This document shows positions 1 to 64,000 of a DNA stretch of 64,000 nt, in pieces; position 1 is the stretch's first letter; the number at the start of each line of letters is the position of its first letter. The DNA is taken from the NCBI GenBank assembly GCA_037127815.1, contig JBAXXP010000002.1, positions 41,490 through 105,489 on the forward strand. The letters run 5' to 3'. The DNA comes from a bacterium. GTDB lineage: Bacteria > Patescibacteriota > Minisyncoccia > Phycocordibacterales > CAIZLB01. Both the position numbers and the translations under genes were made by a program. Below the pieces are notes generated by a model, which had not been told where the DNA came from, searched no databases, and worked only from the letters and a program-made list of their open reading frames with translations.

Positions 1-305
1 GAGTTGCCCAAGAGGTTGCTTCAATTTTGATGGGTAAAAATACTCCTGAATATTCAAAGAACAATGTTCCAGATATTACAGTTGAACTTATTAATACATC
101 AAAAGCAGATATCAATTCTCAAAGAAAGAATGACAAGTACTACAAAAACTATTCTGGATATCCTGGAGGACAAAGAATAAGAACTATGTCAAAGGTAATT
201 GAGGATAAAGGATATTCTGAAGTTTTCAGAATTGCAGTTAACGGAATGCTTCCTGATAACAAGCTTAAAGCAAAAATGATGACTCACTTAATTGTTACAG
301 AATAA
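1..305 (+). CDS. rplM: 50S ribosomal protein L13, C-terminal part (5' end lies outside the window)
   Basis: The translation ends ...YYKNYSGYPGGQRIRT...MLPDNKLKAKMMTHLIVTE, a typical L13 C-terminus, and S9 follows immediately as in the conserved rplM-rpsI operon. Confidence 0.8.
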   Translation, partial: VAQEVASILMGKNTPEYSKNNVPDITVELINTSKADINSQRKNDKYYKNYSGYPGGQRIRTMSKVIEDKGYSEVFRIAVNGMLPDNKLKAKMMTHLIVTE

Positions 306-336
306 TAAGTTAACATCGTTAAATTTAAATAAAAAT

Positions 337-732
337 ATGAGTGAAATTAAAAAATATACAGAAACAATAGGAAGAAGAAAGACTTCATCAGCTAGAGCAA
401 GACTAGTTGAGGCTACAAAGTCTTCTATCACAGTAAACGGCAAGGAACTTGTTGAATACTTCAAGACAGCAACACTTCAAAGAAAAGCTCTTGAAGCACT
501 TGATCTAGCAGAAGTTAAGTTTGCAATCACAGTTAAGGTTGTTGGAGGAGGAATCGCAGGACAAGCAGAAGCTGTAAGACATGCTATTGCCCGCGCTATT
601 GAAAAGCATACTCCAGCACTACGTGGTGTACTTAAGTCAGCTGGATACCTAAGAAGAGACCCTAGAGCTAAGGAAAGAAGAAAGTTCGGTCTGAAGAAAG
701 CTAGAAAGGCTCCACAATGGTCAAAGCGTTAA
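337..732 (+). CDS. rpsI: 30S ribosomal protein S9
   Basis: MSEIKKYTETIGRRKTSSARARL...GGGIAGQAEAVRHAIARAI...RRDPRAKERRKFGLKKARKAPQWSKR is canonical S9. The ATG at 337 is chosen over the ORF-track start at 292 because it sits just past the L13 stop. Confidence 0.9.
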   Translation: MSEIKKYTETIGRRKTSSARARLVEATKSSITVNGKELVEYFKTATLQRKALEALDLAEVKFAITVKVVGGGIAGQAEAVRHAIARAIEKHTPALRGVLKSAGYLRRDPRAKERRKFGLKKARKAPQWSKR

Positions 733-806
733 TACAAGACGGAATCACCAAAACAATATAATAAGAAAGAGACACCAGTTGGCTCATTCAAAATTAAAAA
801 AGATAG

Positions 807-838
807 AAGCTCCCCACAAAGGAGTTTTTATCTTTATT
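807..838 (+). terminator. Intrinsic terminator after rpsI
   Basis: Hairpin AAGCTCC-ccacaaa-GGAGTTT (one G-U wobble) followed by TTTTTATCTTT. Confidence 0.5.
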
Positions 839-873
839 CGGTTCAATAGAGTCAGCCAGAGTTCGCCCGAGTG

Positions 874-882
874 TGGTATAAT
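874..882 (+). promoter_or_regulatory. Extended -10 promoter element (TGgTATAAT) upstream of the ABC exporter
   Basis: TGGTATAAT sits ~70 nt upstream of the ATG at 950. The -35 is weak. Confidence 0.3.
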
Positions 883-949
883 TTCTAAACATTTCAGACT
901 TACGGCCTTATTAACATTTTCTGATTAATATTAATTAAATTTTATTCTT

Positions 950-2755
950 ATGAAAGACTACTTAAAAGTATTTAAATTCAGTGTTAAGCAAGCAATAAAA
1001 TCAGCGCCAGTTTTGACAGTATCACTAGCTGTTATTATTTTTCTTAGTGCTCAAATTCCTTTCCTTGGATATAAAATATCAGCTGATATTATTAACAATT
1101 TGATTGATTATGCTAAAAATCCTGGAGCTGGACTAGCTATGGTTTTTAAACTTGCGTTATTGTGGGCGTTAGTTGAATCAGCAATGAGTTTATTAAGTAG
1201 ATTGAATGGTTATGTGAATGCAATTTGGAGATATAAACTACAAATAAACTCAGAAAAAATGTTTGCTGAACAGGCTACAAATCTTGATCTAGGTAGGCTT
1301 GAAAGTAAGGATTTTCAAAATTTAAAACAACGAGCATTGAGAAGGCAAATGTTCCCATTGGTTGAAGTTTTTTCATATTTCCTCTATATAATTAATCCGG
1401 TTTCCATAATCATAACCTCATCTCTTATTATTGGATTATTGGACTGGAGAATTTATTTAATTACAATAGTTTCGATAATACCTCAGATATTAATTGAAAG
1501 AAAATATGGAAAAAAGAGCTGGGGTATTTGGAGTAGTGGAGGTGGGGAGGATCAAAGAAGGTACTATGAATATAGATCACATATTACAAATACAGACAGA
1601 TTGCCTGAGGTTAAGAGATTTGGATCTTTAAATTATTTTAAAGAAAAAACATTTAACATATTTAAGGAGACAACTGAGAAATTGCAGAAGAATGAAGGTG
1701 AGAGATTCAAGAAATATACTGGAGTTGAGGTAATAAACATAGTCAGTTTTATAGCTGTTATATTTATTTTATTGACACATATTACAGATGGAAAGATATT
1801 AATTGGAGCCTTCCTTTTCTACTCTCAAACTATAGATAAGTTCTCTGGAGCGGTTTCAAACCTATTTGTTGGTATGGCATATCAGGAAGAAAATATCGCT
1901 CTATCAAATGATATTATTGACTTTCTTAATGTTAAACCTTTAATACAAACTCATAAGCCTGTGGAATTTCCTATTAAAACACCAGACGTCGGACCTGAAA
2001 TTATATTCGATAATGTTGTTTTTTCATATCCTGATACCGACAAGATAATACTTGATGGCGTATCGTTTATAATTAAATCAGGCGAGAGAGTTGGTCTTAT
2101 TGGAATAAACGGTGCTGGTAAGTCAACTATTGTTAAGTTGCTACTTAGAATGTATGATCCTACCTCAGGAAAAATCACAGTTGATGGAATTGATTTGAAA
2201 CATATAAGACCAGAAGATTGGTGGGTTCATTTATCTACTTTGATGCAGGACTTTAATAAATACACTGCCTTAACATTACGTGAATCCTTGATGATATGTA
2301 ATCTAGATAGAAGTAATAAAATCGATGAAGAAAGATTCATTGCAAGTCTTAAGAAAAGTAAGGCTGATGAGTTTGTGGAGAAATGGGATAATAAATATGA
2401 TTCAATGTTAGGAAAGGAATTTGCGGGAGAGTCATTATCAAAAGGACAGGCTCAGAAATTAGCACTCGCAAGAGCTTTCTACAAAGAAGCATCTGTTATG
2501 ATACTCGATGAACCAACAGCTTCAATTGATGCGGAATCAGAAATTGGAATATTTGAGGAATTAGAGAATCTACCTAGAACAGTTTCTATTCTTTATATTA
2601 GCCATGATATGGCAACAATCAGAAAGGCTGATAAAATAATGTTAATTGAAGATGGAAAGATTGTAGAAAGTGGTAATCATGATGAGCTTATAGATTTCAA
2701 TCGACATTACGCAAGGATATTTAATAGTCAGCTTAATAACTTAATACAGGAATAA
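950..2755 (+). CDS. ABC transporter, fused permease/ATP-binding exporter (MsbA-like)
   Basis: N-terminal multi-TM region, then Walker A GINGAGKST, ABC signature LSKGQAQKLALARA, Walker B ILDEPTASID and H-loop SHD. Confidence 0.85.
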   Translation: MKDYLKVFKFSVKQAIKSAPVLTVSLAVIIFLSAQIPFLGYKISADIINNLIDYAKNPGAGLAMVFKLALLWALVESAMSLLSRLNGYVNAIWRYKLQINSEKMFAEQATNLDLGRLESKDFQNLKQRALRRQMFPLVEVFSYFLYIINPVSIIITSSLIIGLLDWRIYLITIVSIIPQILIERKYGKKSWGIWSSGGGEDQRRYYEYRSHITNTDRLPEVKRFGSLNYFKEKTFNIFKETTEKLQKNEGERFKKYTGVEVINIVSFIAVIFILLTHITDGKILIGAFLFYSQTIDKFSGAVSNLFVGMAYQEENIALSNDIIDFLNVKPLIQTHKPVEFPIKTPDVGPEIIFDNVVFSYPDTDKIILDGVSFIIKSGERVGLIGINGAGKSTIVKLLLRMYDPTSGKITVDGIDLKHIRPEDWWVHLSTLMQDFNKYTALTLRESLMICNLDRSNKIDEERFIASLKKSKADEFVEKWDNKYDSMLGKEFAGESLSKGQAQKLALARAFYKEASVMILDEPTASIDAESEIGIFEELENLPRTVSILYISHDMATIRKADKIMLIEDGKIVESGNHDELIDFNRHYARIFNSQLNNLIQE

Positions 2756-2849
2756 ACCCTAGTGGTTGATTTTGTAAGATTGATTCAGGGCTATTTGCTC
2801 AAACATCGAAAATAAGTATAATTTTTAACATAACAACCCTTACAAAACC

Positions 2850-3503
2850 ATGAAAGACGACATACAAAAGCAAAACATAGGAGATATCCAATTAGATGAC
2901 GAGGAAACTACAGCACCATATACAGCTAGCGATATAAAGGATTCATTGGATGATGCAGAATCTGAAGACCTTGATGTGGAGGAGTTTGTTGATACTGATG
3001 AGGAAGGTAAGGAGGTTGGATCATCAGAAAAGCTAAAGCAATTAAGAGAAAAACTTAAGATTGCCATTAATGAGAAACAAGAATACCTAACAGGTTGGCA
3101 AAAGGAAAAAGCTGAGTTTGTAAACATAAGAAGAAGAGATGAGGAATCAAAACAAGAATTTCTAAAATTTGCTACTCAAAATCTATTGGAGGAATTTATA
3201 CCAGTTATAGATAGTTTCGATATGGCAATGTCTAATAAAGTAGCCTGGGAGGCGGTATCTTTGGAGTGGAGAAACGGAATGGAGAAAATTTATAATCAAT
3301 TCAAGGCAGTTTTGTCAAAGAATGATGTTACAGAATTTGGAGAAATAGGTGATAAGGCAGATCCTGCAAAATTCCATATGATTGGAGTAGATAGTACAAC
3401 CGATGCTAAACTCGATGAAACTGTTTCTTCGGTTTTACAAAAAGGATACATGGTCAAGGACAAAGTTTTAAGACCTGCGATGGTTAGGGTTTTTCAAAAA
3501 TAA
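2850..3503 (+). CDS. grpE: Nucleotide exchange factor GrpE
   Basis: Acidic N-terminus, coiled-coil (KLKQLREKLKIAINEKQEYLTGWQKEKAEFVNIRRR) and GrpE C-terminal fold motifs (LLEEFIPVIDSFDMAM). It sits just upstream of dnaK. Confidence 0.85.
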   Translation: MKDDIQKQNIGDIQLDDEETTAPYTASDIKDSLDDAESEDLDVEEFVDTDEEGKEVGSSEKLKQLREKLKIAINEKQEYLTGWQKEKAEFVNIRRRDEESKQEFLKFATQNLLEEFIPVIDSFDMAMSNKVAWEAVSLEWRNGMEKIYNQFKAVLSKNDVTEFGEIGDKADPAKFHMIGVDSTTDAKLDETVSSVLQKGYMVKDKVLRPAMVRVFQK

Positions 3504-3561
3504 TAAGCGGAAACGATACTCAAAAACCTTGACAGGTGTGCTATAATATAAAAACAAGAAG

Positions 3562-4077
3562 ATGATAATCGCTCAAAAGACCTATAAACATAAGGTTTTA
3601 CTGCTAATGAAGGTAGGATTAGCGGTTTTTATGGTGGTTGTTTTTTTGGCTCAAAATGCTCAATCTGGGGTATATGAGGCTGGAAATTATGCCTACAAAA
3701 GGCTGAATGCCAATGAGACTCAGTATTTCCTAAATAGCCTAAATACTCTGTCTGACGGAGCTGTAGGTGGCCTAGGAATGGGTCAGCAAGCTATTCAAGG
3801 ATTGAATCTAGAGCTACTTTCTGCTCAAATTTCAGAGCATATTAGAACAGCTGTTGAACCACTACTTCTTCATGAGGCTTCAATAATAAGCAATATTTCT
3901 CCATTATTTACAGCACATCAAAGTTCAAATAATATTCTGATATATTCTTTTGTCTTGGGTGTACTCGCTCTACTATTAATTGATAGACAAAAACTAATGT
4001 TTAAAGATGGTCAATTTATGAGACTCAAAAAATCACTTGTAAGTATTTCACCAAGATCTCCAAACTCAGTTATCTAA
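3562..4077 (+). CDS. Hypothetical membrane-anchored protein between grpE and dnaK
   Basis: N-terminal hydrophobic segment (LLLMKVGLAVFMVVVFLAQ) and a second hydrophobic stretch near the C-terminus. No recognisable domain. An extended -10 (TGCTATAAT) lies at ~3534-3542. Confidence 0.35.
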   Translation: MIIAQKTYKHKVLLLMKVGLAVFMVVVFLAQNAQSGVYEAGNYAYKRLNANETQYFLNSLNTLSDGAVGGLGMGQQAIQGLNLELLSAQISEHIRTAVEPLLLHEASIISNISPLFTAHQSSNNILIYSFVLGVLALLLIDRQKLMFKDGQFMRLKKSLVSISPRSPNSVI

Positions 4078-4210
4078 TTTAGAATTTGTTTGATGTGTTT
4101 GATATATTCAACACATTCAACATATTCCACTTTACAAATTTATTAAATGATATTGGTAAAAACCAATAGAGGAAAATTAAAAGAAAATAATTAAATAACT
4201 AAATAAAACT

Positions 4211-6139
4211 ATGGCTAAAATAATAGGAATAGACTTGGGAACAACTAACTCGGCCGTTGCCGTAATGGAGGCTGGGGCTCCAAAGATTCTAGAGAACGCA
4301 GAAGGTTCAAGAACAACACCTTCAATTGTGGCAATCTCAAAGACAAATGAGAGACTTGTTGGATTATTAGCAAAGCGTCAAGCTGTAACTAATCCAAAGA
4401 ATACCGTTTATGGTATCAAGAGATTTATCGGGCACAGTTTTGATGAGGCCGGAGTTCAAGCTGATCTAAAAACCGTAGCTTACGATCTTTCAAAGGCAGC
4501 AAACGGTGGAGTTAATATAAAGATGGCTGACAAGGATTACTCTGCAGAAGAAGTTTCTGCAATGATTCTTTCAAAAATTAAGGCTGATGTTGAGGCAAAA
4601 CTTGGTGAGAAAATTACACAGGCTGTTATTACAGTTCCTGCATACTTCAATGACTCACAAAGACAAGCGACAAAGGATGCTGGTAAAATTGCAGGACTTG
4701 AAGTAATGAGAATCATTAATGAGCCAACAGCAGCGGCTCTTGCTTATGGATTCAACAAAAAGAAGGATGAGAAATTAGCAGTCTTTGACTTTGGAGGAGG
4801 AACATTTGATATCTCAATTCTAGAAGTTGGTGATGAAGTTGTCGAGGTTAAAGCAACAGACGGAGACCATAGACTTGGAGGACGCGATATTGATTACAAA
4901 CTATTAAATTACATCGCTGATGAATTTAAGAAAGAAAACGGAATTGATCTTAGAAAAGACCCTCTTGCAATGCAAAGGCTTGATGAGTCAGCTGAGAAGG
5001 CAAAGATTGAACTTTCAACAGCGACAGAAACAGAAATAAATATTCCTTTTATTGCTAACGATGATTCAGGACCAAGACACTTGGTACTTAAAATTACTCG
5101 TGCAAAATTGGAAGAAATTGCTGATGAATTCATAGAGCGCGCAATGCAAATTACAAAGCGTGCAATTGAGGCTTCACCATTTAAGGTGGCTGATATTAAT
5201 GAAATTATCCTAGTTGGAGGACAAACAAGAATGCCAAAACTTAGAGAGACTGTTAAAGCTTTCTTTGGAAAGGAACCAAATCTTACAATTAATCCTGATG
5301 AAGTTGTCGCCCTAGGTGCTGCAATTCAAGGTGGAGTTCTTGGAGGAGATGTCACTGGAATTCTACTTCTAGACGTTATTCCACTTTCACTTGGAATTGA
5401 AACTATGGGAAATGTTACAACAAAACTTATTGAAAGAAATACAACTATCCCTACATCACGTTCACAAGTTTTCTCAACTGCGGCGGACAATCAAACATCT
5501 GTAGAGATTCATATTGTTCAAGGTGAGCGTGCTCTTGCGCAAGACAATAAGTCACTAGGTAGATTTATTCTAGATGGTGTTCCACCAGCACCACGTGGTA
5601 TGCCCCAAGTTGAGGTTACTTTTGATGTTGATGCAAACGGAATCCTAAGTGTTAAAGCAAAGGAGAAGGCAACAAACAAAGAACAATCAATTAGAATTGA
5701 AGCAAGCTCAAGTCTTTCAAAAGAGGATATTGAGAAGATGAAGCAAGATGCTGAACTTCACGCAGCTGATGATGTTAAGAAGAAAGAGGAAATTGAAATG
5801 AGAAATACTGCTGATAACATGATTTACACAGCGGAAAAGGCTATCAGAGAGAATAAGGAAAAGATTCCAGCTGAGGTTATAACGGGAGTTGAGGAAAAGG
5901 TTACTGCACTTCGTGCTATTAAGGATACTGGTGAAATTGAAGCTGTTAAAAAAGCATCTGAAGAACTTTCAACTGAAATTTCAAAGATTGGTGAAGCGCT
6001 TTCAAAGGCAGCACCCGCTCCTGAGGCTGGAGCTACTCCAGGGGCTGAATCTGCAACAGAACCCGCAACTGGACCAGAAACTGGATCAACAGAAAAAACA
6101 CCAGAGGGTGACAATGTTAGAGATGCGGAGACAAAATAA
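4211..6139 (+). CDS. dnaK: Chaperone DnaK (Hsp70)
   Basis: [22 protein letters not shown]..., DLGGGTFD, the Hsp70 signatures and an acidic, Gly/Ala/Pro-rich tail. Confidence 0.95.
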
Positions 6140-6373
6140 TCTAATCTAGAATCATCTCAGGCAAGATAGATTACACTAAGCACAAACATAGACCCGCGAA
6201 GTTTGGAGAATCGACAACAAACAAGTAAGTACTTTTTTACAAATCATGCGTTTCTGCATGAGCGAATATTCAATCGATGGACATTTATCCATTATTGAAT
6301 ATTCGTCATATAATTATTAAATCACAAAGTAGGTATGGGCCTAAATTAAAATCGAAAATCAAATTAAATCAAA

Positions 6374-7486
6374 ATGGCTAAAGACTATTACAAAACATTG
6401 GGGGTTGATAAGGGTGCAAGCAAAGATGAAATCAAAAAAGCTTTCAGAAAACTTGCTCATGAGCATCACCCTGATAAAAATCCAAAGAGCGCAGATAAAT
6501 TCAAAGAAATAAGTGAAGCTTATAGTACTTTATCTGATGATTCAAAGCGTGCTCAATATGATCAATTTGGATCAGCTGGTCCTGGTGGTGGAGGACAGTA
6601 TGGTGGTGGACAAGGCCAAGGAGGTTTTGGGGGTTTTGATTTTTCTGGAAGTGGTTTTGGTGGAGGGGACTTTGGACAAGATGGTGTTGAATTTGATTTA
6701 GGCGATATTTTTGGAAGTATGTTTGGTGGTGGAGGAAGAAGTTCTGCTAAAAAACAAAGACGAGGACGTGATATAGAAATTAGTATTGAAATAGATTTTA
6801 AATCGTCCATATTTGGAAAAGAAGAAAAGGTGACAGTTAGCAAGGATAGCACTTGTAGCCATTGCGATGGCACAAGAGGTGAACCTGGTACTAAGTTTGA
6901 TGATTGTGGTACTTGCCAAGGAACTGGAACTGTCTATGAAATAAAACGTACAATCTTTGGTCAGATGCAAAATGAGAAAATTTGCGATAAATGTTTTGGT
7001 ACCGGAAAAATTCCTAAAGAAAAATGTAAAACATGTAGAGGTGAGGGAACAGTACATAGCACAGAGGAGATAAGTGTAATAATTCCACCAGGGATAAATC
7101 CAGGTGACACATTAAGAGTTCAAGGAAAGGGTGAGTCTATAGCAGGTGGTGCCCCAGGGGATTTATTTATTAAGCTACATATCAAAAAACATCCAAAAAT
7201 AATTAAAGATAATTTTGATTTAATATTTCCACTTGAAATTAAATTAACAGACGCACTACTTGGAGCTGACATTAAAGTTGAAACACTTGAAGGTGAGTTA
7301 ATACTAACGGTGCCCGCTGGAATTACACACGGAGAAATGCTCAGAGTTAGAGGAAAAGGAGTACCAATGGATAATAGAGCCACTCGCCGAGGAGATCTGT
7401 TGTTCAAGATCTCAATTAGTATTCCAAAGAAGCTTTCAAAGGATGCAAGAAAGTTACTGGAGGAATTAAAGAAAGAGGGGATATAG
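6374..7486 (+). CDS. dnaJ: Chaperone DnaJ (Hsp40)
   Basis: J-domain with HPD ([31 protein letters not shown]), a G/F-rich linker and four CxxCxGxG zinc-finger repeats. Confidence 0.95.
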
Positions 7487-7550
7487 AATAAACTTCCTAT
7501 TATCCCTAAAATTAGACTCTGGGCGATAAATAGTATATAATGGCTACATT

Positions 7551-7667
7551 ATGGCAAAAAGAGCAACTGGTGTAGGAAAAGGTAAGGCTTCTCGTTCTAA
7601 AAAAACAAAGAAGAGACTTGCAATAAAGCATGAAGCTTTCGCAAAAAGAGATCCAAACAAGAGATAG
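7551..7667 (+). CDS. Small basic protein (38 aa), unannotated ORF with its own promoter and terminator
   Basis: MAKRATGVGKGKASRSKKTKKRLAIKHEAFAKRDPNKR. A TTAGAC-18nt-TATAAT promoter (7512-7541) ends ~9 nt before the ATG (leaderless-like), and a strong terminator follows. Absent from the ORF track because it is under 60 aa. Confidence 0.3.
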   Translation: MAKRATGVGKGKASRSKKTKKRLAIKHEAFAKRDPNKR

Positions 7668-7701
7668 TCTTGAATACTATATTCATGTCTGTTAATAATT
7701 A

Positions 7702-7742
7702 CCCCATCTGAGACTGAAGCAGTCGATGGGGTTTTTATCTTT
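7702..7742 (+). terminator. Intrinsic terminator
   Basis: CCCCATC-tgagactgaagcagtc-GATGGGG followed by TTTTTATCTTT. Confidence 0.6.
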
Positions 7743-7833
7743 GATAGCAAATTTAGCGATTGAATGTTCACGAAGTATTTTATTAACATAAATAATTTCC
7801 ACAATAAGATAAAACAATATATAATAAATACAT

Positions 7834-8301
7834 ATGTTCAACATCGGATTAATTGCAACTCTCGTCGTTCTTATCGGTTTAACTTTTTACAAGGGGAGAG
7901 GAGTAATGTATTCACTAATAATTGCATTTTATCCAACAGCTGTAATTTTCAAATCTTTTCCATATTTGCAAAACGTATTAGTTGCAAAGGATACAGCCTT
8001 TAATATTTACCTTTCACAAGCCGGAGTTTTTATAGTGATGTTTGCTTTACTATTCTTTATCACAAGAAGACTTAGTCATTATGACGGTACAAAAAGTGGT
8101 ATAGCTGGCTTCTTAGACGCTGTACTTCTTTCAGTTTCGTTGATTCTATTAGTTATGACCCTAACATTTCACATACTACCAGCAAGGGATATATATAGCT
8201 TAACAGCAGACCTTAGAGACTTCTTTAAATCTGGACTAGGTGATTTTGTGTGTGTCTTGTCTCCAATGATTGCGCTCATGATAGTTACAAGAAGAGGTTA
8301 G
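7834..8301 (+). CDS. Integral membrane protein (possibly CvpA-like)
   Basis: Four predicted TM helices in 155 aa and no catalytic motif. The family assignment is tentative. Confidence 0.35.
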   Translation: MFNIGLIATLVVLIGLTFYKGRGVMYSLIIAFYPTAVIFKSFPYLQNVLVAKDTAFNIYLSQAGVFIVMFALLFFITRRLSHYDGTKSGIAGFLDAVLLSVSLILLVMTLTFHILPARDIYSLTADLRDFFKSGLGDFVCVLSPMIALMIVTRRG

Positions 8302-8465
8302 AGATAAGGTTGAAGGTAGGCCATGTTCAAGCCATTGTTTTTTTGGTGTTACTGTGTTATAGTAGCATTAATGTTATCGATTCTCCTGTCATTTAGGCAA
8401 AGGGATTAACCCCGACGACGTTAGGCGGTAAGACCTCAAATTGGTACCTTACCCCATACAAATAT

Positions 8466-9704
8466 ATGAAAAATAAAATGGATTTATACTGCGCTACCTT
8501 TGTAAGTGGCGGACAGAGCATAATAGAGAGACAACTTAAGAAAAAGCCAAAGGATAGATTTAGACTTGTAGAAGTAATTGATGGTATGGCGATTTTTGAA
8601 ACTGACTATACTCCGCATGAGTTAAGACAAATGCGTTTTTTTACTAATATATTTGTTATATTAAACGGTCTATATTTCAAGGAAGATATGTCTTTTGAAA
8701 ACTTGTTCAAGAGATTTATAAATGATGGTGTGCACAACAAATCACATGTCAGAACTCTACTAGGACAACACAGAGAAACTTTTAAAATTGTTGTTGCAGA
8801 AAACAATCAGACAATTGGTTTTGATCGTGTATATCTACAAAAAGCAGAAACGGTTGTTGAAAAAGATCTAGGAATGAAGCTTTCTGTTCGTGAACCCCAA
8901 AGAGAACTTTGGTTTATGAGAAGAAATAAGCTTAGGGTTAACAAAGAGAATGTTGAAGAAGTTGACGAAGAGTGGAATGAGGCGGTAGCAAAAGCTACAG
9001 CTGACAAGAACGGAAACACAGTAGGGGATACAGAGGGTGAACTAACACCACTTGGTGAAGTATTGGAACCAAAGAATAAGAACATAAGACTTATTTGTGC
9101 ACTTAGACTAACTCAACTTTCTGAAGACAAAAAACATCATAGAGCTGGCGAGCTTCCTCCAGAAGTTGCCGAGCTTCTAATACTGGAATCTAACCCAACT
9201 CCAAAGGATATTATTCTTGATCCATTTTGTGGTTATGGAGGAATTCTAAAAGAGCGTGTTCACTTTAATGCATATAAAAATGCTATTGGTGTTGATTCAC
9301 ATGAGCGTGCTATTGAAGGAATTCACAAAGAATTAAACAGACAAATCAATACCAGAAAGAATATAAAATTAATTCACGGAGATTTCTTTGAATTAAAAGA
9401 AGAAACTATTCCAAAGGGTTCAATTACAAAAATTATTACTGATCCACCATGGACAAGTTTCCGTGGAAAAAGTGTATTCAAAGATCATGCTTTTGAGAAT
9501 AATAAAATCGATTATAATGAAATGCTTACTAAATTTGAGTATGTTCTAATGAGAGGCGGAAAAGCTATTATATTAATAGTGGGGGATAAGGAGGAGTTTG
9601 AAAATAATCTATTCAATTTTCAAAAGACTATGAAATTAGACAGAACAACTCATATTCTTGTGGCTGGAAAAAAGGCTGCCATTTACAATATCTCAAGACA
9701 ATAA
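8466..9704 (+). CDS. Putative SAM-dependent RNA (N2-guanine/N6-adenine type) methyltransferase with N-terminal THUMP-like region
   Basis: ITDPPW (motif IV D/N-PP-W/Y of amino-MTases), a Rossmann-like segment DPFCGYGGIL, and an N-terminal region resembling the THUMP domain of RlmL/Trm11-type enzymes. Confidence 0.5.
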   Translation: MKNKMDLYCATFVSGGQSIIERQLKKKPKDRFRLVEVIDGMAIFETDYTPHELRQMRFFTNIFVILNGLYFKEDMSFENLFKRFINDGVHNKSHVRTLLGQHRETFKIVVAENNQTIGFDRVYLQKAETVVEKDLGMKLSVREPQRELWFMRRNKLRVNKENVEEVDEEWNEAVAKATADKNGNTVGDTEGELTPLGEVLEPKNKNIRLICALRLTQLSEDKKHHRAGELPPEVAELLILESNPTPKDIILDPFCGYGGILKERVHFNAYKNAIGVDSHERAIEGIHKELNRQINTRKNIKLIHGDFFELKEETIPKGSITKIITDPPWTSFRGKSVFKDHAFENNKIDYNEMLTKFEYVLMRGGKAIILIVGDKEEFENNLFNFQKTMKLDRTTHILVAGKKAAIYNISRQ

Positions 9705-9841
9705 TCTTAAAACAGTCTCGGTTATCCCGCATTATGTTGACATTGGGCGTATAAAACGTATTATTTTATTCGAACATATAGCACTTTGATTTCGCTCCGT
9801 GGTGGAGTATTTCAGTTGCTACAACCCCAAATAAACATCCT

Positions 9842-10426
9842 ATGAATGCAGTGATAATTGATAGTACGATGCTGTCGCTGACTGTAATCGCAGCAATACT
9901 TTCTATTTTTCTTGTGCAATTGATTTTCAAGAAAAACATACAGGACGATGTGCAGGATAACTCTATTTTGACGTTGATGAAGGTTAAGGCTAATTCAAAA
10001 AAACTGAATGAGCTGAGTCGTAATAAAAGTCTTGGTAACAAGGATTTATATTGCGAAGCCAAAATAATACTTCGTGATGCTTTGAACGAAGGCTTACTTT
10101 TTACAGGGAAACAATGCCGCTTTGGAATAGGTAGGGATAAATTCTGTACATCAAACGGTGATAATAATCTATACAAGATACTCGCAAAGGAATACACCAA
10201 ACAAGCTGGCTATTACAATCAAGAGGATTTGAAAGTCTCCGGATGGGTTACTCTTGTTGTACAAACTTATTTGCGGTTAATTGATAAAAAGATCGGCAGC
10301 AAGAATCTTGCAACATCTAGTCTTGAATCTGAATACAAGAGTGGACTTGAGGACATTGTTGAAAGTCTCAAGGTACTGGAGGAACTGTGTCCATATTCCT
10401 TGACCAGTACATTGCGCAATGCCTGA
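9842..10426 (+). CDS. Hypothetical protein with N-terminal TM anchor
   Basis: N-terminal hydrophobic segment and no recognisable domain. Followed by a terminator and a REP. Confidence 0.35.
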   Translation: MNAVIIDSTMLSLTVIAAILSIFLVQLIFKKNIQDDVQDNSILTLMKVKANSKKLNELSRNKSLGNKDLYCEAKIILRDALNEGLLFTGKQCRFGIGRDKFCTSNGDNNLYKILAKEYTKQAGYYNQEDLKVSGWVTLVVQTYLRLIDKKIGSKNLATSSLESEYKSGLEDIVESLKVLEELCPYSLTSTLRNA

Positions 10427-10471
10427 ATACTCAAGTTGTTTCAGCTAAATATCCATCCACAAATCACAAAC

Positions 10472-10526
10472 CCGCTTAATTGCTACAACTCGTCATATAC
10501 GAGAAGTGCAATTGAGCGGTTTTTTT
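10472..10526 (+). terminator. Intrinsic terminator (long-loop hairpin)
   Basis: CCGCTTAATTGC ... GCAATTGAGCGG plus TTTTTTT, with an inner CTCGT/ACGAG hairpin in the loop. Confidence 0.5.
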
Positions 10527-10554
10527 GGGGTCAGGCACCACGGTGCCTGACCCC
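10527..10554. repeat. REP-like 28-bp perfect palindrome (copy 1)
   Basis: GGGGTCAGGCACCACGGTGCCTGACCCC. Member of the family listed in the findings. Confidence 0.85.
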
Positions 10555-10637
10555 AAAAAAAGGTGTGCATATCTATATTGAAAATTTACAGACATGTTAT
10601 AATCAGTAAGTACTAATAATATTATAATACTAGAATT

Positions 10638-11156
10638 ATGAAATTAATAATCTTACCAGGAAACAGCAAATCAAATAGAGAATGGGCGGACAAAGCAGCG
10701 TTGGCATTTTCTAATGAATTCGAAGATATTTACAGACAATATTATTCACATTGGGAGGGCGATGACGCTGATATAAATTTTGAAATAGAACTTGATAAAC
10801 TTGTAGATAATCTGGGTTCTGATGACTATATAATTTTTGCCAAATCTGTTGGAATAATAGTAACACTTTATGGAATCTTCAGAGGTAAAATAAAACCTAA
10901 GAAATGTGTGTTTGTAGGATTTCCAATCAACATGGCATTAAAAGAAGGTTTTAATGTCACTAGTTGGTTGAGAGAATTTAAAATTCCAACAGTACTTATT
11001 CAAAACTCTAATGACCCCATCACTTCTTTTGATGATTTAAAGAACTATCTGGAGCCACTTAATAAAACCAATATTGAACTTATAGAGTTGGAAGGTGACA
11101 ACCATAAATATGATGATTTTGAGCTAATCAAGTCCAAGACATTGACTTTTCTATAA
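10638..11156 (+). CDS. Small alpha/beta-hydrolase-like protein (YdeN/RBBP9-like serine hydrolase?)
   Basis: 172 aa, FAKSVG (GxSxG-like nucleophile elbow) and conserved D/H candidates further on. The family call is tentative. Confidence 0.4.
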   Translation: MKLIILPGNSKSNREWADKAALAFSNEFEDIYRQYYSHWEGDDADINFEIELDKLVDNLGSDDYIIFAKSVGIIVTLYGIFRGKIKPKKCVFVGFPINMALKEGFNVTSWLREFKIPTVLIQNSNDPITSFDDLKNYLEPLNKTNIELIELEGDNHKYDDFELIKSKTLTFL

Positions 11157-11261
11157 AAATGTAGTATAAATACTGTGTTCCTGCTTTTCGTTTGGGCGAA
11201 TGGCATATTAGGAATTTGATCTTTAAAACAACAAAGCCCTAAGGGGCATGGAAAGGTTAGC

Positions 11262-11963
11262 TTGAAAATTGTACTAATTCCCGGACTTTTCAGTTCATTC
11301 TTTATGATGGAAAAATTGAAAGATCGGCTGAAAGGACTTTATCCCACAGCAAATATCGATTCAATTTCTTCGTCTTGGTTTACAAACGTAAGCAACGCAA
11401 AGGAAGAACTTGGAAAGCACATCTCTGACAACTATAGCCCTGATGAAGACTTGGTCATTATCGGGCATTCATTCGGTGGACAGCTTGCTACACACTTCAT
11501 CGATGATTCAAGGGTTAAGGCCGTGGTCACAATTGGTGCCCCCAGTCATAATCCAATGGATTATCCGTTTCGCGTGTGGCCCATCCAAAATCTCTACTTC
11601 TTTCAATCCCTGTTCAACTTCAGGTTCCGCCTGAAGGAAAAACATAGAGCGAAGTTATTTGGAGGAGTCCTGCCGGACTACGTCGAAGCACTGAGTTACG
11701 GATGGCTTGCGTTGCAAGTCTGCATGGGTGCCGTACTCGGTAACTTTGCCCCAAAGGTTAAGTCCGTAGGCAAACTGCTTGCATTTTATTGTGATGGAGA
11801 CCCAACTATTTTGCCGAAAGTTGTCAAGAAATTGGCACGTCGGTATCATGGAAGGGAGATTGGTATTTCATGCCCTCATCACTATCCAATTCTCGAGGAC
11901 AACAAGCTTGATTTGATCGTAAGTGAGACTCAAGCATACCTCACAGAACTCAAGGTTCGTTAA
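11262..11963 (+). CDS. Alpha/beta hydrolase (lipase/esterase-like, GHSFGG)
   Basis: TTG start with a GGAAAGG RBS, and the IIGHSFGG nucleophile elbow. Noticeably GC-richer than its neighbours. Confidence 0.55.
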   Translation: MKIVLIPGLFSSFFMMEKLKDRLKGLYPTANIDSISSSWFTNVSNAKEELGKHISDNYSPDEDLVIIGHSFGGQLATHFIDDSRVKAVVTIGAPSHNPMDYPFRVWPIQNLYFFQSLFNFRFRLKEKHRAKLFGGVLPDYVEALSYGWLALQVCMGAVLGNFAPKVKSVGKLLAFYCDGDPTILPKVVKKLARRYHGREIGISCPHHYPILEDNKLDLIVSETQAYLTELKVR

Positions 11964-12003
11964 TGCCTTCAACTATCCTGCAAGATAGACAAATTAGCAA
12001 CTG

Positions 12004-12030
12004 GCGCCCCCGAAAGGGGGGCGCTTTTTC
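12004..12030 (+). terminator. GC-clamp intrinsic terminator
   Basis: GCGCCCCC-gaaag-GGGGGCGC then TTTTTC. Confidence 0.6.
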
Positions 12031-12150
12031 ATTCCTATAAAATATGCATTAAATACTTGATTATTTATCAAAAATATGATGAAATATGACGCAGAGGTTG
12101 TTTTAAATAATCAGACCTCATTCAAAACAAACAAGTAGAATAATCAAATC

Positions 12151-12549
12151 GTGAAAAGAGAATACGGAGTAAGGGAAGGGCAAGTGAGACCGGCCCTAAT
12201 TGGTCCAATTGCTGAATTGCAAGCGAGGGCTTCAAAACCCGAGCCAAAGAAGGTACGCCGACATGGAGTTGGTGATCCTGATATCGGAGAATTGAAGATT
12301 GTTCGGATTAGCCAAGATTCGGCGAGAAAGTGTCAATTTTGCAATCGCAAGTTGGCAAACTGGAAAGTGCTGCTGTGGCGCAATCAGCAGGACCTGATGC
12401 AGTTTTGTTTTTGTGAATCTGATAGTGCTTGCGAGACTTCTGCTCGCAACACTGCCATGTTTCGTCCGCTTGGCAACCTGCGTTCTGTTCAGACACTCAA
12501 ACAACCTCAGCCAATGTCTCACGACAGACCTTGGCTGCTGAAGGACTGA
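12151..12549 (+). CDS. Hypothetical Cys-containing protein (GTG start) in a GC-rich insert
   Basis: 132-aa ORF with near-even GC, followed by a perfect GC-clamp terminator. No domain recognised, and coding status is uncertain. Confidence 0.25.
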   Translation: MKREYGVREGQVRPALIGPIAELQARASKPEPKKVRRHGVGDPDIGELKIVRISQDSARKCQFCNRKLANWKVLLWRNQQDLMQFCFCESDSACETSARNTAMFRPLGNLRSVQTLKQPQPMSHDRPWLLKD

Positions 12550-12564
12550 GTTTCAATTCATTTA

Positions 12565-12598
12565 GTGCCCCCGCGTTCCGCGGGGGCACTTTTTCTTT
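12565..12598 (+). terminator. GC-clamp intrinsic terminator
   Basis: GTGCCCCCGCG-ttc-CGCGGGGGCAC (11-bp perfect arms) followed by TTTTTCTTT. Confidence 0.65.
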
Positions 12599-12686
12599 AT
12601 GAATGAATAAATTACCCCAACCAGCTTCAATTGCTCCAAACCTATATTTATACTATTATAATCACATGACAAACGAGACTAAAAAA

Positions 12687-14156
12687 ATGGAAGGTGGTTC
12701 CAATAAGGCTGATACAAACAAGTCTAAAGCAAGCAATATTATCACCCCAAGATCAGAGGATTATTCTGCATGGTATTTGGATGTTATTGCAGCTGCGGAC
12801 ATGGCAGAATATAGTCCAGTAAAAGGATGTATGATTATCAAGCCAACAGGATATGCCATATGGGAAAACATGCAAAAATACCTAGACTCTAGGTTCAAAG
12901 AAACAGGGGTAGAAAATGCATACTTTCCACTATTTATTCCTGAACGTTTTTTAAATAAGGAAAAAGATCACGTAGAAGGCTTTGCACCTGAGGTTGCAAT
13001 GGTCACACATGCCGGAGGAAAGAAGTTAGATGAGCCATTGGTTATCAGACCAACATCGGAAACAATTATTTATGATACTTTTTCACGATGGATACAATCG
13101 TACAGAGACCTACCTCTACTTATCAATCAATGGGCAAACGTTGTGAGATGGGAAATGAGACCTCGTCTATTCCTTAGAACTGTAGAATTCCTATGGCAAG
13201 AAGGTCACACTGTACATGAGACTGAAAAAGAGGCTGATGACAAGGCAAGAGAAATGCTTGAAGTTTACAGAGAATTTGCTGAGAACATTTTAGCAATCCC
13301 AGTAATTCTTGGAACAAAATCTGAATCAGAAAAATTTGCTGGTGCATTTAAAACATATTGTGTTGAAGCAATTATGCAGGATGGAAAAGCATTGCAATTT
13401 GGAACATCGCATCACCTTGGCCAAAACTTTGCTAAAGCCTTTGATGTTAAATTCCTAGGCCGCGATAATACTGAGCAATTTGGTTGGCAAACAAGTTGGG
13501 GAGTAAGCACAAGAATGATTGGTGGACTTATAATGACTCATGCAGATGATAAAGGGTTGGTTCTGCCTCCAAAAATCGCCCCTAATCAAGTTGTAATTAC
13601 AACAATTATAAATAACGATGAAGACAGGGAAGCTATCATTGCTAAAGCTGAAGAAGTTTCATCATGGCTAAAAGAAGGAGGTATAAGAGTTAAAATTGAC
13701 ACAAGAGATATTAGACCAGGTGAGAAATTTTACGAATGGGAGAGAAAGGGTGTTCCTGTTAGAATTGAACTTGGTAAAAAAGATCTTGCAAATGATACGC
13801 TATTTATTGCAAGAAGAGATACTGGAGAGAAGGTTTCAATTACTACTGATGATGTTGTAATCACTGTTTCAAACCTACTTGAAGAAATTCAAAATAATCT
13901 ATTTGCAAAAGCTGGTGATTATAGAAAAGAAAAAGAAAGAACAGTTGATACATGGGAAGATTTTGTTAAAGAAATTGAAGCTGGTAATTTTGTTCTTGCG
14001 CACTGGTCAGGTGATGCTGACGTCGAAGCACAAATTAAAGAAGAAACAGCTGCAACAATTAGATGTATTGCGTTTGATCAAGTACAAGATGACGGAGTTT
14101 GTATAAAGTCTGGTAAGCCATCTAAAGGTAGGGTTATCTTTGCAAAGTCGTACTAA
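12687..14156 (+). CDS. proS: Prolyl-tRNA synthetase (archaeal/eukaryotic-type class II, no editing insertion)
   Basis: [66 protein letters not shown] and [10 protein letters not shown]. The start is chosen downstream of the terminator and a TATAAT at ~12655; the ORF-track start at 12603 overlaps the terminator T-run. Confidence 0.85.
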
Positions 14157-14168
14157 TTCAAATTATTA

Positions 14169-14734
14169 ATGACTGATACAACAAAAATAATCTTTCTACG
14201 TCACGCTGATACAGAGAAAGATCCAAATTTGAATGCCTCACAATGGGGTTTATCTGACAAAGGTAAGTCTTAGTCATTATTACTTTTGGATAATCTAGAA
14301 ATAAATAGCGCTGATTTAATATATGTCTACCAAGAACGAAAAACATACCTTACGATTGAACCAATTATAGTAAACTTTAAAAAAAAATTGAGGAATCATC
14401 TTATTTTAATGAAGTGAAAAGAGGAGATATTTTTTTGTCAAAAGAACAATTTGATGAAGAAAAGAAGAGACAATTAACAGACTTGACTTATCATGCATTT
14501 AACAGGGAGTCTTGCGAAGAAGCCTTGAGTAGGTTTAAAGATGGTGTATCAAATATAGTTAAGGATAATGAAGGAAAAATTATTTTAGTTGTCACACATG
14601 GTACTATATTAAATTTATTCTTTGCGTCCTTACTAAATATTGGTATCGATGGGTTAAATGAACTTTGGAAAAAAACAGATTTTTGTGCGTATGGAATTGT
14701 AGAAGGGAATACCGTGAAAAAAGATATTATCTAA
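14169..14734 (+). pseudogene. Histidine phosphatase (phosphoglycerate-mutase family) gene disrupted by an in-frame TAG and a frameshift
   Basis: Frame 0 gives MTDTTKIIFLRHADTEKDPNLNASQWGLSDKGKS-TAG-SLLLLDNLEINSADLIYVYQERKTYLTIEPII... (RHA catalytic motif). The TAG sits where this family has a Gln (GKEQA), consistent with CAG to TAG. Frame 0 then stops at 14415 and the C-terminal half (VVTHG motif) continues in another frame from 14414, the shift mapping to an A9 run at 14379-14387. Confidence 0.5.
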
Positions 14735-14779
14735 TAATTAACGTCCTATCATTATGGCGATATTGATTATAGCAACCTA

Positions 14780-15187
14780 TTGTATTATAATATGAACATT
14801 ATGAAGGAAAAACTAGATAAAAAAATTAAAGAGTTTCTAAACGCCCTTGATCGTTTTGATGAAGTTCTGGAGCCTAAAAACGCCATTGAAAGAGATGCTT
14901 TGATTAAAAGATTTGAGTTTACCTTTGACACAGGATGGAAGTCGCTCAAAAATTTTCTTGAAGTAGAATATTCACAACAAGAAATTCAATCCCCAATACA
15001 AGCCTTTAAGGCTGCGTTCCTAGTTTCAGTATTCAATGAAGATGATGTACAAAAATGGACTAAAATGAGAGACACTCGTAATCAGACGGCACATGAATAT
15101 GAAGTGCAGATTGCAGAAGAAGTGGCTGTATTGGCTAAATCTATGTCAGAAACTTTTCATAATTTATCAAAATTATTTATTAAATAA
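14780..15187 (+). CDS. HEPN-domain protein (HI0074 / nucleotidyltransferase-substrate-binding family), putative toxin
   Basis: Rx4HxY motif (RNQTAHEYE) near the C-terminus in an all-helical ~135-aa protein. Its stop overlaps the MNT start (TAATG). Confidence 0.55.
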   Translation: MYYNMNIMKEKLDKKIKEFLNALDRFDEVLEPKNAIERDALIKRFEFTFDTGWKSLKNFLEVEYSQQEIQSPIQAFKAAFLVSVFNEDDVQKWTKMRDTRNQTAHEYEVQIAEEVAVLAKSMSETFHNLSKLFIK

Positions 15188-15492
15188 TGAAATTAGCAGA
15201 ACAAGATAGAAAAATGATAAAGGCAGGAATTCTAGATATTTTGAAGTCTTATATTAGGTTATCTGAGTATAAAGTATTTTTCTTTGGCTCTCGAGTGAAT
15301 GGTACAGCGGGAGAGCGTTCAGACATAGATGTTGGAATAATTGGAGAAAAAATAGATATATCTAAACTATTAGAGATACAAGAAAAACTTAAAGATTTAA
15401 AAACTCCTTACACTGTAAACTTAATAGACTTTTCAAATGTCAGTGATAGTTTTAAAGAGACTGCAATGAAGAATGTTGAATATTTTGGTTAA
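15187..15492 (+). CDS. Minimal nucleotidyltransferase (MNT, Pol-beta superfamily), putative antitoxin
   Basis: FGSRVNGTAGERSDIDVGI (GS...DxD NTase motif), ~100 aa. Confidence 0.7.
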   Translation: MKLAEQDRKMIKAGILDILKSYIRLSEYKVFFFGSRVNGTAGERSDIDVGIIGEKIDISKLLEIQEKLKDLKTPYTVNLIDFSNVSDSFKETAMKNVEYFG

Positions 15493-15614
15493 AAAATAAT
15501 CGTATACAATCATATATAATCGTATATACACTAAACATACGATTCAATAACACAAAGTAGTCATGATTATCACCTGATCTACTAAAATTATCAACGTGCA
15601 AATCAACACAAAAA

Positions 15615-17237
15615 ATGAGCCTTATAAAAGCTGAAAAAATTAATAAGAGCTACGGTCTAATTGATGTCCTTTCTGATATCTCATTTTCTATTGATAAGGG
15701 TCAGAAAGTGGCACTGGTTGGAAATAACGGAACTGGTAAAACAACTCTGCTTAAAATAATAGCAGGTATTGAAGAGTATGATTCTGGGTCTTTAAATATT
15801 CTCAAAAATACCAGAGTTGGATATTTGCCACAAGACACAAGTTTTGTTGAAGATGAATCTGTAGAGACTTATCTAAAAAGAACAGCTACAAATGATGACA
15901 ACGTACCTGATTATGACTTTGCTCATAAAATGAAGTTAATACTTTCAGGATTTGGACTTAATAATATTGATCTACAACACAATGTTTCAAAATTAAGTAG
16001 TGGTCAGAAAAGTAAAATAATTCTTGCTGGAATATTACTAAAGGGAGTAGATTTGTTACTTCTCGATGAACCCACAAATAATCTAGACCTACCAGCGCTT
16101 ATTTGGCTTGAAAATTATATTAAGGAAACAGAAACCGCTTGTATTTTAATTTCTCACGATAGAAGATTTCTCGATAAAGTAGTCAATAAAATTTTTGAGA
16201 TAGATTGGCTAACTCACAATTTAAATATTACAAATGGAACATATAGTGATTATTTAGAAACTTTGAAGAAGAGATTACATCGTCAAAAAGAGGAATATTC
16301 CAATCAGCAAGAAGAAATAGATAGACTATCTAAACGTGCTCATGAAATGAAAATGGAATCAGCAAGGGGGTCAAAGTGGGTTGGGTCTGATAATGATAAG
16401 TATGTTCAAGGGTACAATAGAGATATGGCTGGCAAAGCGGGACGTAAAGGAAAGGTTATCGATAAAAGGGTTGACCAGATAGATAAAATTGAAAAACCAA
16501 TAGAAAGAAGCTCATTTGAAATATCTCTTAATGCAGAGAAGAATCCTGGTACGATGGATATTAGACTACTGGACGTTATCGCTGGATATTCAAATAGTAA
16601 AAATTTGAGCGATTTAGGTTTGAATGTAAACGTTGATGTAGATGGTAATAATGCAAATTTCAAAATCGGACCTATTTCCTTTGAACTAAATTATGGCCAA
16701 AGGGTTGCAATTATGGGTTTAAATGGAACAGGAAAGTCTACATTACTAAAAACAATTACGGGGCAACTTAAACCACTGGAAGGAAAAGTGGAATTTGGAT
16801 CTGGCCTAAAAATTGGAAACATGATGCAGGAGCACGAAACTCTTCCAAAAGATAAAACTCTTCTAGAATTTCTGACAGAGAGAGCCTACACAGATGAACA
16901 GGATTCATATGTACAGCTTGCCAAGTTTGGTTTTAATGAAAAACAGATGAGAAAACCAATTAATGCGCTGAGTCCTGGTGGACGAGCAAGATTACTTCTA
17001 TCACTTTTTTCTGCACAGTCAGTAAACCTGTTGGTATTAGACGAGCCAACTAACCACCTTGATATTGAGGCTGTTGAGGCATTAGAAGAAACACTTAAAA
17101 CCTACAAAGGTTCAGTTTTAATAGTATCTCACGATAGATATTTTCTGGAACAAGCAGCGCTTGATACTACATATCTTTTGTCAGATGGAAAACTGACAAG
17201 AATTCCAGATTATAAAAGTTATGTGGAGAATCTGTAG
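15615..17237 (+). CDS. ABC-F family ATPase (tandem NBDs, no TMD)
   Basis: Two full ATP-binding cassettes (GNNGTGKTT / LSSGQKSKI / LLLDEPTNNLD and GLNGTGKST / LSPGGRARL / LVLDEPTNHLD) joined by a charged linker. Confidence 0.85.
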   Translation: MSLIKAEKINKSYGLIDVLSDISFSIDKGQKVALVGNNGTGKTTLLKIIAGIEEYDSGSLNILKNTRVGYLPQDTSFVEDESVETYLKRTATNDDNVPDYDFAHKMKLILSGFGLNNIDLQHNVSKLSSGQKSKIILAGILLKGVDLLLLDEPTNNLDLPALIWLENYIKETETACILISHDRRFLDKVVNKIFEIDWLTHNLNITNGTYSDYLETLKKRLHRQKEEYSNQQEEIDRLSKRAHEMKMESARGSKWVGSDNDKYVQGYNRDMAGKAGRKGKVIDKRVDQIDKIEKPIERSSFEISLNAEKNPGTMDIRLLDVIAGYSNSKNLSDLGLNVNVDVDGNNANFKIGPISFELNYGQRVAIMGLNGTGKSTLLKTITGQLKPLEGKVEFGSGLKIGNMMQEHETLPKDKTLLEFLTERAYTDEQDSYVQLAKFGFNEKQMRKPINALSPGGRARLLLSLFSAQSVNLLVLDEPTNHLDIEAVEALEETLKTYKGSVLIVSHDRYFLEQAALDTTYLLSDGKLTRIPDYKSYVENL

Positions 17238-17260
17238 AATATGATAAGATAAGCTACAAC

Positions 17261-18541
17261 ATGAAAACAACAGAATACACACTCGATAATGGACTTCGTG
17301 TAATACACCAAGAAAAAGAAGGTTCTAAAATGGTAGATGTTAAAATAATTCTGGGTGCGGGTAATTTTTATAATAACTATTATGGATACAAGCCAGGTGT
17401 AGCGCATTTTCTTGAACATGTTGTTCATGAAAAAACAGAGAAGTATCAAAATAAAAAGGACTTAACATCAATTCTGACTGATTACGGGGGAGTTAGAAAT
17501 GCAGCAACAAGCTCAATAGAGAGAATGTCATTTTACGCCACAGTGTTAGAGGAATTTGCAGAGAGCGCCTGCGATTATATATCACAGGTAGTATTTCATT
17601 CAAAATTTGACCAGGTGGCAGTTGATAAGCATAGGAAAATTATTACGGAAGAATTATTAGCATCTTTCAAAAAATCTGGAACAAAAGTCTCTAATTTATT
17701 TAATGAGTTAGCACTCGCTGAAACGGATTTTAAATTTCACACTTTAGGAACGGAAGAATCGCTCAAGGAAATCACTCTAGAGGATTTACAAAGATTTTAT
17801 AATGAGAGATTTGTAGCGCAAAACTGCATACTATCTATAAGTGGCGATATTACTATTGAAAAATGTAAGGAGTTGTCCAATAAATACTTTATTAATATAA
17901 GAGAAAGCACAGCTCTAAATTCTCTAACCCATATTGAAAATTTGGATACAAAAAAAATACCTCCAATAACTCTAAAAAAACAGGGTTATGTATCAGTACC
18001 TGAAAAACAAGCTGTTGTTAGTTTTGGAACTATTACCAAAGGACGGGATGATCCTAGATATTTTGCTTTAAAGATATTGCTAGATTTTTTAACAAATTCA
18101 TCTAATTCAATTTTAAACATAAGATTACGAGAAGAAAATAGCTTACTGTATAATATATCCAGTATTTTTTACACAAATCAACTATTTGGTTATGTATATT
18201 TTAGTTTAAATGTCCAGCCTTCAAACATACAACAATGCCTGGATATTATTAAGCATGAGATAAAGGAGGTTTCTGATGGTAAAATAACTGATATTGAATT
18301 GAGTCAGACAAAAAAGAAGTCAGAAGCTTCAGAAATATTTTACAATCAGTCCATTCAAGATGAATCATTTGCATATGCAAATCTTAGATTATTATTTACT
18401 AATGTTACGAATCAAAATGAATTTTTACAAAAAATCTTAGCCGTCACAAAAGAAGAGGTAATAGAAGCTGCAAAATGGCTATCACAGAATCTAAACATCC
18501 TTGCTGTTTGTTCTAATGAGGAGCAAAAATATGATTTCTAG
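17261..18541 (+). CDS. M16-family (pitrilysin/insulinase-like) zinc peptidase
   Basis: Inverted zincin motif HFLEH (HxxEH) near the N-terminus, at ~430 aa. Confidence 0.7.
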   Translation: MKTTEYTLDNGLRVIHQEKEGSKMVDVKIILGAGNFYNNYYGYKPGVAHFLEHVVHEKTEKYQNKKDLTSILTDYGGVRNAATSSIERMSFYATVLEEFAESACDYISQVVFHSKFDQVAVDKHRKIITEELLASFKKSGTKVSNLFNELALAETDFKFHTLGTEESLKEITLEDLQRFYNERFVAQNCILSISGDITIEKCKELSNKYFINIRESTALNSLTHIENLDTKKIPPITLKKQGYVSVPEKQAVVSFGTITKGRDDPRYFALKILLDFLTNSSNSILNIRLREENSLLYNISSIFYTNQLFGYVYFSLNVQPSNIQQCLDIIKHEIKEVSDGKITDIELSQTKKKSEASEIFYNQSIQDESFAYANLRLLFTNVTNQNEFLQKILAVTKEEVIEAAKWLSQNLNILAVCSNEEQKYDF

Positions 18542-18672
18542 CACTATTTTAGCCAAACTTGCGCCTTTTAATAATGTGTGTTAATATTTAATCATTGTGG
18601 ATAAAGATAGTTTAAAACAATTAAATCAGCCAATAAAACAGCCGTTCACGGACAATTTAATTATTTAAAATT

Positions 18673-18700
18673 TGCGACAATTATATGTCGCATTTTTTAT
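18673..18700 (+). terminator. Intrinsic terminator after the M16 peptidase
   Basis: TGCGACA-attata-TGTCGCA followed by TTTTTTATT. Confidence 0.55.
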
Positions 18701-18737
18701 TGCCACAAATACATCATACAATACAAAATATAGAAAA

Positions 18738-19358
18738 ATGAACACTTTTTCAAAAATTACACAATTCATCGCTTGGTTTATAATCATAGGGCTTACAAAG
18801 CCATTTTTCAAAATTGAAATAAAAAACAAACATAATTTAATTGGAGTCAGGCCACCAGCAATTTTAATATCAAATCACATTAGATTCTATGATAGCTTCT
18901 TATACAGAATAGCAGTTGGTCTTTTTTCACCACTTGCACCAATAAGATTTATGGGGGTTAAGAAATTTCATAACCCAATAATGAATTTTATGTATACCGT
19001 AGGTCTTATTCCACTCATATATGCGCTTATGGGAGTTGTTGTTGTTGTAACAGGACAAGGTACAAGTAAAAACCTAGAAGGTGCCAAAAAAGCATTAAAA
19101 GGTGGAGCTGTAATTGCAATGTTTCCAGAAGGTAGAATGTATTACGATGATACCGTTGGTCCATTTAAATGGGGTGCAGCAATTTTAGCTGAAGAAGCTG
19201 ATGTTCCACTAATGCCATTTGCAATTAGAAAGCATGGTAAAAGAGTAATAATCAATGTAGGTAAACCTTTTAATATCGATAAGACAAAGGGCCCAACTGA
19301 GAACACAGAGCTTATGAGAGATGTGGTTGTTGATTTGTTTAATGCAATTAAATTTTAA
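18738..19358 (+). CDS. plsC: 1-acyl-sn-glycerol-3-phosphate acyltransferase (PlsC family)
   Basis: NHIRFYD (HxxxxD) and FPEGRMY (FPEG) motifs. Start placed after the upstream terminator. Confidence 0.7.
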   Translation: MNTFSKITQFIAWFIIIGLTKPFFKIEIKNKHNLIGVRPPAILISNHIRFYDSFLYRIAVGLFSPLAPIRFMGVKKFHNPIMNFMYTVGLIPLIYALMGVVVVVTGQGTSKNLEGAKKALKGGAVIAMFPEGRMYYDDTVGPFKWGAAILAEEADVPLMPFAIRKHGKRVIINVGKPFNIDKTKGPTENTELMRDVVVDLFNAIKF

Positions 19359-19396
19359 GATATCAGCATTTTAGTTTATAATAGAAAATACCAAAT

Positions 19397-20785
19397 ATGA
19401 AAATAGAAACGCATTCAGTTTACGTAAAATTATCTTACGGGCTACTCAGAAGAATAGTAGCCCTTTTTATGAAATCATTCCTTTTGAAGGAAACTTCAGG
19501 GTTTGAAAATATTCCAAAAGAAGGTGGGGCAATTATAGCAATGAATCATCAAAGCTTTTTTGACTTTCTATCTGTTGCCGCTCTTGCACCAAGAAATGTT
19601 CACTTTCTGGCAGCCGAAAAATTCTTTTTAAATAAATACTGGAGGATACTAATGATAGCAACTGGACAAATTAGAGTTGACAGAAAGGCTGAAGATAAGA
19701 CAAAGGCGTTAGAGGGTGTACACAAACACCTTAAGGCAAAAACTCTGGTTGGTATTTTTCCAGAAGGTACCAGATCTCATTTAAAAGATGAGATGCTCAA
19801 GGCCTATACTGGAATTGCTAAATTTGCGCTTGAAAATAAAGTACCGATTGTACCGGTAGGTATTATTGGAACACATGAAATAATGTCCAAAGCTGACAAA
19901 AAGCCAAAGATTAAAAAAGTATTAGAAATTCATGTTGGAATCCCTATGCATTTTGAAAAGTACTACGGAATGCAAGAAGACAAAGAAATATGTACTTACG
20001 TAACAGAAAGAGTGATGATGGAAATAGAGAAATTATCTCAAAAGAAATATCCTCATTATGAATCTCCAATGCATAATGAATTTACAGATAAGAATGTTGC
20101 ATTAATTGACCTTGATGGAACTTTAACAAAGGATCAAACTCAAGGACTTTTTGTAAAATATTTAATGGAGAAGGGTTATATAAGCAAAAAAGACTCATTT
20201 CTTATTTATCTATGGTTCATTTTATACAAAGCAGGCCTTGTTAGTAATCCAAAGAAAGCTCTTGGTTTTGTATTAAAGAAATTTATTGGGGAGGAAGTAT
20301 CTGTTATAGATAAGGTTGTTGATGATTTCTACGAAATATCATTAAAAAACAATATATACGAGCAATCATTTGACTTGGTAAATAAGCTAAGAAATGAATC
20401 TTATTACACAATACTTACATCAGCAGCTGTGCAACCAATTGTTAAGAAGTTTGCAAAGGAACTTGGTTTTGATGATTATATTTCTACAGAGCTCGAGGTA
20501 AACAACGGAATATTAACAGGAGAAATAAAAGGTGAAAGTCATCATGGAATTAATAAAGTTTACGCTTTACATAAATATTTTGACAAACATAAAATAAATC
20601 CTAAGAAAATTATCGCTATAAGCGACCATCACTCTGATTTACCTTTACTAAGGTATGCAGAGTACGCTATATCAGCTAATCCTAATAAAAAATTATTTAA
20701 ATATTCTAAGAAAAATAATATTCCTGTGTTATACTTAAACAACAATGAACTTTTTCAGTATATCAAGTCTAATATTATCAATTAG
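19397..20785 (+). CDS. PlsC-type acyltransferase fused to a C-terminal HAD-superfamily (HAD-IB-like) hydrolase domain
   Basis: N-terminal half has NHQSFFD and FPEGTRS. C-terminal half has LIDLDGTLT (DxDGT HAD motif I) and later SDHHSD. Confidence 0.6.
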   Translation: MKIETHSVYVKLSYGLLRRIVALFMKSFLLKETSGFENIPKEGGAIIAMNHQSFFDFLSVAALAPRNVHFLAAEKFFLNKYWRILMIATGQIRVDRKAEDKTKALEGVHKHLKAKTLVGIFPEGTRSHLKDEMLKAYTGIAKFALENKVPIVPVGIIGTHEIMSKADKKPKIKKVLEIHVGIPMHFEKYYGMQEDKEICTYVTERVMMEIEKLSQKKYPHYESPMHNEFTDKNVALIDLDGTLTKDQTQGLFVKYLMEKGYISKKDSFLIYLWFILYKAGLVSNPKKALGFVLKKFIGEEVSVIDKVVDDFYEISLKNNIYEQSFDLVNKLRNESYYTILTSAAVQPIVKKFAKELGFDDYISTELEVNNGILTGEIKGESHHGINKVYALHKYFDKHKINPKKIIAISDHHSDLPLLRYAEYAISANPNKKLFKYSKKNNIPVLYLNNNELFQYIKSNIIN

Positions 20786-22331
20786 TAGTTTGTGTTTTGG
20801 TCTTATCATATACAGAAGTGATAAGAACAGTAAAATTGCACAATATTGGTTATATACATCTATAATTTTTTCGATTTGGTCATTTAGTTTATATGAAGTT
20901 ACAAAAACTTTATCGATGAATGTGGCATTCTTTTGGCAATTTATTCTAGATATTTCAGCTATAATTTTACCTACTCTTTATTTTGGCTTTACCTCAGAAC
21001 TCTTATTGTTGAAAAATTATCGTACAAGATATATTTTTTATACGATGTCATTCCTTACTGGTCTACTCAGTTTAACACCGTACTTTAAGGATGGAATGAT
21101 TATGCGTTATGGATTCTATTGGATAAACCCAGGTCCATTGTACTTCGTTTTCCCTGTAATGTTCTTTATTGTGGTTAGTACTGCTACTTATAATCTGATC
21201 AGTTCTTATGTTAAAAACAGAGAAAACGCAGTATTAAGAGGGCAAATTAGAAATACGTTAATAAGCTGCATATTTGGTTTTGTGGGAGGTTTTACAAACT
21301 TTTTTCCCCAACTTTTCAATGTGTACCCTTTTGGTAATTATCTTGTAATTTTCTTTGTTGTATTTATGGCCTATGGAGTTATTCGATATAAACTTGTTTC
21401 TAAAAAAGTTGTATCAGCTCAAATATTTTCTGTTGCTCTTTTAATAATATTCATATTTAACATAGTAAGATCACAGGACACTAACGATATAGCAATAAAT
21501 GTTATCATTTTTATAGCTTTCATTGTTTTCGGTATCTTCCTGCTAAAAAGTGTAAATAAGGAAATAGAGGCGAGAGAGAAAATAGAAAAGCTAGCCAAAG
21601 AACTTGAAGACGCAAATGTTAAATTAAAGGAGCTCGACCAGCAGAAATCTGAATTCATTTCCCTAACATCACATCAATTAAGAGGTCCGCTAACTGCAAT
21701 CAAAGGTTATGCTTCCATGATTCTAGAGGGTGACTTTGGTCCTATTACAGATATCGTGAGGGGTGCAAATAATAAAATACTTCAATCAACAAGTGACCTA
21801 GTAATTCTGGTTGGAGACTATTTAGATGTTTCAAGAATCGAGCAGGGAAGAATGCAATATAATTTTGAGCGCTTTGATCTTGCTGAAGAGGTTAGAACGG
21901 TTATAAATGAACTAATACCAACAATAGAAAAAGCTCATTTGTCTATGGCATTTGATATCGATAAAGATGCAAATTATACCGTTGATGCTGATAAGGGAAA
22001 AATTAAACAGGTGATTGGAAATATTATTGATAACTCAATAAAATATACACCACATGGAGGTATTCATGTTTGGTTAACCAGAAAGGCAAATAGTAAAATA
22101 TTAATTACAATTTCAGATACTGGTGTTGGTATAAAATCAGAAGTATTACCTATTCTCTTTAATAAATTCTCAAGAGCACCTGATGCTTCAAAGACAAATA
22201 TTATTGGAACTGGACTTGGTCTATATATTGCCAAAAAGATGATCGAGGTACACAAAGGTAGAATCTGGGTGGAATCTGCGGGAGATAATAAAGGGTCAAG
22301 CTTCTTTATTGAGTTGGAGGGTCTCAACTAA
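20745..22331 (+). CDS. Sensor histidine kinase with ~7-TM N-terminal domain
   Basis: Multiple TM helices, H-box LTSHQLRGPLTAIKGY, and N/G1/G2 boxes (DNSIKYT, ISDTGVGI, GTGLGLYIAKKMIEVHKGRIWVES). No response regulator adjacent. Confidence 0.8.
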   Translation: MNFFSISSLILSISSLCFGLIIYRSDKNSKIAQYWLYTSIIFSIWSFSLYEVTKTLSMNVAFFWQFILDISAIILPTLYFGFTSELLLLKNYRTRYIFYTMSFLTGLLSLTPYFKDGMIMRYGFYWINPGPLYFVFPVMFFIVVSTATYNLISSYVKNRENAVLRGQIRNTLISCIFGFVGGFTNFFPQLFNVYPFGNYLVIFFVVFMAYGVIRYKLVSKKVVSAQIFSVALLIIFIFNIVRSQDTNDIAINVIIFIAFIVFGIFLLKSVNKEIEAREKIEKLAKELEDANVKLKELDQQKSEFISLTSHQLRGPLTAIKGYASMILEGDFGPITDIVRGANNKILQSTSDLVILVGDYLDVSRIEQGRMQYNFERFDLAEEVRTVINELIPTIEKAHLSMAFDIDKDANYTVDADKGKIKQVIGNIIDNSIKYTPHGGIHVWLTRKANSKILITISDTGVGIKSEVLPILFNKFSRAPDASKTNIIGTGLGLYIAKKMIEVHKGRIWVESAGDNKGSSFFIELEGLN

Positions 22332-22403
22332 TCTGTTTCTAATACACCACAAGGCTTTTCTTGCACTATATGGAAGTGCTCAAAAGCACTTCCTCTTACC
22401 AAC

Positions 22404-22432
22404 AAAAAAACAACACTTGCGTGTTGTTTTTT
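22404..22432. terminator. Bidirectional hairpin between the histidine kinase and tRNA-His
   Basis: AAAAAAACAACAC-ttgc-GTGTTGTTTTTTATT, with A/T runs on both sides. Confidence 0.5.
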
Positions 22433-22436
22433 ATTG

Positions 22437-22510
22437 TGGGTAAGATGGGGCTCGAACCCATGACCTCTGGTTCCACAAACCAGCGCTCTAACCAACTGAG
22501 CTACATACCC
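22437..22510 (-). tRNA. tRNA-His (anticodon GTG)
   Basis: Reverse complement folds as a cloverleaf: GGGTATG / TA / GCTC-AGTTGGTTA-GAGC / G / CTGGT-TTGTGGA-ACCAG / AGGTC / ATGGG-TTCGAGC-CCCAT / CTTACCC / A. The anticodon loop is TT-GTG-GA. Discriminator is A73 and the -1 position is T, so no encoded G-1. Confidence 0.85.
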
Positions 22511-22538
22511 AAGATTGTGAGTTACAGAACAAAGATTA

Positions 22539-23888
22539 TCACGCGACAGTACTACTGTCAATAATTGCTTTTATTACCTCTGGAATCTGTTCAAAAGCAA
22601 CCTCTTGTTGTGTTCTTGCTGATAAGTTCTTAATTTGAGCCACCTTTTTGCTCATCTCATTACTTCCAGCAATTACAACAATCTGAATTTCTTGCTTCAA
22701 AGCATAGGTAAGTTGCTCTTTAAGGAAGTCTTCTTTACCCAAATAAATTTCAGTTGGAATACCTATTTTTCTTAAAGATGTGGTGATTTCTTGGCAATAT
22801 CCTTCAGCTTGTTTGTCAAAGTTTAGAATCAAAGCCTTAACTGTTGTTTTCTCTTTTTTAAGTAATGAAAGTTTCTCAAGGGCTGCAAACAGACGATCCA
22901 CACCAATAGATGCACCAACAGCAGGAAGTTTCTGCGCACTGAATCTTGATACCAAATCATCATATCTTCCACCCGAGAATACACTACCTATACTTGGTAA
23001 ATCCAAAAGCGTTGTCTCAAATACAGGTCCTGTATAATATCCAAGACCTCTTGCGACTGAAAGATCAATTTTCCAGAATTCTGATGGGACTTGAAGTGAT
23101 GCAAGATTGTCTACAATTTCCTTAAGCTCAGCAATACCTTCAAGTGCTTCAGGTGAGTCTGACATTAGAACTGAAAGATTTGTTAAAATTTCCTCAGCAG
23201 AATTTCCATCAAGTGTAATAAATTTATTTAATTGAGATATTTGAGACTCAGTTAATCCTTTACCTGTCAATTCTTTGGAAACTCCTGCCCATTCAATTTT
23301 ATCTAATTTATCAATCGATTTTAATACATCCACATTCATCTTCGCGTCATAACCAGCAAAAGAGGGTAGTCCATTTAATACTTTTCTGTTATTGATTTTT
23401 ATAAGAAATCTTTCAATCTTTAATGCAGAAAGTGTCTCATACATTAAGGCAACAACCTCAGCGTCGGCACTCATTCTTTCAGTACCAACAATGTCTGCAT
23501 CAAATTGAACGAATTCTCGGAATCTACCAGCTTGTGGTTTTTCTCCTCTCCAAACTTTACCAGTTTGATATCTCTTAAAAGGTTTTTCAATTTTATCACT
23601 GTAAAATGCCATGACACGTGCTAGAGGAACTGTTAAATCAAATCTTAGAGCAAGGCCTTCATCATCATTGCGAAGTCCGGCTTTAAACATCATCATTTTA
23701 AAATTAGCATCACCACCTGTTAGAATTTCCTCTTTTTCAATTCCAGGAGTATCCAATGGCAAGAAACCAAAAAGCTCAAATGTACTTCTGATAGAATCGA
23801 ACATTTTTTGTCTAGGAATCATGTCTTCTGGAAGATAGTCCTTGAATCCACCGGCTAGATCTGGAGAAATTGGTTTAGATATTTTCAT
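22539..23888 (-). CDS. hisS: Histidyl-tRNA synthetase
   Basis: Class II motifs (FLPLDTPGIE, LRFDLTVPLAR, GGRYDDL, RGLGYYTGPVFE) and a C-terminal anticodon-binding domain. Confidence 0.9.
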   Translation of the reverse strand: MKISKPISPDLAGGFKDYLPEDMIPRQKMFDSIRSTFELFGFLPLDTPGIEKEEILTGGDANFKMMMFKAGLRNDDEGLALRFDLTVPLARVMAFYSDKIEKPFKRYQTGKVWRGEKPQAGRFREFVQFDADIVGTERMSADAEVVALMYETLSALKIERFLIKINNRKVLNGLPSFAGYDAKMNVDVLKSIDKLDKIEWAGVSKELTGKGLTESQISQLNKFITLDGNSAEEILTNLSVLMSDSPEALEGIAELKEIVDNLASLQVPSEFWKIDLSVARGLGYYTGPVFETTLLDLPSIGSVFSGGRYDDLVSRFSAQKLPAVGASIGVDRLFAALEKLSLLKKEKTTVKALILNFDKQAEGYCQEITTSLRKIGIPTEIYLGKEDFLKEQLTYALKQEIQIVVIAGSNEMSKKVAQIKNLSARTQQEVAFEQIPEVIKAIIDSSTVA

Positions 23889-23986
23889 TTATATTGTTTG
23901 TAGCAACTGAATTTTAAATCAGTTAGACCTCATCATATTAACACACCCACATGGATTTTCAATCTAATCTCTGATAAACTACCATC

Positions 23987-24946
23987 ATGACTGAAACATC
24001 TAAAAAAGTATTATTATCTGGTATCAAATCAACAGGTAGACCTCATATTGCTAACTATTTTGGCGCAATGAAACAATATGTTGACCTTCAGGATCAATAT
24101 GATTCTCGTATTTTTATTGCAGACCTTCACTCTCTAACTACGGTTCAAAATAAAGCAGAGCTATCTCAAAATACACTTGATCTTGCCATAGACTATCTTG
24201 CTATCGGTCTTGATCCAAAGAAGGTTGTAATTTACAAACAATCTGACCTACCACAAGTAACTGAGCTTGCTTGGATTTTTAATTGTATTACAACTGTCCC
24301 ATATTTAATGCGTGCACATGCTTTTAAGGACGCTGAGGCAAAGAACAAAGAAATTAATGTTGGACTTTTCGATTATCCGATACTTATGGCGGCTGACATT
24401 CTAATTCACAATGCAGACATTGTTCCTGTAGGAAAGGATCAGCAACAGCATGTTGAAATCACAAGAGACACAGCGCAAAAATTCAATAGAGTTTTTGAAA
24501 CAGACATTTTCAAAATCCCAGATCACCTTATTCTAAAAGAAGTAGAGACAGTTCCTGGAATCGATGGGCAAAAGATGAGTAAGAGTTACAATAATCACAT
24601 TCCGCTTTTTTCAACTGATGAGGAGATTAAAAAATTGGTAATGGCCATTGTTACAGATTCAAATGGAGGAATCCCTGTTAATGTCTACAATATTCACAAA
24701 CTATTCAGAGATGAGGAATATTTGTCCAAGTTATATAAAGAGAATGAGGGCAAGTACAAAGCATTAAAAGAAGCTTTAATTGAGGATTTAATTGCCTTTA
24801 TTTCGCCACTTAGAGCTCGTAGAGAGGAGATTGCTAAAGACCCTGAGATTGTACGCGAAATGCTTAGAAACAACGCAAAAAAGCTTAAAATAGAGATTGA
24901 TGCAATTATGGATAGAGTGAAGGAAGCAGCTGGATTGGTTCTGTAA
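23987..24946 (+). CDS. trpS: Tryptophanyl-tRNA synthetase
   Basis: Class I: TGRPHIANY (HIGH-like), GLFDYPILMAADIL and KMSKS (QKMSKSYNN). Confidence 0.9.
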   Translation: MTETSKKVLLSGIKSTGRPHIANYFGAMKQYVDLQDQYDSRIFIADLHSLTTVQNKAELSQNTLDLAIDYLAIGLDPKKVVIYKQSDLPQVTELAWIFNCITTVPYLMRAHAFKDAEAKNKEINVGLFDYPILMAADILIHNADIVPVGKDQQQHVEITRDTAQKFNRVFETDIFKIPDHLILKEVETVPGIDGQKMSKSYNNHIPLFSTDEEIKKLVMAIVTDSNGGIPVNVYNIHKLFRDEEYLSKLYKENEGKYKALKEALIEDLIAFISPLRARREEIAKDPEIVREMLRNNAKKLKIEIDAIMDRVKEAAGLVL

Positions 24947-25089
24947 TCGACAACAATCAAAGATAGAAAAATATCATCTGTGGATAACTCAGAATATCTT
25001 TTGTTTTTCTCTATATTTTCTTTATGAAAAACTCATGTCTCTTATATACAATATCTTTATTATTAAGTTAGTATATAAACATAAAGTAA

Positions 25090-25698
25090 ATGAACAATAT
25101 GGTAAAAGTATTTAAGAAATCAATATCAGGTGATCAGAATAACAGCAATAATGACGCCAATGTTTTTTCATCTGAACAAAGTTACAGTAATAGCGACAGT
25201 TTTGTTACTCACAAAGAACTTGTCTCCGTATATTATGGTATAAAAGACGACATGCAAAATTCCGACAATGAATTTAGACTTGAGTTTGTGGCTGTAAAAA
25301 ATGACATCGGTAAACTTGATGAAAAATTCACAAAAGAATTTTTGAGTGTAAAAGATGAGATAAGGGTCTCTAGAGAAGAATCTCACAGAGAACTTATAGA
25401 GGTTAGAAATGAATTAATAGCTAGATTTGATAAAAGATTTGATGGTATTACATCTGATGTTGGTACATTAAAGTGCAATATAACCGTATTACAATCTGAT
25501 ATGGAGACATTACAGAATGATGTAGTTATATTGAAGAATGATGTAGTTATATTGAAGAATGATGTAGTTATATTGAAGAATGATGTAGCGGTACTAAAAG
25601 AGGATATGGCTGCGGTAAAAGATTACCTATTTACAAAACTTGTATCAGACATAAGAATGGTTGTCATGGAGTGTTTTACAGAAAAAGGGATTAATTAA
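25090..25698 (+). CDS. Coiled-coil protein with heptad tandem repeats (NDVVILK)n
   Basis: Predicted helical/coiled-coil protein whose C-terminal part is encoded by a 21-bp tandem DNA repeat. Confidence 0.45.
   Translation: MNNMVKVFKKSISGDQNNSNNDANVFSSEQSYSNSDSFVTHKELVSVYYGIKDDMQNSDNEFRLEFVAVKNDIGKLDEKFTKEFLSVKDEIRVSREESHRELIEVRNELIARFDKRFDGITSDVGTLKCNITVLQSDMETLQNDVVILKNDVVILKNDVVILKNDVAVLKEDMAAVKDYLFTKLVSDIRMVVMECFTEKGIN
25516..25591 (+). repeat. 21-bp tandem repeat, about 3.6 copies (AATGATGTAGTTATATTGAAG)
   Basis: Three perfect units plus a partial one, in frame, encoding NDVVILK repeats. Confidence 0.9.
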
Positions 25699-25768
25699 AA
25701 CACAACATACGGCAATAACAAGCATATACGATATATTAGTATTGATGCAATGTTTTGATTTACTCAAT

Positions 25769-25796
25769 TTGATTCTTTATCATTGTTTGCTATACT
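25769..25796 (+). promoter_or_regulatory. Sigma70-like promoter (TTGATT-16-TATACT) driving the aspS leader
   Basis: Good -35/-10 pair with 16-nt spacing. The predicted TSS is ~25803, giving a ~240-nt leader. Confidence 0.45.
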
Positions 25797-25803
25797 TTGA
25801 ATA

Positions 25804-26040
25804 AGCCGTTGAATCGATTAACACCGATGAGGCGAGGAAAGAAAATTTGCTAAATTACACCTAGAAATAGGCAGGATTTGAGCAAACCAGTAGAATCCTC
25901 CGTTCCATGCTACGCAAGCATAATGAGATAAAAAACAGGGTGGCACCGCGATAAAATCGCCCCTGCAAATTTATTATTAAACGTAATGAGTTTGTAGGGG
26001 TTATTTTGTTGGAAAATTTCAAAAAATAACTCTTGCAATA
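25804..26040 (+). promoter_or_regulatory. T-box riboswitch leader of aspS (antiterminator/terminator at 25937-26010)
   Basis: Conserved T-box core AGGG-UGGCACC-GCG-auaaaau-CGC-CCCU (25937-25964) has the canonical antiterminator shape, helix A1/A2 with a 7-nt UGGNACC bulge. It overlaps the terminator CGCCCCTGCAAA...TTTGTAGGGG plus a U-run (25958-26010). UGGC would pair with a G73-CCA acceptor end (tRNA-Asp/Asn). Upstream hairpins are candidate Stem I-III. Confidence 0.6.
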
Positions 26041-26050
26041 ATTAAAAAAC

Positions 26051-27457
26051 ATGAAAAATAGAATATATATAAAAGACCTAAAGGAGCACGCTGGAGAGGA
26101 AGTAACTATCGCAGGGTGGATAGATGTTAGAAGAGATCAAGGAAAATTAATTTTTCTAGATTTTAGAGATAAAACTGGAAAGGTACAAGGAGTAATCTTA
26201 CCAGGTGCAGACGCTGCAAAAGCTGTTGGAGAAACTTTGAGAACAGAATGGGTAGTTGAAGTTTTTGGAAAAGTTAATAATCGTCCAGAAAAAAATGTTC
26301 AGGCTGATAAGCAGAATGGTGATATTGAATTGGAAATTTTAGGAATCACAGTTTTGAATGAAGCAGAAACTCCCGCTTTTGAATTAACAAAAGACACAAT
26401 TGATGTAAGTGAGGAAATAAGATTAAAGTATAGATATTTAGACCTTAGAACTGATCGTCTTCAGAAAAATATCAGAAATAGACATAAGATGGCAAAGTTA
26501 ATCAGAGATATTTTTGATGAACAAGGTTATATAGAAGTTGAGACTCCACTTCTTACAAAGTCTACTCCAGAGGGTGCAAGAGACTTCCTTGTCCCTTCAA
26601 GACTAGAAAAGGGTGCTTTTTATGCTCTTCCACAAAGTCCCCAACAATACAAGCAGTTATTAATGGCAGGAGGGGTTGAAAACTATTTCCAAATTGCAAA
26701 ATGTATGCGCGATGAGGACAGTCGTGGGGATCGCCAGCCTGAATTTACTCAAATGGACGTAGAGGCAAGCTTCGTTACTGAAGAAGATATAATGTCATTA
26801 AATGAAAAAATGTTAATTGATATTGTTACAAAACTTTATCCTGAAAAAAGAATTCAAGAAATTCCTTTCCCAAGAATTCCATATGCTGTTGCGATGGAGA
26901 AATATGGAGTAGATAGACCTGATATTAGAACAGACAAAGAAGATGCAAATCTTTTAGCATTCTGTTGGATTGTTGATTTCCCATTCTTTGAGCGCGATAC
27001 TAAAGGTGGATGGACTTTTACCCACAACCCATTTTCAGCTCCAAAGAAGGAATTTGCAGAGCAATTGATGAATGCAAAAAGAAGTGACACTGGACTTGAG
27101 ACAATTCTTGCTGCTCAATACGATATTGTACTGAACGGTTCAGAAATAGGCGGGGGTAGTATCAGAAATCACAAGGCAGAAGCACTATTTAAGGTGTTTG
27201 AAATTCTTGGCTATGAAAAGGAAAAGGTGGAAAGTGACTTTGAGCATATGATTAAAGCTCTTAAATCAGGAACACCCCCACACGGTGGTATTGCCTGGGG
27301 ACTAGATAGACTTTTGATGCTTCTTGAAAACGAACCAAACATCAGAGAAGTTATGGCTTTCCCAAAGACAGGAGAAGGACGAGACCCAATGATGCAATCA
27401 CCATCTGGAGTTTCTGCTGAGCAACTTAGAGAATTGAATTTGATTATCAAGCAGTAA
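26051..27457 (+). CDS. aspS: Aspartyl-tRNA synthetase, short bacterial-type lacking the GAD insertion (possibly non-discriminating)
   Basis: OB-fold N-terminus, QSPQQYKQLLMAGGVENYFQIAKCMRDEDSRGDRQPEFTQMDVE, GGGSIRNH and GTPPHGGIAWGLDRLLMLL. At 468 aa versus ~590 for GAD-containing enzymes. Confidence 0.9.
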   Translation: MKNRIYIKDLKEHAGEEVTIAGWIDVRRDQGKLIFLDFRDKTGKVQGVILPGADAAKAVGETLRTEWVVEVFGKVNNRPEKNVQADKQNGDIELEILGITVLNEAETPAFELTKDTIDVSEEIRLKYRYLDLRTDRLQKNIRNRHKMAKLIRDIFDEQGYIEVETPLLTKSTPEGARDFLVPSRLEKGAFYALPQSPQQYKQLLMAGGVENYFQIAKCMRDEDSRGDRQPEFTQMDVEASFVTEEDIMSLNEKMLIDIVTKLYPEKRIQEIPFPRIPYAVAMEKYGVDRPDIRTDKEDANLLAFCWIVDFPFFERDTKGGWTFTHNPFSAPKKEFAEQLMNAKRSDTGLETILAAQYDIVLNGSEIGGGSIRNHKAEALFKVFEILGYEKEKVESDFEHMIKALKSGTPPHGGIAWGLDRLLMLLENEPNIREVMAFPKTGEGRDPMMQSPSGVSAEQLRELNLIIKQ

Positions 27458-27484
27458 ATTTGACTGTTGAGTCACACTATATTT

Positions 27485-27512
27485 GGGGTCAGGCACCGTG
27501 GTGCCTGACCCC
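27485..27512. repeat. REP-like palindrome (copy 2)
   Basis: GGGGTCAGGCACCGTGGTGCCTGACCCC. Confidence 0.85.
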
Positions 27513-27538
27513 AAACTGTATGCTATAATAAAGTCTAA

Positions 27539-28285
27539 ATGACAGAAGTATTTACGATTAAAACATCGGCATTTGAAGGTCCACTGGATCTTCTATTGTC
27601 ATTGGTTGAAAAACGTAAGTTATTTGTTAATGATGTCTCTCTAGCGCAAGTTACCGATGATTATATTAGTCACGTAAATAGACTAGGGGATTACTCGCTA
27701 AATAACAGGGCAGATTTTATTACTATTGCCTCAACTCTTATTCTAATCAAAGCAAAATCTCTTTTGCCAACAATTAGTTTAACTGAAGAAGAAAAGGGGG
27801 ATATAGATGATCTCGAGAGTAGATTAAAGCAACTGGAGATAATTAGAAAAGCGTCCGCTGAGCTTGGTAAAATATTTGGAAAGAATATTCTTTATGAAAG
27901 AGGGGATCTTAAGCAGGAGATAAAAGTTTTTGTTCCAAGTAAAGAAGTTGAGCAAGGAGAAATTGGTAATGCAATTTTAAGGCTTTTGAATTCATTGCCA
28001 AAAAAACAAGCTGCAGCGCCTAAGATAATCGTTAAAAAAATAATTAGCATTGAAGAGATGATTGACAAGCTAACTACGAGAATTCAATCTGCAATCAGAA
28101 TGACGTTCAGAGAGTTTAGTGGAACAAAGGGCAAAATGGATAGGGCTCAAAGAGTTGATGTTATTGTCAGTTTTTTGGCAATGCTTGAATTGGTAAAGCA
28201 AGGTATAATAAATGCAAAGCAAGAGAACTTGTTTGAGGACATAGAGATGGAGAGCGATAAAATTGGGGTTCCAAAATATATGTAG
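27539..28285 (+). CDS. scpA: Segregation and condensation protein A
   Basis: FEGPLDLLLSLVEKRKLFVNDVSLAQVTDDYI and a C-terminal winged helix. Confidence 0.8.
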   Translation: MTEVFTIKTSAFEGPLDLLLSLVEKRKLFVNDVSLAQVTDDYISHVNRLGDYSLNNRADFITIASTLILIKAKSLLPTISLTEEEKGDIDDLESRLKQLEIIRKASAELGKIFGKNILYERGDLKQEIKVFVPSKEVEQGEIGNAILRLLNSLPKKQAAAPKIIVKKIISIEEMIDKLTTRIQSAIRMTFREFSGTKGKMDRAQRVDVIVSFLAMLELVKQGIINAKQENLFEDIEMESDKIGVPKYM

Positions 28286-28317
28286 ATAATGGACAAGTAC
28301 CGATAACCAAACAAAAT

Positions 28318-28968
28318 ATGCAAGAAGAAGATCAACAAATTAATACAATGGCAGACTTAAGCTTAGATCCCGAATTAGAAATTTCAAAAAGAATTGAGGC
28401 TATTTTATTTTGGAAAGGCGAGTCTTTGAGTAAAAAAGATATTCTTAAGTTTATAGAAATGGATGAAGAGTCAAAAGAGTTATTGTCTAAAGTAAACTCT
28501 GACAAAGAGATAGCTTTTGATATTTCTATTGAGAAATTAAAAAAAGAAATGAGTGGACGAGGTGTTTGTCTGCTTCAAATTGATGACAGCTACGCACTTA
28601 GAACTTCACCGTCAATCGCTGGTTTAATTGAAAAGCTTCAAATAGAAGAGCTAAATAAAGACCTAGGAAAAGCAACAACAGAAACACTATCGCTTATTAT
28701 CTACAGAGGTCCAATCAGAAGAAGCGATATTGATAATATTAGAGGTGTAAATTCTTCATATATCCTTAGAAACCTAATGATTAGAGGACTTATCGATAAA
28801 GATGTTGATCCAAAGAACTCTAGAACTAATATTTACAAGCCATCATTTGAGCTACTATCATATCTTGGTGTGACAAATATTGAGAACTTGCCAAATTATA
28901 AAGAAGTAATAAATGAATTAAATAAATTCGATGAAGATTTCAACACAAAACAAGAATCAGCAGAATAA
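28318..28968 (+). CDS. scpB: Segregation and condensation protein B
   Basis: EAILFWKGESLSKKDI ... LIIYRGPIRRSDIDNIRGVNSSYILRNLMIRGLI (tandem winged-helix ScpB). Confidence 0.8.
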   Translation: MQEEDQQINTMADLSLDPELEISKRIEAILFWKGESLSKKDILKFIEMDEESKELLSKVNSDKEIAFDISIEKLKKEMSGRGVCLLQIDDSYALRTSPSIAGLIEKLQIEELNKDLGKATTETLSLIIYRGPIRRSDIDNIRGVNSSYILRNLMIRGLIDKDVDPKNSRTNIYKPSFELLSYLGVTNIENLPNYKEVINELNKFDEDFNTKQESAE

Positions 28969-30052
28969 AAGAAGACGTAAGACTTTTTTTTACACAGAAA
29001 CATTTACTAACCCCGGTGTGCTTTTTTTAACAGCTTTGCTGTGCATGATTTCATTAGGTGGTACTAGTAAAATGGAGGCTCAAGTTTTTACTAATACAGC
29101 AATACCAGTTTTTTCACAATTAACAGCAACATCGACAAACACTTTCAATTTATTGGCGATTCCGCAAACAGCAACATCTTCCATCGCTCATTTAGGAACA
29201 TCCACTATTTTGGATTTATTAAATATAAACAAAATAAAAGCTCCAGAAATTGTCGCAAAAGGTGCAGCAGTATATGATATTTCAGATAAAGAATTCATAT
29301 ACTCAAAAGACGCAGAGGAGTCTTTGCCGATGGCATCTCTTGTAAAAATTTTAACAGCGACAGTATTTCTAGATATTAACAAGCTAAGAGAAAAGCAGGG
29401 TAATTCTATTGGTAATATAAGTATAATCAAAAAAAATATTGGTTATAATGCTGGAGATAGAAGTCTAATAAATAAAGAGGTTTGGAGATCGGATAATCTT
29501 ATTAAATATATGCTGATCACATCTTCAAATATTGCAGCTGAATCATTGGCAAGCAGTATCGTTGATGATGAATTTTCTTTCTCTCTATTAATGAATAAGA
29601 CAGTGAAGGATTTAGGGTATAAAAGTTTTAGTTTCAAAAATAGCAGCGGTTTACCAATCGCTAATCCTGATTATGACGCCAAGGATGCAAGTTCATCCAA
29701 GCTAATATCTTCTAGTTTTGGAAATGCAAAAGAAATTGCTGTACTTTATAATACACTTTTTTTAAATTATCCATTTCTTGGATCAGCAAGTATCATACCT
29801 GAAGCGACGTTTCTAAACTGGTCTGGAAATACGCATGACACAAAAAATGTTAATGCCTCACTTTCTCAAATTCCTAATATTATTGCAGGTAAAACTGGTA
29901 CAACAGATGAAGCTGGTGGAAACTTGATCATAATCATAGAAGCAAATAAGAAGAAATATGTAATAGTTATTCTTGGATCAACAATTGAAGATAGGTACTC
30001 TGATACATTGAAATTAGCCTCGTCCACAGAGGCATTTGCGGCATTAAAGTAG
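28931..30052 (+). CDS. Serine-type D-Ala-D-Ala carboxypeptidase (PBP5/DacA-like, class A fold)
   Basis: Signal/TM segment, then SxxK (MASLVKIL), SxN (ITSSN) and KTG (KTGTT) motifs. The 5' end overlaps scpB by ~38 nt, so the true start may be a later ATG. Confidence 0.65.
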   Translation: MKISTQNKNQQNKRRRKTFFYTETFTNPGVLFLTALLCMISLGGTSKMEAQVFTNTAIPVFSQLTATSTNTFNLLAIPQTATSSIAHLGTSTILDLLNINKIKAPEIVAKGAAVYDISDKEFIYSKDAEESLPMASLVKILTATVFLDINKLREKQGNSIGNISIIKKNIGYNAGDRSLINKEVWRSDNLIKYMLITSSNIAAESLASSIVDDEFSFSLLMNKTVKDLGYKSFSFKNSSGLPIANPDYDAKDASSSKLISSSFGNAKEIAVLYNTLFLNYPFLGSASIIPEATFLNWSGNTHDTKNVNASLSQIPNIIAGKTGTTDEAGGNLIIIIEANKKKYVIVILGSTIEDRYSDTLKLASSTEAFAALK

Positions 30053-30072
30053 AAATGTCATAATCTAATAAT

Positions 30073-31128
30073 ATGACAACTGATTTAATTAAGGTATTGT
30101 TTTCCGCCGTTGTTTCTTTTATGATTGGAATCGCCATAACACCATACTTATCTGGTTTTATGTATAAACATAAAATGTGGCGTAAAAAATCAAGGAGCCA
30201 AGAGAATGTTGATGCTATGTCTGATACATTTAAAAAAATCCATAATGAAAAAGGGGAGACCGGTACACCAAGAGTAGGTGGCGTCATTATTTGGATTTCA
30301 GTTTTGGCCGTAATTGTGATTTTATATATTATTTCATTCTTTGTACTAGGAGATGTATCGGCAAAATTAAACTTTTTAAGTAGAAATCAAACGCTATTGC
30401 CCCTAGGGATGTTCTTGTTCGCCTCTATTTTTGGACTTGCGGATGACTTACTTCAAATTTACGGGAAAGGCTTAAATTTATCTGAGGGGATATCAAGAAA
30501 GGTCAGGGTCCTGACAGTACTAATGATTGGTGCAGTTGGTGCAGCTTGGTTTTATTTTAAACTTCAAAATTTATCCGTTCATATTCCTTTTTACGGAGAT
30601 ATGTGGATAGGACTTTTGTTTATACCATTCTTTATAGCTGTTGTTTTTGTAATTTTTAGTGGTTCTGTTATAGATGGAATCGATGGTCTTGCTGGAGGTG
30701 TACTATCTGCTGCATTTGGTGCTTATACAATAATCGCTATTGCACAACATCAAGTTGATATAGCAGCCTTTTGTGCAGCTATAATTGGAGGACTTCTTGC
30801 TTTTTTGTGGTTCAATATTCCACCAGCTAGATTCTATTTAGGAGAAACTGGGATAATGGGACTAACGATTACGCTTGCTGTTGTTGCGTTCTTAACAAAT
30901 CAAGTTGTAGTACTTCCTATTATTGCTCTGCCTTTGATTGTTACCTCTTTGTCATCTAGCTTACAAATGTTTTCAAAGAAATACTTTGGTAAGAAACTTT
31001 TCAAAATTGCCCCCCTTCATCATCATTTTGAGGCATTGGGTTGGCCACCTTATAAGGTAACAATGAGATATTGGATTATTTCTATTATCTGCGCCATAAT
31101 TGGTACTGTAATCGCACTTATCGGTTAA
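30073..31128 (+). CDS. mraY: Phospho-N-acetylmuramoyl-pentapeptide transferase
   Basis: Polytopic membrane protein with DDLLQIYG, VIDGIDGLAGG and the C-terminal PLHHHFE motif. Confidence 0.9.
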   Translation: MTTDLIKVLFSAVVSFMIGIAITPYLSGFMYKHKMWRKKSRSQENVDAMSDTFKKIHNEKGETGTPRVGGVIIWISVLAVIVILYIISFFVLGDVSAKLNFLSRNQTLLPLGMFLFASIFGLADDLLQIYGKGLNLSEGISRKVRVLTVLMIGAVGAAWFYFKLQNLSVHIPFYGDMWIGLLFIPFFIAVVFVIFSGSVIDGIDGLAGGVLSAAFGAYTIIAIAQHQVDIAAFCAAIIGGLLAFLWFNIPPARFYLGETGIMGLTITLAVVAFLTNQVVVLPIIALPLIVTSLSSSLQMFSKKYFGKKLFKIAPLHHHFEALGWPPYKVTMRYWIISIICAIIGTVIALIG

Positions 31129-31156
31129 TGTTAACTAGAAGTAGTTTTAAAATATA

Positions 31157-32275
31157 ATGTCATCAAAATCAATAGCTAAAAAAAGTGGTGGAGTAGATAA
31201 GATATTTCTATTCCTAACTATTATATTAGTTATTGTTGGTTTCTTTATTTTTTATTCTGCATCACTCGGACTTCTTGCTGGAGGAACTGTCAAATTCATG
31301 TCAGTTACATTTAATCAGATTGTTTTTGGTATTTTAGGAGGGGGAATAGCAGCAACTATCACCGCCTTCATTCCATATACTTTTTGGAGAAAATGGGGTT
31401 TTCTATTTTTTGGAGGATCAGTGGTATTAATGCTTCTTGTTTTTGTACCACATGTTGGAATCTTTCATGGAGGAGCAAGAAGGTGGATTGGCTTTGGGGG
31501 AGCATCTATGCAACCAGCAGAATTTTATAAAATTGGATTTGTTCTCTATACAGCAGCATGGTTTGCTTCTGTAAAACAGAAGGCCTCCACACTAAAGTTT
31601 GGTACAATTCCACTAATTATATTGATTGCATTATCAGCTGGTCTTATTTTAATGCAACCAGATACAGAAACATTCTTAGTTGTTGCAGCATCAGCTGTTG
31701 CAATTTATTTAGTATCAGGAGGGCAATGGAAACATCTATTTCTTATTGCGGGCGTTGGCGCAATAGGATTAGCAGTCTTAGTATCGCAAAGACCATATTT
31801 ACAGCAAAGAATTAGTACTTTTATGGATCCATCAAAGGATGCAACAGGGAGTGGTTATCAAATTCAACAATCATTAATTGCGATTGGTTCAGGTGGTTTA
31901 ACTGGAAGAGGTTTTGGACAAAGCACCCAAAAGTTTGCCTTCTTACCAGAACCAATTGGAGACTCTATTTTTGCTGTAGCATCTGAGGAGTTTGGTTTTG
32001 TTGGATCAGTTGCAATTATTCTTCTTTATATAATGTTTGCTTTTCAAGCACTTAGAATTGCAACAAGAGTACCTGACCCATTTGGCGCATATGTCATAGT
32101 TGGTATTATAGTTTTGATTGTCTTGCAGTCCTTTATGAATATTGCTGCTATGCTTGCCATCGTTCCACTCTCTGGAACACCTCTATTGTTTATTTCACAC
32201 GGGGGAACAGCCCTATTCTTTACCATGGCTTCAGCTGGTATTATTTTGAATATATCTAGGTATCAGAAGCGTTAA
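31157..32275 (+). CDS. ftsW: SEDS-family peptidoglycan glycosyltransferase FtsW/RodA
   Basis: About 10 TM helices, IGSGGLTGRGFGQSTQKF, PEPIGDSIFAVASEEFGF. Confidence 0.85.
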   Translation: MSSKSIAKKSGGVDKIFLFLTIILVIVGFFIFYSASLGLLAGGTVKFMSVTFNQIVFGILGGGIAATITAFIPYTFWRKWGFLFFGGSVVLMLLVFVPHVGIFHGGARRWIGFGGASMQPAEFYKIGFVLYTAAWFASVKQKASTLKFGTIPLIILIALSAGLILMQPDTETFLVVAASAVAIYLVSGGQWKHLFLIAGVGAIGLAVLVSQRPYLQQRISTFMDPSKDATGSGYQIQQSLIAIGSGGLTGRGFGQSTQKFAFLPEPIGDSIFAVASEEFGFVGSVAIILLYIMFAFQALRIATRVPDPFGAYVIVGIIVLIVLQSFMNIAAMLAIVPLSGTPLLFISHGGTALFFTMASAGIILNISRYQKR

Positions 32276-32375
32276 AAATAAAACGCACTTCTATACAAAA
32301 TCTATTAATCAAGAACAAGGAAAAATACAAAAAATCGACGTTTTCTATAATTCTAATTCATGGTAATATCTACCT

Positions 32376-33842
32376 ATGACATCAATTGAAGAAATACGCG
32401 AACAACGCATACAAAAAATTAAAGACCTGCAAGAAAAGGGAATTGAAGCTTTCCCTGTAGTTTCATATATTGATCAAACTAATAAGCAGTTCACAGAAGA
32501 TTTTAAGGAACTACTTGAATCACAAAAAGAAGTCACATTAGGTGGACGTATTTTGTCTGTGAGAGGACAGGGAAAAGTAGGTTTTGCAGACATCATGGAC
32601 GGAACATCAGATAAGGTTCAATGTTTTCTTTCTATAGATAATCTTAGCGAGGAATCACTTGGTGATTTCTTTGCATTAATTGACACTAGCGACTTCATAG
32701 AATTTAAAGGTGTTGCATATATTACAAAAAGAGGTACTGAGGCTCTACTTGTAAAGGAATGGAGACTTCTTGCGAAAAGTTTAAGACCTATGCCTGACTC
32801 ATGGTTTGGTTTAACTGATGAGGATGAAAGATATAGAAAGCGATACGTGGATATGGTATTAAATCCAGAACTAAGAGACATGATGAAAAGAAGAAGCGCT
32901 TTCTGGAATGTTATGAGAAATTTTCTTATTGAAAGAGATTATATTGAGGTTGAAACTCCAGTACTTGAAAATACAACAGGGGGAGCTGATGCAAAGCCTT
33001 TTGTTACACACCACAACGCACTGGACATTGATGTTTACCTTAGAATATCAGCTGGTGAACTATGGCAAAAAAGGCTACTTGTTGCAGGATTACCAAAGAC
33101 TTTTGAAATTGGAAGGATTTTTAGAAATGAAGGAATGTCACCAGAACACGGCCAAGATTATACTCAAATTGAATTCTATGAAGCCTACAGTGACTTTGAT
33201 AAAGGAATGAAAATGGTTAAAGAATTGTATGTTCAAATTGCAGAAAAAGTTTATGGAAAGACTGTTTTTGAAAACAAAGGTCACACTTTTGATCTAGCTA
33301 GTGAATGGGCAATTTATGATTTCTCTAAAATAATTAAAGAAAAATTTAATATTGATGTTCATAATAATAGTACAGAAGAAGTAGAGAGAGAACTCGTTAA
33401 AAATAAAATTGATTTTGATAAAAAAACAATTAGTAGTGAGCGTGGAATAGACTTACTTTGGAAATCAATAAGGAAGGATCTTTCTGGTCCTGGTTTTCTA
33501 GTTGGTATACCAGTTTATCTTGAGACATTGGCTAAAAAATCTAGAGTTGACAACAGAGTAGTTGAGAGATTCCAAATCATTCTTGCTGGAAGTGAATTAG
33601 GAAAAGGTTTCAGTGAACTTAATGATCCACTTGATCAAGAAGCTAGATTTAAGGCACAACAAGCACTGAGGGATGCAGGTGATGAAGAGGCTCAAATGGC
33701 AGACGAGGATTATGTTGAGGCAATGGAATACGGAATGCCCCCAGCATTTGGTTTTGGAGTATCAGAAAGACTATTCAGTTTTCTAGAAGGTAAAACTCTT
33801 AGAGAATGTCAGGCTTTTCCATTGATGAAGAAGAGGGAGTAG
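32376..33842 (+). CDS. lysS: Lysyl-tRNA synthetase (class II)
   Basis: RYVDMVLNPE, FIEVETPVL, FEIGRIFRNEG, and ILAGSELGKGFSELNDP with the motif-3 region. Confidence 0.9.
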   Translation: MTSIEEIREQRIQKIKDLQEKGIEAFPVVSYIDQTNKQFTEDFKELLESQKEVTLGGRILSVRGQGKVGFADIMDGTSDKVQCFLSIDNLSEESLGDFFALIDTSDFIEFKGVAYITKRGTEALLVKEWRLLAKSLRPMPDSWFGLTDEDERYRKRYVDMVLNPELRDMMKRRSAFWNVMRNFLIERDYIEVETPVLENTTGGADAKPFVTHHNALDIDVYLRISAGELWQKRLLVAGLPKTFEIGRIFRNEGMSPEHGQDYTQIEFYEAYSDFDKGMKMVKELYVQIAEKVYGKTVFENKGHTFDLASEWAIYDFSKIIKEKFNIDVHNNSTEEVERELVKNKIDFDKKTISSERGIDLLWKSIRKDLSGPGFLVGIPVYLETLAKKSRVDNRVVERFQIILAGSELGKGFSELNDPLDQEARFKAQQALRDAGDEEAQMADEDYVEAMEYGMPPAFGFGVSERLFSFLEGKTLRECQAFPLMKKRE

Positions 33843-33917
33843 TCTCATTTTTTTATACAATTTTATATACAATATTGGACTTTCTGAATAATTCCATAGA
33901 TGCTATAATTGGTACAT

Positions 33918-35060
33918 ATGAAGATATTGCTTACAGGAGGTGGTACAGGAGGCCATTTTTATCCTCTTATTGCCGTTGCAGAAGAAATTCGAGAGTTAAC
34001 TCGTAAGGAAAAAATTCTAGCTCCAAAAATTTATTATATGGCAAATACGCCATATAACTCAAAGGTACTTTTTGATCAAGAGATAGAATTCATTCACGTC
34101 ACAGCGGGAAAAAGACGAATTAACCCTGAGGGTATTTCAAAGTTACTAAATTTTATCGATCTATTCAAAATGGGTTTTGGGGTATTTTCTGCCATTATTA
34201 AAATGTTCTTTTTAATGCCAGATGTAATTTTTGCAAAAGGGGGGTATGTTAGTTACCCAGCTCTAGTTGCTGGTAGATTTTTTAGAATTCCAATTATCAT
34301 ACATGAATCAGATAGCGTCCCAGGAAGAGTAAGTAAATGGGCAGGAGGTTTTGCAGAAAAAGTCGCCGTTTCTTATAAGGAAGCTTCCGAGTTTTTTGAT
34401 GAAACAAAAGTTGCATATACTGGCAATCCAGTTAGAAAAGATATTAGCCAAATCCTTACAACGGGAGCAACAGAATACCTAGGGCTTGAAGAAGGTATTC
34501 CTGTAATTTTTGTGATGGGAGGATCACTTGGTGCTAAAATTATTAATAATATTATTTTGGAATCTCTACCTAGGCTTGTAGAAAAATACCAAGTAATTCA
34601 CCAAACTGGAAAGGCTAATTTTGAAGAAGTAAGTAGAACGGCTAATGTAATTCTAGAAAATAATCCACACAAGGGTAGATACACTCCTTTTGATTACTTA
34701 AACTCGCTTTCAATGCGAATGTCAGCTGGTGCATCTAGTCTTATAATCTCAAGAGGGGGCTCAACAATTTTTGAAATAGCCCTGTGGGGTGTTCCAAGTA
34801 TTATAATTCCAATTACAGATTCAAACGGTGATCATCAAAGGCAAAACGCATATAATTTTGCAAGAAGTGGCGGTTGCGTTGTCATTGAAGAAGCTAATCT
34901 AAATACTGGAATTATTTTAAATGAAGTTGAGAGAATTATTGGAAATGAGCACATTAAAGAAAATATGAAAAAAGGATTGAAGAACTTTGCTAGGCCAGAT
35001 GCAGCGGAATTGATAGCAATAGAAATTTTAAAGATAGCTCTTAAGCACGAGGTAGAATAG
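33918..35060 (+). CDS. murG: UDP-GlcNAc:lipid I N-acetylglucosaminyltransferase
   Basis: MKILLTGGGTGGHFYPLIAVAEE is the canonical MurG N-terminus, with a GT-B C-terminal half. Internal ATG chosen over the ORF-track start. Confidence 0.85.
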   Translation: MKILLTGGGTGGHFYPLIAVAEEIRELTRKEKILAPKIYYMANTPYNSKVLFDQEIEFIHVTAGKRRINPEGISKLLNFIDLFKMGFGVFSAIIKMFFLMPDVIFAKGGYVSYPALVAGRFFRIPIIIHESDSVPGRVSKWAGGFAEKVAVSYKEASEFFDETKVAYTGNPVRKDISQILTTGATEYLGLEEGIPVIFVMGGSLGAKIINNIILESLPRLVEKYQVIHQTGKANFEEVSRTANVILENNPHKGRYTPFDYLNSLSMRMSAGASSLIISRGGSTIFEIALWGVPSIIIPITDSNGDHQRQNAYNFARSGGCVVIEEANLNTGIILNEVERIIGNEHIKENMKKGLKNFARPDAAELIAIEILKIALKHEVE

Positions 35061-35138
35061 CCGATTTTTAAACGTAGAAATCGCATCAAAATTAACAGTT
35101 TTGTGAAGGTGCATAAAACAAGAATTACAATAAAAAAT

Positions 35139-36569
35139 ATGAATAATACAGACAACAACAAAATAAAGTCAGAGTTAGAAAAAATTAATGAAGGTGAGAT
35201 AGTGACAAGATTTGCACCATCGCCAACTGGACTATTGCATGCTGGTAATTATAGAACAGCTCTTTTTGCATATTTTGTTGCAAAGAAAAATAAAGGTAAG
35301 TTTCTACTTCGAATAGAGGACACAGACAGAGAAAGAAGTAAAAAAGAATATGAGGAAAATATCTTTGAAACATTGGAATGGTTAGGGCTTGATTATGATG
35401 GACTAGAGAGACAATCCGACAGAGTATCAAATCATAAAATGTACTTAGAGAAATTAATCAAGGAAGACAAAGCTTATATCTCAAAAGAAACTCCAGTAAA
35501 AGAAGGGGATAGGGAGGAAGTTATTAGATTTAGAAATCCTAATAAAGTTGTTACTTTTACTGATTCTGTACGTGGAGAAATCTCAGTAGATACAACAGAC
35601 CTTGGTGATTTTGTTATAGCAAAAAGTATCGATGAACCGGTATTTCATTTAGCAGTTGTTGTTGATGATTTTGAGATGGGTGTAAATTATATAATAAGAG
35701 GGGAGGATCATATTCCAAATACACCAAGACATATATTAATAATGGAAGCGATTGGGGCACCAATTCCTAGGTTCGCCCACTTACCAATTGTACTTGCTCC
35801 TGATAGAACAAAACTTTCAAAGAGAAAAGGGGCTCTTCCTTTAACTGACTACAGAGATAGGGGTTTTCTACCTGATACAATGATTAATTACATGGCAATG
35901 ATTGGCTGGAACCCAGGAGGAGAGAAAGAAATATTTACAAAGGAGGAAATAATTGATCTTTTTGATATTACAAAGGTACAAAAAGGTGGAGCTATTTTTG
36001 ATGAAGTAAAACTACGATGGGTTAATAAGGAACACATGTTAAAATTATCACACGATGATTATACAAAAAAGTTAGTAGAATTTATTCCTGAACACCTATC
36101 AACACTTACAACTTTTGCATCAAGAATAGATTCTGTAAGTGACATAATGCGAGACAGATTAGAATACTTCAAACAAATTCAGGAAGTTTATGAGGATGGA
36201 GATTTGGAGTATTTCTTTATCGATCCACTTTATGATGCAGACATACTTATTTGTGCAGAAAAAATGAGAAAAGGCAAAGAAGTTACACACGACAGTCTCG
36301 CCAAAATACTAAAAACCTGTAAACAAGAACTGGAGAAATTATCAAAGGAACAGGGCGAAGGTGGCTGGAATAAAGAGACAGTAAAAGAAGTATTATGGCC
36401 TATAGCAGAACTAGAAGGACGAGGAATAGTACTATGGGCAGTACGTGTGGCCTTGTCAGGTAAAGAGAAATCACCAGATCCGTTCATAATGGCAGAAACA
36501 ATTGGAAAAGACGAGACATTAGCTAGGATTCAAAAAGCAGAAGGTTTCCTGAAAGAGAAGATGGTGTAA
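35139..36569 (+). CDS. gltX: Glutamyl-tRNA synthetase
   Basis: RFAPSPTGLLHAGNYRTALF (HIGH region), LRIEDTDRERS and KLSKRKG (KMSKS). Start chosen at MNNTD; the ORF-track start at 35103 is also possible. Confidence 0.85.
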   Translation: MNNTDNNKIKSELEKINEGEIVTRFAPSPTGLLHAGNYRTALFAYFVAKKNKGKFLLRIEDTDRERSKKEYEENIFETLEWLGLDYDGLERQSDRVSNHKMYLEKLIKEDKAYISKETPVKEGDREEVIRFRNPNKVVTFTDSVRGEISVDTTDLGDFVIAKSIDEPVFHLAVVVDDFEMGVNYIIRGEDHIPNTPRHILIMEAIGAPIPRFAHLPIVLAPDRTKLSKRKGALPLTDYRDRGFLPDTMINYMAMIGWNPGGEKEIFTKEEIIDLFDITKVQKGGAIFDEVKLRWVNKEHMLKLSHDDYTKKLVEFIPEHLSTLTTFASRIDSVSDIMRDRLEYFKQIQEVYEDGDLEYFFIDPLYDADILICAEKMRKGKEVTHDSLAKILKTCKQELEKLSKEQGEGGWNKETVKEVLWPIAELEGRGIVLWAVRVALSGKEKSPDPFIMAETIGKDETLARIQKAEGFLKEKMV

Positions 36570-36626
36570 TAGTATTAAAAAAGGGTGCACAGAAATGATG
36601 TGGAAATAAACAAAAAACTAGACTAA

Positions 36627-37949
36627 ATGAACATTAAAAATTATAAAACAAACAAATATTCAGTACTTACTATATTTTTTACCATAACTCTTTTGTTTAT
36701 ATTTTCTATATTATTTACTCCAACAAAAACCACATTTGCAGCAAGCACTGTTGCTGAGCTACAGGCAATGATAGATGAGAAAAGTAGAAACATCGATGCA
36801 TTAAATAAGGAAATAGAATTGTATTCAAATCTATCAGATAAGACATCCGCAGAAGGAGTCACTTTACAGAAGAAAATAAAGTCATTAACTCAAAATGGAA
36901 AAATGCTTGATGCAGATATCAAGAAAACCAAGACTCAAATAGATGTTGCCAATCTGGCAATCAAAAAGCTGGGTATAAATATACAAGCTTCAACTGATAA
37001 AGTATCGCATTATCAATCGATAATATCTGAGGAGCTTAAAAATATTCAATACAGCGAAGACTCATCATTAATTGTTAATCTATTAAGTCAGAGAAATATA
37101 TCTGATGTACTGATGGAAATCGACAATCTTAGAACACTAAACGAAGAACTTAAGAAACAGATAGACACGCTTGGAACTGAAAAGAAGGTCTTGGTTCAAA
37201 ACAAAACACAGAAGGAGGAGACAAAAAAAGAACTTACAACTCTTCAAATTGAATTGACGGGTAAAAAGAAAGTTGTGGAAGCAAACACTCAGGAGCAATC
37301 TCAAATATTAAAGGAAACAAAGAGTCAAGAAAAAATATATCAAGATTTAGTAAAACAGAGACAAGCTCAAAAACTAGCCTTGGAGAAGGAACTTTTTGAT
37401 TATGAATCAACACTTAAGTACACACTTAATCCCGCATTAATACCAAAGCCATCACTTGCAGCAATGCTGAGTTGGCCACTTGATAAAGTAACTATTACTC
37501 AGCTTTTTGGAAAGACATCGGCGTCAGCGAGACTTTATGTTTCCGGGACACATAATGGTGTAGACTTTGGTGCAAAACTTGGAACTCCAGCCAAAGCAAC
37601 AGCGTCAGGTGTTATTATTGGCGCTGGAGATACTGACTTAACATGTAAAGGTGCATCCTTTGGACGATGGGTGCTTATAAAACATGATAATGGCCTAGCA
37701 ACAATTTATGGTCACTTGTCAGTCATTGGGGTTAAAGAAGGACAAAAAGTGGCAGTAGGAGACATTATAGGTTACACTGGAAATACAGGATATAGTACAG
37801 GTCCACACCTTCATATTAGTGTCTACGATGGCAACGCTGTGCATGTTGAAAATAGACCAAGTGTGTCATGTGGAGGTAAAATTTACAGAATGCCAATCGC
37901 GCCGATTGCAGCGTACCTTGATCCAATGGTTTATTTTCCAAAGAAATAA
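36627..37949 (+). CDS. M23-family (LytM domain) peptidoglycan endopeptidase with N-terminal coiled-coil (EnvC-like)
   Basis: Signal/TM, a long coiled-coil, then a C-terminal LytM domain (HNGVDFGA ... GYTGNTGYSTGPHLHISV). Confidence 0.75.
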   Translation: MNIKNYKTNKYSVLTIFFTITLLFIFSILFTPTKTTFAASTVAELQAMIDEKSRNIDALNKEIELYSNLSDKTSAEGVTLQKKIKSLTQNGKMLDADIKKTKTQIDVANLAIKKLGINIQASTDKVSHYQSIISEELKNIQYSEDSSLIVNLLSQRNISDVLMEIDNLRTLNEELKKQIDTLGTEKKVLVQNKTQKEETKKELTTLQIELTGKKKVVEANTQEQSQILKETKSQEKIYQDLVKQRQAQKLALEKELFDYESTLKYTLNPALIPKPSLAAMLSWPLDKVTITQLFGKTSASARLYVSGTHNGVDFGAKLGTPAKATASGVIIGAGDTDLTCKGASFGRWVLIKHDNGLATIYGHLSVIGVKEGQKVAVGDIIGYTGNTGYSTGPHLHISVYDGNAVHVENRPSVSCGGKIYRMPIAPIAAYLDPMVYFPKK

Positions 37950-37986
37950 AAATTTACAAATAAATTAAAATAAATAGAAATATAAT

Positions 37987-39924
37987 ATGTGTGGAATAGC
38001 AGGAATAATTGGAAATAAAGAAATATCATCTACATCAATTGACAAGATGGTTGATATTATTAGTCATAGAGGCCCAGATGACAGAGGTATTTTGAATGAT
38101 GATAAATTCTCTTTTGGAATGAGAAGATTGTCTATCATAGACCTAGAAGGAGGACATCAACCAATGTCTAATGAGGATGGAAGTATTACTGTTGTATTCA
38201 ACGGTGAAATTTATAATTACAAAGAACTAAGACCCAGCCTGCTTGCGCTTGGCCACACATTTAAAACAGAAAGTGATACCGAGGGTTTGGTTCACCTGTA
38301 TGAGGAGTATGGTAAGGATATGGTTAAATATTTAAGAGGTATGTTTGCTTTTGCAATTTACGATTCTAATAAGAATCAGATTTTTATTGCACGTGATCAT
38401 TTTGGAATTAAGCCATTATACTTTTCAACTGATAAGGATTCTACAATCGATAATAATCCAAACGGAGGTAATCTACTTTCATTTGGATCAGAAATAAAAA
38501 GCATACTACTGGATCCTCGAATCAAAAAAGAAATAAACCATGAGGGGGTTTATCAATATTTATCTTTTCAATATAATCCTTTATCTGAAACTCTATTTAA
38601 AAGAATATTCAAGTTAACTCCTGGACATCATCTAACAATAGATTTGAGTAAGGAAAATGAATCGCCTTTTGTAATAGAAAAATATTGGAATTATGAATTT
38701 GATGGGGCAAAAAACACAAAGAAATCTAATATATCTGAAGCCTTAATTGAGAAACAATTAGCTGACAAGACAAGAGAAATTGTAACAGATTCTGTTGCAC
38801 ATCATATGATAAGTGATGTGCCTGTTGGTACGTTTCTATCAGGAGGAATTGATAGCGGTATAATTGCAACACTAGTTCAGGAAGAGAGAAATAAAGCTAA
38901 TATGGGGCCTGTATCCACCTTTACCATCGGCTTTAAAGAAGTTAGCGAACAGGCAGCAGCTAAGGAAGTAGCAGACAGAATTGGATCAGAGCATAATGAA
39001 ATCCTAATTACATTTGAGGAATATTTAAAAGAGCTACCTAAAATTGTTTGGTATTTTGACGAACCAGTAGCTGACCCGTCAGCGGTTTCATTATTTTTCC
39101 TTGCGAGAGAAGCTAGAAAGAAAGTGAAGGTAGTGCTCTCAGGAGAAGGAGCTGATGAGTTTTTTGGTGGATATAATATTTACAGAGAACCCCTAGATAT
39201 AAAAATTATTGAATCATTGCCAGAATGGATAAAATATTTTTTCTTAAGACCTTTTCTTCTTTTGCCATTTAATTTCTTAGGTAAAAATTTTATAAGAAGG
39301 GGAGTAACAAAATTGGAGGATAGGTATATTGGTAATGCAAATATTTTCAATAAAAAAGACCGTGATTTAATTTGGAAAAAAGAAAAATATTTACCAAAGT
39401 TTTTACCAAAAGATATTCTTAGTAAATTATATGTAGAGATGAGAGGGGAGAATGACTCTAGAAAAATGCAATACGTAGATATTAATACTTGGCTGCAAGG
39501 GGACATATTAGCAAAGGCAGACAAGATGACTATGGCAAATTCATTAGAGCTTCGAGTTCCCTTCCTCGATAAAAATGTAGCTGAGTTCTCAGAAACTATT
39601 CCTGATAAGTTTAAATATAAGGATAAGAAAACTAAATATATTTTAAGAAAGGCCTTTGAAGATATACTTCCTAGGACGACAGCAGAACGCAGAAAATTAG
39701 GTTTTCCAACCCCTTTTGGAGCTTGGCTTAAAAATAGTCCAGATGAAGTTATGAACATAATTCTTAATAATGAATACATCAAGGAGTATATGAATATGGA
39801 CTTTATAAAGGATTTAGTAGAAAAACATGTAAACGGTAAGATGATTGGAAAAGTAGATATATCAAGAAAGATTTATGCATTATTAATGCTCGCCTTGTGG
39901 TATAATGAATTTATAAAAGAATAA
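37987..39924 (+). CDS. asnB: Asparagine synthetase B (glutamine-hydrolysing)
   Basis: Ntn-amidotransferase start MCGIAGIIG and the PP-loop SGGIDSG in the synthetase domain. Confidence 0.9.
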   Translation: MCGIAGIIGNKEISSTSIDKMVDIISHRGPDDRGILNDDKFSFGMRRLSIIDLEGGHQPMSNEDGSITVVFNGEIYNYKELRPSLLALGHTFKTESDTEGLVHLYEEYGKDMVKYLRGMFAFAIYDSNKNQIFIARDHFGIKPLYFSTDKDSTIDNNPNGGNLLSFGSEIKSILLDPRIKKEINHEGVYQYLSFQYNPLSETLFKRIFKLTPGHHLTIDLSKENESPFVIEKYWNYEFDGAKNTKKSNISEALIEKQLADKTREIVTDSVAHHMISDVPVGTFLSGGIDSGIIATLVQEERNKANMGPVSTFTIGFKEVSEQAAAKEVADRIGSEHNEILITFEEYLKELPKIVWYFDEPVADPSAVSLFFLAREARKKVKVVLSGEGADEFFGGYNIYREPLDIKIIESLPEWIKYFFLRPFLLLPFNFLGKNFIRRGVTKLEDRYIGNANIFNKKDRDLIWKKEKYLPKFLPKDILSKLYVEMRGENDSRKMQYVDINTWLQGDILAKADKMTMANSLELRVPFLDKNVAEFSETIPDKFKYKDKKTKYILRKAFEDILPRTTAERRKLGFPTPFGAWLKNSPDEVMNIILNNEYIKEYMNMDFIKDLVEKHVNGKMIGKVDISRKIYALLMLALWYNEFIKE

Positions 39925-39931
39925 TTTATTT

Positions 39932-40171
39932 ATGAAAAAAATATCAAATCAAAAAGGTTTTATTGAGATAATTGTTGTACTAATTATTGCACTCGTTCTA
40001 CTAAATGTACTTGGTATTGATCTTAAGGCAGTGCTTGCAAAAGACTCCGTAAAACAATTTATAACATATGCAAAGGACTTGATTGTATTAGTTTGGAATG
40101 ACTTGAAGATGCTTGTTGATGCTATTAAAAATTCAAATGTAGCTCCATCTAGCTATCCAACGGTAAACTAG
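39932..40171 (+). CDS. Small protein with prepilin-like N-terminus (pseudopilin/ComGC-like?)
   Basis: MKKISNQKGFIEIIVVLIIALVL resembles the class III signal (KGF-x-x-IE plus hydrophobic helix), but the Glu sits at +3 rather than the canonical +5. 79 aa. Confidence 0.3.
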   Translation: MKKISNQKGFIEIIVVLIIALVLLNVLGIDLKAVLAKDSVKQFITYAKDLIVLVWNDLKMLVDAIKNSNVAPSSYPTVN

Positions 40172-40215
40172 AAAGATCTACTGATTACGTTTCAATAAAA
40201 TAAACTAATTTAAAG

Positions 40216-40254
40216 CCCCCGCCAAGATTTGAAAATCTACTTGCGGGGGTTTTT
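40216..40254. terminator. Bidirectional GC-clamp terminator
   Basis: CCCCCGCAAGATT-tgaaa-ATCTACTTGCGGGGG followed by TTTTT. Serves the converging genes 39932(+) and 40258..40590(-). Confidence 0.6.
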
Positions 40255-40257
40255 AGT

Positions 40258-40590
40258 TCATATCCTAAGGTAGCCAAGACGGACTCTTAGAATACAACAG
40301 ACTCTTTCAAAATCACCTTGCTTCTTTTCGCTCCCTGTATGGTCGTGGTATAGATCCCTGATGCATTTTCTAAAATCCAGTAATCCTCTAGTCTCAGATT
40401 CATTCTTCGGTGATTCATTGGTTATGTACTCAATAAATCTAAGAGCGTCATCAACTCGAGCTTCACAGAAGCCCCCAAGGCGTTGTGGTAGTCCAGCTTG
40501 GTAAAGTGTTGAGATAATTGTCAATTGTATTGGATTCAAAGAATCCCAGAATTTGTCAAATGTGGAAAATATCATATACGTGTTCTCCAA
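40258..40590 (-). CDS. Hypothetical protein
   Basis: 110-aa ORF, moderately GC-richer than the core, no recognisable motif. Confidence 0.3.
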   Translation of the reverse strand: MENTYMIFSTFDKFWDSLNPIQLTIISTLYQAGLPQRLGGFCEARVDDALRFIEYITNESPKNESETRGLLDFRKCIRDLYHDHTGSEKKQGDFERVCCILRVRLGYLRI

Positions 40591-41209
40591 TCTATTTTTA
40601 TGTGTTTATACTTCTCTTAATGAATATCAGTATTTAAATTTTTATAATTCATCATTTTACTTAAAATTATTTAACAAAATAAAAATAAATATTTGTGCTT
40701 TTTTATAAGTAAACCACAAAAGCTTTTTTTGTCAACAATAGGGGAGAAGGGGGCATTTTTAGGCCAAATGACATATCTGGCAAAATTAGCAAAAATGCCA
40801 AAATTATGAGGGCACAGGTTGACGCTACAGGCCAGCGAATAAAATAAGACGAGCAAACATACCTCTCAAATTATTATGTAAAAGGCAATTAAAACCCATA
40901 CAATAAGCCGGCGGTTAAAATAGCCTTATTCAGAAGGGGTTTATATGTATGTCGCAAAAGATATATTGTGCGACACCTATATACTTTGTATTATGGCTCC
41001 CCTCAGCAACCAATAAGGCCTTAACGTCAGCAGATACAATTGCGATTCAATTTGCGCAGTCCTCTCCTTCTCTACAACAAAATTCCGCAGGCTACCTAAT
41101 CTTTAGCGCGCGGAATTTTATTTATTTTTTATTTTTTTTGAAAATTTTGAATTTCCAGATTATCCTAGATTTGTGCTAAAATTAACATAATCAATTTTAT
41201 TTTAAATTT

Positions 41210-41881
41210 ATGGAAAATTTCACAGATATACCAAAAGAAGAAAAAATGCCCATTCAGGCAGAATCACAATTCCCCATCCAGAATCTAGGCCTGGAGTCTG
41301 AGGCACATACGGAGACACCTAAAGAAAAAAATACATCAAGGAGAAGTTTCCTGGCCGGCATATTTGGAGCTGGAGCTGCACTTGCTACCGGAGGCTTTTC
41401 TTCAGAATCACTAGCTGGGGTACCTGAGGTAAAGAGCCAAGAAGCGGAAAATAAGCTACTTCAAAAAATCGGTCTAGAGAGAAGCCAGATTAAGCCAGAA
41501 TATCTAAAGAAGTACTTTGAGGGTGCTTACAAAGCAATTGTCATAGTGGACGTAAGCCCTGATAAGCAATCATTATCCGCATACGACAAGGATGGTAATA
41601 TTCTAATTAAAGACGCTGAAATTTCAAGTGGAAGAGCTCATATGGAGACTCCAACTGGAAGTCATGAATCTGGAAAGAGAGAACTTATCCATGTTAATCG
41701 CGAAGGTATCGATATGCCATACTCAGTTGCTATTGATGCCGAACGTGGATTGTATGTACATAAAGGATCTCTGCCTGGCTTCCCTGCTTCTCATGGTTGT
41801 ATAAGGGTTGGTGATGATGATGCTAAAAAAATATATAATCTGGCTGAACATAGTAAGGATTTGGTGATTGTAACCAGATAA
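41210..41881 (+). CDS. L,D-transpeptidase (YkuD domain) with twin-arginine signal peptide
   Basis: TSRRSFLAGIFGAGAALA (Tat motif S/T-R-R-x-F-L) and a C-terminal YkuD fold with catalytic SHGCIRV. Confidence 0.7.
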   Translation: MENFTDIPKEEKMPIQAESQFPIQNLGLESEAHTETPKEKNTSRRSFLAGIFGAGAALATGGFSSESLAGVPEVKSQEAENKLLQKIGLERSQIKPEYLKKYFEGAYKAIVIVDVSPDKQSLSAYDKDGNILIKDAEISSGRAHMETPTGSHESGKRELIHVNREGIDMPYSVAIDAERGLYVHKGSLPGFPASHGCIRVGDDDAKKIYNLAEHSKDLVIVTR

Positions 41882-42087
41882 ACTTTAGACCTAGGTACTT
41901 TTTTTGAGTTGTCTGCTGAACACTGTACCTAACCCCAAGACATGGCTTTCCGAATAACTTATATTAAAGACAATACTATAATGAACTCGAATGCACTATA
42001 AATAATAGTAACAAAAACTCAATTAAAAAAATATTGACAAATTAAATATTAGTTATAACATTACATCAGGACTAGCACAATGCTCGT

Positions 42088-42297
42088 TTGCAACCGCATA
42101 TACATATGAGTGACGAATCCGACAGAATACAAGAGGCTCATGATGATGGAGAAAAATTCGAAGCGTCAAACACCTATGACCCATTAAAGATTATAGCTGA
42201 GGCGATCGATAAACACGTACGCTATGACCAAGAAGAATTGGATGCGTACGAAAAAGGAGCCGACAACGTCCGCAAGCAAAAGAGTGGATGGTGGTAA
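42088..42297 (+). CDS. Small acidic hypothetical protein
   Basis: 69-aa ORF followed by a clean terminator. Coding status is uncertain. Confidence 0.3.
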   Translation: MQPHIHMSDESDRIQEAHDDGEKFEASNTYDPLKIIAEAIDKHVRYDQEELDAYEKGADNVRKQKSGWW

Positions 42298-42410
42298 AAC
42301 GTAATAATTGAGGATCATCAGCCTACATATCCCAGGCTAACATCACCCGTTCATAACATCTCACAAGGTGTTACATCCAGCAGATCCTAACATGATCTAG
42401 CTTCTAATAT

Positions 42411-42434
42411 AGCCCACTTCGGTGGGCTTTTTTC
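42411..42434 (+). terminator. Intrinsic terminator
   Basis: AGCCCAC-ttcg-GTGGGCT followed by TTTTTT. A second hairpin, CACCACC...GGTGGTG plus a T-run, lies at ~42478-42510. Confidence 0.6.
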
Positions 42435-42571
42435 CTGTTTTAAATATTGGACAAATAACGACCCCAAATAACAAAACACCACCGCAATTACTTGGGTGGT
42501 GTTTTGTTATATAGGTTTTTGATTTTGTGCAATGAGCTGGGCTTCCCCACTATCTCATGTTCAAACTGATA

Positions 42572-43198
42572 TTACTTTATTATATTGTCCGCTAAGATCT
42601 TCTTAGAAACAGCCATGGCTTTTGCAACCTCTGACTTTTTCCAACAAGGAGCTGACGATATCCAAGGTGCAGTACCTTCCTCTTGATAAAGTAACTTGGC
42701 ATATGCCATGTTACCCTCAACGGAGTAAATATCATAACCTAGCTTTTTAGCACGCTTTGCGTGGTAATACTCATTAACCTGAGCAATTCCCACATCCTGA
42801 TTGTTAGCTATTCCTCTGAATGCGCTACCATCAGCATTAAATTGTCTAAAACGTGACTCACACTTAACGATTTCTGCCATTATAGGCGTATCCGCGAAGT
42901 ATAATCTAACCTTACTCTCTACTTCTGAATTAATATCAACCTTCTTTGTCTTAACTGGAGTATCATTTGTTGTATCTATTGATGCAGCATCTGCTACCTT
43001 AACTAAACTGATTGAAGTTGATGTTGTGGCTAGCGCGTCTTGTGTTTGAATAACTGCTGTTGTGTCTGTTCCTACTATTCCTGAAACAAGCATTGCTAAG
43101 CCGATTGTAAGTTGTAAAATAAAGAATCTATTATGTTTGTAATGCGTATGTCTAAGTCTGAATAGTCTATACGCTTGCACGGAAATCAAAAAGCACAT
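42572..43198 (-). CDS. Secreted lysozyme-like / lytic-transglycosylase-domain protein (Rpf/SLT-like)
   Basis: N-terminal TM/signal and Thr/Ser-rich linker, then a C-terminal region CESRFRQFNADGS...GIAQVNEYYH resembling the catalytic-Glu CES...G(L/I)xQ core of the lysozyme-like superfamily. Confidence 0.4.
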   Translation of the reverse strand: MCFLISVQAYRLFRLRHTHYKHNRFFILQLTIGLAMLVSGIVGTDTTAVIQTQDALATTSTSISLVKVADAASIDTTNDTPVKTKKVDINSEVESKVRLYFADTPIMAEIVKCESRFRQFNADGSAFRGIANNQDVGIAQVNEYYHAKRAKKLGYDIYSVEGNMAYAKLLYQEEGTAPWISSAPCWKKSEVAKAMAVSKKILADNIIK

Positions 43199-43504
43199 CC
43201 TTATGTGCTATGCCAATATACTAGCATGCCAGCAAGGATAAGTCAACCATTTTAGGGGTATATTTACCCTGTAAAAACACCATTCTAAGGCTAATAATAA
43301 AGGTATAATTGATATAACATAGTTGACTATGTGTCAATCTTTGTGTTATAGCTTAGAACTATATTTATAGCCCTATAATGGCAAAATGGCCAAAATAGAC
43401 ATTTTTGATTTATTCACACTTCCCTGCCCAAACCCCTTGCTTTTTTTTGCCCCATACCCATGACATGAAGCTAGCTAAAAGCTGATAAATGTGGTCTTAA
43501 ATCT

Positions 43505-43532
43505 GGAGTCAGTTACCATAGAGCCTGACCCT
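43505..43532. repeat. Degenerate REP-like palindrome
   Basis: GGAGTCAGTTACCATAGAGCCTGACCCT, with diverged centre and arms. Confidence 0.5.
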
Positions 43533-43543
43533 AAACCTACCCT

Positions 43544-43780
43544 CTATTTAGCTTTCTTAACAGGCTTCTTCTTGCTTTGCAATAAGATATCGTTTTGAGC
43601 CTGTAGTTCCCTCTTAAACGTCTCAGAAGCCTTATTTAAGGTATTCTGATCACAGTTTAGAGTTATAGGCGCAGGCTCTTTATAGGCATTCAGTAGGTAC
43701 AGCAAAAAGTACAGGTTTACCACCCCAAGCACGATAGCTGTTATAAACAACCAGAAATGTATTGATATTTTACTCATCAT
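43544..43780 (-). CDS. Small single-TM hypothetical protein
   Basis: 78 aa with an N-terminal TM helix and a Lys-rich C-terminus. Confidence 0.3.
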   Translation of the reverse strand: MMSKISIHFWLFITAIVLGVVNLYFLLYLLNAYKEPAPITLNCDQNTLNKASETFKRELQAQNDILLQSKKKPVKKAK

Positions 43781-43946
43781 AGGTTATACTGATGCCACTT
43801 CTGATACGGCTTCAGTGGGATTATCATCTCATGGTCACCCCAAAGAAGTCATAAAGATTTGTTAAAGATTCCAAGGAGACTTAATAAAGTTTCAAAAGGA
43901 ATATTTAAAAGTCCCGAATAATACATAAAATAATTAAGATAACAAT

Positions 43947-44273
43947 ATGGCAACAAAAAAAGCTGGAGGTTCAGCGAAAAACCTAACTGATTCAAATCCA
44001 CAATACCTAGGTATAAAACTATACGCAGGTGAGCGTGCTCAAACTGGATCAATCATCGTAAGACAAAGAGGAACAAAGATCATGGCTGGTAAGAACGTTG
44101 GTGTTGGTAAAGACCATACACTTTACGCTACTGCTCCTGGTGTTGTTGCATACACAGAAAAGAGAAAAGTTGATTTTGATAATAAGGTTAGCAAGAGAAA
44201 GGTTGCTAATGTTGTTGGAGAAGTTGCTAAGGTTGCAAGCAAGAAAGCTGCAACTAAGGTTGTTGCTGCTTAA
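43947..44273 (+). CDS. rpmA: 50S ribosomal protein L27 with Lys/Ala-rich C-terminal extension
   Basis: [12 protein letters not shown]...[28 protein letters not shown] is canonical L27, with a ~25-aa KA-rich tail. Confidence 0.9.
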
Positions 44274-44283
44274 TGAGTAGTTT

Positions 44284-44311
44284 GGGGTCAGACACCATGG
44301 TGCCTGACCCC
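44284..44311. repeat. REP-like palindrome (copy 3)
   Basis: GGGGTCAGACACCATGGTGCCTGACCCC, with one arm mismatch. Confidence 0.8.
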
Positions 44312-44324
44312 AAAAACAAATAAA

Positions 44325-44358
44325 AACACCCGCTGTAAAAAGTGGGTGTTTTTATTTG
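44325..44358 (+). terminator. Intrinsic terminator after rpmA
   Basis: AACACCCGCT-gtaaaa-AGTGGGTGTT followed by TTTTATTT. Confidence 0.5.
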
Positions 44359-44410
44359 TGAAGTTATAATACATCGATCTCGACTTTAGAAAGGCTAAAG
44401 TTTAGCATCC

Positions 44411-44614
44411 CTACGCATTCCTCGCTCTTTCCGCTAGGATTCTGTCTGCTTCCTCTATTACTTTTCTTTGATCTGCATTTGAACCTCTTATAACTTCCTT
44501 ATAAAAGTCCATAAGTTCCTTTTTTGAAGCATTCCTAAAAAAACCAGAGAAGCTGTCTCTTATATTTGGTTTTGTTTTCATTAATCCTACTTTTTGTAAT
44601 AGTCTTTTAATCAT
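44411..44614 (-). CDS. Small hypothetical protein
   Basis: 67-aa basic ORF with no motif. Confidence 0.25.
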   Translation of the reverse strand: MIKRLLQKVGLMKTKPNIRDSFSGFFRNASKKELMDFYKEVIRGSNADQRKVIEEADRILAERARNA

Positions 44615-44767
44615 GTTATTACTTGATTTAATTCATCGTAAGTATATATCTTGTTCAAATACGCGTCAATTTCTTCTATATTCAAATATGTATGTTCTAC
44701 TTTGTCGTTTTTAATGTTTTTAATTTAGTAAAGAAAAAGTAAAGGTTGGTATTTTTGTAATCAAAAA

Positions 44768-44792
44768 GGGCGCCGGCATTCTGCCGGCGCCC
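44768..44792. terminator. GC-clamp terminator after the SPFH gene (bidirectional)
   Basis: GGGCGCCGGCA-ttc-TGCCGGCGCCC, with T-runs on both strands. Confidence 0.6.
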
Positions 44793-44827
44793 TTTTAATC
44801 ATCCGTATCTCTCACCTATTCATTTCC

Positions 44828-45592
44828 CTACTTAACTGCCTTATCAGCACGAATCATAGAAACAGCCTCATTTACAGTTGTCATAAACTGAGCTGGGAAG
44901 ATTATTGTAGAGTTCTTTTCTACTGAAATCTCAGCCATAGTTTGAAGCGTACGTAATTGTAATGCTACAGGGTGAGCAGAGATAAGATCTGCCGCCTCAC
45001 ATAATTTAACAGCAGCCTGGAACTCTCCTTCTGCCGCAACAATCTTTGCACGTCTCTCTCTTTCAGCCTCAGCTTCTTTTGCCATAGCACGTTGCATGTT
45101 ATCAGGAAGTGTAATGTCCTTGATCTCAACAGCAGTAACTTGAATTCCCCATGGTTCTGTATGAACATCGATAACTTCTTTAATTTGAATATTAATCTGA
45201 CTAGTTTTGGATAATAGTTGATCCAATTCAAATTGACCAACAATATTTCTAACTGTAGTCTGACTAATTTGGTTTACAGCATTATAAACATCTTCAATTG
45301 CAACAACAGACTTTTGAGGGTCTAAAATATGATAGTACGCAACAGCTGCGATATCAATTGAAACGTTATCTTTTGTAATAATCTTTTGCGATGGAATACT
45401 CATTGTTATCGTTCTTAGAGAAACCTTTGTCATTTGCTCTAAAATTGGAACGAGTATAATAAGCCCAGGACCACGAACGCCGGTACACTTTCCAAGGAAA
45501 AATATGACACCTCTGTCATATTCCTTGACCACCTTCAGTGACAGAAACAACAATACAACAAGAAGGACTATCCCGAATGTTATCAATTCCAT
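44828..45592 (-). CDS. SPFH/band-7 (stomatin/prohibitin-like) membrane protein
   Basis: N-terminal TM, the SPFH core, and a C-terminal charged coiled-coil (MAKEAEAERERRAKIVAAEGE). Confidence 0.8.
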   Translation of the reverse strand: MELITFGIVLLVVLLFLSLKVVKEYDRGVIFFLGKCTGVRGPGLIILVPILEQMTKVSLRTITMSIPSQKIITKDNVSIDIAAVAYYHILDPQKSVVAIEDVYNAVNQISQTTVRNIVGQFELDQLLSKTSQINIQIKEVIDVHTEPWGIQVTAVEIKDITLPDNMQRAMAKEAEAERERRAKIVAAEGEFQAAVKLCEAADLISAHPVALQLRTLQTMAEISVEKNSTIIFPAQFMTTVNEAVSMIRADKAVK

Positions 45593-45642
45593 AAATATTA
45601 ATTAAATTTGCTAATACTGTAAGTTTAGCATACTTGTTGTTT

Positions 45643-45670
45643 GGGGTCAGGCACTATGGTGCCTGACCCC
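45643..45670. repeat. REP-like palindrome (copy 4)
   Basis: GGGGTCAGGCACTATGGTGCCTGACCCC. Confidence 0.8.
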
Positions 45671-45681
45671 AAGTATGCTTT

Positions 45682-45709
45682 CTAATGTTACGTAATTCCG
45701 TAACATTAG
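45682..45709. repeat. Second, unrelated perfect palindrome adjacent to REP copy 4
   Basis: CTAATGTTACG-taattc-CGTAACATTAG. Confidence 0.7.
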
Positions 45710-45718
45710 AGTACAGCA

Positions 45719-46555
45719 TTAATCACCACTCAATTGCTTCACACTTGAATTACCTAAAAGTGCTGTCATTTGCCATATAGCAACTTCATTCAATTTAAGA
45801 AGCCTGTCTTTTTGAAGTAATCCTGATTTTATATATTCAGAATTTAAATTCTCAAGATTAACTAAACAAACTAATTGAGAAACATCTGCGTAATCTCTAA
45901 TATTACCTTCAAGCTTTGGATTTTTGTTTCCCCACTCTTTTGCCGTCATACCAAACAGTGCCATATTCAAGACATCAGCTTCATTAGCATAAACTAACAC
46001 AGAATCCTTACTTGATAACTTTTGGGGTAATATGATATTTTCTTTTATTGAATCAGTGTGTATTTTATAGTTTATCTTAGTTAGTAATCTTTTGACATTC
46101 CAATCTGAGGAAAGTTTTTCTTGTTCATTTGACTTAAGTCTTTGAAACTCCTTGATTAAGTAAAGTTTAAACTCTGGCGAAAGCCATGTGGCAAATTCAA
46201 AAGCAATGTCCTTGTGAGCAAAAGTACCGCCACCATACCGTCCAGGGGAGGATTTTATGCCAATTGCAGCAGTCTTTTCTATCCATCTCTTTGAAGAAAG
46301 TATAAATCCATTAGAACCCACCTGTTTTTTAATGTTATCGAATTCGATAACATTAAAATTTGGGTTATACATTTGCTCCCAAAAACCCATAAAATCAACT
46401 GTATACCCGGTTCTTAGCCAGTTTGCAATAATGATACCTGTTAATTGAGGGTCTTTAAACTTGGCCATGTCCGTCAACGATATATAATCATCACCTTTAC
46501 TAGATAAGTTAATTGTAATTTCTTGGTTCTTTATTTGTATTTTTACCATCCCCAC
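45719..46555 (-). CDS. KilA-N domain protein (phage/plasmid-associated DNA-binding family)
   Basis: N-terminal region ...GDDYISLTDMAKFKD...ANWLRTGYTVDFMGFWEQ matches the KilA-N/APSES-like pattern. The C-terminal half is unassigned. Confidence 0.45.
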   Translation of the reverse strand: MGMVKIQIKNQEITINLSSKGDDYISLTDMAKFKDPQLTGIIIANWLRTGYTVDFMGFWEQMYNPNFNVIEFDNIKKQVGSNGFILSSKRWIEKTAAIGIKSSPGRYGGGTFAHKDIAFEFATWLSPEFKLYLIKEFQRLKSNEQEKLSSDWNVKRLLTKINYKIHTDSIKENIILPQKLSSKDSVLVYANEADVLNMALFGMTAKEWGNKNPKLEGNIRDYADVSQLVCLVNLENLNSEYIKSGLLQKDRLLKLNEVAIWQMTALLGNSSVKQLSGD

Positions 46556-46760
46556 AATCTAGCAAAACAATATGAGTTTTCTATAAATATTTTGCAATAT
46601 TTTAATTGAGGAGTTAGATGCTGGGACCTGACCACAGACAAATTTTAGTTTGCTGTTAATCATATTATTTATCTTATTTAAAGATATTCCATACTCAGGC
46701 TTTATAATAAGGCTCGTTTTAGATTCTGCTAATTTGGTGCTAATTCTGGCAAAATTAGCA

Positions 46761-46791
46761 ACCGGAAAATCGGAATTTCCGATTTTCCGGT
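46761..46791. promoter_or_regulatory. Perfect 15-bp-arm palindrome in a divergent promoter region (candidate operator)
   Basis: ACCGGAAAATCGGAA-T-TTCCGATTTTCCGGT between the KilA-N start (46555, minus) and the cdaA start. It is preceded by GCTAATT...AATTAGC repeats. Confidence 0.4.
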
Positions 46792-46809
46792 GGAATAAGG
46801 GCTATTTGT

Positions 46810-46828
46810 GGGGTCAGGCACCACAGTG
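46810..46828. repeat. Half REP (left arm and centre only)
   Basis: GGGGTCAGGCACCACAGTG, then divergent sequence. Confidence 0.5.
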
Positions 46829-46890
46829 TATACAGTTCACCTGCGCGAACCCCTTGACCCCACCCCACTACATATGTTATAAAAAAGTAT

Positions 46891-48102
46891 ATGTTCAACA
46901 ACTTACCAAGCATGACTGCAGGGCTATGGGCCTTGCCAAATCAGGTTACTACGGCACTTCTTTCAATATCTGCGAAGGATCTTTTTGATATTGCCATTGT
47001 CGCAATCTGTATATACCTCGTTCTGATCTTCATTAGACAAACTCGTTCAAACTTCATTTTCAGTGCCATTGTTATACTTTTTGGGATTAACTTCATTTCT
47101 CAGGAATTTGATCTTGCACTCACTAGAACAATTTTTGCACCCCTTCTAACATTCTTTATCGCAATCTTCGTTGTGGTCTTTCAGCCTGAAATCAGAAAAT
47201 TTTTCAAATGGTTCAGTTCCGGAAGAAAGACAACCTTTGCTAAAGCGCTTTCTCTTCCTGAGGAAAATGCACAGACAATTGTTAACTCGGTTTTTGATAT
47301 GGCAAAGAAAAGGATTGGTGCAATTATTGTGCTTCCTGGACAATATCCATTAGACGATTTAATTGAAGGCGGCTTTCCACTGGATGGTCAGATTTCTAAG
47401 CCACTTATTTTAAGTATTTTTGATCCTACTTCCCCAGGACATGATGGTGCAATTTTAATTGAAGGCTCTCGAGTTAAAATGTTTGGCCTACACCTTCCTC
47501 TTGCTCGTGAGTTTGATGAGTATAGTAGAGTTGGAACAAGACACAGAGCAACGGCTGGAATCACTGAAAATACAGACGCACTTGCTATTGTTGTTTCTGA
47601 AGAGCGAGGTGAGGTTTCTGTTTCTCAAGGTGGTAAATTGAAAAAGGTTGCAACCCCTGAAGAATTGGCAAATATTATTCAGGGATTCACTAAAGTAGGA
47701 AGTAATGCATCAGAAATAGATAAGGGTCTTGCTCACTACTTCTTGGTTAAGAATAGTTACAGTAAAATATTTGCGATTGCTCTTGCTGTCATCTTCTGGT
47801 TCTTTGTTGTTTATACTGCTGGTGTTGTAAAGAGCACATATTCTGTACCTGTTGAATTTAAATATTTAAAAAGTGATATGGCAATTACTGCGGACTCATT
47901 GAGTACTATAAAAATTACAGTAACTGGAAGCAACAAAGATGTTGCGAGTTTAAAACCAGAAGATATTCACGCTATTGTTGATGCAAAAGATTTTAAGATT
48001 GGTACTAATGAGGTTACTCTAAAAGAAACTGATATTAAAATGCCGAGCTATATTCAATTGGATTCATTTACTCCAAAGAATTTGAATATTAAGACGAAGT
48101 AG
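46891..48102 (+). CDS. cdaA: Diadenylate cyclase CdaA (3 TM + DAC domain) fused to a CdaR/YbbR-like C-terminal module
   Basis: DAC motifs GAIIVLPG, PLDD, SPGHDGAILIEG, RVGTRHRATAGITE, DALAIVVSEERGEVS. Then an extra TM (IFAIALAVIFWFFVVYTAGVV) and a YbbR-like beta repeat. A TATAAA ~7 nt upstream of the ATG suggests a leaderless start; an alternative start is 46912. Confidence 0.7.
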   Translation: MFNNLPSMTAGLWALPNQVTTALLSISAKDLFDIAIVAICIYLVLIFIRQTRSNFIFSAIVILFGINFISQEFDLALTRTIFAPLLTFFIAIFVVVFQPEIRKFFKWFSSGRKTTFAKALSLPEENAQTIVNSVFDMAKKRIGAIIVLPGQYPLDDLIEGGFPLDGQISKPLILSIFDPTSPGHDGAILIEGSRVKMFGLHLPLAREFDEYSRVGTRHRATAGITENTDALAIVVSEERGEVSVSQGGKLKKVATPEELANIIQGFTKVGSNASEIDKGLAHYFLVKNSYSKIFAIALAVIFWFFVVYTAGVVKSTYSVPVEFKYLKSDMAITADSLSTIKITVTGSNKDVASLKPEDIHAIVDAKDFKIGTNEVTLKETDIKMPSYIQLDSFTPKNLNIKTK

Positions 48103-48109
48103 AGTAGTT

Positions 48110-48205
48110 GGGGTCAGGCGATTCAGCAGAATCGCCTACTGGGCCATTCAGCAGGATCGCCTACTGGGCGAGTTTGGTCTAAGATCTGAATCGTGTGCCT
48201 CACCC
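48110..48205. repeat. Composite long REP variant A
   Basis: GGGGTCAGGCGATTC-[two copies of a ~25-nt unit ATTCAGCAG(A/G)ATCGCCTACTGGGC]-...TGAATCGTGTGCCTCACCC. Confidence 0.7.
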
Positions 48206-48341
48206 TAAACTTATCCACATCGGTATTGTAAGACAGATTGACATTTCGTATAATATGGTGTAGGGTATAGATGTGTCTGTGGGCGTAAGCCTTGTTCGGC
48301 AAAAGGATTTCCTAAGTCGAAGACAGACACGATTAAAAAAG

Positions 48342-48368
48342 CACCTCGCAAGAGGTGTTTTTTTAATG
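48342..48368. terminator. Bidirectional terminator at the 3' end of the minus gene 48363..48839
   Basis: AAAAAAGCACCTC-gcaa-GAGGTGTTTTTTT. Confidence 0.55.
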
Positions 48369-48839
48369 CTTCATAATACTCCAAAAGATTGGATTTTGAC
48401 TATTCTCCACCTCAAGGATAATCACCCTGACTTCTACCGGTGTTTTTCTTCCAATAGTTGCAACTAGCGCATATTGTTTGGCTTTGACTTTTTTAGCATT
48501 CTTTTTACTATTTTGTGGCATGATTATATTTCTTTCTTCGTGAATTCCGATAGAGTTTTTAATTACAGGTACAGCCAATGGTACAAGGGTTAGTTTGTGT
48601 ATTTTCTCCGCAACTTTTCTAGGAGTTCCATCAGGTTTGTAATGGAGATGGTGAAAACCTTTTGCATTGAAAACAACATCTTTATTTAGTATAGGACAAA
48701 AAACTTTTCCTATAGACGTATAGGAAATTTTAGTTGCTGTACTTAATAGTTCACAGTGTTCAATTTGGTTTAAAATCACATCAAAAAAAATACCATAATT
48801 TACTATATTTTTCAATACCTTTTGGCAATGTGTACACAT
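48363..48839 (-). CDS. Hypothetical protein in a cassette bounded by long REP variants
   Basis: 158-aa ORF with N-terminal CxxC and no recognised domain, flanked by repeats at 48110-48205 and 48901-48980. Confidence 0.4.
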   Translation of the reverse strand: MCTHCQKVLKNIVNYGIFFDVILNQIEHCELLSTATKISYTSIGKVFCPILNKDVVFNAKGFHHLHYKPDGTPRKVAEKIHKLTLVPLAVPVIKNSIGIHEERNIIMPQNSKKNAKKVKAKQYALVATIGRKTPVEVRVIILEVENSQNPIFWSIMKH

Positions 48840-48900
48840 ATATGGCCCCTTTGATAGTATTAATATTAATGACTATACACATGCCACAAAACATCAAAGA

Positions 48901-48980
48901 GGATCGCCTACTGGGCCATTCAGCAGGATCGCCTACTGGGCCATTCTGGTCGAAGACCTGAATCATGAGTACCTAACCCC
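48901..48980. repeat. Composite long REP variant B (lacks the left GGGGTCAGGC arm)
   Basis: GGATCGCCTACTGGGCCATTCAGCAGGATCGCCTACTGGGCCATTC-TGGTCGAAGACC-TGAATCATGAGTACCTAACCCC. Confidence 0.7.
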
Positions 48981-48999
48981 AAATTAATGCAAGAAAAAT

Positions 49000-49027
49000 C
49001 CCCCGCGGCGCCATGGCGCCGCGGGGG
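49000..49027 (-). terminator. Perfect 28-bp GC palindrome terminator for the minus gene 49078..49776
   Basis: CCCCCGCGGCGCCATGGCGCCGCGGGGG, followed on the minus strand by ATTTTTCTT. Confidence 0.6.
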
Positions 49028-49077
49028 AAACTTGTTATCATTCACTTCATTTCAGATTGATTGGCTACGGCGGCACA

Positions 49078-49776
49078 TTATCGAATCGCGAAAGGTTGCC
49101 CCACAGCAATCCCCTCTGGTGATTCAATTTCAATGCTAAACCCGTAAGGATTTGTTGCGCCCCACCCACTTGCTTTCTGCACAACAAATTTATAAATTTC
49201 AGTTGGAGTTTCATTCTTCGGAAACTTTTTAGGCCCAGAATTATTAATACCAACTTTTAAACATGAATAGAAGTCATTTTGAACTGATTCTTTAATACCA
49301 CTAAAAGGATCACTGAATATCCAACTCATTACCCCGTAAGAAAACACGCCATTAGATAAAATGTACGCTGTTGGATAATCCTTGCACTTGATCTTATATT
49401 TAATCGTCACATTACTCCAATCAACGCCCGAAGTCCTGTATGTGATGACGTTACCATAAGAAGGGATATCATTCGGAATGCAAACAAACCTACTACCTGA
49501 GCAAAGTGGCCAATGGAATCCTGTTCCATTTTTCACCAGATTGGTAATCTTCCCACTACTATTCCTAACAATCCTATACTGAGGACTACTCAGATAAGGA
49601 ATAGAATTGAATTCATAAATAAAAGGGGAAATAAAAACTATCGCCACAGAAACAAAAAGATACTTTGGAATATATAAATCTTGCTGCACCTTTGTTTTCC
49701 AAAGGTAGGTATAGAGAAGCCAAAGCACAGCAAAATACACAATGCATGCGAGCATAACAAATACTGGATAGTACAT
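49078..49776 (-). CDS. Hypothetical membrane-anchored protein
   Basis: Two N-terminal TM helices and a Cys-containing soluble domain with no known motif. Lies downstream of the giant surface-protein gene on the same strand. Confidence 0.4.
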   Translation of the reverse strand: MYYPVFVMLACIVYFAVLWLLYTYLWKTKVQQDLYIPKYLFVSVAIVFISPFIYEFNSIPYLSSPQYRIVRNSSGKITNLVKNGTGFHWPLCSGSRFVCIPNDIPSYGNVITYRTSGVDWSNVTIKYKIKCKDYPTAYILSNGVFSYGVMSWIFSDPFSGIKESVQNDFYSCLKVGINNSGPKKFPKNETPTEIYKFVVQKASGWGATNPYGFSIEIESPEGIAVGQPFAIR

Positions 49777-49962
49777 GATTTTATTTAGTTGGAGTTGAAA
49801 TAGCTCAAATCACTGGCTGGGAATCAGCCGAGTCAAAGAGCAGTACATCGGACATAGTGCATCATTTATTGATGTTTTACAAGCCCGCACTCTTTGACAT
49901 TAGTTGTTTACTGATTTTAATAAAACCTAGATCATATACTAATCCAAAAAAACATGTTCACT

Positions 49963-52900
49963 TTATTTCTCTACAGTATTTGCCAAACTTGTGCACTTAG
50001 ACTCTAGAACAGCGGTTGCATTAGACTTAATAATTGCTCCGGTAGAAGATGTACCACTATTGTAATCCACACTACATGATAACGTATGTTTACCTACATT
50101 TTTTTGAACATCCTTAAACATTTTTCCACCGGTTGAGCTAGGTAGAAGACTTACACTTACCCCATCAATTGAACACGCTATTACATTAATACCTCTATAA
50201 GTTTTACCATCTGACATAACAATAGTAGGATCTATTTGACCAAGATATGCGCATTTTTTTGTTGTCTGATTTGCCCATGGTGGATTTGCTTTAAAACTCA
50301 TTCCACTCTCTATAGTTAGACCAGCACTTGTGCCAGTGCCAGTAGCACCATCTTCACCCAACTTAGGACATGCTGGGGTAATATTATCTACCCAAGTCTG
50401 GTCCCCCATTGGCTTCCCAGAGTATATTGCCCTAATACCAAATGAGACATTTGTATTATTTAGATATTGAGAAATATCTACAGTTGTACCTGTTATAATT
50501 TTGTGTACGGAGGTTAAATCAGTTTTATTTTTAACTTCAAAATCATAGCTTGTAGCATCTGGAACAGTATTCCAAGATAGGTTTGGGGATACACAATAGA
50601 ATAATGCTTGGACTTTAGGTTTATCAGAGACAGTTATAGCAAAAGATTTCCAAGCCGATGAAATACCGCTAACAGTTTCCGTAGCTTTGACTCTAAAAGT
50701 AAAATTTCCTTTTGCGTTCCATGTATTGGATGATGAAACCTCTACACCAGGTAGTACGGGCGTGCTTGTAGATACTTTAGTACCATCATTATTCCAATCA
50801 AATGTATATACGAATTTAGGCCCTGTATCAGCCTGTGCAAAAACTTTTTTGAAAGCAAAAATTATTGATGCAAGAAATGAAGTATTTTCTTTTTTTGCGA
50901 CAGGATTCAAATGAGACACAGCTGTATATGTTGTTGATAATCCGAGTGAAACAGCTGTTGGGCCGGTGACAGTTGGAGGTGAGATAGATAACGCTGCTGT
51001 GGGAGGAACAGTAATGGCGTAGGTGATTGGAGCGAAGGAGAAAGCATAGCCTGCTATCGTACTTTGGTCTCTGCTGAGCTGAGATTCGCATATATCATAG
51101 TAATCACATACGGTAGTGATAACATTAACATTGACTACACCGAAACCATTACTATGACCTCCAAAATAATCTTGATACAAAGTATACAAGTACGTAGCTT
51201 CTGACACATAACCATATGGAGTAATCCAGGAAAACATATTATATGCAAAATTGTAAGCAGCGATGTTAGTTTTTGCAAATCTACCAGGAATACACCCTAT
51301 ATTTTGTCCTGCCCAAGGATCAAAATGCTTATACCAAACAAATGTCCAATGAAACATATCACAAGTATTGATAGTATTACTTGTCTCATGTTGTACATCT
51401 GAAAAAGAAACCGTAATATTAGCACTACCAGGGCCGACTGCTGTACATTTATTTGACTCACAAGATACAACATTTGAATCATTCGACGTTAAAGTGGTAG
51501 TACCTGATTCTAAGGGAACTCCCACATTAAAACTTCCATACTCAAGATGTGAATACCACCCACTTTCAAAAGTCATCTCCCACGTTTGATAATCACTCTT
51601 ATAATAATTATTCCCATCCATCGGAGAAACTCCTCCATACGACGGATCATAAAGATACCAATATCCCTGTGATGGTAACGATGTGGCATTAATTACTTCT
51701 CCTACTGTTAGTAAACTTGTAGTTGCGTCATCTAGATTAACCCCAGATTTAATTAAGTTAAAATACTTAGATATTTTTCCACCCAAAGAAAAACTCCACG
51801 GGTCAGCAGGTGCATTATATCCAGTCCAAGATCCCCCTTGAGGCAGGTCAACACTAAAATCTGCGGTCCTTGTTGCTGCCTCCGTCTTATGAGAAAACGT
51901 AGGTGCGTAAAACGAAATGGAAAACAAAACAAACATCAACATTACTACACCACCCAAACTTCTCTTATTCCCCTTTACATTTATTTTATTTTTAATACTC
52001 ATCCACACTATCACTCCAAAAAATACTAATACAATTATTCCACCCAAGGCATACAAAATCCACGTCCAATAATCGACTTTGTAAACTGGGCATAATTTAG
52101 GATCAATATCCTTACATTTATAATTATCCTCGATCTTGTCTATCACATTACCATTGCTGTCTGTTATGGTTGTGATAGTTTTAAAGTTCACTAAATCTTT
52201 CTTAGGTGTAAACTTGCCAGCAATAGTCTCTATGATTCTACCAATTTTTCCGTTGTATTGCGTTTCTGAAATAACATTATTTTGATCATCAAATAAAACA
52301 GTATCGATATTTACAGGGTTTAATGCGTTTTGATTTGATCCATTTTGAAAACAAGTAAACAGTACTGCTTCTTGGCCGACTTTAATTGGGTACGTATTCA
52401 CGCCAAAATTATTTATTCTTGGATAATCAAAACCAGAAACAGTGAACCTTATATTAGATTCCGTTTTAACACTATAGATGCTTCTATCATTTTTCAAATT
52501 AGTATTATCAGCTTTTATATTCAAAAAATAAACCGGCGCGTCTATCTTCTTTGTCGTATATACCAAATTAACCTTACTATTTTCTGGAACTATTACCTCC
52601 TCTGTTTTTGTATCCACTTTATTTTTTTCCAATAATCCATCCCATTTATATAGAGAATATACCACTGTCATTTTTTCAGCAGTATTTGAAGGGTTAACTA
52701 ATAATATAGAAACATCTACTTTTTTACTATTGTCCTGATTAGACGCAAAAGACGACGTGTCATAAGGTTTATTATTCAGCGTGATTTTAGTTTGATCCAA
52801 ATAAATTTGTTGAGTATTATCTCCTTCAACTCTAAAACCTAGGTTTGAAGCTGTTGCATTATTTGTAAAAGATAGTCCAGATTGATTAAATCTATCGTCA

Positions 52901-53535
52901 TTATATACATAAAATAATATCTTATAATTACCCTTTGGCGAATTTAATGGCAGTACATGAGAGTAATTAACTGCAAGACTTTTACCAGCACCTAACGTTA
53001 TATTTTCTACTATATTAAAATCTTCCAACGTAATAATTTCTGATCTTAAATATTCTGGATTTGGAATATCCTTTACCAGCCTAGCTCTAACGGTTAGATT
53101 TGTGATTGGATATTTATTATTATTTTTTATTACACCACGAATAATCATAACATCTCCAGGATTGTATGTGTTCATATCATTAGTAAGATCTACATCAACA
53201 CTACCAAAAGTTGAGTAATCGGTACACTGAGCTGGTTGACCTTGCTTGTATGCTGTTAAATCTACCGTTGTAGTCGCCTTTTGATTTCTAAAAATAAATG
53301 AAGAGCTTGCATTTAGAAGCAATTGCTTGTAAGTAGATGATGAGACTAAAGCCCTGTCTGGTAAGTATAAAATAGGACGAGTAGTTGTTGCAAAATTATA
53401 TGTATGAGCATTTTTTTGATCTAACCTGAACCCATTCTTGTCATAGATTTTTGGATCAAGTTTAGTTTGAGCAAAAACAGAGGTAGATACACTTAACAAA
53501 ATCAATGCAAATAGCAGCAAAAAAATCTTTTTCAT
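49963..53535 (-). CDS. Giant (1190 aa) secreted/surface protein with signal peptide, internal TM segments and beta-rich Ser/Thr/Asn-rich domains
   Basis: Signal peptide MKKIFLLLFALILLSVSTSVFA, two hydrophobic segments near residues ~490-545, and a C-terminal region with an FN3-like signature (SWNTVPDATSYDFEV). Confidence 0.7.
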   Translation of the reverse strand: MKKIFLLLFALILLSVSTSVFAQTKLDPKIYDKNGFRLDQKNAHTYNFATTTRPILYLPDRALVSSSTYKQLLLNASSSFIFRNQKATTTVDLTAYKQGQPAQCTDYSTFGSVDVDLTNDMNTYNPGDVMIIRGVIKNNNKYPITNLTVRARLVKDIPNPEYLRSEIITLEDFNIVENITLGAGKSLAVNYSHVLPLNSPKGNYKILFYVYNDDRFNQSGLSFTNNATASNLGFRVEGDNTQQIYLDQTKITLNNKPYDTSSFASNQDNSKKVDVSILLVNPSNTAEKMTVVYSLYKWDGLLEKNKVDTKTEEVIVPENSKVNLVYTTKKIDAPVYFLNIKADNTNLKNDRSIYSVKTESNIRFTVSGFDYPRINNFGVNTYPIKVGQEAVLFTCFQNGSNQNALNPVNIDTVLFDDQNNVISETQYNGKIGRIIETIAGKFTPKKDLVNFKTITTITDSNGNVIDKIEDNYKCKDIDPKLCPVYKVDYWTWILYALGGIIVLVFFGVIVWMSIKNKINVKGNKRSLGGVVMLMFVLFSISFYAPTFSHKTEAATRTADFSVDLPQGGSWTGYNAPADPWSFSLGGKISKYFNLIKSGVNLDDATTSLLTVGEVINATSLPSQGYWYLYDPSYGGVSPMDGNNYYKSDYQTWEMTFESGWYSHLEYGSFNVGVPLESGTTTLTSNDSNVVSCESNKCTAVGPGSANITVSFSDVQHETSNTINTCDMFHWTFVWYKHFDPWAGQNIGCIPGRFAKTNIAAYNFAYNMFSWITPYGYVSEATYLYTLYQDYFGGHSNGFGVVNVNVITTVCDYYDICESQLSRDQSTIAGYAFSFAPITYAITVPPTAALSISPPTVTGPTAVSLGLSTTYTAVSHLNPVAKKENTSFLASIIFAFKKVFAQADTGPKFVYTFDWNNDGTKVSTSTPVLPGVEVSSSNTWNAKGNFTFRVKATETVSGISSAWKSFAITVSDKPKVQALFYCVSPNLSWNTVPDATSYDFEVKNKTDLTSVHKIITGTTVDISQYLNNTNVSFGIRAIYSGKPMGDQTWVDNITPACPKLGEDGATGTGTSAGLTIESGMSFKANPPWANQTTKKCAYLGQIDPTIVMSDGKTYRGINVIACSIDGVSVSLLPSSTGGKMFKDVQKNVGKHTLSCSVDYNSGTSSTGAIIKSNATAVLESKCTSLANTVEK

Positions 53536-53596
53536 GGTGAAAATTATATCATAAACAAATAAATAATTTAACTATTATATAGTGTATAATAGTTAG

Positions 53597-54451
53597 ATGA
53601 AACTAATTACAAAAGTTTTAATATCACTGATTCCAATATTTGTAGTTTTTTTATATGGCATAATTGGCATCAAACTCTCCCCTACGTATGCAGAAGCAAG
53701 CGTTGCTCCAAAAATTAAAATACTAATCGTAGCGGGTCATGAACCAGATTACGGTGGTGCAATTTATAAGACATTGAAGGAGAGAGAATTGAATTTGCAG
53801 CTGGCTGAGAAAATCGTAAAGAATCTTGAGAAAAACCCAAGATATGATGTTGTGGTTTCAAGAGATGATAAAGGCTGGAATCCTGAACTACAGTCATATG
53901 TCACAGACAACAAAGAAACAATCTTGTCATGGTCTGCAGACAAAAAACACGTAAGGAATTTTTTAACGGCAATAGGTGGGGCCTCTGTTATAAATTCCAA
54001 AATGGGTCATGTAACAGCAAATGCAACATCTTCGCTTTATCTATTTGGAATAAACAAATGGGCCAACGATACAAAGGTTGATATGGCAATCAATATTCAC
54101 TTTAATGATAATTTAAAGTATAAAGGCAAGCCAAATTTTGAAGGATTCTCAATTTATATACCAGAAAGACAATATTCAAATTTTGCACCTAGTAAGAAGT
54201 TTGCATGGGGTCTACTTGATGAAATGTTGAAAATAAACAGAATTAGTTCCATGAAGGAAGAAAGCGATGGTATTATCGAGGATCAAGAGCTAATTGCATT
54301 AGGAGTTAATAATACCGCTAATGAACCGTCGGTCATTGTTGAATATGCATATATATACGAGAAATTTATGCAGAAAAAGAAAACAAGAGATGCCTACATT
54401 AATAAAGCAGCATCATCAACAGTGCTTGCGATAAATAAATATTTTAAATAG
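53597..54451 (+). CDS. N-acetylmuramoyl-L-alanine amidase (Amidase_3-like)
   Basis: N-terminal TM, KILIVAGHEPDYGGA, ...VDMAINIHFND and a conserved E, consistent with the zinc amidase family 3 pattern. Divergent from the giant protein gene. Confidence 0.5.
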   Translation: MKLITKVLISLIPIFVVFLYGIIGIKLSPTYAEASVAPKIKILIVAGHEPDYGGAIYKTLKERELNLQLAEKIVKNLEKNPRYDVVVSRDDKGWNPELQSYVTDNKETILSWSADKKHVRNFLTAIGGASVINSKMGHVTANATSSLYLFGINKWANDTKVDMAINIHFNDNLKYKGKPNFEGFSIYIPERQYSNFAPSKKFAWGLLDEMLKINRISSMKEESDGIIEDQELIALGVNNTANEPSVIVEYAYIYEKFMQKKKTRDAYINKAASSTVLAINKYFK

Positions 54452-54461
54452 CTTTGAATTT

Positions 54462-54489
54462 GGGGTCAGACACCATGGTGCCTGACCCC
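54462..54489. repeat. REP-like palindrome (copy)
   Basis: GGGGTCAGACACCATGGTGCCTGACCCC. Confidence 0.8.
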
Positions 54490-54497
54490 AAATTCAT

Positions 54498-54845
54498 CTA
54501 TAGACCTAACTCTTTCTGTCGAGGATCATACCCATGAGAATGTCTTTCATGATCATGATGTTCTGGGTGTGATAATATATCAAATTTACCATCAGCCTCT
54601 GTAACATACTCTCTAACAGTTTTACCATCTATATCGTTGTACTCAACATAAAACTCGCCAACTCCCCCTTTCAAATCTTTTTTTGGAATAAATATATGAG
54701 TTCCATCAGGATATGTTACGTAAATATTTGGACTCAATTCCTCCTCTGGCGCAGCTGCAATTAGTGGATCTATTGATTCTGCGATGTGACGCATTTCTGG
54801 ATCAAAAGTTTCCCTATTATCAAAATTTGGTATTCCATTTGGCAT
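54498..54845 (-). CDS. Hypothetical protein with His-rich C-terminus, bracketed by two REPs
   Basis: 115 aa, ending ...HPEHHDHERHSHGYDP. Confidence 0.35.
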   Translation of the reverse strand: MPNGIPNFDNRETFDPEMRHIAESIDPLIAAAPEEELSPNIYVTYPDGTHIFIPKKDLKGGVGEFYVEYNDIDGKTVREYVTEADGKFDILSHPEHHDHERHSHGYDPRQKELGL

Positions 54846-54866
54846 ATTTTATATTATACCTTATTT

Positions 54867-54894
54867 GGGGTCAGGCACCATGGTGCCTGACCCC
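54867..54894. repeat. REP palindrome immediately upstream of the RAYT gene
   Basis: GGGGTCAGGCACCATGGTGCCTGACCCC. Confidence 0.85.
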
Positions 54895-54962
54895 AAAAGT
54901 TATCCACAACCATAGTATAAAATCTTTGGCTTTTCTTTTATTTCAATTCTTATGATTTACTC

Positions 54963-55559
54963 ATGCCAAGACAACCAAGAGTTGATATTGCTAATAATTA
55001 TTATCACTGCATTAATCGTGCAAGCGCTAGATTAAAGATTAATTTTAATGATGATGATTTTAGATTAATAATAAAAGTGCTTTTTGAAGCACAAAAAAAA
55101 TTTAATATTGATATATTAGCATTTGCTATAATGAATAATCACTTTCATTTAGTCATAAAAACAAATCAAGATAAACAAATGTCTCAATTCATGAAATGGT
55201 TTACCTTTGTTCATACTAAAAGATGGCATTTTATAAACAAGACAGCCGGAACCGGACATCTATATCAAGGCAGATACAAGTCATTTATAATTTTAGATCA
55301 GAGACATCTGGAAACCGTCATCAGATATGTTGAAAGAAACCCTTTAACGGCAAATATTGTCAAGAATATACTAGACTGGAAATACTCAAGTTTATATCAG
55401 AGATATGTTTCAAATAAAGTGAATTCTATAGCACAGACTCAAATGCAAATAAAATTAGCTGATTGGCCCTATAATGAATCAATAGATTATTTGAAAAATC
55501 TTATTGAACCATACACAAATAAGGAAATAGAGAAAGCTCTTGAGTCAGAAATGGAGTAA
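54963..55559 (+). CDS. REP-associated tyrosine transposase (RAYT; HUH/Y1 transposase, COG1943 / IS200-like family)
   Basis: NYYHCINRASAR..., HUH motif NHFHLVIKT, and the hallmark GHLYQGRYKSFIILDQRHLETVIRYVERNPLTANIV...YSSLYQRY. Confidence 0.8.
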   Translation: MPRQPRVDIANNYYHCINRASARLKINFNDDDFRLIIKVLFEAQKKFNIDILAFAIMNNHFHLVIKTNQDKQMSQFMKWFTFVHTKRWHFINKTAGTGHLYQGRYKSFIILDQRHLETVIRYVERNPLTANIVKNILDWKYSSLYQRYVSNKVNSIAQTQMQIKLADWPYNESIDYLKNLIEPYTNKEIEKALESEME

Positions 55560-55563
55560 TTTT

Positions 55564-55591
55564 AGGGTCAGGCACCGTGGTGCCTGACCCT
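55564..55591. repeat. REP palindrome immediately downstream of the RAYT gene
   Basis: AGGGTCAGGCACCGTGGTGCCTGACCCT. Confidence 0.8.
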
Positions 55592-55648
55592 AAAAAACAA
55601 TCAAAAACCCCTCCGCGGTTGCGGAAGGGGTGTAATACATTTTACAGT

Positions 55649-56128
55649 CTAACGAGTCTGTCGACCCCCTGAAATTGAAAAATGTTTTGAAATAATATCA
55701 CAGTTCTTTGGCTCATGTTTGTCGCCAAGAAATTGTTCAATCTCCAACATGTGACTGATGAATATAAAGAATGCGGTAGGTGCTGGTGTAATTAACGTAG
55801 TCACATTATTATTATTCAAACTATGCTTACTACAATCCAGCCAATCAACTTCTTCAAGCTCCTTAGGTCTGACCCTAAGTAAATTAAATAATGAATCATA
55901 GACAACTCCAGCCGTCATCAAAGCCCTTGGGGTTGGCGAATGAAAAATCCTAATGTCATTCTTGTGCGGTTTGATCAGATTACCAAGGACCTGAACGTTC
56001 CTTTGGCAGATCTCCACAGAATTCCACTTAAGCCTAGCGCCGTCCGCTGTGACGTATTGAGCAGCATGGCGCATAACAGCGTATCTGGAATTCAAAAAAC
56101 GATTCACGTAACTCTTACTACTTCTCAT
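55649..56128 (-). CDS. SixA-like histidine phosphatase (phosphohistidine phosphatase family), paralog 1
   Basis: AVMRHA (RH[GA] catalytic motif), HSPTPRALMTAGVV (SPxxRAxxTA) and FIFISHMLEIEQF (catalytic His), matching the SixA pattern IMRHGDA / SPFLRAEQT / VISHLPLV. Confidence 0.45.
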   Translation of the reverse strand: MRSSKSYVNRFLNSRYAVMRHAAQYVTADGARLKWNSVEICQRNVQVLGNLIKPHKNDIRIFHSPTPRALMTAGVVYDSLFNLLRVRPKELEEVDWLDCSKHSLNNNNVTTLITPAPTAFFIFISHMLEIEQFLGDKHEPKNCDIISKHFSISGGRQTR

Positions 56129-56235
56129 GTTTTATTGGGGTTGGGGTTCTATTCTCTTTCTTGAAATGAGCGGCTTTTCTATCAAAGCTCTGGCCAAACA
56201 CTACCATAGATTTTTAACCTTGTAAATATAAGAAA

Positions 56236-56262
56236 AGGGTCAGGCTATGAAAGCCTAACCCT
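56236..56262. repeat. Degenerate REP-like palindrome between the two SixA-like genes
   Basis: AGGGTCAGGCTATGAAAGCCTAACCCT. Confidence 0.5.
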
Positions 56263-56291
56263 TTTTAAAACTGCATGGTGTGCAAGGCAAT

Positions 56292-56831
56292 TTAAAAATC
56301 AGTCAGCAATCTGCCATTCACGATGACATGTTGTCTTGTGATAATCGAACAACTGCACGGCTCCCAAGCAGCAGAACCGATAAAATTGCACATATTTGGC
56401 ATATGAGTAATAAAGAATGAAAAATGAAGATCTCCCTCTGAACAAACTGTGTTCATATTTGCATTAATACTCCCCTCTTTTCCGTCTTCGCAACCCAACC
56501 ATTGAACTGGCTGAATATTAGAAACGGGAATGTTATGACAAGCAAACTCAGACCTAACCATCTGGGCGGTGAGCTCAGCCCGCCTCAACGGAGAGTAAAA
56601 AATACTGACCACAACATTGGGATTATCGGTGAAGTCCTCAAGTTCATGAGTTACAAGAACCTGAATATTTCTTCTGCCGATTTTGACTGAATTACGGCAA
56701 AGCTCAATTCCACTTTGTCCTTCAAAATAATGTGCATGCCGCATCACAGCATAACCATCACGTGTAAACCTACCACTGTAACTGTTCATATTATTGAATA
56801 TTTGAATTGTTTTGATAGAACGAGTAGACAA
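56292..56831 (-). CDS. SixA-like histidine phosphatase, paralog 2 (TTG start)
   Basis: YAVMRHAHYF, YSPLRRAELTAQMV, FFITHMPNMCNF. Confidence 0.45.
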   Translation of the reverse strand: MSTRSIKTIQIFNNMNSYSGRFTRDGYAVMRHAHYFEGQSGIELCRNSVKIGRRNIQVLVTHELEDFTDNPNVVVSIFYSPLRRAELTAQMVRSEFACHNIPVSNIQPVQWLGCEDGKEGSINANMNTVCSEGDLHFSFFITHMPNMCNFIGSAAWEPCSCSIITRQHVIVNGRLLTDF

Positions 56832-56888
56832 GAGCGCCTACTTCCGATTGTAATATTACATCTATTTTATTCTTTGTACAGTCAATTT

Positions 56889-56935
56889 GGGGTCAGGCGA
56901 TTCTGGTCGCAGACCTGAATCGTGTGCCTGACCCC
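56889..56935. repeat. Long REP variant C (extended-stem palindrome)
   Basis: GGGGTCAGGCGATTC-TGGTCGCAGACC-TGAATCGTGTGCCTGACCCC. Confidence 0.75.
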
Positions 56936-56940
56936 AAATA

Positions 56941-58458
56941 TTAGAAAGCTAGATGATCCTCATCCCCCATGAATATGGTTCCACTATCATCCGACATTCT
57001 TTTCATGAAGTTTGTAATTCTTTCATCAATCATAATATGACGTCTAACTAATGGAGTTTTTAGAATCATTCCATCTAAACTTCTACACCTACTTAAAGCA
57101 ACATAAGCTTGTCCATGGGTAAATGTTCCTCTACCAAAGTCTACAACAACATTACTATAAGTTTTTCCCTGTCCTTTGTGAATTGTAATTGCCCAAGCGA
57201 GTCTAATTGGAAACTGAGTAAATGTTCCAACTACGTCGGTGTCTACTGAGTCAAAATCTTTATCATAAGAAAATTTCACCATTTCCCAAGTGTACTTTGG
57301 TACCAAATAATTTTCACCGTTTTCTAATCGAACAAAAATTTCCTGCTTGTTTTCATTTATACTTGTTATGGTTCCAAGGTCACCATTTACCCATCTTGCT
57401 TCCTTGTCATTATTCAACATCATAATCCTTGCGCCTTCTTTTAATGCAAGACATTCATTGGTTGGAAAATTTCTTTCAAATGATCCAGATTTTTTACCCT
57501 TAAATATTATTTTATTTGTTTCGAGTTCATTCAGCTTCCCAAGATTAAGTGCATCAGCCATCGCATTTGTTGTGACAAGAAAAATATAATCACTATATTG
57601 CATTGGGTCAATATTATCCTCCATTGGATTTAGATATCTCTTATTTAAAAGTGTTAAATGTGAATCTTTAAGATTTCCAGACCTCACACCTTCTAGTATA
57701 TCTATGAATTTATCATCGTCCTGTCTGTAGATTTTACTTAGCTCTATAAGTTCAAAATCTGCTTTCAGAAATACTTTTGAATCAAAAAAGTATGGACTCT
57801 TATAGTACGATGAAAACATTTCTTCCTCATAGCTAGTTACAACTGGTGGAAGCTGAAACATATCCCCTACTACAATTATTTGAGTACCGCCAAATGGAGT
57901 ATTTTTATCTTTTCCATTTAATCGCATAAACGTGTCTACACAATCAAAAAGATCAGCGCGAACCATAGAAATTTCATCAATAATTATTGTATCTATGTTT
58001 TTATAAATCGCAGTGCTTCCTGTTGCTTTCTTTATGGACATAGGACTTACATTTATTCCAAATTTAAAGAACGAGTGAATAGTTTGTCCACTAATGTTTA
58101 CTGCGGAAACCCCAGTTGGTGCGAGTATGACAATTTTCTTTTTTGTTGTAGCTTTGAAATACCTAACAAGAGTTGTTTTTCCAGTTCCCGCTTTTCCAGT
58201 AAGAAAAATATTTGTTGAAGTACTTTCCATTTTGTTAAGTGCAACGAGCGTCTCATCATTCAATTCCATATTTGCAAATTCTTTGGAAAGTTTTTCCGCT
58301 AGAGCTTTATCTCCAGATCCTGGATTTTGTTTTTCCGATTTTTCAGCTGCAACTTTTGCAAGGGTTTTTTTAAAAATTTCTGTCTTAGATGGGCCAGTTT
58401 TGCTGGCTTTGGATTTCTTGTTGAATTTGGAATATGAAGAGAATGTGGAAAATGGCAT
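56941..58458 (-). CDS. Pif1/RecD-like SF1B DNA helicase
   Basis: Walker A LTGKAGTGKTTL, Walker B IIIDEISMV, GDMFQLPPV and motif V AITIHKGQGKTY. The start is set at MPFSTF because the upstream 21 codons of the track ORF are just the GC terminator hairpin at 58482-58505. A TATAAT sits 7 nt before the ATG (leaderless-like). Confidence 0.75.
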   Translation of the reverse strand: MPFSTFSSYSKFNKKSKASKTGPSKTEIFKKTLAKVAAEKSEKQNPGSGDKALAEKLSKEFANMELNDETLVALNKMESTSTNIFLTGKAGTGKTTLVRYFKATTKKKIVILAPTGVSAVNISGQTIHSFFKFGINVSPMSIKKATGSTAIYKNIDTIIIDEISMVRADLFDCVDTFMRLNGKDKNTPFGGTQIIVVGDMFQLPPVVTSYEEEMFSSYYKSPYFFDSKVFLKADFELIELSKIYRQDDDKFIDILEGVRSGNLKDSHLTLLNKRYLNPMEDNIDPMQYSDYIFLVTTNAMADALNLGKLNELETNKIIFKGKKSGSFERNFPTNECLALKEGARIMMLNNDKEARWVNGDLGTITSINENKQEIFVRLENGENYLVPKYTWEMVKFSYDKDFDSVDTDVVGTFTQFPIRLAWAITIHKGQGKTYSNVVVDFGRGTFTHGQAYVALSRCRSLDGMILKTPLVRRHIMIDERITNFMKRMSDDSGTIFMGDEDHLAF

Positions 58459-58481
58459 GGGTTTGATTATATCATAAAAAT

Positions 58482-58505
58482 GGCGCGGGGCTTTCGCCCC
58501 GCGCC
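58482..58505 (-). terminator. GC-clamp terminator for gene 58548..58880
   Basis: GGCGCGGGGC-tttc-GCCCCGCGCC, followed on the minus strand by TTTTTAT. Confidence 0.6.
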
Positions 58506-58547
58506 ATGCTGAATGCCACAAAATGTGAACACTCAGACTTGCCTAAC

Positions 58548-58880
58548 CTAGAAACTGACATACCAAATACCGTCGGTATGGAGATATGCATCACCATCTT
58601 GACCAACAGAATCAGGTCTGACAATTCTGGTGATTTTTGACTTTGGCAGAAGTGATGCCCTGTAAAGTGAGACTCCAGCAACGCAGTGAATCGCAAGGAC
58701 TACCCAAAGGTCATCCTCGTCTTTTCCAGCGGAACTTTGTCCCCCTCCAGGATCTTCATATCTTCCAACGATCAAAGAATAATTACCGGCCTGAAAAGAA
58801 CCAACTTTGTCCGCAACTAGAGCTGATGCACCAGTTGGGCTCTTGTCACTCAAGAATGTCATTGCCTGTTGTCTGTTCAT
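58548..58880 (-). CDS. Hypothetical protein (110 aa)
   Basis: ORF with ~50% GC and no recognisable motif. Confidence 0.35.
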   Translation of the reverse strand: MNRQQAMTFLSDKSPTGASALVADKVGSFQAGNYSLIVGRYEDPGGGQSSAGKDEDDLWVVLAIHCVAGVSLYRASLLPKSKITRIVRPDSVGQDGDAYLHTDGIWYVSF

Positions 58881-58946
58881 TTTGTTTGTTCTACTTTTTG
58901 GTTGATGCTGTTTAGAAACAAAATTTATTATACTGAATCAAGTATT

Positions 58947-59270
58947 TTAACCCTCGACACAGATAACTCCACTACGATCTCGACTACAGTAATACGCCTT
59001 GTAAGGAACAGTACCATTTGGAGATGTACGAAACACCCGACCTTCAATATTCCAATGTTCACCTGACCCATCTTCACGGGTCATTCCATCAATAGTGGCA
59101 TAAAAAGATGCTTTGCCAGGCCGAGTGTCGGTGGTGGTGAAATACACGGCCGTCTCTTGACTCATGTTTCCCCCAAAAGAGCCAGCGTGAGGTCTGTGAA
59201 GAGAATCCCACATCTGCCCCGCACTTGGGCCACCTGTAACATTTAATCCAATATTTTTTTCTTGTGCCAT
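58947..59270 (-). CDS. Hypothetical protein (107 aa)
   Basis: ORF with ~50% GC, Gly/Thr-rich, no motif. Confidence 0.35.
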   Translation of the reverse strand: MAQEKNIGLNVTGGPSAGQMWDSLHRPHAGSFGGNMSQETAVYFTTTDTRPGKASFYATIDGMTREDGSGEHWNIEGRVFRTSPNGTVPYKAYYCSRDRSGVICVEG

Positions 59271-59511
59271 AACGGCTGTTTTCTATTTGTACAAAGGGTT
59301 AGATATGGAACCCTAACAACCATCTTATTCCCCACCATACGGCGTCAGGAACGGCTTATCCATAACGAATAAGAACTCGCTTACTATATTGACTAAAATG
59401 GATGGTGTCAATAAATATGAAAATAAAAAAAAATGCCCCGCCGACTCCCTAAGGAGCGGCGGGGCGGACAACAAGCTAGCCTGAGCCAACAAAATTGTCC
59501 ATCAAATCAAG

Positions 59512-60627
59512 TCAAACTATCAAATGCCTGAGCAAGACAGGTTCCTTTCCGCGTCCGCCCCCACCCAACAATGAAGCATTAGCCTTCACTTTGGATCCCG
59601 GATTGGTTTTTTCTACAGGTTTTCCTTCAGGTAACACCTTTAGACATTTTGGTGCCCTTACAGCAAACTGAACCTTGCGTGGCTCAGTATGGACAAACCT
59701 GCTTAGTGCAACGTCATTCTTCTCAACTTCGTTAGAATCTCCGCCTGTCACAGTATCAGTTCCCTGTTCCTGCGTAGGTGTTACAACATCATCCTTGGGC
59801 TTTTCAGCCTTTTGGACAAAATCGCAAATATTCTTTCCGAAGAAAACATACAAGGCCTTTTGAGCCAACTGTTGAACTTGAGGACACGACATAAGGGAGA
59901 GCGTATCGATGAGTACAGCTTTTTCAAGAATATGATTCTGCTTTGTAGCACTGACAGCTGTAGCTAAATCCAGCACATTTTGCGAGGTCATATTCCGAAA
60001 ATCGTTTTGATACCTAAGAATTGCATCCTTCTGTCCGATTTGCCAATCCTTCTTGGGGATTTCTTGGAATCGAACCACTTCACGACACTCTAATCCAAAG
60101 GCTTCGAGATGCTCCGCTTCAAGCTGCATTTCTCTTTCAAAACGAATCCGGCGATACTCCTTCGTGTTATCATTTTCACCATCGACGGTTGCAAACAACT
60201 CCTTCTCATGCCAGCGAGATAACCCATTGGGTCCATCACTCCTTGCACATATTAGTTTGATAACTTTGAAGTCACCTTGCACAATCACATCAATACCTTC
60301 ACCCAGAAGATGAACACCATCAATATCAATGCGCCTAGACTCCAAGGTATGAGCCCATTCAGGTGCATTGCCAGGAAGCCCTTTAGCGTGACGCATTTCC
60401 AAAATTTCTTCCGACAGACGACTGCGTCCATGACGGATGCCGTCAATAGGTTCTGTGATGTAAACATCCTTCATAAAATCTTCGTCAAAGGGAATTATTA
60501 TCCAGAAATATCCAAACTCGCCTTCTACGCTATCTGTTGGAATAAATCCTGATTCATAAATGCAATTGCATGATGCCATCAGAATTGACGATGGATTGAT
60601 AAGTCTAACAGTTTTCTTGTTTTTCAT
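59512..60627 (-). CDS. Hypothetical protein (371 aa), first gene of the GC-rich helicase cluster
   Basis: Long GC-richer ORF with no recognisable domain and a Gly/Lys-rich C-terminus. Confidence 0.4.
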   Translation of the reverse strand: MKNKKTVRLINPSSILMASCNCIYESGFIPTDSVEGEFGYFWIIIPFDEDFMKDVYITEPIDGIRHGRSRLSEEILEMRHAKGLPGNAPEWAHTLESRRIDIDGVHLLGEGIDVIVQGDFKVIKLICARSDGPNGLSRWHEKELFATVDGENDNTKEYRRIRFEREMQLEAEHLEAFGLECREVVRFQEIPKKDWQIGQKDAILRYQNDFRNMTSQNVLDLATAVSATKQNHILEKAVLIDTLSLMSCPQVQQLAQKALYVFFGKNICDFVQKAEKPKDDVVTPTQEQGTDTVTGGDSNEVEKNDVALSRFVHTEPRKVQFAVRAPKCLKVLPEGKPVEKTNPGSKVKANASLLGGGGRGKEPVLLRHLIV

Positions 60628-61029
60628 ACTAACTTGGTGTGCACTTTTTCGGAGTACAACTAAACCGTCTGTTTAAATAACGAGTACCCCATTTTAGTTG
60701 GTACGAACGTTCAGTTTCCTAAAAAGGAAGCCAACAGACTGACTTACTGCACTCATTCGAGCACAGCTTTCTAGATATTTTCATTCACCACCTAACACTT
60801 GAGTATTCTGCCAAGTTAAAAATATACAGGAAGCTGTGCTCGTACAACACTTTTTTCAAAAAACTTTCAATACAAATTATAGCAGTAAATCCCTTTTTGT
60901 CAATGGTTACCCAGTACCCTTTGTTGACAAAAACGCTCCTTTGTATTAATTTCATTACTGGTATGTATATTGACCACACGGGCCAATCTGTTCCTTACCA
61001 ATCAAACTACATCAAGCAAATATAGCATT

Positions 61030-61635
61030 ATGAAAGCATTCGGTATCGTATTCGCTACACTAACAGCAATCGTCCTTGTGATTCTTGGTATCACAGGCAT
61101 CTATTTCATTACAACCTACAACGGTCTAGTGGCAAAACAGGAGGCACTCAGTAAAAGCTGGGGACAAGTGGAGGTGGTGTGTCAGCGAAGAGCTGATCTC
61201 ATCCCCAATCTCGTTGCTACAGTCAAGGGTTACGCAGCGCATGAAAAGGGCGTCTTTGAAAATGTTGCTGAAGCCCGTGCAAAAGCGGGTTCAATCAGAT
61301 TGGACGCCGGTGAAATGGCCAACAATCCTGAGCAGCTTCAGAAATTCTTAGCCGCTCAAAAAGAGCTCTCTGGAGCACTGACAAAACTGCTCGCAGTGAG
61401 TGAAAACTATCCGACTCTCAAGGCGGATCAAGGTTTCCTTACACTGCAGGGGCAGATCGAAGGTTCCGAGAATCGCATTGCGGTTGAACGTGGAAATGCG
61501 CAGAAAGCAACCAATGAATACAATGTACTCGTCAAAGGGTTCTTCTCTTCAATGGTTGCCGGAAGCAAATTCCAGCCAGTCAAATATTTTGAAGCTGATG
61601 CTGGTGCCAAGGTGGCACCCAAGGTCAACTTCTGA
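61030..61635 (+). CDS. lemA: LemA family membrane protein
   Basis: N-terminal TM, then YNGLVAKQEALSKSWGQVEVVCQRRADLIPNLVATVKGYAAHE, the LemA signature. Confidence 0.8.
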   Translation: MKAFGIVFATLTAIVLVILGITGIYFITTYNGLVAKQEALSKSWGQVEVVCQRRADLIPNLVATVKGYAAHEKGVFENVAEARAKAGSIRLDAGEMANNPEQLQKFLAAQKELSGALTKLLAVSENYPTLKADQGFLTLQGQIEGSENRIAVERGNAQKATNEYNVLVKGFFSSMVAGSKFQPVKYFEADAGAKVAPKVNF

Positions 61636-61700
61636 TACCAACTCGGAAGCAAGCAGAATTCTAAATCGAAAATAAAAATTCAAAATAGAAAGGTTAGCTG

Positions 61701-62552
61701 ATGAAAATAATTTATAAGATTTTTCTAACCCTGTTATTCTCCACTTTTGTTAGTCTGGCTGAGGAATACCCCGCGCTAGTCTCTCACGTGAATGATTACA
61801 GCGGTGTACTGAAGCCGGAGGAAAAAGAAAAGCTGGAAGCAAAGCTTGTAGCTTTTGAAAAAGAAACCGGCAATCAGATCGTCATACTCACTGTCAAAAG
61901 TTTGAATGGCGACACAAAGGAAGGCTATGCAAATAAAGTCTTCAAGTTTTGGAAGCTTGGCGAAAAAAATCGCAATAACGGAGTTCTACTCCTGAATGCG
62001 ACCGATGAAAAGAAAGCGCGTATTGAAGTCGGCTACGGTCTCGAAGGAGCCCTACCTGATGCAACATGCCTGAGTATTTTCAGAAACGATATGTCTCCAA
62101 ACTTGAAGAAGCAGGACTTCTTTACAGCCTATGATTTAGCAACAACAAACATCATTAGTGCCACCAAGGGTGAATATAAATCTGACATTGAGTCAGCCGA
62201 GGATTCTAAAAAAGGTGGAATGCTTATGACATGTGTATTCTTTGCGGTCATTTTGTTTTTGATTACAGCTTTTCTCGGAGAATTCCATTGGTTACTTGGT
62301 GGAATTGTTGGAGCTCTTGGAGCTGTTTTGATCGCATACTTTTTAGGTACGTGGATTGTAGCACTTGGTATCATTGGATTTCTAGCAGGATCTGCATCAA
62401 ATGCAATTCTAACAGGAATGTCCAATGGTTCGTCTGGTGGATACTACGGTGGAGGCGGAGGTTCCAGCTTTGGAGACTCAAGTGGTAGTGATTCATCCTT
62501 CAGTGGTGGAGGAGGAGACTCCGGTGGTGGAGGTGGTGGTGGAGACTATTAA
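61701..62552 (+). CDS. TPM-domain (TLP18.3/YgcG-like) phosphatase-fold protein with C-terminal TM and Gly-rich tail
   Basis: Signal peptide, TPM domain (LVSHVNDYSGVLKPEEKEKLEAKL...NQIVILTVKSL...NGVLLLNATDEKKARIEVGYGLEG), TM helices, and a GGGGSS/GGGDSGGGGGGG tail. LemA-TPM is a classic gene pair. Confidence 0.75.
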   Translation: MKIIYKIFLTLLFSTFVSLAEEYPALVSHVNDYSGVLKPEEKEKLEAKLVAFEKETGNQIVILTVKSLNGDTKEGYANKVFKFWKLGEKNRNNGVLLLNATDEKKARIEVGYGLEGALPDATCLSIFRNDMSPNLKKQDFFTAYDLATTNIISATKGEYKSDIESAEDSKKGGMLMTCVFFAVILFLITAFLGEFHWLLGGIVGALGAVLIAYFLGTWIVALGIIGFLAGSASNAILTGMSNGSSGGYYGGGGGSSFGDSSGSDSSFSGGGGDSGGGGGGGDY

Positions 62553-62739
62553 TCCCCTTCTTTCTCATCATGTACAATGTGACAAACGTCCCCGGCAGCG
62601 CGAGCTGCCGGGGATTTTACTATTGAACATTTAGGCTAGACACCACATTATGCTACTACAAAAAAACCACCTCTCAGGACAATGCCTGAGTCAGGTGGTC
62701 TATCTTCAGTTATGCGTTACTGAAACCGGACATTAAGTC

Positions 62740-63207
62740 TTAGCCGTAAGGCTGATGATTACCAACCCTGATGCAAATGAGTACGTAGTCATCCTCAGGC
62801 ATCGCTGTGCGTTCCTCAAAAAAGAAAAATCGGATTAGACGTTCATCTTCCTTATCTTCAAATTGGTTATGAGCAAAACCGTAGGAATGGAATACAAACC
62901 ACTTGTCTTCATCCTCATCATTGCAAATGAGCTTTCTTTTCTCACCTCGCTCACGCAGCAAGCCAACGATAAGACCTGCTTCAACCCGAGATGCCAGGCG
63001 ATAACCTGAATCCCTAAGAGTTTCCACGATTTCATCATGAGTGATTGGAATTTCTTCCAAGCCGAGCGCCTCGAATGGATCTACAACAACCTTTGAATCC
63101 CCTTCTTGTTCCTTGTCAGTGACGTAAAGAAGATTAATTACCTCAACCTTCCTGCCCAAACGTGATGCAATCATCATGTTAAATCTGCCATCTTTAACCA
63201 GTTTCAT
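62740..63207 (-). CDS. Hypothetical acidic protein
   Basis: 155-aa ORF, no motif. Confidence 0.3.
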   Translation of the reverse strand: MKLVKDGRFNMMIASRLGRKVEVINLLYVTDKEQEGDSKVVVDPFEALGLEEIPITHDEIVETLRDSGYRLASRVEAGLIVGLLRERGEKRKLICNDEDEDKWFVFHSYGFAHNQFEDKEDERLIRFFFFEERTAMPEDDYVLICIRVGNHQPYG

Positions 63208-63668
63208 GTCTATGTGTTTTCTATTGTTTAGCTATAATTTCACTTCGCTCACCGGAGCGAATTTTGTTCTTAACCATTTTTAGACTAACACACAATATAT
63301 CCTTGGTCAAATTATCTAAGTATGAAATATGATCCAACAGCGCAGGCAATGACGAAGAATATCATTATTATGTCAGCTCCAGATCTATTCTTTACTATAC
63401 CTTTATTTATTAGAAAGTTTGCTAAAGCTGAATCTGTTTGTCCTTGATTGTTGTTTGGATACATTTAATTTTGATTAAAATTACTATGTATCTATTATAT
63501 CACAATTAATTTTGTCGAATAGATAGAAATCAAGGACACTAATTAATAGAAACATTACCGAAGAGTAGTACTTGTATGTATATTACCTACAGCTATTGAC
63601 AGTATTATAATATTGTGTGAATATATCACTGGATTGAATTTTTTCCTTGTTCTCCACAACAATACTCA

Positions 63669-64000
63669 ATGGCTAATTCAAAGCCAGAACAAGGTTCTCA
63701 TCACCTAGAAAATATGATAATTAGAACACTGAAACCCGGAACTGTTTGTCGTGATAGCGCTACCCAATTGGAAGGGACAATCACCCATTGGCTCTGTGAC
63801 ATGGGCCGTCGAATTGACTACATCTTCCAACCGAAAGGTCTCAATGATGAAGGTGAACCTCTGTCTTACATCAAAATGGAGGTTGAACGTTTGGTAGTCA
63901 CTGACGATATGTTCGAGGAAGTCGATGTGCCCATCGAAATTCTCGGCACACTGGTCACCGACAAGCCTAGTGGTTTTACCGGCATGGCTGTTGGGTTCAT
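63669..64000 (+). CDS. Hypothetical protein, N-terminal fragment (3' end beyond the window)
   Basis: Open frame from the ATG at 63669 to the window end (110 codons without a stop), GC-richer. Not in the ORF track because it is unterminated. Confidence 0.3.
   Translation, partial: MANSKPEQGSHHLENMIIRTLKPGTVCRDSATQLEGTITHWLCDMGRRIDYIFQPKGLNDEGEPLSYIKMEVERLVVTDDMFEEVDVPIEILGTLVTDKPSGFTGMAVGF

Follow-up and report, generated by a model that had tools for sequence, protein, structure and literature searches.

A tRNA-His gene without an encoded G-1, linked to hisS in a Parcubacteria-type bacterium

The G at position -1 of tRNA-His is treated as a near-universal identity element. In the T. thermophilus HisRS complex the pocket for G-1 is built by Gly72'-Gly73', and C. 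crescentus has two aspartates at this place (Tian et al.). The bacteria named so far as lacking G-1 belong to a single small alphaproteobacterial clade, to which some protists can be added (2023 identity review; Rao & Jackman 2015; Heinemann et al. 2012). The alphaproteobacterial pair is that of Ardell & Andersson 2006, Wang et al. 2007 and Yuan et al. 2011, the first two as cited in later papers. The tRNA-His of C. crescentus is without G-1 and has A73, G1:U72 and U20a, and its HisRS, which carries inserts, charges this tRNA via the anticodon and depends on U72, with U72C costing approximately 100-fold and A73C making no difference. The HisRS enzymes of T. brucei and A. castellanii charge a tRNA-His without G-1 in which G1:C72 is combined with A73 (Rao & Jackman 2015). 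In our searches alpha-type G1:U72/A73 tRNA-His genes directly joined to hisS were also seen in Acidobacteriota and Planctomycetota.

Full-text queries for tRNA-His, HisRS or Thg1 in CPR, Patescibacteria or Parcubacteria returned nothing relevant within the searchable literature, and the one paper on tRNA identity in CPR concerns Tyr and Trp. Histidine identity that is independent of G-1 is itself already known, and a tRNA-His of this kind in CPR bacteria appears to be undescribed so far. Here we describe a candidate for such a system, located in a 64 kb stretch of DNA that is referred to as the window.

The hisS-tRNA-His locus and its host

The locus consists of the following features, given in the coordinates of the window.

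22404..22432, minus strand: A/U-rich hairpin of 12 pairs with a GCAA loop, leading into a U-run (minimum-free-energy fold and centroid)
22437..22510, minus strand: tRNA-His(GUG) with no encoded G-1 (ARAGORN, Rfam and minus-strand reading; register from covariation)
22511..22538, minus strand: spacer of 28 nt between hisS and the tRNA, which is the tRNA 5' leader and has U at its -1 end (sequence)
22539..23888, minus strand: hisS, a histidyl-tRNA synthetase of 449 aa and of eukaryote/archaeon-like type (ORF, TIGR00442 and Pfam)
23935..23962, minus strand: promoter-like site TTGAAA-16 nt-TAATAT with TG, located 46 nt before hisS begins (consensus match)

The 449-aa ORF is a class IIa HisRS rather than a HisZ paralogue. 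It passes the TIGR00442 hisS model with 375.7 bits (cut-off 286.75), stays below the cut-off of the HisZ model (191 against 272) and contains the Pfam domains tRNA-synt_His and HGTP_anticodon (PF03129, residues 352-441). The solved structures nearest to it are those of the Nostoc enzyme 3NET and of human cytoplasmic HisRS, with 247 and 226 bits. The trypanosomatid enzymes 3HRI/3HRK score 125 bits and T. thermophilus and E. coli HisRS only 81-95 bits, and on the strength of this difference we assign the window enzyme to the eukaryote/archaeon-like type. That the G-1-dependent human HisRS is among its closest solved relatives counts against the reading we favour below.

The nearest named relatives of the HisRS are from the Patescibacteria group, the Parcubacteria group and Candidatus Paceibacterota, and those of DnaK (4211-6139), which is independent of HisRS, are from Pacebacteria, Paceibacterota and Parcubacteria. 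In view of these names we equate Minisyncoccota/Paceibacterota with CPR/Patescibacteria, Paceibacterota being treated as the phylum Minisyncoccota in the NCBI taxonomy. An identical HisRS is present on contig SESG01036197.1 of GCA_005795785.1. Judged by these two proteins the host is a Parcubacteria/Paceibacterota (CPR) bacterium and not an alphaproteobacterium. The low G+C of the window (0.33-0.42) had hinted at an alphaproteobacterial origin, for example in SAR11, and this was rejected on the same relatives.

The window holds a single tRNA gene, tRNA-His(gtg) on the minus strand (ARAGORN 22436-22510; Rfam tRNA model 22437-22510), and with a score of 72.1 bits the tRNA model was the sole Rfam family above its gathering score in the window. 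The minus strand reads ...caatctt / GGGUAUG-UA-GCUC-AGUUGGUUA-GAGC-G-CUGGU-UUGUGGA-ACCAG-AGGUC-AUGGG-UUCGAGC-CCCAU-CUUACCC-A / caauaaaaaac, where the slashes mark the two ends of the tRNA. There is T (U) at -1, G1 pairs with C72 and the discriminator is A73. The encoded G at -1 that characterises canonical bacterial tRNA-His is thus not found in this gene, nor is the C73 that would pair with it to extend the acceptor helix to 8 bp. The helix has 7 bp, with a U6.U67 mismatch within it, the D-loop has 9 nt including U20a, and the 3' trailer reads CAA so that CCA is not encoded.

The assignment of positions -1 and 73 depends on the register of the cloverleaf. When 14 homologous tRNA-His genes were aligned, both partners had changed in a compensatory way in 8 of the 21 stem pairs. 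Pairs 4:69, 5:68 and 6:67 of the acceptor stem are among these, and compensatory substitutions are seen in the anticodon and T stems of the clade as well. These changes argue that the genes are functional and fix the register at an acceptor/T-stem split of 7/5, in which the first G pairs with C72. A cloverleaf redrawn in order to give G-1:C73 and an 8/4 split were both rejected on this basis, and reading an encoded CCCA as C73 followed by CCA was rejected because relatives show either ACCA or CCCA 3' of C72. The original prediction had described T at -1 and A73 in the only tRNA of the window, 28 bp from hisS on the same strand, and had named a revised cloverleaf with G-1:C73 as one result that would overturn it. 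ARAGORN, Rfam and the minus-strand sequence agree with that description, the revised cloverleaf was tried and not obtained, and the stop codon of hisS and tRNA +1 are separated by exactly 28 nt.

A promoter consensus scan found no sigma-70-like site on the minus strand of this 28-nt spacer. The nearest minus-strand promoter-like site outside hisS is the TTGAAA-16-TAATAT site upstream of the gene, which is weak evidence given that the scan returned 8 sites where shuffled sequences led us to expect 6.3. We also considered a leader such as a T-box ahead of hisS and discarded it, as Rfam matches only the tRNA in the window and the intergenic region is 98 nt. Downstream of the tRNA, the hairpin at 22404-22432 was not called by a simple terminator scan; its predicted fold suggests that it probably serves as an intrinsic terminator for the hisS-tRNA-His transcript, and probably in both directions, with a convergent histidine-kinase gene (20745-22331) facing it from the other side. 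Co-transcription of hisS and tRNA-His is plausible in view of the spacer, in which no promoter-like site was found, and of the hairpin and U-run that follow the tRNA.

tRNA-His and HisRS across the clade

We collected loci containing relatives of the window HisRS from GTDB genomes, from JGI metagenomes and by exact-protein look-up, and typed every adjacent tRNA-His. The nearest relatives were gathered individually and the lineage counts are among the matches listed. In at least 16 distinct lineages of the window's HisRS clade, with HisRS identities to the window of 41-100%, a tRNA-His closely follows hisS in the same orientation. The gap between the two genes is 5-48 nt in 14 related loci and 5-118 nt overall, the largest belonging to a locus (L175) with a hairpin between hisS and the tRNA. 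The linkage with hisS, which the original prediction had taken to suggest co-transcription, is meaningful in that it is kept in at least 16 related lineages, which adds to the spacer without a promoter-like site and the hairpin with its U-run 3' of the tRNA.

G-1:C73 was found in none of the 16 clade lineages among the matches listed (0/16). At position -1 these lineages have T (10), C (4), G (1) or A (1), and at N73 they have A (10) or C (6), so that A73 is not conserved in the clade. The end of the acceptor helix, G1G2G3/C70C71C72, is invariant in the same 16 lineages, and about half of them encode CCA. The single lineage with G at -1 (L031) has it opposite A73, and this member counts against the reading we favour. 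The atypical identity set that had been proposed from the window alone is supported.

A sister subclade within the CPR HisRS clade has named members in Candidatus Sungbacteria/Sungiibacteriota of the Parcubacteria group, in a neighbour-joining tree of HisRS with no support values. All five of its loci with an adjacent tRNA-His among the matches listed (L086, L092, L094, L130 and L155, where the tRNA-His is divergent and upstream of hisS) have G at -1 together with C73. The canonical state is thus maintained where it is used and is absent in the window's lineage. As the sister subclade within CPR has G-1:C73, the loss of G-1 probably took place inside CPR, independently of the alphaproteobacterial case, and would be a derived and lineage-wide trait.

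We also looked at the residues of HisRS that might report on dependence on G-1. The motif-2 loop of the window enzyme is WRGEKPQAGRFREF, a loop shared by 61 of the 88 scorable clade sequences, and the clade has Lys at the position of T. thermophilus Arg115. In the loop before RFDLT the GG of human and T. thermophilus HisRS gives way to NDDE in the window HisRS, and Asp-Asp lies as far from the RFDLT box as the GG of the G-1 pocket does. The pocket dipeptide is variable among 120 clade members (GD in 25, QE in 15, ED in 11 and GG in 1). A call of G-1 dependence from these markers, that is from the GG dipeptide, the Arg115 residue and the motif-2 loop, was considered and dropped. The Sungbacteria-type HisRS, whose clade encodes G-1, likewise shows no clear GG, and Ser takes the place of Arg115; GD occupies the dipeptide site in clostridial relatives; and the loop before RFDLT is indel-prone and hard to align, so that the markers cannot carry the argument. 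The net charge of this loop was likewise set aside as a discriminator, because the corresponding human loop, which we take to be DQGGE, is also acidic although the enzyme is G-1-dependent. A further 16 columns are fixed differently between the window-type and Sungbacteria-type HisRS, including 357, 365, 386 and 390 in the anticodon-binding domain, and these are candidates for the co-adaptation of the synthetase with its tRNA that the original prediction had presumed.

Proposed histidylation without G-1 and the alternatives

We consider it probable, from the gene sequences and their comparison, that the window contains a hisS-tRNA-His operon of a CPR bacterium in which RNase P cuts the tRNA at +1 and the HisRS, independent of G-1, relies on the anticodon. 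The precursor would be transcribed from a promoter that probably lies upstream of hisS and would be terminated by the hairpin 3' of the tRNA. The 5' end of the tRNA would most likely be generated by RNase P at the usual place, between U-1 and G+1, while trimming of the 3' trailer would be followed by enzymatic addition of CCA, leaving a mature tRNA-His that starts at G1 and is without G-1. The adjacent eukaryote/archaeon-like HisRS would charge this tRNA in the absence of G-1 and with no strict dependence on the discriminator, relying mainly on the GUG anticodon with perhaps some help from the invariant G1-G3:C70-C72 helix end.

Two comparisons bear on the role of the anticodon. In a locus of the same HisRS clade (L173), tRNA-Ile(UAU) and tRNA-Val(UAC) have the acceptor end GGGCACG...CGUGCCC with A73, which is identical to that of the G-1-less tRNA-His of another locus (L083). 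An acceptor end shared with tRNA-Ile and tRNA-Val cannot single out tRNA-His, and this would leave the anticodon. Moreover N73 is A in some close relatives and C in others with no accompanying change in the motif-2 loop, which speaks against the discriminator as a strong determinant. Together these observations suggest that histidine identity has been pushed towards the anticodon in this clade, as we presume for the window. Co-transcription would hold the synthetase and its substrate together in dosage and in inheritance. It is a matter of speculation whether the tight linkage of hisS and the tRNA is relevant to dosage: the need for G-1 in yeast can be bypassed by overexpressing both tRNA-His and HisRS (Preston & Phizicky, as cited in a later paper), and T. 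brucei HisRS may need raised tRNA levels.

Of the other explanations, the one that survives best is that a Thg1-like 3'-5' nucleotidyl transferase encoded elsewhere adds G-1 after an RNase P cut at +1, for a HisRS that needs it; the original prediction had also raised this route, and we regard it as unlikely. The type of the HisRS is in its favour, with the human enzyme at 226 bits well above E. coli and T. thermophilus at 81-95 bits, as is the fact that A73 without an encoded G-1, seen in the window tRNA-His, is the eukaryotic gene pattern. Bacterial Thg1-like proteins do exist and guanylate tRNA-His in vitro (Heinemann et al. 2012), and the window gives a view of 64 kb of the genome. However, eukaryal-type Thg1 requires A73 and the archaeal and bacterial types prefer templating by C73 (Heinemann et al. 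2012), so that with C73 in 6 and A73 in 10 of the 16 clade lineages listed one enzyme would need to cope with a discriminator that has switched repeatedly among close relatives. Templated addition on C73-C74-C75 would also be apt to go on beyond G-1. Among the 19 window ORFs of 171-284 aa that we scanned, lengths between which a Thg1-like protein would fall, Pfam showed neither a Thg1 nor a Thg1C domain. CPR genomes are strongly reduced, which also speaks against this explanation, and no link between Thg1 and CPR was found in the searchable literature.

We think it very improbable that U-1 is instead retained, pairing with A73 to give an 8-bp acceptor helix, shifting RNase P to -2/-1 and serving as an extra nucleotide that marks identity. 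Seven A73 members among the matches listed, the window included, have a T at -1 that could pair with A73, and a -1:73 pair does redirect RNase P in canonical tRNA-His. However, the two positions do not covary: the combinations in the 16 lineages listed are T:A (7), T:C (3), C:A (2), C:C (2), G:A (1) and A:C (1). T is also the commonest base at -1 of the non-His tRNAs in the CPR loci (T 6, A 3, C 2), and from this shared usage U at -1 is better explained as ordinary leader sequence than as a partner of A73. In its leader the clade tRNA-His resembles any other substrate that is cleaved at +1, and the combination of U-1 with A73 is common in ordinary bacterial pre-tRNAs cut at this site. The U-1:A73 combination that the original prediction had singled out does not therefore stand as a feature in its own right.

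That the gene next to hisS is a dispensable or degenerating additional copy, with a canonical G-1:C73 tRNA-His doing the work elsewhere, seems to us just as improbable, for although most of the genome lies outside the window and tandem tRNA-His copies can occur (as in L014, of another clade), the window tRNA-His is 100% identical to that of a genome (L162) whose HisRS is 91% identical, a difference of 9%, and whose leader and trailer have diverged, which argues for selection, while its stems are preserved by compensatory changes, synteny is kept down to 41% HisRS identity and the Rfam score is 72 bits.

If a G-1-independent HisRS does charge the linked tRNA-His as we favour, a branch of the very large CPR radiation would do without G-1 and would have arrived at another solution at the acceptor end, with G1:C72 and a free discriminator. 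A broader claim, which we put forward tentatively as possible rather than probable, is that Parcubacteria-type CPR have independently evolved a third bacterial histidine identity in which tRNA-His is marked neither by G-1 nor by the discriminator nor by the 1:72 pair, recognition is through the anticodon, and hisS and the tRNA are inherited as a compact cassette. Were the loss real, then together with the Acidobacteriota and Planctomycetota cases it would make the loss of the 'universal' G-1 a recurrent event in Bacteria, and the linkage of synthetase and tRNA would be a means of keeping, and perhaps transferring, orthogonal pairs together. Related HisRS with and without a G-1 substrate, of Sungbacteria and window type, would then form a natural set for mapping the switch, and the compact, naturally linked and potentially orthogonal HisRS/tRNA pairs might be of use in genetic-code engineering. 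There is also a consequence for annotation, as tRNA-His in these genomes will be mis-scored by isotype models and quality checks built on the expectation of G-1:C73.

Comparison with described histidine systems

With the canonical bacterial tRNA-His, in which an encoded G-1:C73 is retained by RNase P, the window tRNA shares the anticodon, the overall cloverleaf and G1:C72. It differs from it in having neither G at -1 nor C73, and in an acceptor helix of 7 rather than 8 bp.

The window system and the alphaproteobacterial C. crescentus type are both bacterial, with no encoded G-1 and with A73, and the window tRNA also has a 9-nt D-loop with U20a. The GG of the pocket is replaced by DD in both, by sequence in the window and per Tian et al. 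in C. crescentus, and in both cases recognition is presumed to depend on the anticodon. However, the window and all 16 clade lineages listed have G1:C72 in place of the G1:U72 that C. crescentus HisRS requires, and both N73 and the length of the D-loop vary in the CPR clade. The inserts of Paracoccus HisRS are missing from the window enzyme, and the neighbour-joining tree, which carries no support values, groups Paracoccus with the G1:U72 set, apart from the window enzyme, which lies in the CPR clade. The sister of the window clade keeps G-1:C73, and the host phylum is a different one. The original prediction had offered the alphaproteobacterial exception as one of two models, and with a CPR host, G1:C72, an unfixed N73, no alpha-type inserts and a different HisRS clade this holds as an analogy only.

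The protist systems resemble the window in combining a Watson-Crick G1:C72 with A73 and no G-1, as read in the window at the level of the gene, and in having a eukaryote/archaeon-like HisRS, with anticodon-dominated recognition that we propose for the window too. They differ in being eukaryotic and cytosolic, in having no linkage between hisS and the tRNA gene, and in that biochemistry exists for them whereas the window is read from its genes. The trypanosomatid HisRS is also further from the window enzyme (125 bits) than is human HisRS (226 bits). In its sequence features the window tRNA-His is nevertheless closer to the G-1-independent systems of the protists than to the alphaproteobacterial type.

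The acceptor end of the tRNA-His and the relatives of its clade

The acceptor stem of the window tRNA-His carries a U6.U67 mismatch (window positions 22505 for 6 and 22445 for 67), and this is not a sequencing error because the tRNA-His of L162, a relative from an independent assembly, is identical. In more distant relatives positions 6:67 form a Watson-Crick pair. The acceptor end GGGCACG...CGUGCCC with A73, found on the G-1-less tRNA-His of the clade, is common to two further tRNAs of L173, a clade member from a Parcubacteria genome:

577-650 and 2940-3014 of L173, tRNA-Ile(UAU) and tRNA-Val(UAC)

The nearly identical leader of all four tRNAs of the L173 locus, tcact[tc], suggests that they have a processing or promoter context in common. 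In L175, another clade member, a gap of 118 nt with a hairpin separates hisS from the tRNA-His:

2555-2775 of L175, region with the G+C-rich hairpin, followed by a T-run, between hisS and tRNA-His

Judged from this spacer, co-transcription of hisS and tRNA-His is probably interrupted in L175, with the linkage nonetheless kept.

Genomic surroundings in the window

Three aminoacyl-tRNA synthetase genes lie inside 5 kb of the window, at 22539-27457:

22539-23888, minus strand, hisS
23987-24946, trpS
26051-27457, aspS

The window AspRS is only 468 aa long and the bacterial model (590 aa) matched it in two stretches, which suggests a protein without the bacterial insertion domain.

Up to about 39.9 kb of the window almost every gene lies on the plus strand, beyond that point most lie on the minus strand, and the cumulative GC skew reaches its maximum at 36-40 kb; the region at about 36000-42000 may represent a replication terminus or the boundary of a large inversion. 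The second half of the window holds a 1190-aa ORF (49963-53535, minus strand). This half may be of mobile or foreign origin, going by the following features:

45719-46555, KilA-N domain protein
54963-55559, IS200-like Y1 transposase
56000-64000, increase in G+C to 0.40-0.42

Linkage of tRNA-His and hisS across the HisRS family

Contigs with the Parcubacteria-type hisS-tRNA-His arrangement (L002, L003 and L031) also sit in MAGs that bear the labels Lutibacter sp., Gammaproteobacteria and Saccharibacteria, and are probably binning contaminants or mislabels. In CPR loci of the Sungbacteria type (L086, L092, L094, L130, L155) a canonical G-1:C73 tRNA-His lies divergently upstream of hisS, with tRNA-Arg(UCU) directly downstream of hisS in L086, L092 and L155; tRNA-His and hisS are thus linked in three different arrangements across the HisRS family.

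Among the matches listed, the full alphaproteobacterial G-1-less signature occurs on tRNA-His in MAGs labelled Thermoanaerobaculia, Acidobacteriota, Holophagales and Planctomycetota, both in GTDB loci (L009, L011, L013, L014, L016, L017, L020, L021, L033) and in metagenome loci (L089-L091, L095, L096, L098-L101, L103, L104, L108, L110, L112, L114, L119, L121). Within these same listed matches the tRNA has G1:U72, C3 and A73 without G-1 (two carry G73 instead of A73), the D-loop is 9 nt in most, and in nearly all the tRNA-His precedes hisS in the same orientation, at a distance of a few nt to ~120 nt; in L089 it is on the strand opposite to hisS. Motif 2 of HisRS reads WRADKPDKGRFREF in these alpha-type loci, and their HisRS groups with that of Paracoccus in a neighbour-joining tree without support values. 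The literature describes the alpha-type G-1-less tRNA-His as limited to one alphaproteobacterial clade.

Follow-up and report, generated by a model that had tools for sequence, protein, structure and literature searches.

A probable T-box riboswitch with an ultrashort Stem I ahead of aspS in an uncultivated Patescibacteria lineage

Does the long untranslated leader ahead of an aspartyl-tRNA synthetase gene in an ultrasmall bacterium act as a tRNA-sensing switch, and if so, which tRNA would it read? The window, by which we mean the whole 64,000-nt stretch of DNA analysed here, comes from an uncultivated ultrasmall bacterium of the Patescibacteria/CPR and carries the aaRS genes proS, hisS, trpS, aspS, lysS and gltX together with an asnB-like gene. 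The leader region is a 352-nt intergenic gap between a repeat-containing ORF (25090-25698) and aspS (26051-27457). Within it, positions 25769-26050 hold a promoter, then a T-box leader of 167 nt and an intrinsic terminator that overlaps the leader, all ahead of aspS. An AspRS search returned 160 relatives (63-91% identical, all about 462-480 aa), whose source labels in genomes and metagenomes read Patescibacteria, Paceibacteria, Parcubacteria or Nomurabacteria. The features of the locus are as follows.

25769-25796, + strand: sigma-70-type promoter; -35 TTGATT (25769-25774), 16-nt spacer, -10 TATACT (25791-25796); 9/12 match
25805-25833, + strand: ultrashort Stem I, 29 nt; K-turn, 4-bp helix and apical loop
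25820-25823, + strand: best-supported specifier; AAC (Asn codon, 25820-25822) and the conserved 3' purine A (25823)
25834-25900, + strand: Stem II; basal helix GAGGA/UCCUC, S-turn internal loop, upper helix UUUG/CAAA, variable apex
25901-25921, + strand: Stem IIA/B H-type pseudoknot, 21 nt
25922-25935, + strand: purine-rich linker AAUGAGAUAAAAAA, in the position of Stem III
25936-25965, + strand: antiterminator; A1 CAGGG/CCCUG, bulge UGGCACC (25941-25947), A2 GCGAU/AUCGC; -10.7 kcal/mol
25959-26010, + strand: intrinsic terminator; 19-bp hairpin (25959-26001) followed by the U-run UAUUUUGUU (26002-26010); -24.8 kcal/mol
26051-27457, + strand: aspS; bacterial-type AspRS, 468 aa, GAD-less; NCBIfam aspS_bact (TIGR00459) in two stretches
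27485-27512, + strand: perfect GC-rich 3' hairpin of 12-13 bp after the aspS stop codon, without a U-run

The promoter has an extended -10 element (TGcTATACT, 25788-25796, with the TG present), and TGCTATACT is kept at an equal distance from Stem I in four relatives (L001, L003, L005 and L081). We infer that transcription starts at about 25802-25804. The hairpin after the stop codon probably ends the regulated transcript, in which case aspS would be monocistronic; its terminator function is inferred only, and it has no U-run. Some features of the flanking DNA are recorded here as observations in their own right. The upstream ORF (202 aa, no family assignment) contains a perfect 21-bp tandem repeat of 3.6 copies (25514-25588) that codes for heptads (NDVVILK), and its protein is coiled-coil-like. 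The product of this ORF is 202, 199 or 185 aa long among otherwise identical contigs, which suggests repeat-number variation. On the other side of aspS, an extended -10 element (TGcTATAAT, 27521-27529) ends 9 nt ahead of the scpA ATG (27539), implying a leaderless or near-leaderless scpA mRNA, and the promoter of the aspS leader (TGcTATAcT) has the same form. The density of aaRS genes is itself unusual, with alaS, proS, hisS, trpS, aspS, lysS and gltX in about 50 kb (window 12603-39924, plus 871-2748 of L165). The asnB-like amidotransferase gene (37987-39924) lies amid these dense aaRS genes, among which only aspS has a leader.

To establish whether the leader is a T-box, we rely on the Rfam family model, on chance expectation and on comparison with relatives. 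At the Rfam gathering threshold no T-box match is present in the window, and the sole match is a tRNA-His. In permissive mode, the T-box family RF00230 matches 25800-25967 over the whole model length with 38.3 bits (gathering threshold 93). The E-value is 4e-7 when the region is searched and 5.8e-5 when the whole window is searched with all 4227 families. In this alignment Stem I is cut to 54 nt, as against 85 in the model, and both Stem III strands are deleted. The leaders of ten relatives score 22-57 bits on RF00230, so that standard annotation would not report this leader family. Permissive Rfam searches found no T-box-like match in the window besides the aspS leader, and proS, hisS, trpS, lysS and gltX are thus without a T-box. 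The minimum free energy of the leader lies 4.8 sd below that of shuffled sequences. In 1.51 Mb of related DNA the 12-mer GGTGGCACCGCG is found 43 times where 0.7 copies would be expected, and every copy lies ahead of aspS. Together with the RF00230 E-values, this recurrence places the aspS leader far beyond chance, and we consider it very likely that the element is a real T-box riboswitch.

The 43 core-bearing leaders belong to related Paceibacteria loci. This wider count rests on a motif scan for the exact core; one further leader is that of L006, in which the T-box bulge (5884-5892) is a run of N in the genome collection. The N-masked L006 leader was missed by the motif searches, and the covariance model scored it at 85.8 bits. 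About two thirds of the aspS loci have a short intergenic region and no leader. Loci with and without a leader are interspersed on a rough AspRS tree, so the element is old in the group and has often been lost. A covariance model built from leaders of the window's clade alone found diverged leaders at 20-87 bits and was used to align them. In the resulting alignment of 28 leaders, 96.5% of cells are paired, compared with 39-43% when partners are slid, and both partners vary in 22 of 29 pairs. Covariation scores 0.40, as against 0.06 at most in controls, and no shuffle reaches any observed value. Compensatory changes are present in all seven helices (helices 6 and 7 being the antiterminator) and in the Stem IIA/B pseudoknot. 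The alignment behind these pair counts was itself fitted to the covariance model; only the test on the 3-bp pseudoknot helix described below is free of this limitation. MAFFT alignments of the diverged leaders shifted the IIA/B region by 1-2 nt and were left out of pair counting. Weak covariance-model matches away from aspS (E 0.02-1) and one-mismatch core motifs were both dismissed as being at chance level. In summary, the sequence elements, the competing folds and covariation in every helix are shown.

The 3' half of the leader holds these competing folds. The T-box sequence CAGGGUGGCACCGCG lies at 25936-25950, where A1, the 7-nt bulge and A2 all form, and the conserved 14-nt T-box sequence AGGGUGGNACCGCG is present as an exact copy at 25937-25950. 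All 43 leaders have UGGC in the bulge. A CCCCUG strand is common to the terminator and A1, where the terminator overlaps the 3' strand of the antiterminator, and the two hairpins are therefore mutually exclusive. In most relatives, too, a terminator hairpin (-20 to -37 kcal/mol) overlaps A1 and precedes a U-run. The terminator finder missed the window's clade, in which two unpaired bases separate the stem from the U-run, and the window's terminator was scored separately. The terminator ends 40-50 nt ahead of the aspS ATG and does not cover the start region; among relatives, the distance from hairpin plus U-run to the start codon is variable, at 10-197 nt.

At the 5' end, Stem I consists of a C-stem (GCC/GGC), a 3-nt bulge (GUU), tandem G.A/A.G pairs and the helix AUCG/CGAU, and GCC-GUU-GA...GA-GGC thus forms the K-turn. 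Its two helices (helices 1 and 2) are 97.6% and 98.8% paired in the 28 leaders, and five of their six pairs change on both sides. The 8-nt apical loop AUUAACAC (25817-25824), which contains AAC-A, caps the 4-bp helix directly, and the distal Stem I platform (the AG bulge and distal loop that form interdigitated T-loops for elbow binding) is absent. Every parsed leader shows the apical loop pattern N1-3-[G/A]AC-A-N0-2. In the structure-guided alignment of 28 leaders, the AAC of the window occupies the same apical-loop columns as GAC in orthologues; homology of AAC and GAC across leaders is shown. Parsed leaders carry GAC (Asp) in 23 cases, AAC (Asn) in 15 and other codons in none, and the next base is A in all of them. 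The AAC leaders are those of the window, L001, L002, L003, L005, L081, L006, L094, L022, L026, L034, L090, L091, L128 and L135. They fall in at least five separate places on the AspRS tree, which is a rough one, each with GAC or leaderless neighbours.

A specifier is expected to sit above a K-turn as a codon followed by a purine, and the codon should fit the regulated gene. This requirement is met, with GAC fitting aspS in 23 orthologues. AAC would fit aspS only on the inference that tRNA-Asn is a substrate of this AspRS as well. Against a GUU anticodon AAC forms three Watson-Crick pairs, while against GUC it leaves an A.C mismatch at the first codon position. The comparison therefore gives strong support to AAC-A as the best available specifier assignment. 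The overlapping loop codons UUA, ACA and CAC were rejected, since only the AAC/GAC register is conserved and their cognate tRNAs are not expected with G73. As general background, tRNAs for these three codons are not expected to carry the G73 that UGGC needs.

Stem II and the pseudoknot follow Stem I directly. The S-turn internal loop of Stem II sets AAGAAAA (25839-25845) opposite AGUAGAA (25889-25895), and the AGUAGA motif is found in 20 leaders. All nine pairs of the Stem II helices (helices 3 and 4) change on both sides among the 28 leaders. In the pseudoknot, CGU (25901-25903) pairs with ACG (25912-25914) and AUGCU (25907-25911) with AGCAU (25917-25921). The 5-bp helix (helix 5) is 94% paired, with covariation in 5/5 pairs. 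The 3-bp helix CGU:ACG was left out of the alignment model, so that the model cannot have produced its support; pairing there reaches 94.9%, compensatory changes are seen in 3/3 pairs, and the helix agrees with the Rfam consensus IIA stem 'CGg...cCG'. Swaps in relatives include U-A to A-U, G-C and G.U, and G-C to A-U. The linker that follows keeps the purine strings that flank Stem III (AAUGAG...AAAAAA, compared with the criterion RRRxG-Stem III-AA), and the Stem III helix itself is missing. Stem III is absent also in L054, L058, L068, L093, L094, L119 and L020, and is retained in L036, L039, L105 and L135.

Two further leader arrangements were observed among the relatives. Six aspS leaders are only about 90-97 nt long (L048 5704-5793, L025 5854-5946, L032 707-802, L072 5843-5939, L128 2624-2718 and L038 614-710). 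They consist of a K-turn hairpin with apical GAC or AAC, a purine-rich linker of 22-28 nt (..AAGAG..AAAGUAG) and the antiterminator plus terminator, without Stem II, the pseudoknot or Stem III, and folding gives no extra stable structure. To our knowledge no smaller T-boxes are known, if these short leaders are functional. In L094 (2196-5383), an AAC-type T-box with its terminator (2196-2390) is split from aspS (3995-5383) by an ORF of 469 aa (2535-3944) without an NCBIfam or Pfam match, an apparent insertion into the regulated unit.

These results bear out most of what a preliminary description, made from the sequence alone, had claimed for the leader. The T-box antiterminator it placed upstream of aspS held, with A1, bulge and A2 where it had put them and with support from RF00230 and covariation. 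Its mutually exclusive terminator held through the shared CCCCUG strand, as did its promoter TTGATT-16-TATACT and, in permissive Rfam searches, the lack of a T-box at the other five aaRS genes in the window. The UGGC bulge it described is invariant in 43/43 leaders; the pairing it proposed with the GCCA end of tRNA-Asp or tRNA-Asn rests on general knowledge. Its candidate Asn specifier, AAC-A in a small hairpin, is now strongly supported by its alignment with GAC in orthologues. It had proposed RF00230 and a fold of Stem I as checks, with a missing T-box match as part of the refuting outcome. That part is fulfilled only at the curated gathering threshold (38.3 vs 93 bits) and the match below it is significant, and the fold revealed a K-turn hairpin with an apical specifier followed by a purine. 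The preliminary description did not recognise the ultrashort Stem I with its apical-loop specifier, the missing Stem III or the position of the family below the Rfam threshold.

Whether an Asn codon makes sense ahead of aspS depends on the enzyme. The GAD insertion of about 120 residues is missing from the window's AspRS; in PDB alignments, query residues 297 to 302 span T. thermophilus residues 298 to 418, and the E. coli enzyme gives the same picture. The GAD insertion is usually counted as diagnostic of bacterial-type AspRS (PMC4206432); we observed that all 160 relatives (L001-L160) are bacterial-type yet lack it. We also observed RRDQGK in all 160 relatives, versus RRDLG in the discriminating enzymes of E. 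coli and T. thermophilus. The residue corresponding to P. aeruginosa His31 and E. coli Leu30 is generally known as a marker of non-discriminating AspRS. At this position all family members have Gln, whatever their specifier, and it gives no signal.

Neither asnS nor gatCAB is present in the window plus 10 kb on each side, which is only about 84 kb of the genome, and tRNA scans detected no tRNA-Asp or tRNA-Asn genes in the window or in loci L001-L120. T-box bulges of the form UGGN pair with NCCA, N being the discriminator base, and it is general knowledge that tRNA-Asp and tRNA-Asn both have G73 there. On that basis one G-to-A mutation in the loop would be enough to re-target the switch and would leave the discriminator contact unchanged, and the invariant UGGC is as expected if both effectors carry G73. 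A separate observation concerns L119 (893-3728), where a genuine asnS (655 bits, cutoff 414) lies 17 nt downstream of aspS, so that an aspS-asnS pair stands behind a GAC T-box. An asnS directly behind aspS is found in a single clade (L119, L155 and L076), too few for a correlation, but some Paceibacteria therefore do have a direct AsnRS route. That the only such clade has a GAC leader (L119) may lend the Asn logic some circumstantial support. A further side observation is a fusion protein of about 665 aa encoded roughly 2 kb downstream of aspS in L050 (8171-10177) and L057 (8146-10140). Its N-terminal half resembles glutamyl-tRNA reductase (HemA), and the C-terminal half comprises a class IIb aaRS catalytic core (AspRS/AsnA-like) that lacks an anticodon-binding domain.

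We infer that the AspRS is non-discriminating and makes Asp-tRNA-Asn for GatCAB; neither the activity nor the pathway has been demonstrated. Of the earlier claims on this subject, the GAD-less AspRS held in the PDB alignments, and so did an asnB-like gene without asnS in the window. The suggestion of a non-discriminating AspRS is kept as an inference only, with no asnS or gatCAB in about 84 kb.

Taking these lines together, we propose that the leader is likely a T-box that attenuates transcription of aspS according to the charging state of tRNA-Asn; tRNA binding, the identity of the tRNA and termination in vivo are all inferred. In this model, transcription would start a few bases before Stem I, and the K-turn hairpin would present AAC-A in its apical loop. 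The S-turn-containing Stem II, held by the Stem IIA/B pseudoknot, would dock beside this loop and clamp the codon-anticodon duplex formed with tRNA-Asn (anticodon GUU), standing in for the elbow-binding platform of leaders with a long Stem I. With uncharged tRNA, the 3' GCCA would pair with the UGGC bulge, stabilising the weak antiterminator (-10.7 kcal/mol) against the terminator (-24.8 kcal/mol), and polymerase would enter aspS. When the tRNA is charged with Asp or Asn, the antiterminator would remain unstabilised and transcription would end at the U-run (26002-26010). An Asn specifier on aspS would be sensible if the GAD-less AspRS is non-discriminating and feeds the GatCAB amidotransferase. 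Points against this reading include a score far below the Rfam gathering threshold (38 vs 93 bits) and that function without the elbow platform and Stem III has not been demonstrated; the literature calls both important or indispensable for transcriptional T-boxes (PMC7583486).

The rival that survives best accepts the same functional T-box and assigns it tRNA-Asp, or both tRNA-Asp and tRNA-Asn, as effector, with the first-position A as a tolerated mismatch. In its favour, aspS is the gene under control, and GAC is the majority codon among orthologous leaders. GAC could also pair with a GUU anticodon through a G.U pair, which makes dual sensing conceivable for the family, and relaxed or dual specifier reading has been reported for B. 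cereus lysK and the C. acetobutylicum NT-box (PMC4574755). Against it, AAC:GUC contains an A.C mismatch whereas AAC:GUU is fully Watson-Crick. Moreover, AAC arose at least five times with only A or G at the first position, which points to selection for one of two codons and not to drift. We therefore regard this rival as unlikely and, given a functional T-box, a response to tRNA-Asn as likely.

A second rival holds that the leader is a decaying T-box remnant that senses no tRNA and acts only as a constitutive attenuator or terminator. Consistent with this, it scores below threshold on Rfam, lacks modules called essential (PMC7583486) and belongs to a family in which about two thirds of related aspS loci have lost the leader. 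However, the K-turn, specifier loop, S-turn, pseudoknot, 14-nt T-box and terminator overlap are all kept with compensatory changes among relatives whose AspRS is only about 63-70% identical, and the specifier is always an AspRS-relevant codon. An unrelieved terminator of -25 kcal/mol before an essential single-copy aaRS gene would also be harmful. We consider a remnant very unlikely. Also very unlikely is a class II T-box like those of Actinobacteria, acting on translation by sequestering the ribosome-binding site: a decoding module built from a short Stem I with apical specifier, Stem II and a pseudoknot has so far been tied to translational control (PMC7583486), but the alternative hairpin has a U-run and ends 40-50 nt before the ATG, with the same layout in most relatives, and no Shine-Dalgarno-like sequence is sequestered.

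A bolder reading goes beyond the tRNA-Asn-responsive attenuator that we prefer for the window. It holds that the Paceibacteria possess a previously unrecognised T-box lineage, unseen by Rfam, that terminates transcription with only an apical-loop specifier hairpin, without the elbow platform or Stem III and in some members of about 90 nt without Stem II or the pseudoknot, and in which Asp and Asn specifiers have replaced each other several times ahead of aspS. We give this slightly less than even odds. If true, it would contradict the need for a long Stem I and Stem III in transcriptional T-boxes, would mean that such leaders are truly minimal two-point sensors of tRNA or are assisted by an unknown factor, and would tie AspRS supply in the window's organism to the charging of tRNA-Asn.

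The family matters in several other respects. Its leaders form a natural deletion series, in which the window's form lacks Stem III and relatives either keep Stem III or also lose Stem II, down to about 90 nt. All members of this series have intrinsic terminators, and the series directly tests what parts a T-box under kinetic control requires. Recurrent exchange of GAC and AAC ahead of the same orthologous gene, with UGGC unchanged throughout, is a clean evolutionary example of riboswitch re-targeting by one mutation, and the GAC/AAC specifier offers a sequence-based predictor of reliance on the indirect Asn-tRNA pathway in CPR genomes. The curated Rfam thresholds miss this whole T-box clade. 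Gene regulation in Patescibacteria/CPR has been described as virtually unknown (PMC11665869), and a conserved riboswitch native to these bacteria supplies a concrete element of it that might also serve as a genetic tool. The literature searched contains no report of T-box riboswitches in CPR, Patescibacteria, Parcubacteria or Saccharibacteria, and none is mentioned in TBDB; the preliminary description's remark that a T-box would be notable in this lineage accordingly held.

Three known systems frame the comparison. The transcriptional T-boxes of Firmicutes (RF00230; B. subtilis tyrS and glyQS) resemble the window's leader in controlling an aaRS gene. Unlike them, the leader has a Stem I of 29 nt without the distal platform of interdigitated T-loops, and its specifier is apical where theirs sits in a side bulge; it also lacks the Stem III helix, scores 38 bits against a gathering threshold of 93 and comes from a CPR host. 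Its inferred logic is preceded by that of the C. acetobutylicum T-box with Asn/Glu specifiers that controls a transamidation operon (Saad 2012/2013, via PMC4052509 and PMC4574755). The proposed use of an Asn-specifier T-box, through which uncharged tRNA-Asn would raise the capacity of the indirect pathway, is shared with this NT-box. The NT-box, however, belongs to the Firmicute leaders with a long Stem I, and its two overlapping codons (Asn and Glu) stand on a multi-gene operon, whereas the window's leader has a single AAC in a minimal hairpin on an apparently monocistronic aspS.

The actinobacterial ileS T-boxes (M. tuberculosis, M. smegmatis and N. farcinica; Sherwood 2015; PDB 6UFG and 6UFM, via PMC7583486) share the short Stem I, the apical specifier and the K-turn, which is essential there, as well as the decoding module of Stem II S-turn and compact pseudoknot; neither system contacts the elbow. 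For these leaders it is established that a short Stem I carries the specifier in its apical loop, with help from Stem II and the pseudoknot (PMC7583486, PMC11297988). They are translational by means of an anti-Shine-Dalgarno sequestrator, keep Stem III and control ileS, whereas the window's leader has an intrinsic terminator and no Stem III, controls aspS and belongs to Patescibacteria. Of the features that define class II (PMC7583486), it thus has the decoding module and not the platform that sequesters the Shine-Dalgarno sequence. What is new is the architecture and its phylogenetic position, and not a new kind of system: the leader is a hybrid that joins a decoding module of the translational actinobacterial type to a transcription terminator, without Stem III.

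Follow-up and report, generated by a model that had tools for sequence, protein, structure and literature searches.

REP and REPIN sequences and the RAYT transposases that accompany them have been described in Proteobacteria, including E. coli TnpA-REP (structure 4ER8) and the REPINs of Pseudomonas fluorescens (PMC3116915, PMC3337134). In these systems, a short HUH/Y1 gene with intact HUH and Tyr residues is tightly flanked by cognate palindromic repeats, which are scattered between genes and form ssDNA hairpins; the gene is syntenic in close relatives, and where the gene is missing so is the repeat. Related elements include the IS200/IS605 family (e.g., TnpA of IS608 and ISDra2), which uses ssDNA-hairpin chemistry at distinct left and right subterminal hairpins, and MITEs, short non-autonomous elements with two inverted arms around a variable spacer that are mobilised in trans by DDE enzymes. 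Genomic islands and HGT tracts of Patescibacteria (PMC12455944) are compositionally deviant and carry ORFans as well as genes with best relatives in other, partly Patescibacterial, lineages.

We analysed a 64,000-nucleotide stretch (the window) from a member of the freshwater, ultra-small Patescibacteria (Paceibacteria/Parcubacteria-type), in which a zone of apparent gene turnover extends from ~40 kb. As judged from sequence, we consider it likely that the interval from 43.5 to 64 kb is a mosaic, in which anchor genes alternate with separate insertions, rather than a single mobile island, and that its dense repeats belong to a REP-RAYT system. On this reading, the locus would be an ordinary plasticity zone that houses a REP-RAYT system, for which the literature searched held no report in the phylum Patescibacteria. 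The observations presented here comprise the anatomy, synteny, composition and repeat statistics of the region, the motifs of the RAYT protein and the flanking arms in eight loci.

Architecture and base composition

A sharp change in gene organization occurs at ~40.2 kb, where a one-strand housekeeping block gives way to short genes in either orientation. Of the 37 genes in 1-40.2 kb, 35 lie on the + strand, with two strand switches and 10% intergenic DNA; the corresponding values for 40.2-64 kb are 9 of 26 genes, 13 switches and 23%. Repeats and GC-rich hairpins are denser beyond the switch. In 43.5-64 kb there are 11 GC-rich palindromes whose stems reach at least 10 bp, versus four in 1-43.5 kb (P = 0.001 relative to length and 0.012 relative to intergenic space), which agrees with the initial annotation that GC-clamp palindromic terminators appear past ~43.5 kb. 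Its description of the first 40 kb as almost entirely housekeeping fits the co-directional block, except for another GC-rich islet, at 9.8-12.6 kb (GC3 0.39-0.46), and two full REPs.

The proposed compositional shift, by contrast, was mostly not borne out, while the architecture, the repeats and most gene calls were, including YkuD, KilA-N, Amidase_3, Y1_Tnp, PIF1, LemA and TPM by Pfam. Sliding GC and tetranucleotide profiles showed native-like composition over 43.5-58 kb (GC 0.33-0.38, versus 0.348 +/- 0.019 in the first 40 kb, i.e., within ~1.5 sd), with strong deviation confined to 58-65 kb (GC 0.42-0.43, tetranucleotide z 5-6.5). Coding GC, said to rise patchily, is raised in two SixA-like paralogs (GC3 0.36-0.41) and in a patch with LemA and TPM genes (GC3 0.35-0.50), but the "helicase block" around Pif1 has native composition (GC3 0.247).

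It is possible, though we hold this only tentatively, that the zone is also the replication terminus, with replichores meeting at ~40-65 kb and the usual terminus-proximal plasticity, a reading that would complement the mosaic. Near 42 kb, GC skew and gene orientation come together: the cumulative G-C skew reaches its maximum at 42,313 and then declines steadily to 73 kb, in a profile that is confounded with coding strand and spans 73 kb of the 215-kb contig, and the + strand bias before 40 kb is followed, beyond 64.3 kb, by TPR, 264-aa, Ddl and PKD genes on the - strand. The skew of one related locus (L023) switches at the same place, just after AsnB; in more distant relatives, however, CdaA lies within uniform skew. 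A search for a dif-like site yielded no match to E. coli or B. subtilis dif or to a general 28-nt consensus reportedly due to Kono et al.

The RAYT-like gene and its palindromic repeats

A RAYT-like Y1 (HUH) transposase of 198 aa is encoded at 54963..55559 (+) (Pfam Y1_Tnp at 1e-15). Its HUH motif and Tyr122 are invariant, and among solved structures E. coli TnpA-REP (4ER8) matches it best. The protein scores 66.8 bits against NCBIfam REP_Tyr_transpos, below the curated RAYT cut-off of 80 bits, versus 21.7 bits against IS200. The gene is syntenic in two relatives (L074 and L004), and no second copy was found in the ~220 kb examined. Two REPs tightly bracket it: a consensus copy (54864..54897) located 66 nt upstream of the start codon and predicted to form a hairpin as ssDNA (-18.6 kcal/mol, z = -7.4), and a copy (55561..55594) that begins 2 nt past the stop codon.

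The REP unit measures 34 nt and is perfectly palindromic (TTTGGGGTCAGGCACC-RT-GGTGCCTGACCCCAAA). The REPs of the initial annotation are thus a real palindrome family, as GGGGTCAGGCACCATGGTGCCTGACCCC occurs in seven copies at <=3 mismatches in the window versus 0 expected; the 13-nt arm has 29 matches where 2.8 would be expected, and 25 of these fall between genes. In 43.2-58.5 kb, 10 of 16 intergenic spacers contain arms, versus 4 of 36 earlier (Fisher P = 2.8e-4), and full copies by themselves (n = 7) are weakly enriched (P = 0.04 relative to length and 0.11 relative to intergenic space); both values are to be read knowing that REPs need intergenic space, of which the zone has more, and that copies near the RAYT gene are not independent events. 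The reported jump in REP density from ~43.5 kb holds for 43.2-57 kb, with no REPs past 57 kb and with full copies before 40 kb at 10524..10557, by the GC-rich islet, and at 27482..27515. The latter lies between a class II (Asp/Lys/Asn-type) aminoacyl-tRNA synthetase gene (26051-27457) and a 248-aa gene (27539-28285; ScpA by eye only). Across 150 kb of sibling contigs, assumed to originate from the same organism, there are 19 palindromes, of which 17 are perfect; REPs are therefore dispersed and not an island marker.

Within the zone, full copies are found 8 nt past the L27 stop codon (44281..44314) and between the Band7 and KilA-N genes (45640..45672). A degenerate copy (43498..43535), whose fold is lost, lies in a ~100-bp insertion relative to L023, and a single arm, i.e., a half copy (46805..46828), precedes CdaA. 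Longer variants have 25-75 nt between the arms. Several copies coincide with the ends of two insertions, A and B: a composite REP (48108..48209; two arms around a ~75-nt internal tandem repeat) and a full REP (54459..54492) mark the left and right junctions of insertion A, and the copy just past the RAYT stop codon and a nested variant (56886..56938) mark those of insertion B. The nested variant carries its arms around a 25-nt inner hairpin (fold -23 kcal/mol, z = -8.8) and abuts the Pif1 stop codon.

The palindromes might alternatively be only immobile transcription terminators or mRNA stabilisers, unlinked to the Y1 gene, with a density that tracks the ends of transcription units. We judge this improbable. 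All full copies are intergenic, often right after stop codons, the zone has 13 strand switches versus two in the first block, and GC-rich hairpins with T-runs, unrelated to the REP palindrome, are likewise enriched. Ordinary terminators, however, differ from one another, whereas the same 28-34-nt sequence recurs seven times here and a further 19 times at sibling loci, with most copies identical, and A's rather than T's follow the stem on either strand. Furthermore, relatives that have no RAYT (L003, L005, L022 and L023) have no REP, and RAYT homologues elsewhere are bracketed, like the gene here, by co-varying arms with the same core: at eight homologue loci across Patescibacteria (47-82% identity), the arms are inverted and share GGGTCAG. 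The REP palindrome thus appears to be, in effect, two such inverted arms joined head to head.

A REP-RAYT system is accordingly the reading that we pursue, and the locus shares with its Proteobacterial counterparts the short gene with intact HUH and Tyr, the closest structure, the tight flanking by cognate palindromes, the dispersed intergenic repeats with ssDNA hairpin folds, and the syntenic gene position with joint absence of gene and repeat. It differs in its Patescibacterial host, in a protein that falls below the NCBIfam cut-off, in a perfect 34-nt palindrome built from two 13-16-nt arms, each non-palindromic, on either side of a 2-nt spacer, in single arms that flank distant homologues like terminal inverted repeats, and in a conserved GGGTCAG element where a GTAG-type 5' tetranucleotide is not apparent. 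With IS200/IS605, it shares the Y1 HUH fold family (Pfam Y1_Tnp) and, presumably, the ssDNA-hairpin chemistry, but scores against these elements (IS200 as above; ISDra2 TnpA E 0.06) are far lower than against RAYT references, no second copy of the gene appears in the ~220 kb examined, and one and the same arm, inverted, forms both ends. Like MITEs, the repeats are short and non-autonomous, with two inverted arms, a variable spacer (2, 25 or ~75 nt) and presumed mobilisation in trans; unlike MITEs, they show no evident target-site duplications, and the presumed enzyme is an HUH Y1 transposase.

If the analogy to E. coli TnpA-REP and IS200/IS605 TnpA holds, the REP may fold as a hairpin in ssDNA that the resident transposase binds, cuts and copies in trans. 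Copies cluster in the intergenic spacers around the RAYT gene, which are also insertion junctions, and REPs may have played a causal part in the insertions.

Conserved gene order and variable pieces

With CdaA as anchor, 22 related loci were found, and synteny was tested over +/-10 kb around it, such that conservation of 1-36 kb and beyond 58.5 kb refers to few loci only. Genus-level relatives keep the order AsnB, lysozyme-like gene, L27, Band7, CdaA, 115-aa protein, (RAYT) and Pif1; this order is common to L003, L005, L022, L023 and L074 and is interleaved with variable pieces, so that the interval is not a single island. Of the 18.5 kb from 40 to 58.5 kb, only ~6 kb are collinear at genus level. 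In the same slots, relatives carry other cargo (CAP, PG-binding, sortilin-like, Schlafen helicase, DUF3800 and SocA). The layout seen here is fixed at >=99.7% identity in seven other contigs.

The backbone segment at 42468..44273, with genes on both strands, is collinear with L023 (76-80% nucleotide identity) and includes a 208-aa lysozyme-like secreted protein (42572-43198, -), ribosomal protein L27 (43947-44273, +; Pfam Ribosomal_L27) and, among the backbone genes, a 78-aa ORF. The designation of the 208-aa protein as an Rpf-like transglycosylase found no supporting match in Pfam and PHROG searches; ES...GIAQV motifs were noted in it by eye only. Further backbone genes encode a Band7/SPFH protein (44828..45592, -; Pfam Band_7; 95% amino-acid identity to L003), the diadenylate cyclase CdaA (46891..48102, +; Pfam DAC, CdaA_N and YbbR), a 115-aa protein with no assigned function (54498..54845, -; same position and 51-55% identity in L003, L005 and L074) and a Pif1-family helicase (56941..58458, -; Pfam PIF1). 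Hence, housekeeping genes for L27 and the c-di-AMP synthase CdaA sit inside a region labelled as accessory. Pif1, 70-83% identical and adjacent to CdaA in L003, L005, L022, L023 and L074, is not a mobile-element marker, because it is a conserved neighbour of CdaA.

This vertically inherited backbone would alternate with at least five independent lineage-specific pieces. The first (40.2-42.5 kb; slot 40172..42467) includes the polarity switch, a 110-aa ORF (40258-40590, -), an L,D-transpeptidase predicted to be Tat-exported (41210-41881, +; Pfam YkuD; twin-arginine motif SRRSFLAG) and a small ORF; L023 holds other genes in this slot, matching only in two stretches of 47-58 bp (40.19-40.25 and 40.94-40.99 kb). 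The second is a solitary, phage-type KilA-N gene (45719..46555, -; Pfam KilA-N; phrog_2657 at 3e-52) that is missing from the corresponding position in L003 and L023; its product is 51-53% identical over its full length to proteins of Staphylococcus phage EW and of Streptococcus satellite phages, has 165 relatives in viral contigs and matches the candidate defence family PDC-S22 of PADLOC (1.6e-120). The third, insertion A (48103..54458; ~6.4 kb, native-like GC), is a surface and cell-wall module that comprises a 158-aa ORF, a 232-aa membrane protein, a REP remnant (48900-48983), a 30-nt GC palindrome (48999-49028), a 1190-aa signal-peptide protein (49963-53535, -; GC3 0.245) and an Amidase_3 protein (53597-54451, +; Pfam); it is missing between CdaA and the 115-aa gene or Pif1 in L003, L005, L022, L023 and L074.

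The fourth, insertion B (55595..56885, -; ~1.3 kb, raised GC), is missing in L074 and carries the two SixA-like paralogs (55649-56128 and 56292-56831, both -) with a REP-like hairpin (56233-56265) between them. The paralogs are 36% identical, with invariant RH and H residues; PDB profile matches to the PGAM family, an AF2 model (pLDDT 94.9) and Foldseek matches to Alr0221, PGAM5 and SixA uphold the call of a histidine-phosphatase fold. The fifth would be a 5.7-kb GC-rich patch with LemA-TPM and ORFans.

A single integrated mobile element (genomic island, prophage remnant or ICE) spanning ~43.5-64+ kb is very improbable and largely refuted. The phage-type KilA-N gene and the Y1 transposase, the many genes without known function, the raised repeat density and the GC-rich right end would all fit such an element; however, L27, Band7, CdaA, the 115-aa gene, RAYT and Pif1 are collinear in relatives and interleaved with variable pieces, and most of the span is compositionally native. 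No integrase or recombinase was found in the region, nor phage structural genes in a PHROG search. The search for an integration site beyond the window revealed no att-like repeat and no adjacent tRNA; the nearest downstream, tRNA-Ala at ~68.6 kb, lies ~4 kb past the patch behind native genes. Alignment of relatives, suggested as a means to define island borders, showed variable slots on a collinear backbone and no such borders. What remains of the accessory-region interpretation is much lineage-specific content, one phage-type gene and one patch that is apparently xenologous.

The GC-rich patch

The patch (58548..64,214, extending past the window end at 64000) holds seven genes, encoding 110-aa and 107-aa proteins, a 355/371-aa ORFan, LemA (61030-61635), TPM (61701-62552), and 155-aa and 181-aa proteins. 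It is essentially REP-free, since the repeats stop at 57 kb. The compositional rise at LemA-TPM was confirmed: GC3 exceeds a background of ~0.24 throughout the patch, which is bounded by Pif1 and a TPR gene (GC3 0.229). Its LemA is 58-60% identical to matches in higher-GC contigs, and only 37-39% identical to the LemA encoded next to CdaA in relatives. A chimera from assembly or binning, suggested by the MAG origin of the contig and the abrupt GC shifts at 58.5 and 64.3 kb, has next to no probability, as independent assemblies (JGI, ENA, NCBI and Logan samples) span both junctions at >=99.7% identity.

The patch bears marks suggestive of horizontal acquisition and appears to be the sole clearly xenologous piece. 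Neither repeats nor a recombinase were found that would indicate how it was acquired. It resembles the Patescibacterial islands and HGT tracts (PMC12455944) as a small, compositionally deviant tract with ORFans and with best relatives in other, partly Patescibacterial, lineages; it differs in measuring only 5.7 kb, with neither integrase nor flanking repeats, and the rest of the flagged region differs in showing gene-by-gene turnover on a conserved backbone. The patch is missing downstream of Pif1 in L005 and L023 and is fixed in at least eight assemblies; as far as relative ages can be inferred, it is probably the most recent acquisition among the pieces.

Gene organization and base composition

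The initial annotation had described 43.5-64 kb as an accessory region with a compositional shift, mobile-element markers and dense repeats, an observation that our analyses partly confirmed and an interpretation that they partly supported. We read the region as an ordinary zone of plasticity set on a conserved backbone, with one small foreign patch, one phage-type gene and a system of palindromic repeats (REPs) and a Y1 (HUH) transposase-like gene (RAYT). Gene architecture differs between the two parts of the window, with 35 of 37 genes on the + strand, two strand switches and 10% intergenic DNA in 1-40.2 kb, and 9 of 26 genes on the + strand, 13 strand switches and 23% intergenic DNA in 40.2-64 kb. 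The first 40 kb, which had been regarded as almost entirely housekeeping, encode S9, GrpE, DnaK, an ABC-F ATPase, HisRS, ProRS, two class II (Asp/Lys/Asn-type) aminoacyl-tRNA synthetases, a family-4 glycosyltransferase (MraY-type), FtsW, MurG, an M23 peptidase and AsnB; inside this block lies a second small GC-rich islet at 9842-12591 (GC 0.38-0.49, GC3 0.39-0.46). The islet holds two alpha/beta-hydrolase-like genes and two genes of unknown function; a full REP occupies 10524-10557, and GC-rich hairpins occur at 12508 and at 12563.

Sliding GC and tetranucleotide analyses placed a sharp deviation at 58-65 kb alone (GC 0.42-0.43, tetranucleotide z 5-6.5), with moderate peaks at 10-14 kb and over the gene for a 1190-aa protein. 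GC over 43.5-58 kb was 0.33-0.38, near the first-40-kb mean (0.348 +/- 0.019 in 3-kb windows) and the GC of about 35% for the host as represented by the window; the proposed compositional shift thus holds for 58-65 kb and not for 43.5-58 kb. At the level of individual genes, where native GC3 is 0.21-0.29, raised values were confined to 9.8-12.5 kb, a 110-aa ORF at 40258, two paralogs at 55.6-56.8 kb and seven genes at 58,548-64,214; the helicase block, for which a rise in coding GC had been reported, is native in composition (Pif1 GC3 0.247). GC-rich palindromic terminators had also been said to appear in the flagged region, and GC-rich hairpins other than REPs number 11 there versus 4 before it (e.g., 44763-44797, 48999-49028, 58480-58507 and 62589-62614). 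Their sequences are mutually unrelated, with frequent A/T runs, and they look like ordinary terminators, the higher density of which in the flagged region is expected where short transcription units abound. Across the window, tRNA was the sole Rfam match.

Conserved backbone and variable slots

We compared the 10 kb on either side of CdaA homologues with the window by tblastn and blastn, and added one locus (L074) through its RAYT homologue. The loci with a related CdaA come from freshwater MAGs labelled Parcubacteria, Paceibacteria, Nomurabacteria or, loosely, "Saccharibacteria", which places the host of the window in the Patescibacteria. The backbone comprises M23 and AsnB (36.76-40.13 kb), a lysozyme-like gene and L27 (42.47-43.42 and 43.55-44.21 kb; common to L023), Band7 (44.84-45.63 kb; common to L003), CdaA (46.87-48.09 kb; all relatives), a 115-aa gene with RAYT (54.51-55.56 kb; L003, L004 and L074) and Pif1 (56.92-58.27 kb; all relatives). 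Pif1 follows CdaA directly in L022 and L023, the 115-aa gene lies between them in L003 and L005, and L074 has CdaA, a small protein, REP, RAYT, REP and Pif1 in this order within 1.1 kb; measured against L074, the window bears two distinct insertions, one at 48.08-54.58 kb and the other at 55.56-56.92 kb. Three further slots (the gap between AsnB and the lysozyme-like gene, the gap from L27/Band7 to CdaA, and the stretch downstream of Pif1) carry other cargo in relatives, including CAP, PG-binding, sortilin-like, Schlafen-type helicase, DUF3800, SocA, DUF2207 and ABC transporter genes. The interleaving of backbone genes with differing cargo refutes a single island and shows gene-by-gene turnover on a conserved scaffold.

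A single integrative island, prophage or ICE over 43.5-64 kb is not supported by other lines of evidence either. The claimed mobile and phage gene content stands to the extent of one phage-type KilA-N gene and RAYT, but no integrase or recombinase was found in Pfam scans of all 40-64 kb ORFs or among the gene calls to 73 kb, and no phage structural or conjugation genes were found, KilA-N being the sole PHROGs match. Pif1, taken as a mobile-element marker, proved to be a backbone gene of native GC3 that adjoins CdaA in L022 and L023. Alignment with relatives did reveal variable pieces, but no single pair of island borders, as the block is not present or absent as a unit and its inner backbone genes are collinear in L003, L005, L022, L023 and L074. 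An integration site past the window end was not borne out: the only tRNA gene in the window is tRNA-His at 22.4 kb, and the next, tRNA-Ala at about 68.6 kb, is separated from the GC-rich patch by native genes. Neither a second copy of the 3' end of tRNA-Ala nor any other tRNA-derived repeat was found, and border repeats were likewise absent. An assembly artefact is ruled out by seven other contigs from different samples that have the same layout at >=99.7% identity, which also indicates that the mosaic is fixed in the population; the eight assemblies examined were monomorphic.

Small variable zones and tracts of horizontal transfer have already been documented in Patescibacteria (PMC12455944), and a variable zone such as this one, which has no mobility machinery of its own, changes little in that picture. 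What does change is the map: foreign composition is limited to 5.7 kb, Pif1, CdaA and L27 belong to the backbone, and the REPs form part of a genuine REP-RAYT system.

Two further observations concern the Band7 neighborhood. Upstream of Band7, L003 carries a defence-like cluster (1116-5055) of a Schlafen-group helicase, a MazG-like gene, DUF3800 and a SocA/Panacea antitoxin, and the matching position in the window has different genes. The Band7/SPFH protein itself (44828-45592) is 95% identical to that of L003, compared with 81-83% for the flanking CdaA and Pif1, which could reflect strong constraint or recent exchange of the gene.

Cargo genes

The insertion at 48103-54458 encodes a 158-aa protein, a 232-aa membrane protein, a 1190-aa signal-peptide protein without Pfam domain and an Amidase_3 protein, all of native GC3. 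Permissive-threshold Pfam searches of the 1190-aa protein, of small ORFs and of the lysozyme-like gene at 42572 yielded nothing usable, leaving the "Rpf-like" label of the latter without a match. The insertion at 55595-56885 holds the two paralogs (55649-56128 and 56292-56831; 36% mutual identity), members of a small family with 36 cluster representatives. R20-H21 and H126 (RHG-type and second catalytic His) are invariant, a PGAM-family PDB profile matched (3eoz at 1.3e-6), and an AF2 model (pLDDT 94.9) gave 3f2i (Alr0221), PGAM5 and SixA 2rfl as best Foldseek hits, with TM of about 0.55. The paralogs are thus predicted members of the histidine phosphatase superfamily, SixA-like at fold level; the earlier designation as SixA paralogs holds in this sense, whereas the NCBIfam sixA model, with an E of only 0.04, gives too weak a match to support SixA orthology.

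The KilA-N protein (45719-46555, - strand, native GC) is a full-length phrog_2657 protein with 165 relatives in IMG/VR contigs, and it matches the PADLOC candidate single-gene defence family PDC-S22 over its full length (E 1.6e-120). Its identity to Staphylococcus phage EW ORF014 and to proteins of Streptococcus satellite phages is 51-53%; for a Patescibacterial gene, a level of about 52% against Firmicutes phages and satellite phages is unusually high. KilA-N is a lone phage-type gene. PHROGs and PADLOC searches with the ORFs of unknown function gave nothing except KilA-N (PDC-S22) and, for Pif1, matches to helicases in general. Just past the housekeeping block, a YkuD L,D-transpeptidase (41210-41881) has a twin-arginine motif (TSRRSFLAG), which implies probable Tat export in an ultra-small bacterium.

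A GC-rich patch as candidate for horizontal acquisition

The patch consists of seven contiguous genes (58,548-64,214; GC3 0.35-0.50, tetranucleotide z 5-6.5), i.e., one ORFan (371 aa), four small unknown proteins and a LemA-TPM pair, and has sharp borders, with Pif1 (GC3 0.247) on one side and a TPR gene (GC3 0.229) on the other. Apart from its own cluster, no homologue of the 371-aa protein turned up among 5.8 billion protein clusters or in viral contigs, and no homologues of patch genes occur downstream of Pif1 in L005 and L023. The best relatives of LemA are 58-60% identical and adjoin TPM in contigs with GC of 0.43 and 0.53. An ancestral origin of LemA-TPM, suggested by the presence of the pair beside CdaA in distant relatives, was rejected, as the LemA proteins beside CdaA in these family-level relatives are just 37-39% identical to the patch LemA versus 58-60% for the non-neighboring matches. 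The patch is also essentially REP-free, REP arms (halves of the palindrome) being present in one of six spacers at 58.5-64 kb, as a weak match; no direct or inverted repeats of >=9 nt were found flanking it. Composition, the ORFan, the relationships of LemA and the REP-free state make the patch the best candidate for recent horizontal acquisition in the region. Beyond the window, which was extended through the overlapping locus L025 (window coordinate = 73,208 - x), native composition resumes at 64.2 kb with - strand genes for a 1056-aa TPR protein and a 264-aa protein, tRNA-Ala (about 68.6 kb), Ddl and a PKD protein.

In the two Paceibacterota-like contigs with these closest LemA relatives, LemA-TPM is again markedly GC-richer than its surroundings (L064, 276-1715, 0.50 versus 0.43; L067, 3491-4944, about 0.60 versus 0.53). 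It seems to be a two-gene cassette that either undergoes repeated transfer or is kept GC-rich.

Polarity switch

Cumulative G-C skew reaches its maximum at 42.3 kb and falls from there to 73 kb, and genes lie on the + strand before 40 kb and on the - strand beyond 64.3 kb, so that orientation converges on the zone from both sides. In L023 (at about 4,000), the skew switches directly after AsnB, as it does in the window at about 40,200-42,300. That the zone is the replication terminus is a tentative reading, which we consider somewhat improbable, with skew covering a third of the contig; if true, this location could explain the concentration of turnover here. A general dif consensus had no match at <=3 mismatches, nor had the E. 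coli and B. subtilis dif sequences at <=8 substitutions, and Patescibacterial dif may differ from each of these.

The REP palindrome

The repeat GGGGTCAGGCACCATGGTGCCTGACCCC occurs in seven copies in the window at <=3 mismatches (starts 10527, 27485, 44284, 45643, 54462, 54867 and 55564), versus none in shuffles. Extended by its flanks, the repeat becomes a 34-nt perfect palindrome, TTTGGGGTCAGGCACC-RT-GGTGCCTGACCCCAAA, which as ssDNA has a predicted fold of -18.6 kcal/mol (z = -7.4). For the 13-nt arm we obtained 29 matches (<=3 mismatches) versus 2.8 expected, 25 of them intergenic. The jump in REP density noted initially was upheld: arms occupy 10 of 16 spacers at 43.2-58.5 kb versus 4 of 36 earlier (Fisher P = 2.8e-4), although enrichment is marginal with the seven full copies alone (P = 0.04 by length, 0.11 by intergenic space). 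The window also holds at least five variants, among them arms round a 25-nt insert (56886-56938) and round an insert of about 75 nt (48108-48209). The 43-nt direct repeats at 48167 and 56896 were considered as att sites of a single 8.7-kb insertion and rejected: they are REP variants, with the same arms and inner hairpins, and comparison with L074 also reveals two distinct insertions, on either side of a conserved RAYT segment. Three copies of a divergent arm, GTACCT[AT]ACCCC, lie at 8443, 41924 and 48968 and may be left over from an older REP subfamily.

A metagenome scan for the core identified 16 low-GC stretches in large contigs of the same lake series, with 19 palindromes in 150 kb, 17 of them perfect. 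If these contigs belong to the same population, as we infer, the REP would be dispersed well beyond the window. An identical 24-28-nt core (GGGGTCAGGCACC-NN-GGTGCCTGACCCC) was also observed in unrelated contigs from metagenomes, the GC of which is about 47-68% and mostly 60-68% (L035-L038, L045-L048, L051, L053, L054, L057-L059 and L063); several of these share the extra flank AAACCTGNN...NNCAGGTTT, and some have nearby GGGGTCAGACCCC/GGGGTCTGACCCC palindromes. No RAYT match was found in these high-GC loci, which span just 1-8 kb. They could represent a REP family of another phylum or a coincidence among GC-rich hairpins, the latter being conceivable because only 11 bases are independent; a true shared family would mean a recognition motif conserved across phyla.

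A REP-RAYT system in Patescibacteria

The biology of REP-RAYT systems has been worked out in Proteobacteria. The RAYT gene of the window (54963-55559) encodes a 198-aa protein that matches Pfam Y1_Tnp at 1.2e-15, and H60-F-H62 (the HUH motif) and Tyr122 are invariant across nine homologues. It scores 66.8 bits against NCBIfam REP_Tyr_transpos versus 21.7 bits against transpos_IS200; the former lies below the curated equivalog cut-off of 80 bits for REP-associated tyrosine transposases, which indicates a divergent clade. The only solved-structure relative is E. coli TnpA-REP (4ER8), which the nine-homologue profile matched at 2e-6, versus 0.06 for ISDra2 TnpA; on these scores the protein resembles RAYTs more than it does the TnpA of IS200/IS605. 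REPs flank the gene on both sides, at 54864-54897 (ending 66 nt before the ATG) and 55561-55594 (starting 2 nt past the stop), and no second copy of the gene was found in the 73 kb of window and extension or in 150 kb of sibling loci. It occupies the CdaA/Pif1 gap in both the window and L074 (82% identity) and adjoins CdaA in L004 (64%), and by this synteny it is, in all probability, vertically inherited in place. The initial call of REPs with a RAYT was thus sound, given Y1_Tnp, bracketing REPs and dispersed copies. The system matches the published definition of REP/REPIN-RAYT systems (PMC3337134) in its intact Y1 HUH protein, flanking cognate REPs and multi-copy, extragenic, dispersed repeats, but differs from it in the divergent protein score and an unusual arm structure; by analogy, RAYT would mobilize the REPs. 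It is a known kind of system, for which our literature searches found no report linking RAYTs or REPINs to Patescibacteria.

RAYT homologues number more than 600 at E <= 1e-10, and those with names are from Parcubacteria, Kaiserbacteria or the "Patescibacteria group". Inverted arms with one common core bracket RAYT in every homologous locus that has both flanks, and the GGGTCAG core is kept over about 50% protein divergence (8 of 8 loci examined). In L074 the arms form a full palindrome identical to that of the window; six other loci have single arms, inverted, on either side of the RAYT homologue, i.e., GGGGTCAGACACC (L073), GGGGTCAGACTCC (L072), CAGGGTCAGGTACGG (L069), AAGGGTCAGGTACC (L075), AAGGGTCAGGAG (L077) and GGTGTCAGG (L076). 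In L004, the contig of which stops 185 bp past the gene, a single side carries an arm-like GGGGTCAGGC; the opposite side has no arm within the 180 nt that were read. No REP-like repeat was found in the RAYT-less relatives L003, L005, L022 and L023. The single inverted arms at homologues indicate that the window palindrome corresponds to two arms joined head to head.

REPs cluster round RAYT and occupy nearly every junction between backbone and cargo, a placement that points to a possible role of REP hairpins as local hot spots of recombination or insertion, which would drive cassette turnover in a streamlined genome. Taken as a whole, a large Patescibacterial RAYT-like clade whose arms have fused here into a proliferating palindrome, with hairpins as possible hot spots and a core shared across phyla, is a speculative picture to which we give rather less than even weight. 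The conserved GGGTCAG arms and abundant homologues nevertheless offer a tractable case for studying hairpin recognition by HUH transposases, and for asking if repeats of this kind influence the turnover of genes in extremely reduced genomes. Upstream of the RAYT homologue in L072 (9,780-10,000), we also observed a tandem duplication of about 134 bp, in which the duplicated stretch includes the first ~25 codons of the gene, then the left arm (GGGGTCAGACTCC); it may be the footprint of an arm-associated rearrangement.

Follow-up and report, generated by a model that had tools for sequence, protein, structure and literature searches.

The window, by which is meant the whole stretch of 64,000 nucleotides that was analysed, belongs to a low-GC, Patescibacteria-type genome which is small (reduced) and possesses a REP/RAYT system. 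The core genes cdaA and pif1, which converge, are separated by a variable island of 8.8 kb that was found to contain eight protein genes, one non-coding RNA (ncRNA) gene and seven REPs; the features discussed here are listed in Table 1. At the edges of the island, copy A of a long REP variant abuts the cdaA stop codon and copy C abuts that of pif1.

Table 1. Features of the cdaA–pif1 region, in window coordinates.
Feature	Position	Strand	Remarks
cdaA	46891..48102	+	Core gene bounding the island
Variable island	48103..56940		Between convergent core genes cdaA and pif1
Copy A, composite REP	48110..48205	+	8 nt after the cdaA stop; repeat finding, alignment, folding
ncRNA promoter (predicted)	48238..48266	+	TTGACA 48238-48243, 17-nt spacer, TAGGGT 48261-48266
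Conserved structured ncRNA, ~95 nt	48271..48365	+	Convergent to the protein gene
LPD3-like stand-alone protein gene	48363..48839	-	Annotated 158 aa; probable CDS 48363..48779
Copy B, 5'-truncated paralogue of A	48900..48980	+	Begins inside a unit, at ~48900
RAYT-like Y1 (HUH) transposase gene	54963..55559	+	Motifs NHFHLV and GRYKS; profile scores; flanking REPs
Copy C, long REP variant	56889..56935	+	6 nt from the pif1 stop
pif1	56941..58458	-	Core gene bounding the island

The REP of the window is an untagged 28-nt perfect palindrome (GGGGTCAGGCACCATGGTGCCTGACCCC), the arm of which (GGGGTCAGGC, allowing up to one mismatch) occurs 21 times in the window compared to 0.9 occurrences expected. 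Within the cdaA–pif1 slot the 28-mer fills nearly every intergenic gap around the RAYT-like gene. Three long variants had been described in the first-pass annotation as copies with split arms, the insert in A and B being a 25-nt unit present twice. Copy A is built in this way: its left arm (GGGGTCAGGC) is followed by a head-to-tail pair of 25-nt units (Tandem Repeats Finder, TRF: 25-nt period, 2.1 copies at 48117-48169) and by an inner hairpin that is degenerate, and its 3' arm (GCCTCACCCT) has two mismatches. Copy C also has both 28-mer arms, which enclose an inner hairpin (GATTC-T-GGTC-GCA-GACC-T-GAATC), and contains no 25-nt unit. The description did not hold for copy B, which lacks the 5' arm, contains only ~1.7 units and has an inner hairpin resembling the one in C, and whose 3' arm is degenerate. 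Folding was strongest for copy C (-21.5 kcal/mol, z = -8.9 compared to shuffles), followed by copy A (z = -3.5), while copy B folded no better than shuffled sequence (z = -1.0); copy B would be a decaying copy that has lost its 5' arm. Alignment of A, B and C with the 28-mer revealed a modular build, and with the good folds of A and C this agrees with the nested element that had been proposed: the architecture is composite, with an array of GTAG-type REP hairpins and a second hairpin lying between 28-mer arms. A and B are direct repeats and each other's closest relatives, with 68 nt in common at 90% identity and a start-to-start distance of 772 nt; their units are identical at 41/42 positions, compared to only 72-82% identity for their 3' scaffolds.

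The core of the 25-nt unit (ATCGCCTACTGGGC) is present exactly four times in the window (at 48131, 48156, 48903 and 48928), where 0.1 occurrences would be expected. Read on the minus strand, the unit is a REP hairpin with a GTAG tag (cccaGTAG-GCGATTC-TGCT-GAATCGC). The GTAG superfamily, which was surveyed across eight phyla by Di Nocera et al. (2013), is defined there as short (20-40 nt) imperfect palindromes which can fold into a hairpin and have an unpaired GTAG tetranucleotide at one terminus (PMC3733652). A short imperfect palindrome is present here, as unit 1 of A forms an 8-bp stem (GGCGATTC-AGCA-GAATCGCC) and unit 2 of A pairs at 6/8 stem positions, and the unpaired GTAG is present on the minus strand of both A and B (CCCAGTAG-GCGATTC-TGCT-GAATCGC). 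This anatomy matches that of the superfamily (PMC3733652); the 25-nt unit is a GTAG-tagged REP hairpin, and its copies follow one another head to tail. The pattern cccaGTAG-GCGATTC-NNNN-GAATCGC was also found in 10/11 metagenomic loci (10 contigs) and in the relative L038, and compensatory stem variants were observed in other contigs (GTGATTT/AAATCAT, GCGATTT/AAATCGT and ATGATTC/GAATCAT). The unit is thus not confined to this locus, nor do orthologous loci carry the enclosed gene in the way that would have spoken against the first-pass annotation. GTAG REPs are expected to have a high dispersed copy number and a cognate RAYT flanked by the same repeat. All four units of the 64-kb window are located at this one locus, while L038 has four dispersed copies in 10 kb, and the RAYT-like gene of the window is flanked not by GTAG units but by the untagged 28-mer.

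This RAYT-like gene is situated ~6 kb from the A/B cassette between two 28-mer REPs (54867-54894 and 55564-55591), which give 46-nt inverted arms of 85% complementarity. Its product possesses the HUH and catalytic tyrosine motifs and scored 66.8 bits with NF047646 (cutoff 80) compared to 21.7 bits with IS200, while the score for PF01797 was 58. Some RAYTs are described as being flanked by inverted repeats unrelated to GTAG REPs (PMC3733652). The system resembles the GTAG REPs and BIME-like clusters of Proteobacteria in several respects: the repeat is a short extragenic hairpin that carries GTAG, unpaired, at one of its ends; it is found immediately behind convergent genes; one genome harbours several REP types; and a single Y1 (HUH) transposase gene has inverted repeats on both sides. 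It differs in that the host is of Patescibacteria type, the abundant repeat is an untagged perfect palindrome of 28 nt, the GTAG hairpins are head to tail and nested between palindrome arms, and the RAYT-like protein scores under the NCBIfam cutoff. Descriptions of REP/RAYT systems come mainly from Proteobacteria, plus a few other phyla; no paper on RAYTs or REPs in Patescibacteria was found in the literature collection searched, and the present locus places such a system in a reduced genome of that group.

RAYT/REPIN systems are reportedly studied by Nunvar, by Bertels and Rainey, by Ton-Hoang and by Messing. Copies A and B share with REPINs a compound REP structure, and copy C likewise folds into one long hairpin. 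A REPIN is described as two inverted REPs with a short spacer that form one long hairpin, and this compound is presumed to be what the RAYT mobilises (PMC3116915, PMC3337134). A and B were rejected as REPINs, as their units are in direct tandem with a 25-nt period and only C and the 28-mer form single long hairpins; the A...B interval, at 0.8 kb with coding content, differs further from a REPIN.

The cdaA–pif1 gap was compared in six relatives (CdaA 74-81% identical), where the island is absent or far smaller. No gene is present between cdaA and pif1 in L039 and L040, the two genes even overlapping in some relatives; L042, L038 and L044 have one gene each, and the P0077 contig has at least two, the single-gene gaps being occupied by either one small gene or one 731-aa gene. 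As the same gap holds 8.8 kb in the window compared to zero to at least two genes in these relatives, the earlier suggestion of an insertion hotspot is supported, on a larger scale than was proposed, and the gene enclosed by A and B is missing from the orthologous loci. In L050 the gap is a RAYT mini-island, in the order 115-aa homologue, REP, RAYT, REP. Beside the pif1 stop codon, L050 has the 28-mer, L038 a GTAG hybrid and the window the long variant C, so that three repeat forms occupy one orthologous site in three relatives. A small RAYT mini-island that has grown into an 8.8-kb variable region would offer a natural series for following hotspot growth and REP diversification. In L050 the motif TTATCCACA belongs to the conserved region upstream of the RAYT gene; a reading of this motif as a DnaA box was rejected, with four exact copies in the window and 27 copies at up to one mismatch compared to 22 expected.

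Within the A/B cassette, the protein gene is annotated with 158 aa, as it was first described. The gene itself stands, but its true coding sequence probably encodes 138 aa from a GTG start at 48779; this start is favoured because homologues are ~138 aa in length and because a promoter-like site (TTGAAA-17-TATTTT, 48815-48787), upstream of the GTG, lies inside the annotated N-terminal extension. The superfamily to which the protein belongs comprises over 1000 clusters when grouped at 50% identity. The Pfam domain LPD3 (PF18798) is matched by 6/31 family members (best E = 8.7e-6), the window protein itself giving no match. The top structural matches in BFVD are three phage polyvalent proteins of 1100-1400 aa (probability 0.92-0.98, E 0.02-0.08), one of which is annotated LPD3, and a second LPD3-annotated protein ranks 27th (probability 0.60). 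LPD3 is a domain of phage and conjugative-element polyvalent proteins of which solo forms exist (Iyer et al. 2017, PMC5512222). The likeness to LPD3 thus consists of weak sequence matches, weak fold matches and an association with mobile elements; the differences are that the protein here is stand-alone and that LPD3 has not been described with an RNA partner, no paper which links the domain to an RNA having been found in the literature collection searched. No ToxN-like or other nuclease fold was found for the 138-aa protein, and PADLOC gave no meaningful match.

The statement that A and B enclose only a single gene was borne out for protein genes, but the interval also contains a conserved ncRNA gene. 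Its core is a 62-nt three-way junction (48271-48332; P1, P2 with a GNRA loop, and P3-P4), followed by a linker, the stem of an intrinsic terminator (48342-48357) and, at 48358-48364, a T7 tract which overlaps the stop codon of the convergent protein gene. This terminator is common to both genes, and the bidirectional terminator noted earlier is confirmed. The predicted ncRNA promoter is positionally homologous to a TTGACA-N17-TAxxxT element preceding the RNA in other loci; an alternative site (TTGTAA-17-TATAAT) is present at 48226-48254. The strand of the ncRNA is fixed by its G-U pairs, the promoter and the terminator. Covariation was pronounced, with 94% of pair cells paired compared to at most 48% in slid controls and double changes in 11/19 pairs; none of 500 shuffles attained the observed value. 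The non-coding DNA beyond the stop of the protein gene is 72-92% identical across loci. Searches of Rfam 15 gave no match at the gathering threshold in the window, where the only matches overlapping the ncRNA were Phe_leader (24.9 bits, gathering threshold 55) and RNAI (18.1 bits, gathering threshold 47), and nothing at E <= 1 in L045, L046 or L049.

The gene and RNA were found together in ~18 other contigs, at unrelated loci of related (Patescibacteria) genomes that are not syntenic with cdaA. Using model R1, one convergent RNA was detected beside the family gene in 18/18 assessable loci, including the distant P0241 and P0322, with convergent order and common terminator retained in all of them although the proteins fall to ~32-38% identity. 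The surroundings differ from locus to locus, with ERF/HNH genes, RelB/YafQ, an integrase together with Phage_rep_O, or a large serine recombinase (in L046) nearby; integrases, phage genes or toxin-antitoxin genes are frequent neighbours. On sequence comparison, the enclosed DNA is an imported, self-contained module of two genes, encoding a predicted 138-aa LPD3-like protein and a ~95-nt three-way-junction RNA. Three phage contigs carry complete copies of the RNA without the protein gene. No family protein was found in viral contigs by peptide patterns, nor in the six-frame ORFs of L041, L048 and L049 by a profile HMM, and a 99-aa ORF beside the phage RNA was rejected as a family member (hhalign probability 0.5%).

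tRNA and tmRNA genes are known to serve as integration targets (attB). The RNA might similarly be an autonomous small RNA gene that acts as attB, the phage copy being attP and the protein a mere conserved neighbour, and both the solitary phage copies and the presence, in two contexts, of integrase or recombinase genes at ~1 kb or less from the module would be in keeping with this. We consider it unlikely, given that most loci have no integrase nearby, that the convergent arrangement persists in 18/18 loci, that the module relocates as a whole and that a second module in L015 is degenerate in both its gene and its RNA.

It had been proposed that the repeats form a MITE-like element which captured or mobilised the enclosed gene. 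Neither part of this proposal was supported: A and B are direct rather than inverted repeats, no target duplication is visible at their outer edges, there is no second cassette copy and no further unit beyond A and B in the 64-kb window, and eight assemblies of the population are 100% identical over 47900-49200, none of them showing an empty site or a different number of units. The A...B segment was also rejected as a MITE by definition, having neither inverted termini, target duplication nor many copies, and possessing coding capacity for a protein and an RNA. The REP and unit of the window were found in none of 14 genome loci and two further family loci searched. When 11 module loci were scanned for flanking repeats, eight had none, two (L015 and L017) had repeated promoter blocks and one (L018) had a different REP, the module there lying between two copies, in direct orientation, of the REP native to L018.

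The best explanation of the whole, which we hold with moderate confidence, is that A and B are separate REP scaffolds which enclose an imported module. A and B would be scaffolds like those in neighbouring gaps; as REPs are present in 10/12 intergenic gaps of this stretch, it is normal here for a gene to have a REP on either side. Their unit arrays may have recently spread or been homogenised, either by RAYT-type insertion at the GGCG/ATTC junction or by gene conversion over 772 nt. By analogy with the known family, the REP hairpins probably stabilise 3' ends or terminate transcription and serve as substrates of the RAYT, and not as a vehicle of the enclosed DNA. A causal link between the REPs and insertion of the module may nevertheless exist, because A and B are mutually closest and lie exactly at the module ends, and because the L018 module is also bracketed by REPs.

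Two forms of such a link were considered. Non-autonomous elements of the IS200/IS605 type have same-strand subterminal hairpins, defined cleavage sites, and excision or multiple insertions. A and B could be the ends of an element of this kind (peel-and-paste), with the RAYT acting in trans to move the 0.8-kb cassette as single-stranded DNA. The Y1 transposase gene 6 kb away, the same-strand orientation of GTAG hairpins at both module ends (weak at B) and the bracketing by direct copies of the resident REP in L018 would fit, but the transposase lies outside the segment, the cleavage tetranucleotides are undefined here, the cassette is single in the window, and excision was not seen in any of the eight identical assemblies. 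As the window's repeats are also present at 0/16 other family loci searched, 8/11 scanned loci have no flanking repeats, copy B lacks its 5' arm and folds no better than chance, and REPs occupy most gaps regardless, this origin is judged highly improbable. Alternatively, A and B could be attL/attR-like products of a Campbell-type integration, in which a module circle with a partial REP entered a composite REP behind cdaA by homologous or site-specific exchange, duplicating the repeat. Direct repeats of ~70 nt with cores 98% identical and differing outer parts are what hybrid att sites would be expected to look like, and family members elsewhere lie beside tyrosine or serine recombinases. There is, however, no recombinase gene in or beside the cassette, where the nearest integrase-like function is the RAYT with its other mode of action, no such duplication flanks the module in other genomes, and no circular or empty form was seen in the eight assemblies; the integration is thus improbable, if slightly less so than the single-stranded route.

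With regard to what the pair does, the leading though tentative possibility is that the RNA binds and controls or neutralises the protein in the style of type III toxin-antitoxin or abortive-infection systems, the phage RNA serving as a decoy; this putative interaction is drawn from co-occurrence alone. In type III (ToxIN) systems, the antitoxin consists of tandem RNA repeats encoded upstream of the toxin gene in the same orientation, and is processed by the toxin, an endoribonuclease; escape of phages by pseudo-ToxI is known for abortive infection of the ToxIN type. The module resembles ToxIN in the tight linkage of a small protein gene to a structured RNA gene with a terminator between them, and in being a mobile pair in conflict-type neighbourhoods whose RNA occurs alone in phages. 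It was rejected as a ToxIN-like system by definition, as its RNA is single-copy and convergent downstream and no nuclease fold was found for the protein. A slightly more speculative proposal is that mobile elements of Patescibacteria carry in this pair a conflict module of RNA and protein that has not been described before, in which the RNA would restrain the protein as an antitoxin or sensor and the lone RNA of phages would be a decoy that disarms the module.

The type I toxin-antitoxin loci par/fst of pAD1 and txpA/RatA produce convergent transcripts with a common bidirectional terminator. The convergent RNA and mRNA of the module, whose 3' ends overlap at one terminator, are similar in this respect; the protein differs in being a 138-aa soluble alpha/beta protein compared to a small hydrophobic peptide, and beyond the terminator the RNA and mRNA pair no better than shuffled sequences do. 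Antisense regulation was accordingly rejected, the best duplexes being no stronger than those of shuffles and their site not constant; an 11-nt match of the RNA to the KGFHH codons is found in L016 and L017 and does not generalise. Should the pair turn out to act as a toxin or defence module under RNA control, a new type would be added, potentially a widespread class of RNA-controlled effector, and a first functional handle would be attached to LPD3, which is common in phage polyvalent proteins. With its large protein family, its covarying RNA absent from Rfam and the occurrence of that RNA alone in phages, the protein–RNA pair is the more valuable by-product of the analysis of these repeats.

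The window, with a GC content of approximately 35%, contains a perfect 28-nt palindrome, GGGGTCAGGCACCATGGTGCCTGACCCC, mostly within a ttt...aaa setting, the arm of which was found 21 times compared to 0.9 expected. Intact and degenerate copies of this REP, along with three longer variants designated A, B and C, are listed in the table below. The 28-mer was predicted to fold as a strong single-stranded hairpin (z = -7.1), as was C (-21.5 kcal/mol, z = -8.9), while the fold of A was moderate (z = -3.5) and that of B was not above shuffled sequences (z = -1.0). A and B have 68 nt in common at 90% identity, at a spacing of 772 nt. The first-pass annotation described three split-arm variants, two of them enclosing a single gene; this was essentially right for the repeats, except that B is 5'-truncated, and the A-B interval holds more than one gene. 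A GC-rich perfect palindrome of 30 nt, TCCCCCGCGGCGCCATGGCGCCGCGGGGGA, was also observed just past B, behind a 225-aa gene; it shares the CCATGG centre of the 28-mer, scores as terminator-like on both strands and may be another REP type.

Coordinates of repeats, genes and other features in the window
Feature	Position	Description
Intact 28-mers	10527, 27485, 44284, 45643, 54462, 54867, 55564
Degenerate 28-mers	18843, 43505, 46810, 56236
Band_7 gene	44828-45592	between L27 and cdaA
KilA-N domain gene	45719-46555	between L27 and cdaA
Spurious 112-aa ORF	46650-46988	…YLWGQAPQC…
Degenerate REP	46810-46840	upstream of cdaA; read through by the 112-aa ORF
cdaA	46891-48102 (+)	core gene
cdaA-pif1 gap	48103-56940	8 protein genes, 1 RNA gene, 7 REPs
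Block gained relative to L050	48103-54497	A, module, B, 225-aa and 1190-aa genes, amidase gene, REP
Variant A	48110-48205	both arms kept, extra sequence between
DnaA box TTATCCACA	48211-48219	right after A
Variant B	48900-48980	3' part only
30-nt palindrome	48999-49028	just past B
1190-aa gene	49963-53535	no Pfam domain
DnaA box TTATCCACA	54900-54908	after RAYT-upstream REP
Y1 transposase gene	54963-55559	198 aa; flanked by 28-mers
Block gained relative to L050	55592-56940	159-aa and 165-aa genes, degenerate REP, C
Variant C	56889-56935	both arms kept, extra sequence between
pif1	56941-58458 (-)	core gene

The core of the 25-nt unit within A and B, ATCGCCTACTGGGC, is present in exactly four copies in the 64 kb (two in each variant) versus 0.1 expected, and TRF returned a period of 25 nt and 2.1 copies for A. 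Read on the minus strand the unit is GGCCCAGTAG-GCGATYC-TGCT-GAAT(CGC), in which an unpaired GTAG precedes a short hairpin; this layout defines the GTAG-tagged REP superfamily (PMC3733652). A search of public metagenome contigs with CAGCAGRATCGCCTACTGGGC identified 11 loci (GC 35% to 62%), in 10 of which (GC 35-54%) it lay inside non-coding hairpins of the GTAG-REP type. The contexts were palindromes such as CCCAGTAGGCGATTCGATTCAGCAGAATCGCCTACTGGG (contigs L031, L033 and L034), unit arrays (L027 and L036/L037) and, in L035, a hybrid, GGGTCAGGCGATTCAGCAGAATCGCCTACTGGGC, identical to the start of A. Compensatory stem variants were also found (GTGATTT/AAATCAT, GCGATTT/AAATCGT and ATGATTC/GAATCAT). 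Because of these occurrences and compensatory stems the unit is an independent REP, and not peculiar to the A/B locus. The window's repeats belong with the GTAG REPs and their RAYTs but differ in their untagged 28-mer scaffold, nested head-to-tail GTAG hairpins and Patescibacteria-type host, and this combination of scaffold and nested hairpins is a new form of such repeats. A REPIN or MITE identity was rejected, the defining features having been looked for and found absent. A literature search found nothing on REPs or RAYTs in Patescibacteria. One 5.6-kb metagenomic contig (L030, Ga0137405_1322740) carries terminal inverted repeats of approximately 70 nt (1-75 and 5560-5633), both ending in a GTAG REP hairpin (TCGATTCAGCAGAATCGCCTACTGGGC), and could either have arisen by misassembly at a REP or be a REP-bounded element.

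The 198-aa RAYT-like transposase scored 66.8 bits against RAYT model NF047646 (cutoff 80), 21.7 bits against IS200 and 58 bits against Pfam Y1_Tnp, and contains NHFHLV (HUH) and GRYKS motifs; the 28-mers flanking its gene form 46-nt inverted arms. A total of 615 homologues (E <= 1e-10) were identified in Patescibacteria MAGs, with Kaiserbacteria and Parcubacteria among the source names. By analogy, REP hairpins behind convergent genes would serve as terminators or mRNA stabilisers as well as RAYT substrates. REPs can also create false ORFs and N-terminal extensions in this genome, as in the 158-aa annotation of the gene between A and B. Exact DnaA-box consensus sequences follow two of the REPs (see table), the RAYT-side copy being kept in the relative L050 (about 2758-2767), and the 27 nt past A and past the RAYT-side REP are approximately 70% identical (counted by eye). 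In L018, another module-bearing locus, a different REP is present in three copies, each ending in GTTAT(C/A)CACA (5881-5889, 6720-6728 and, in reverse, about 6609-6617). The window holds four exact DnaA boxes, and the count at one mismatch was not above chance.

The locus between cdaA and pif1 was compared with contigs of six relatives, chosen because their CdaA proteins came closest to the window's without being identical (74-81% identity); gap contents came from annotation look-ups, with orthology of both genes confirmed by tblastx/tblastn for L038, L039 and L050. cdaA and a PIF1-family helicase gene were convergent neighbours in all six. The gap held nothing in L039/L040, where the genes overlap, one 106-aa gene in L042/L043, one 145-aa gene and one REP in L038, one 731-aa surface-protein gene in L044, at least two genes in the contig P0077, and a 103-aa gene followed by 28-mer, RAYT and 28-mer in L050. 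The small genes of L038 and L050 are homologous to the window's 115-aa ORF. With zero to at least two genes or a RAYT mini-island in relatives versus 8.8 kb in the window, the locus is a real hotspot, as had been suggested. The distance between the cdaA stop and A is 8 nt, and that between the pif1 stop and C is 6 nt. At the pif1 stop L050 has a plain 28-mer and L038 a GTAG hybrid (GGGTCAGACGATTCTGGTGAATCGCCTACTGGGCCCC); REP forms therefore substitute for each other at an equivalent site. No REPs were found in the cdaA-pif1 loci of L039, L042 and L044. The island also carries the 1190-aa gene and an Amidase_3 gene. L039 has different genes from the window between L27 and cdaA, and the variable region therefore reaches both sides of cdaA. 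Cumulative GC skew climbs to approximately 41 kb and then drops (about 40000-43000), which suggests a replication terminus within the window, a few kb from the REP-rich island.

The further proposal, that the REPs captured or mobilised the enclosed gene, was not supported. REPs occupy 10 of the 12 intergenic gaps between 44.2 and 57 kb, and a REP on each side of a gene is therefore the local norm. The window's REP was not found at the other module-bearing loci searched, no second copy of the cassette is present in the window, and a comparison of eight assemblies from the population showed no differences at the locus. Flanking repeats were absent from 8 of 11 module loci; L018 alone has REPs at both ends of the module, of that genome's own type and unlike the window's, while in L015 and L017 the module is flanked by repeated promoter blocks. 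In these two loci it sits within a small-gene array (3777-6154 in L015), each gene behind a near-identical promoter and ribosome-binding block (four copies of 64 nt, 77-88% identical to the reference copy, in L015; two of 68 nt, 91%, at 5939-6006 and 6947-7014 in L017), an arrangement resembling a cassette array in which expression signals recur. Two less likely alternatives, for neither of which a positive sign was found, are delivery of the module by recombination within the REP cluster, the direct repeats being att-like scars, and movement of the A-B segment by a RAYT. A and B agree at 41 of 42 positions of their unit arrays, but the 3' scaffolds have diverged (A-B 72%, A-C 78%, B-C 82% identity), which argues against a single recent duplication of the whole element; the sequences favour two older REP scaffolds in which the arrays were later spread or homogenised. 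Two mechanisms could account for this: gene conversion, or insertion at GGCG|ATTC, each unit being preceded by ATTC and also having ATTC at its end. What was first described amounts to REPs clustered in the ordinary way within a genuine hotspot; the part deserving follow-up is the conserved protein-RNA pair between A and B.

The A-B ORF has 73 homologues with a typical length of 138 aa, exactly the length obtained from a GTG at 48779; a promoter-like site lies inside the annotated extension. Conserved features of the protein are an N-A-K-G-F-H-H-L motif, invariant or nearly so, and residues R74, E78, K82 and R103, which together would suit a nucleic-acid enzyme; no fold matches backing this were found. 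In other loci the gene was never beside cdaA, its neighbours being ERF and HNH phage genes, a tyrosine integrase with Phage_rep_O and Dam methylase, RelB/YafQ, or a 574-aa large serine recombinase.

The non-coding DNA between A and the stop of this gene is 72-92% identical to post-stop DNA in nearly every other locus, and this stretch is often better conserved than the gene itself. It contains an ncRNA transcription unit on the opposite strand, in which a TTGACA-N17-TAxxxT promoter precedes a core of 62 nt and a linker connects this core to an intrinsic terminator. The T-tract of the terminator overlaps the convergent gene's stop codon. The core is a three-way junction with invariant junction residues, formed by P1 (7 bp), P2 (4 bp with a GNRA loop at its end) and P3 (5 bp, extended by P4, a hairpin that varies). 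A covariance model (R1) found exactly one RNA copy beside the family gene in all 18 assessable cases (44-83 bits), including the distant members P0241 and P0322 (approximately 32-38% identical to family members). In 17 sequences, whose alignment was fitted to R1 and so favours these statistics, 94% of pair cells were paired compared to at most 48% with partners slid, and 11 of 19 pairs had two-sided changes, values reached by none of 500 shuffles; an earlier, independent MAFFT/RNAalifold run gave six covarying pairs. The strand is fixed by frequent G-U pairs. No family in Rfam 15 corresponds to this RNA, which is an uncatalogued one, and a literature search found nothing on an RNA partner of LPD3.

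The module is similar in layout to RNA-antitoxin systems but showed none of their defining features, and for this reason was not classed with them. The RNA was also detected in three viral contigs (58, 71 and 34 bits), one of which (L041) has a terminase gene, and a profile HMM search of the fetched sequences did not find the family protein in them. Binding and restraint of the protein by the RNA, in the style of type III toxin-antitoxin or abortive-infection systems, with the phage copies acting as decoys, is a tentative and rather doubtful reading by analogy. Antisense control of the module mRNA is unlikely. L015 also holds a second module, 1.6 kb upstream of its intact copy, in which both parts are degenerate: of the gene a fragment is left, with 40% identity across 79 aa, and the RNA reaches 39 bits (3918-4151 and 4346-4408).
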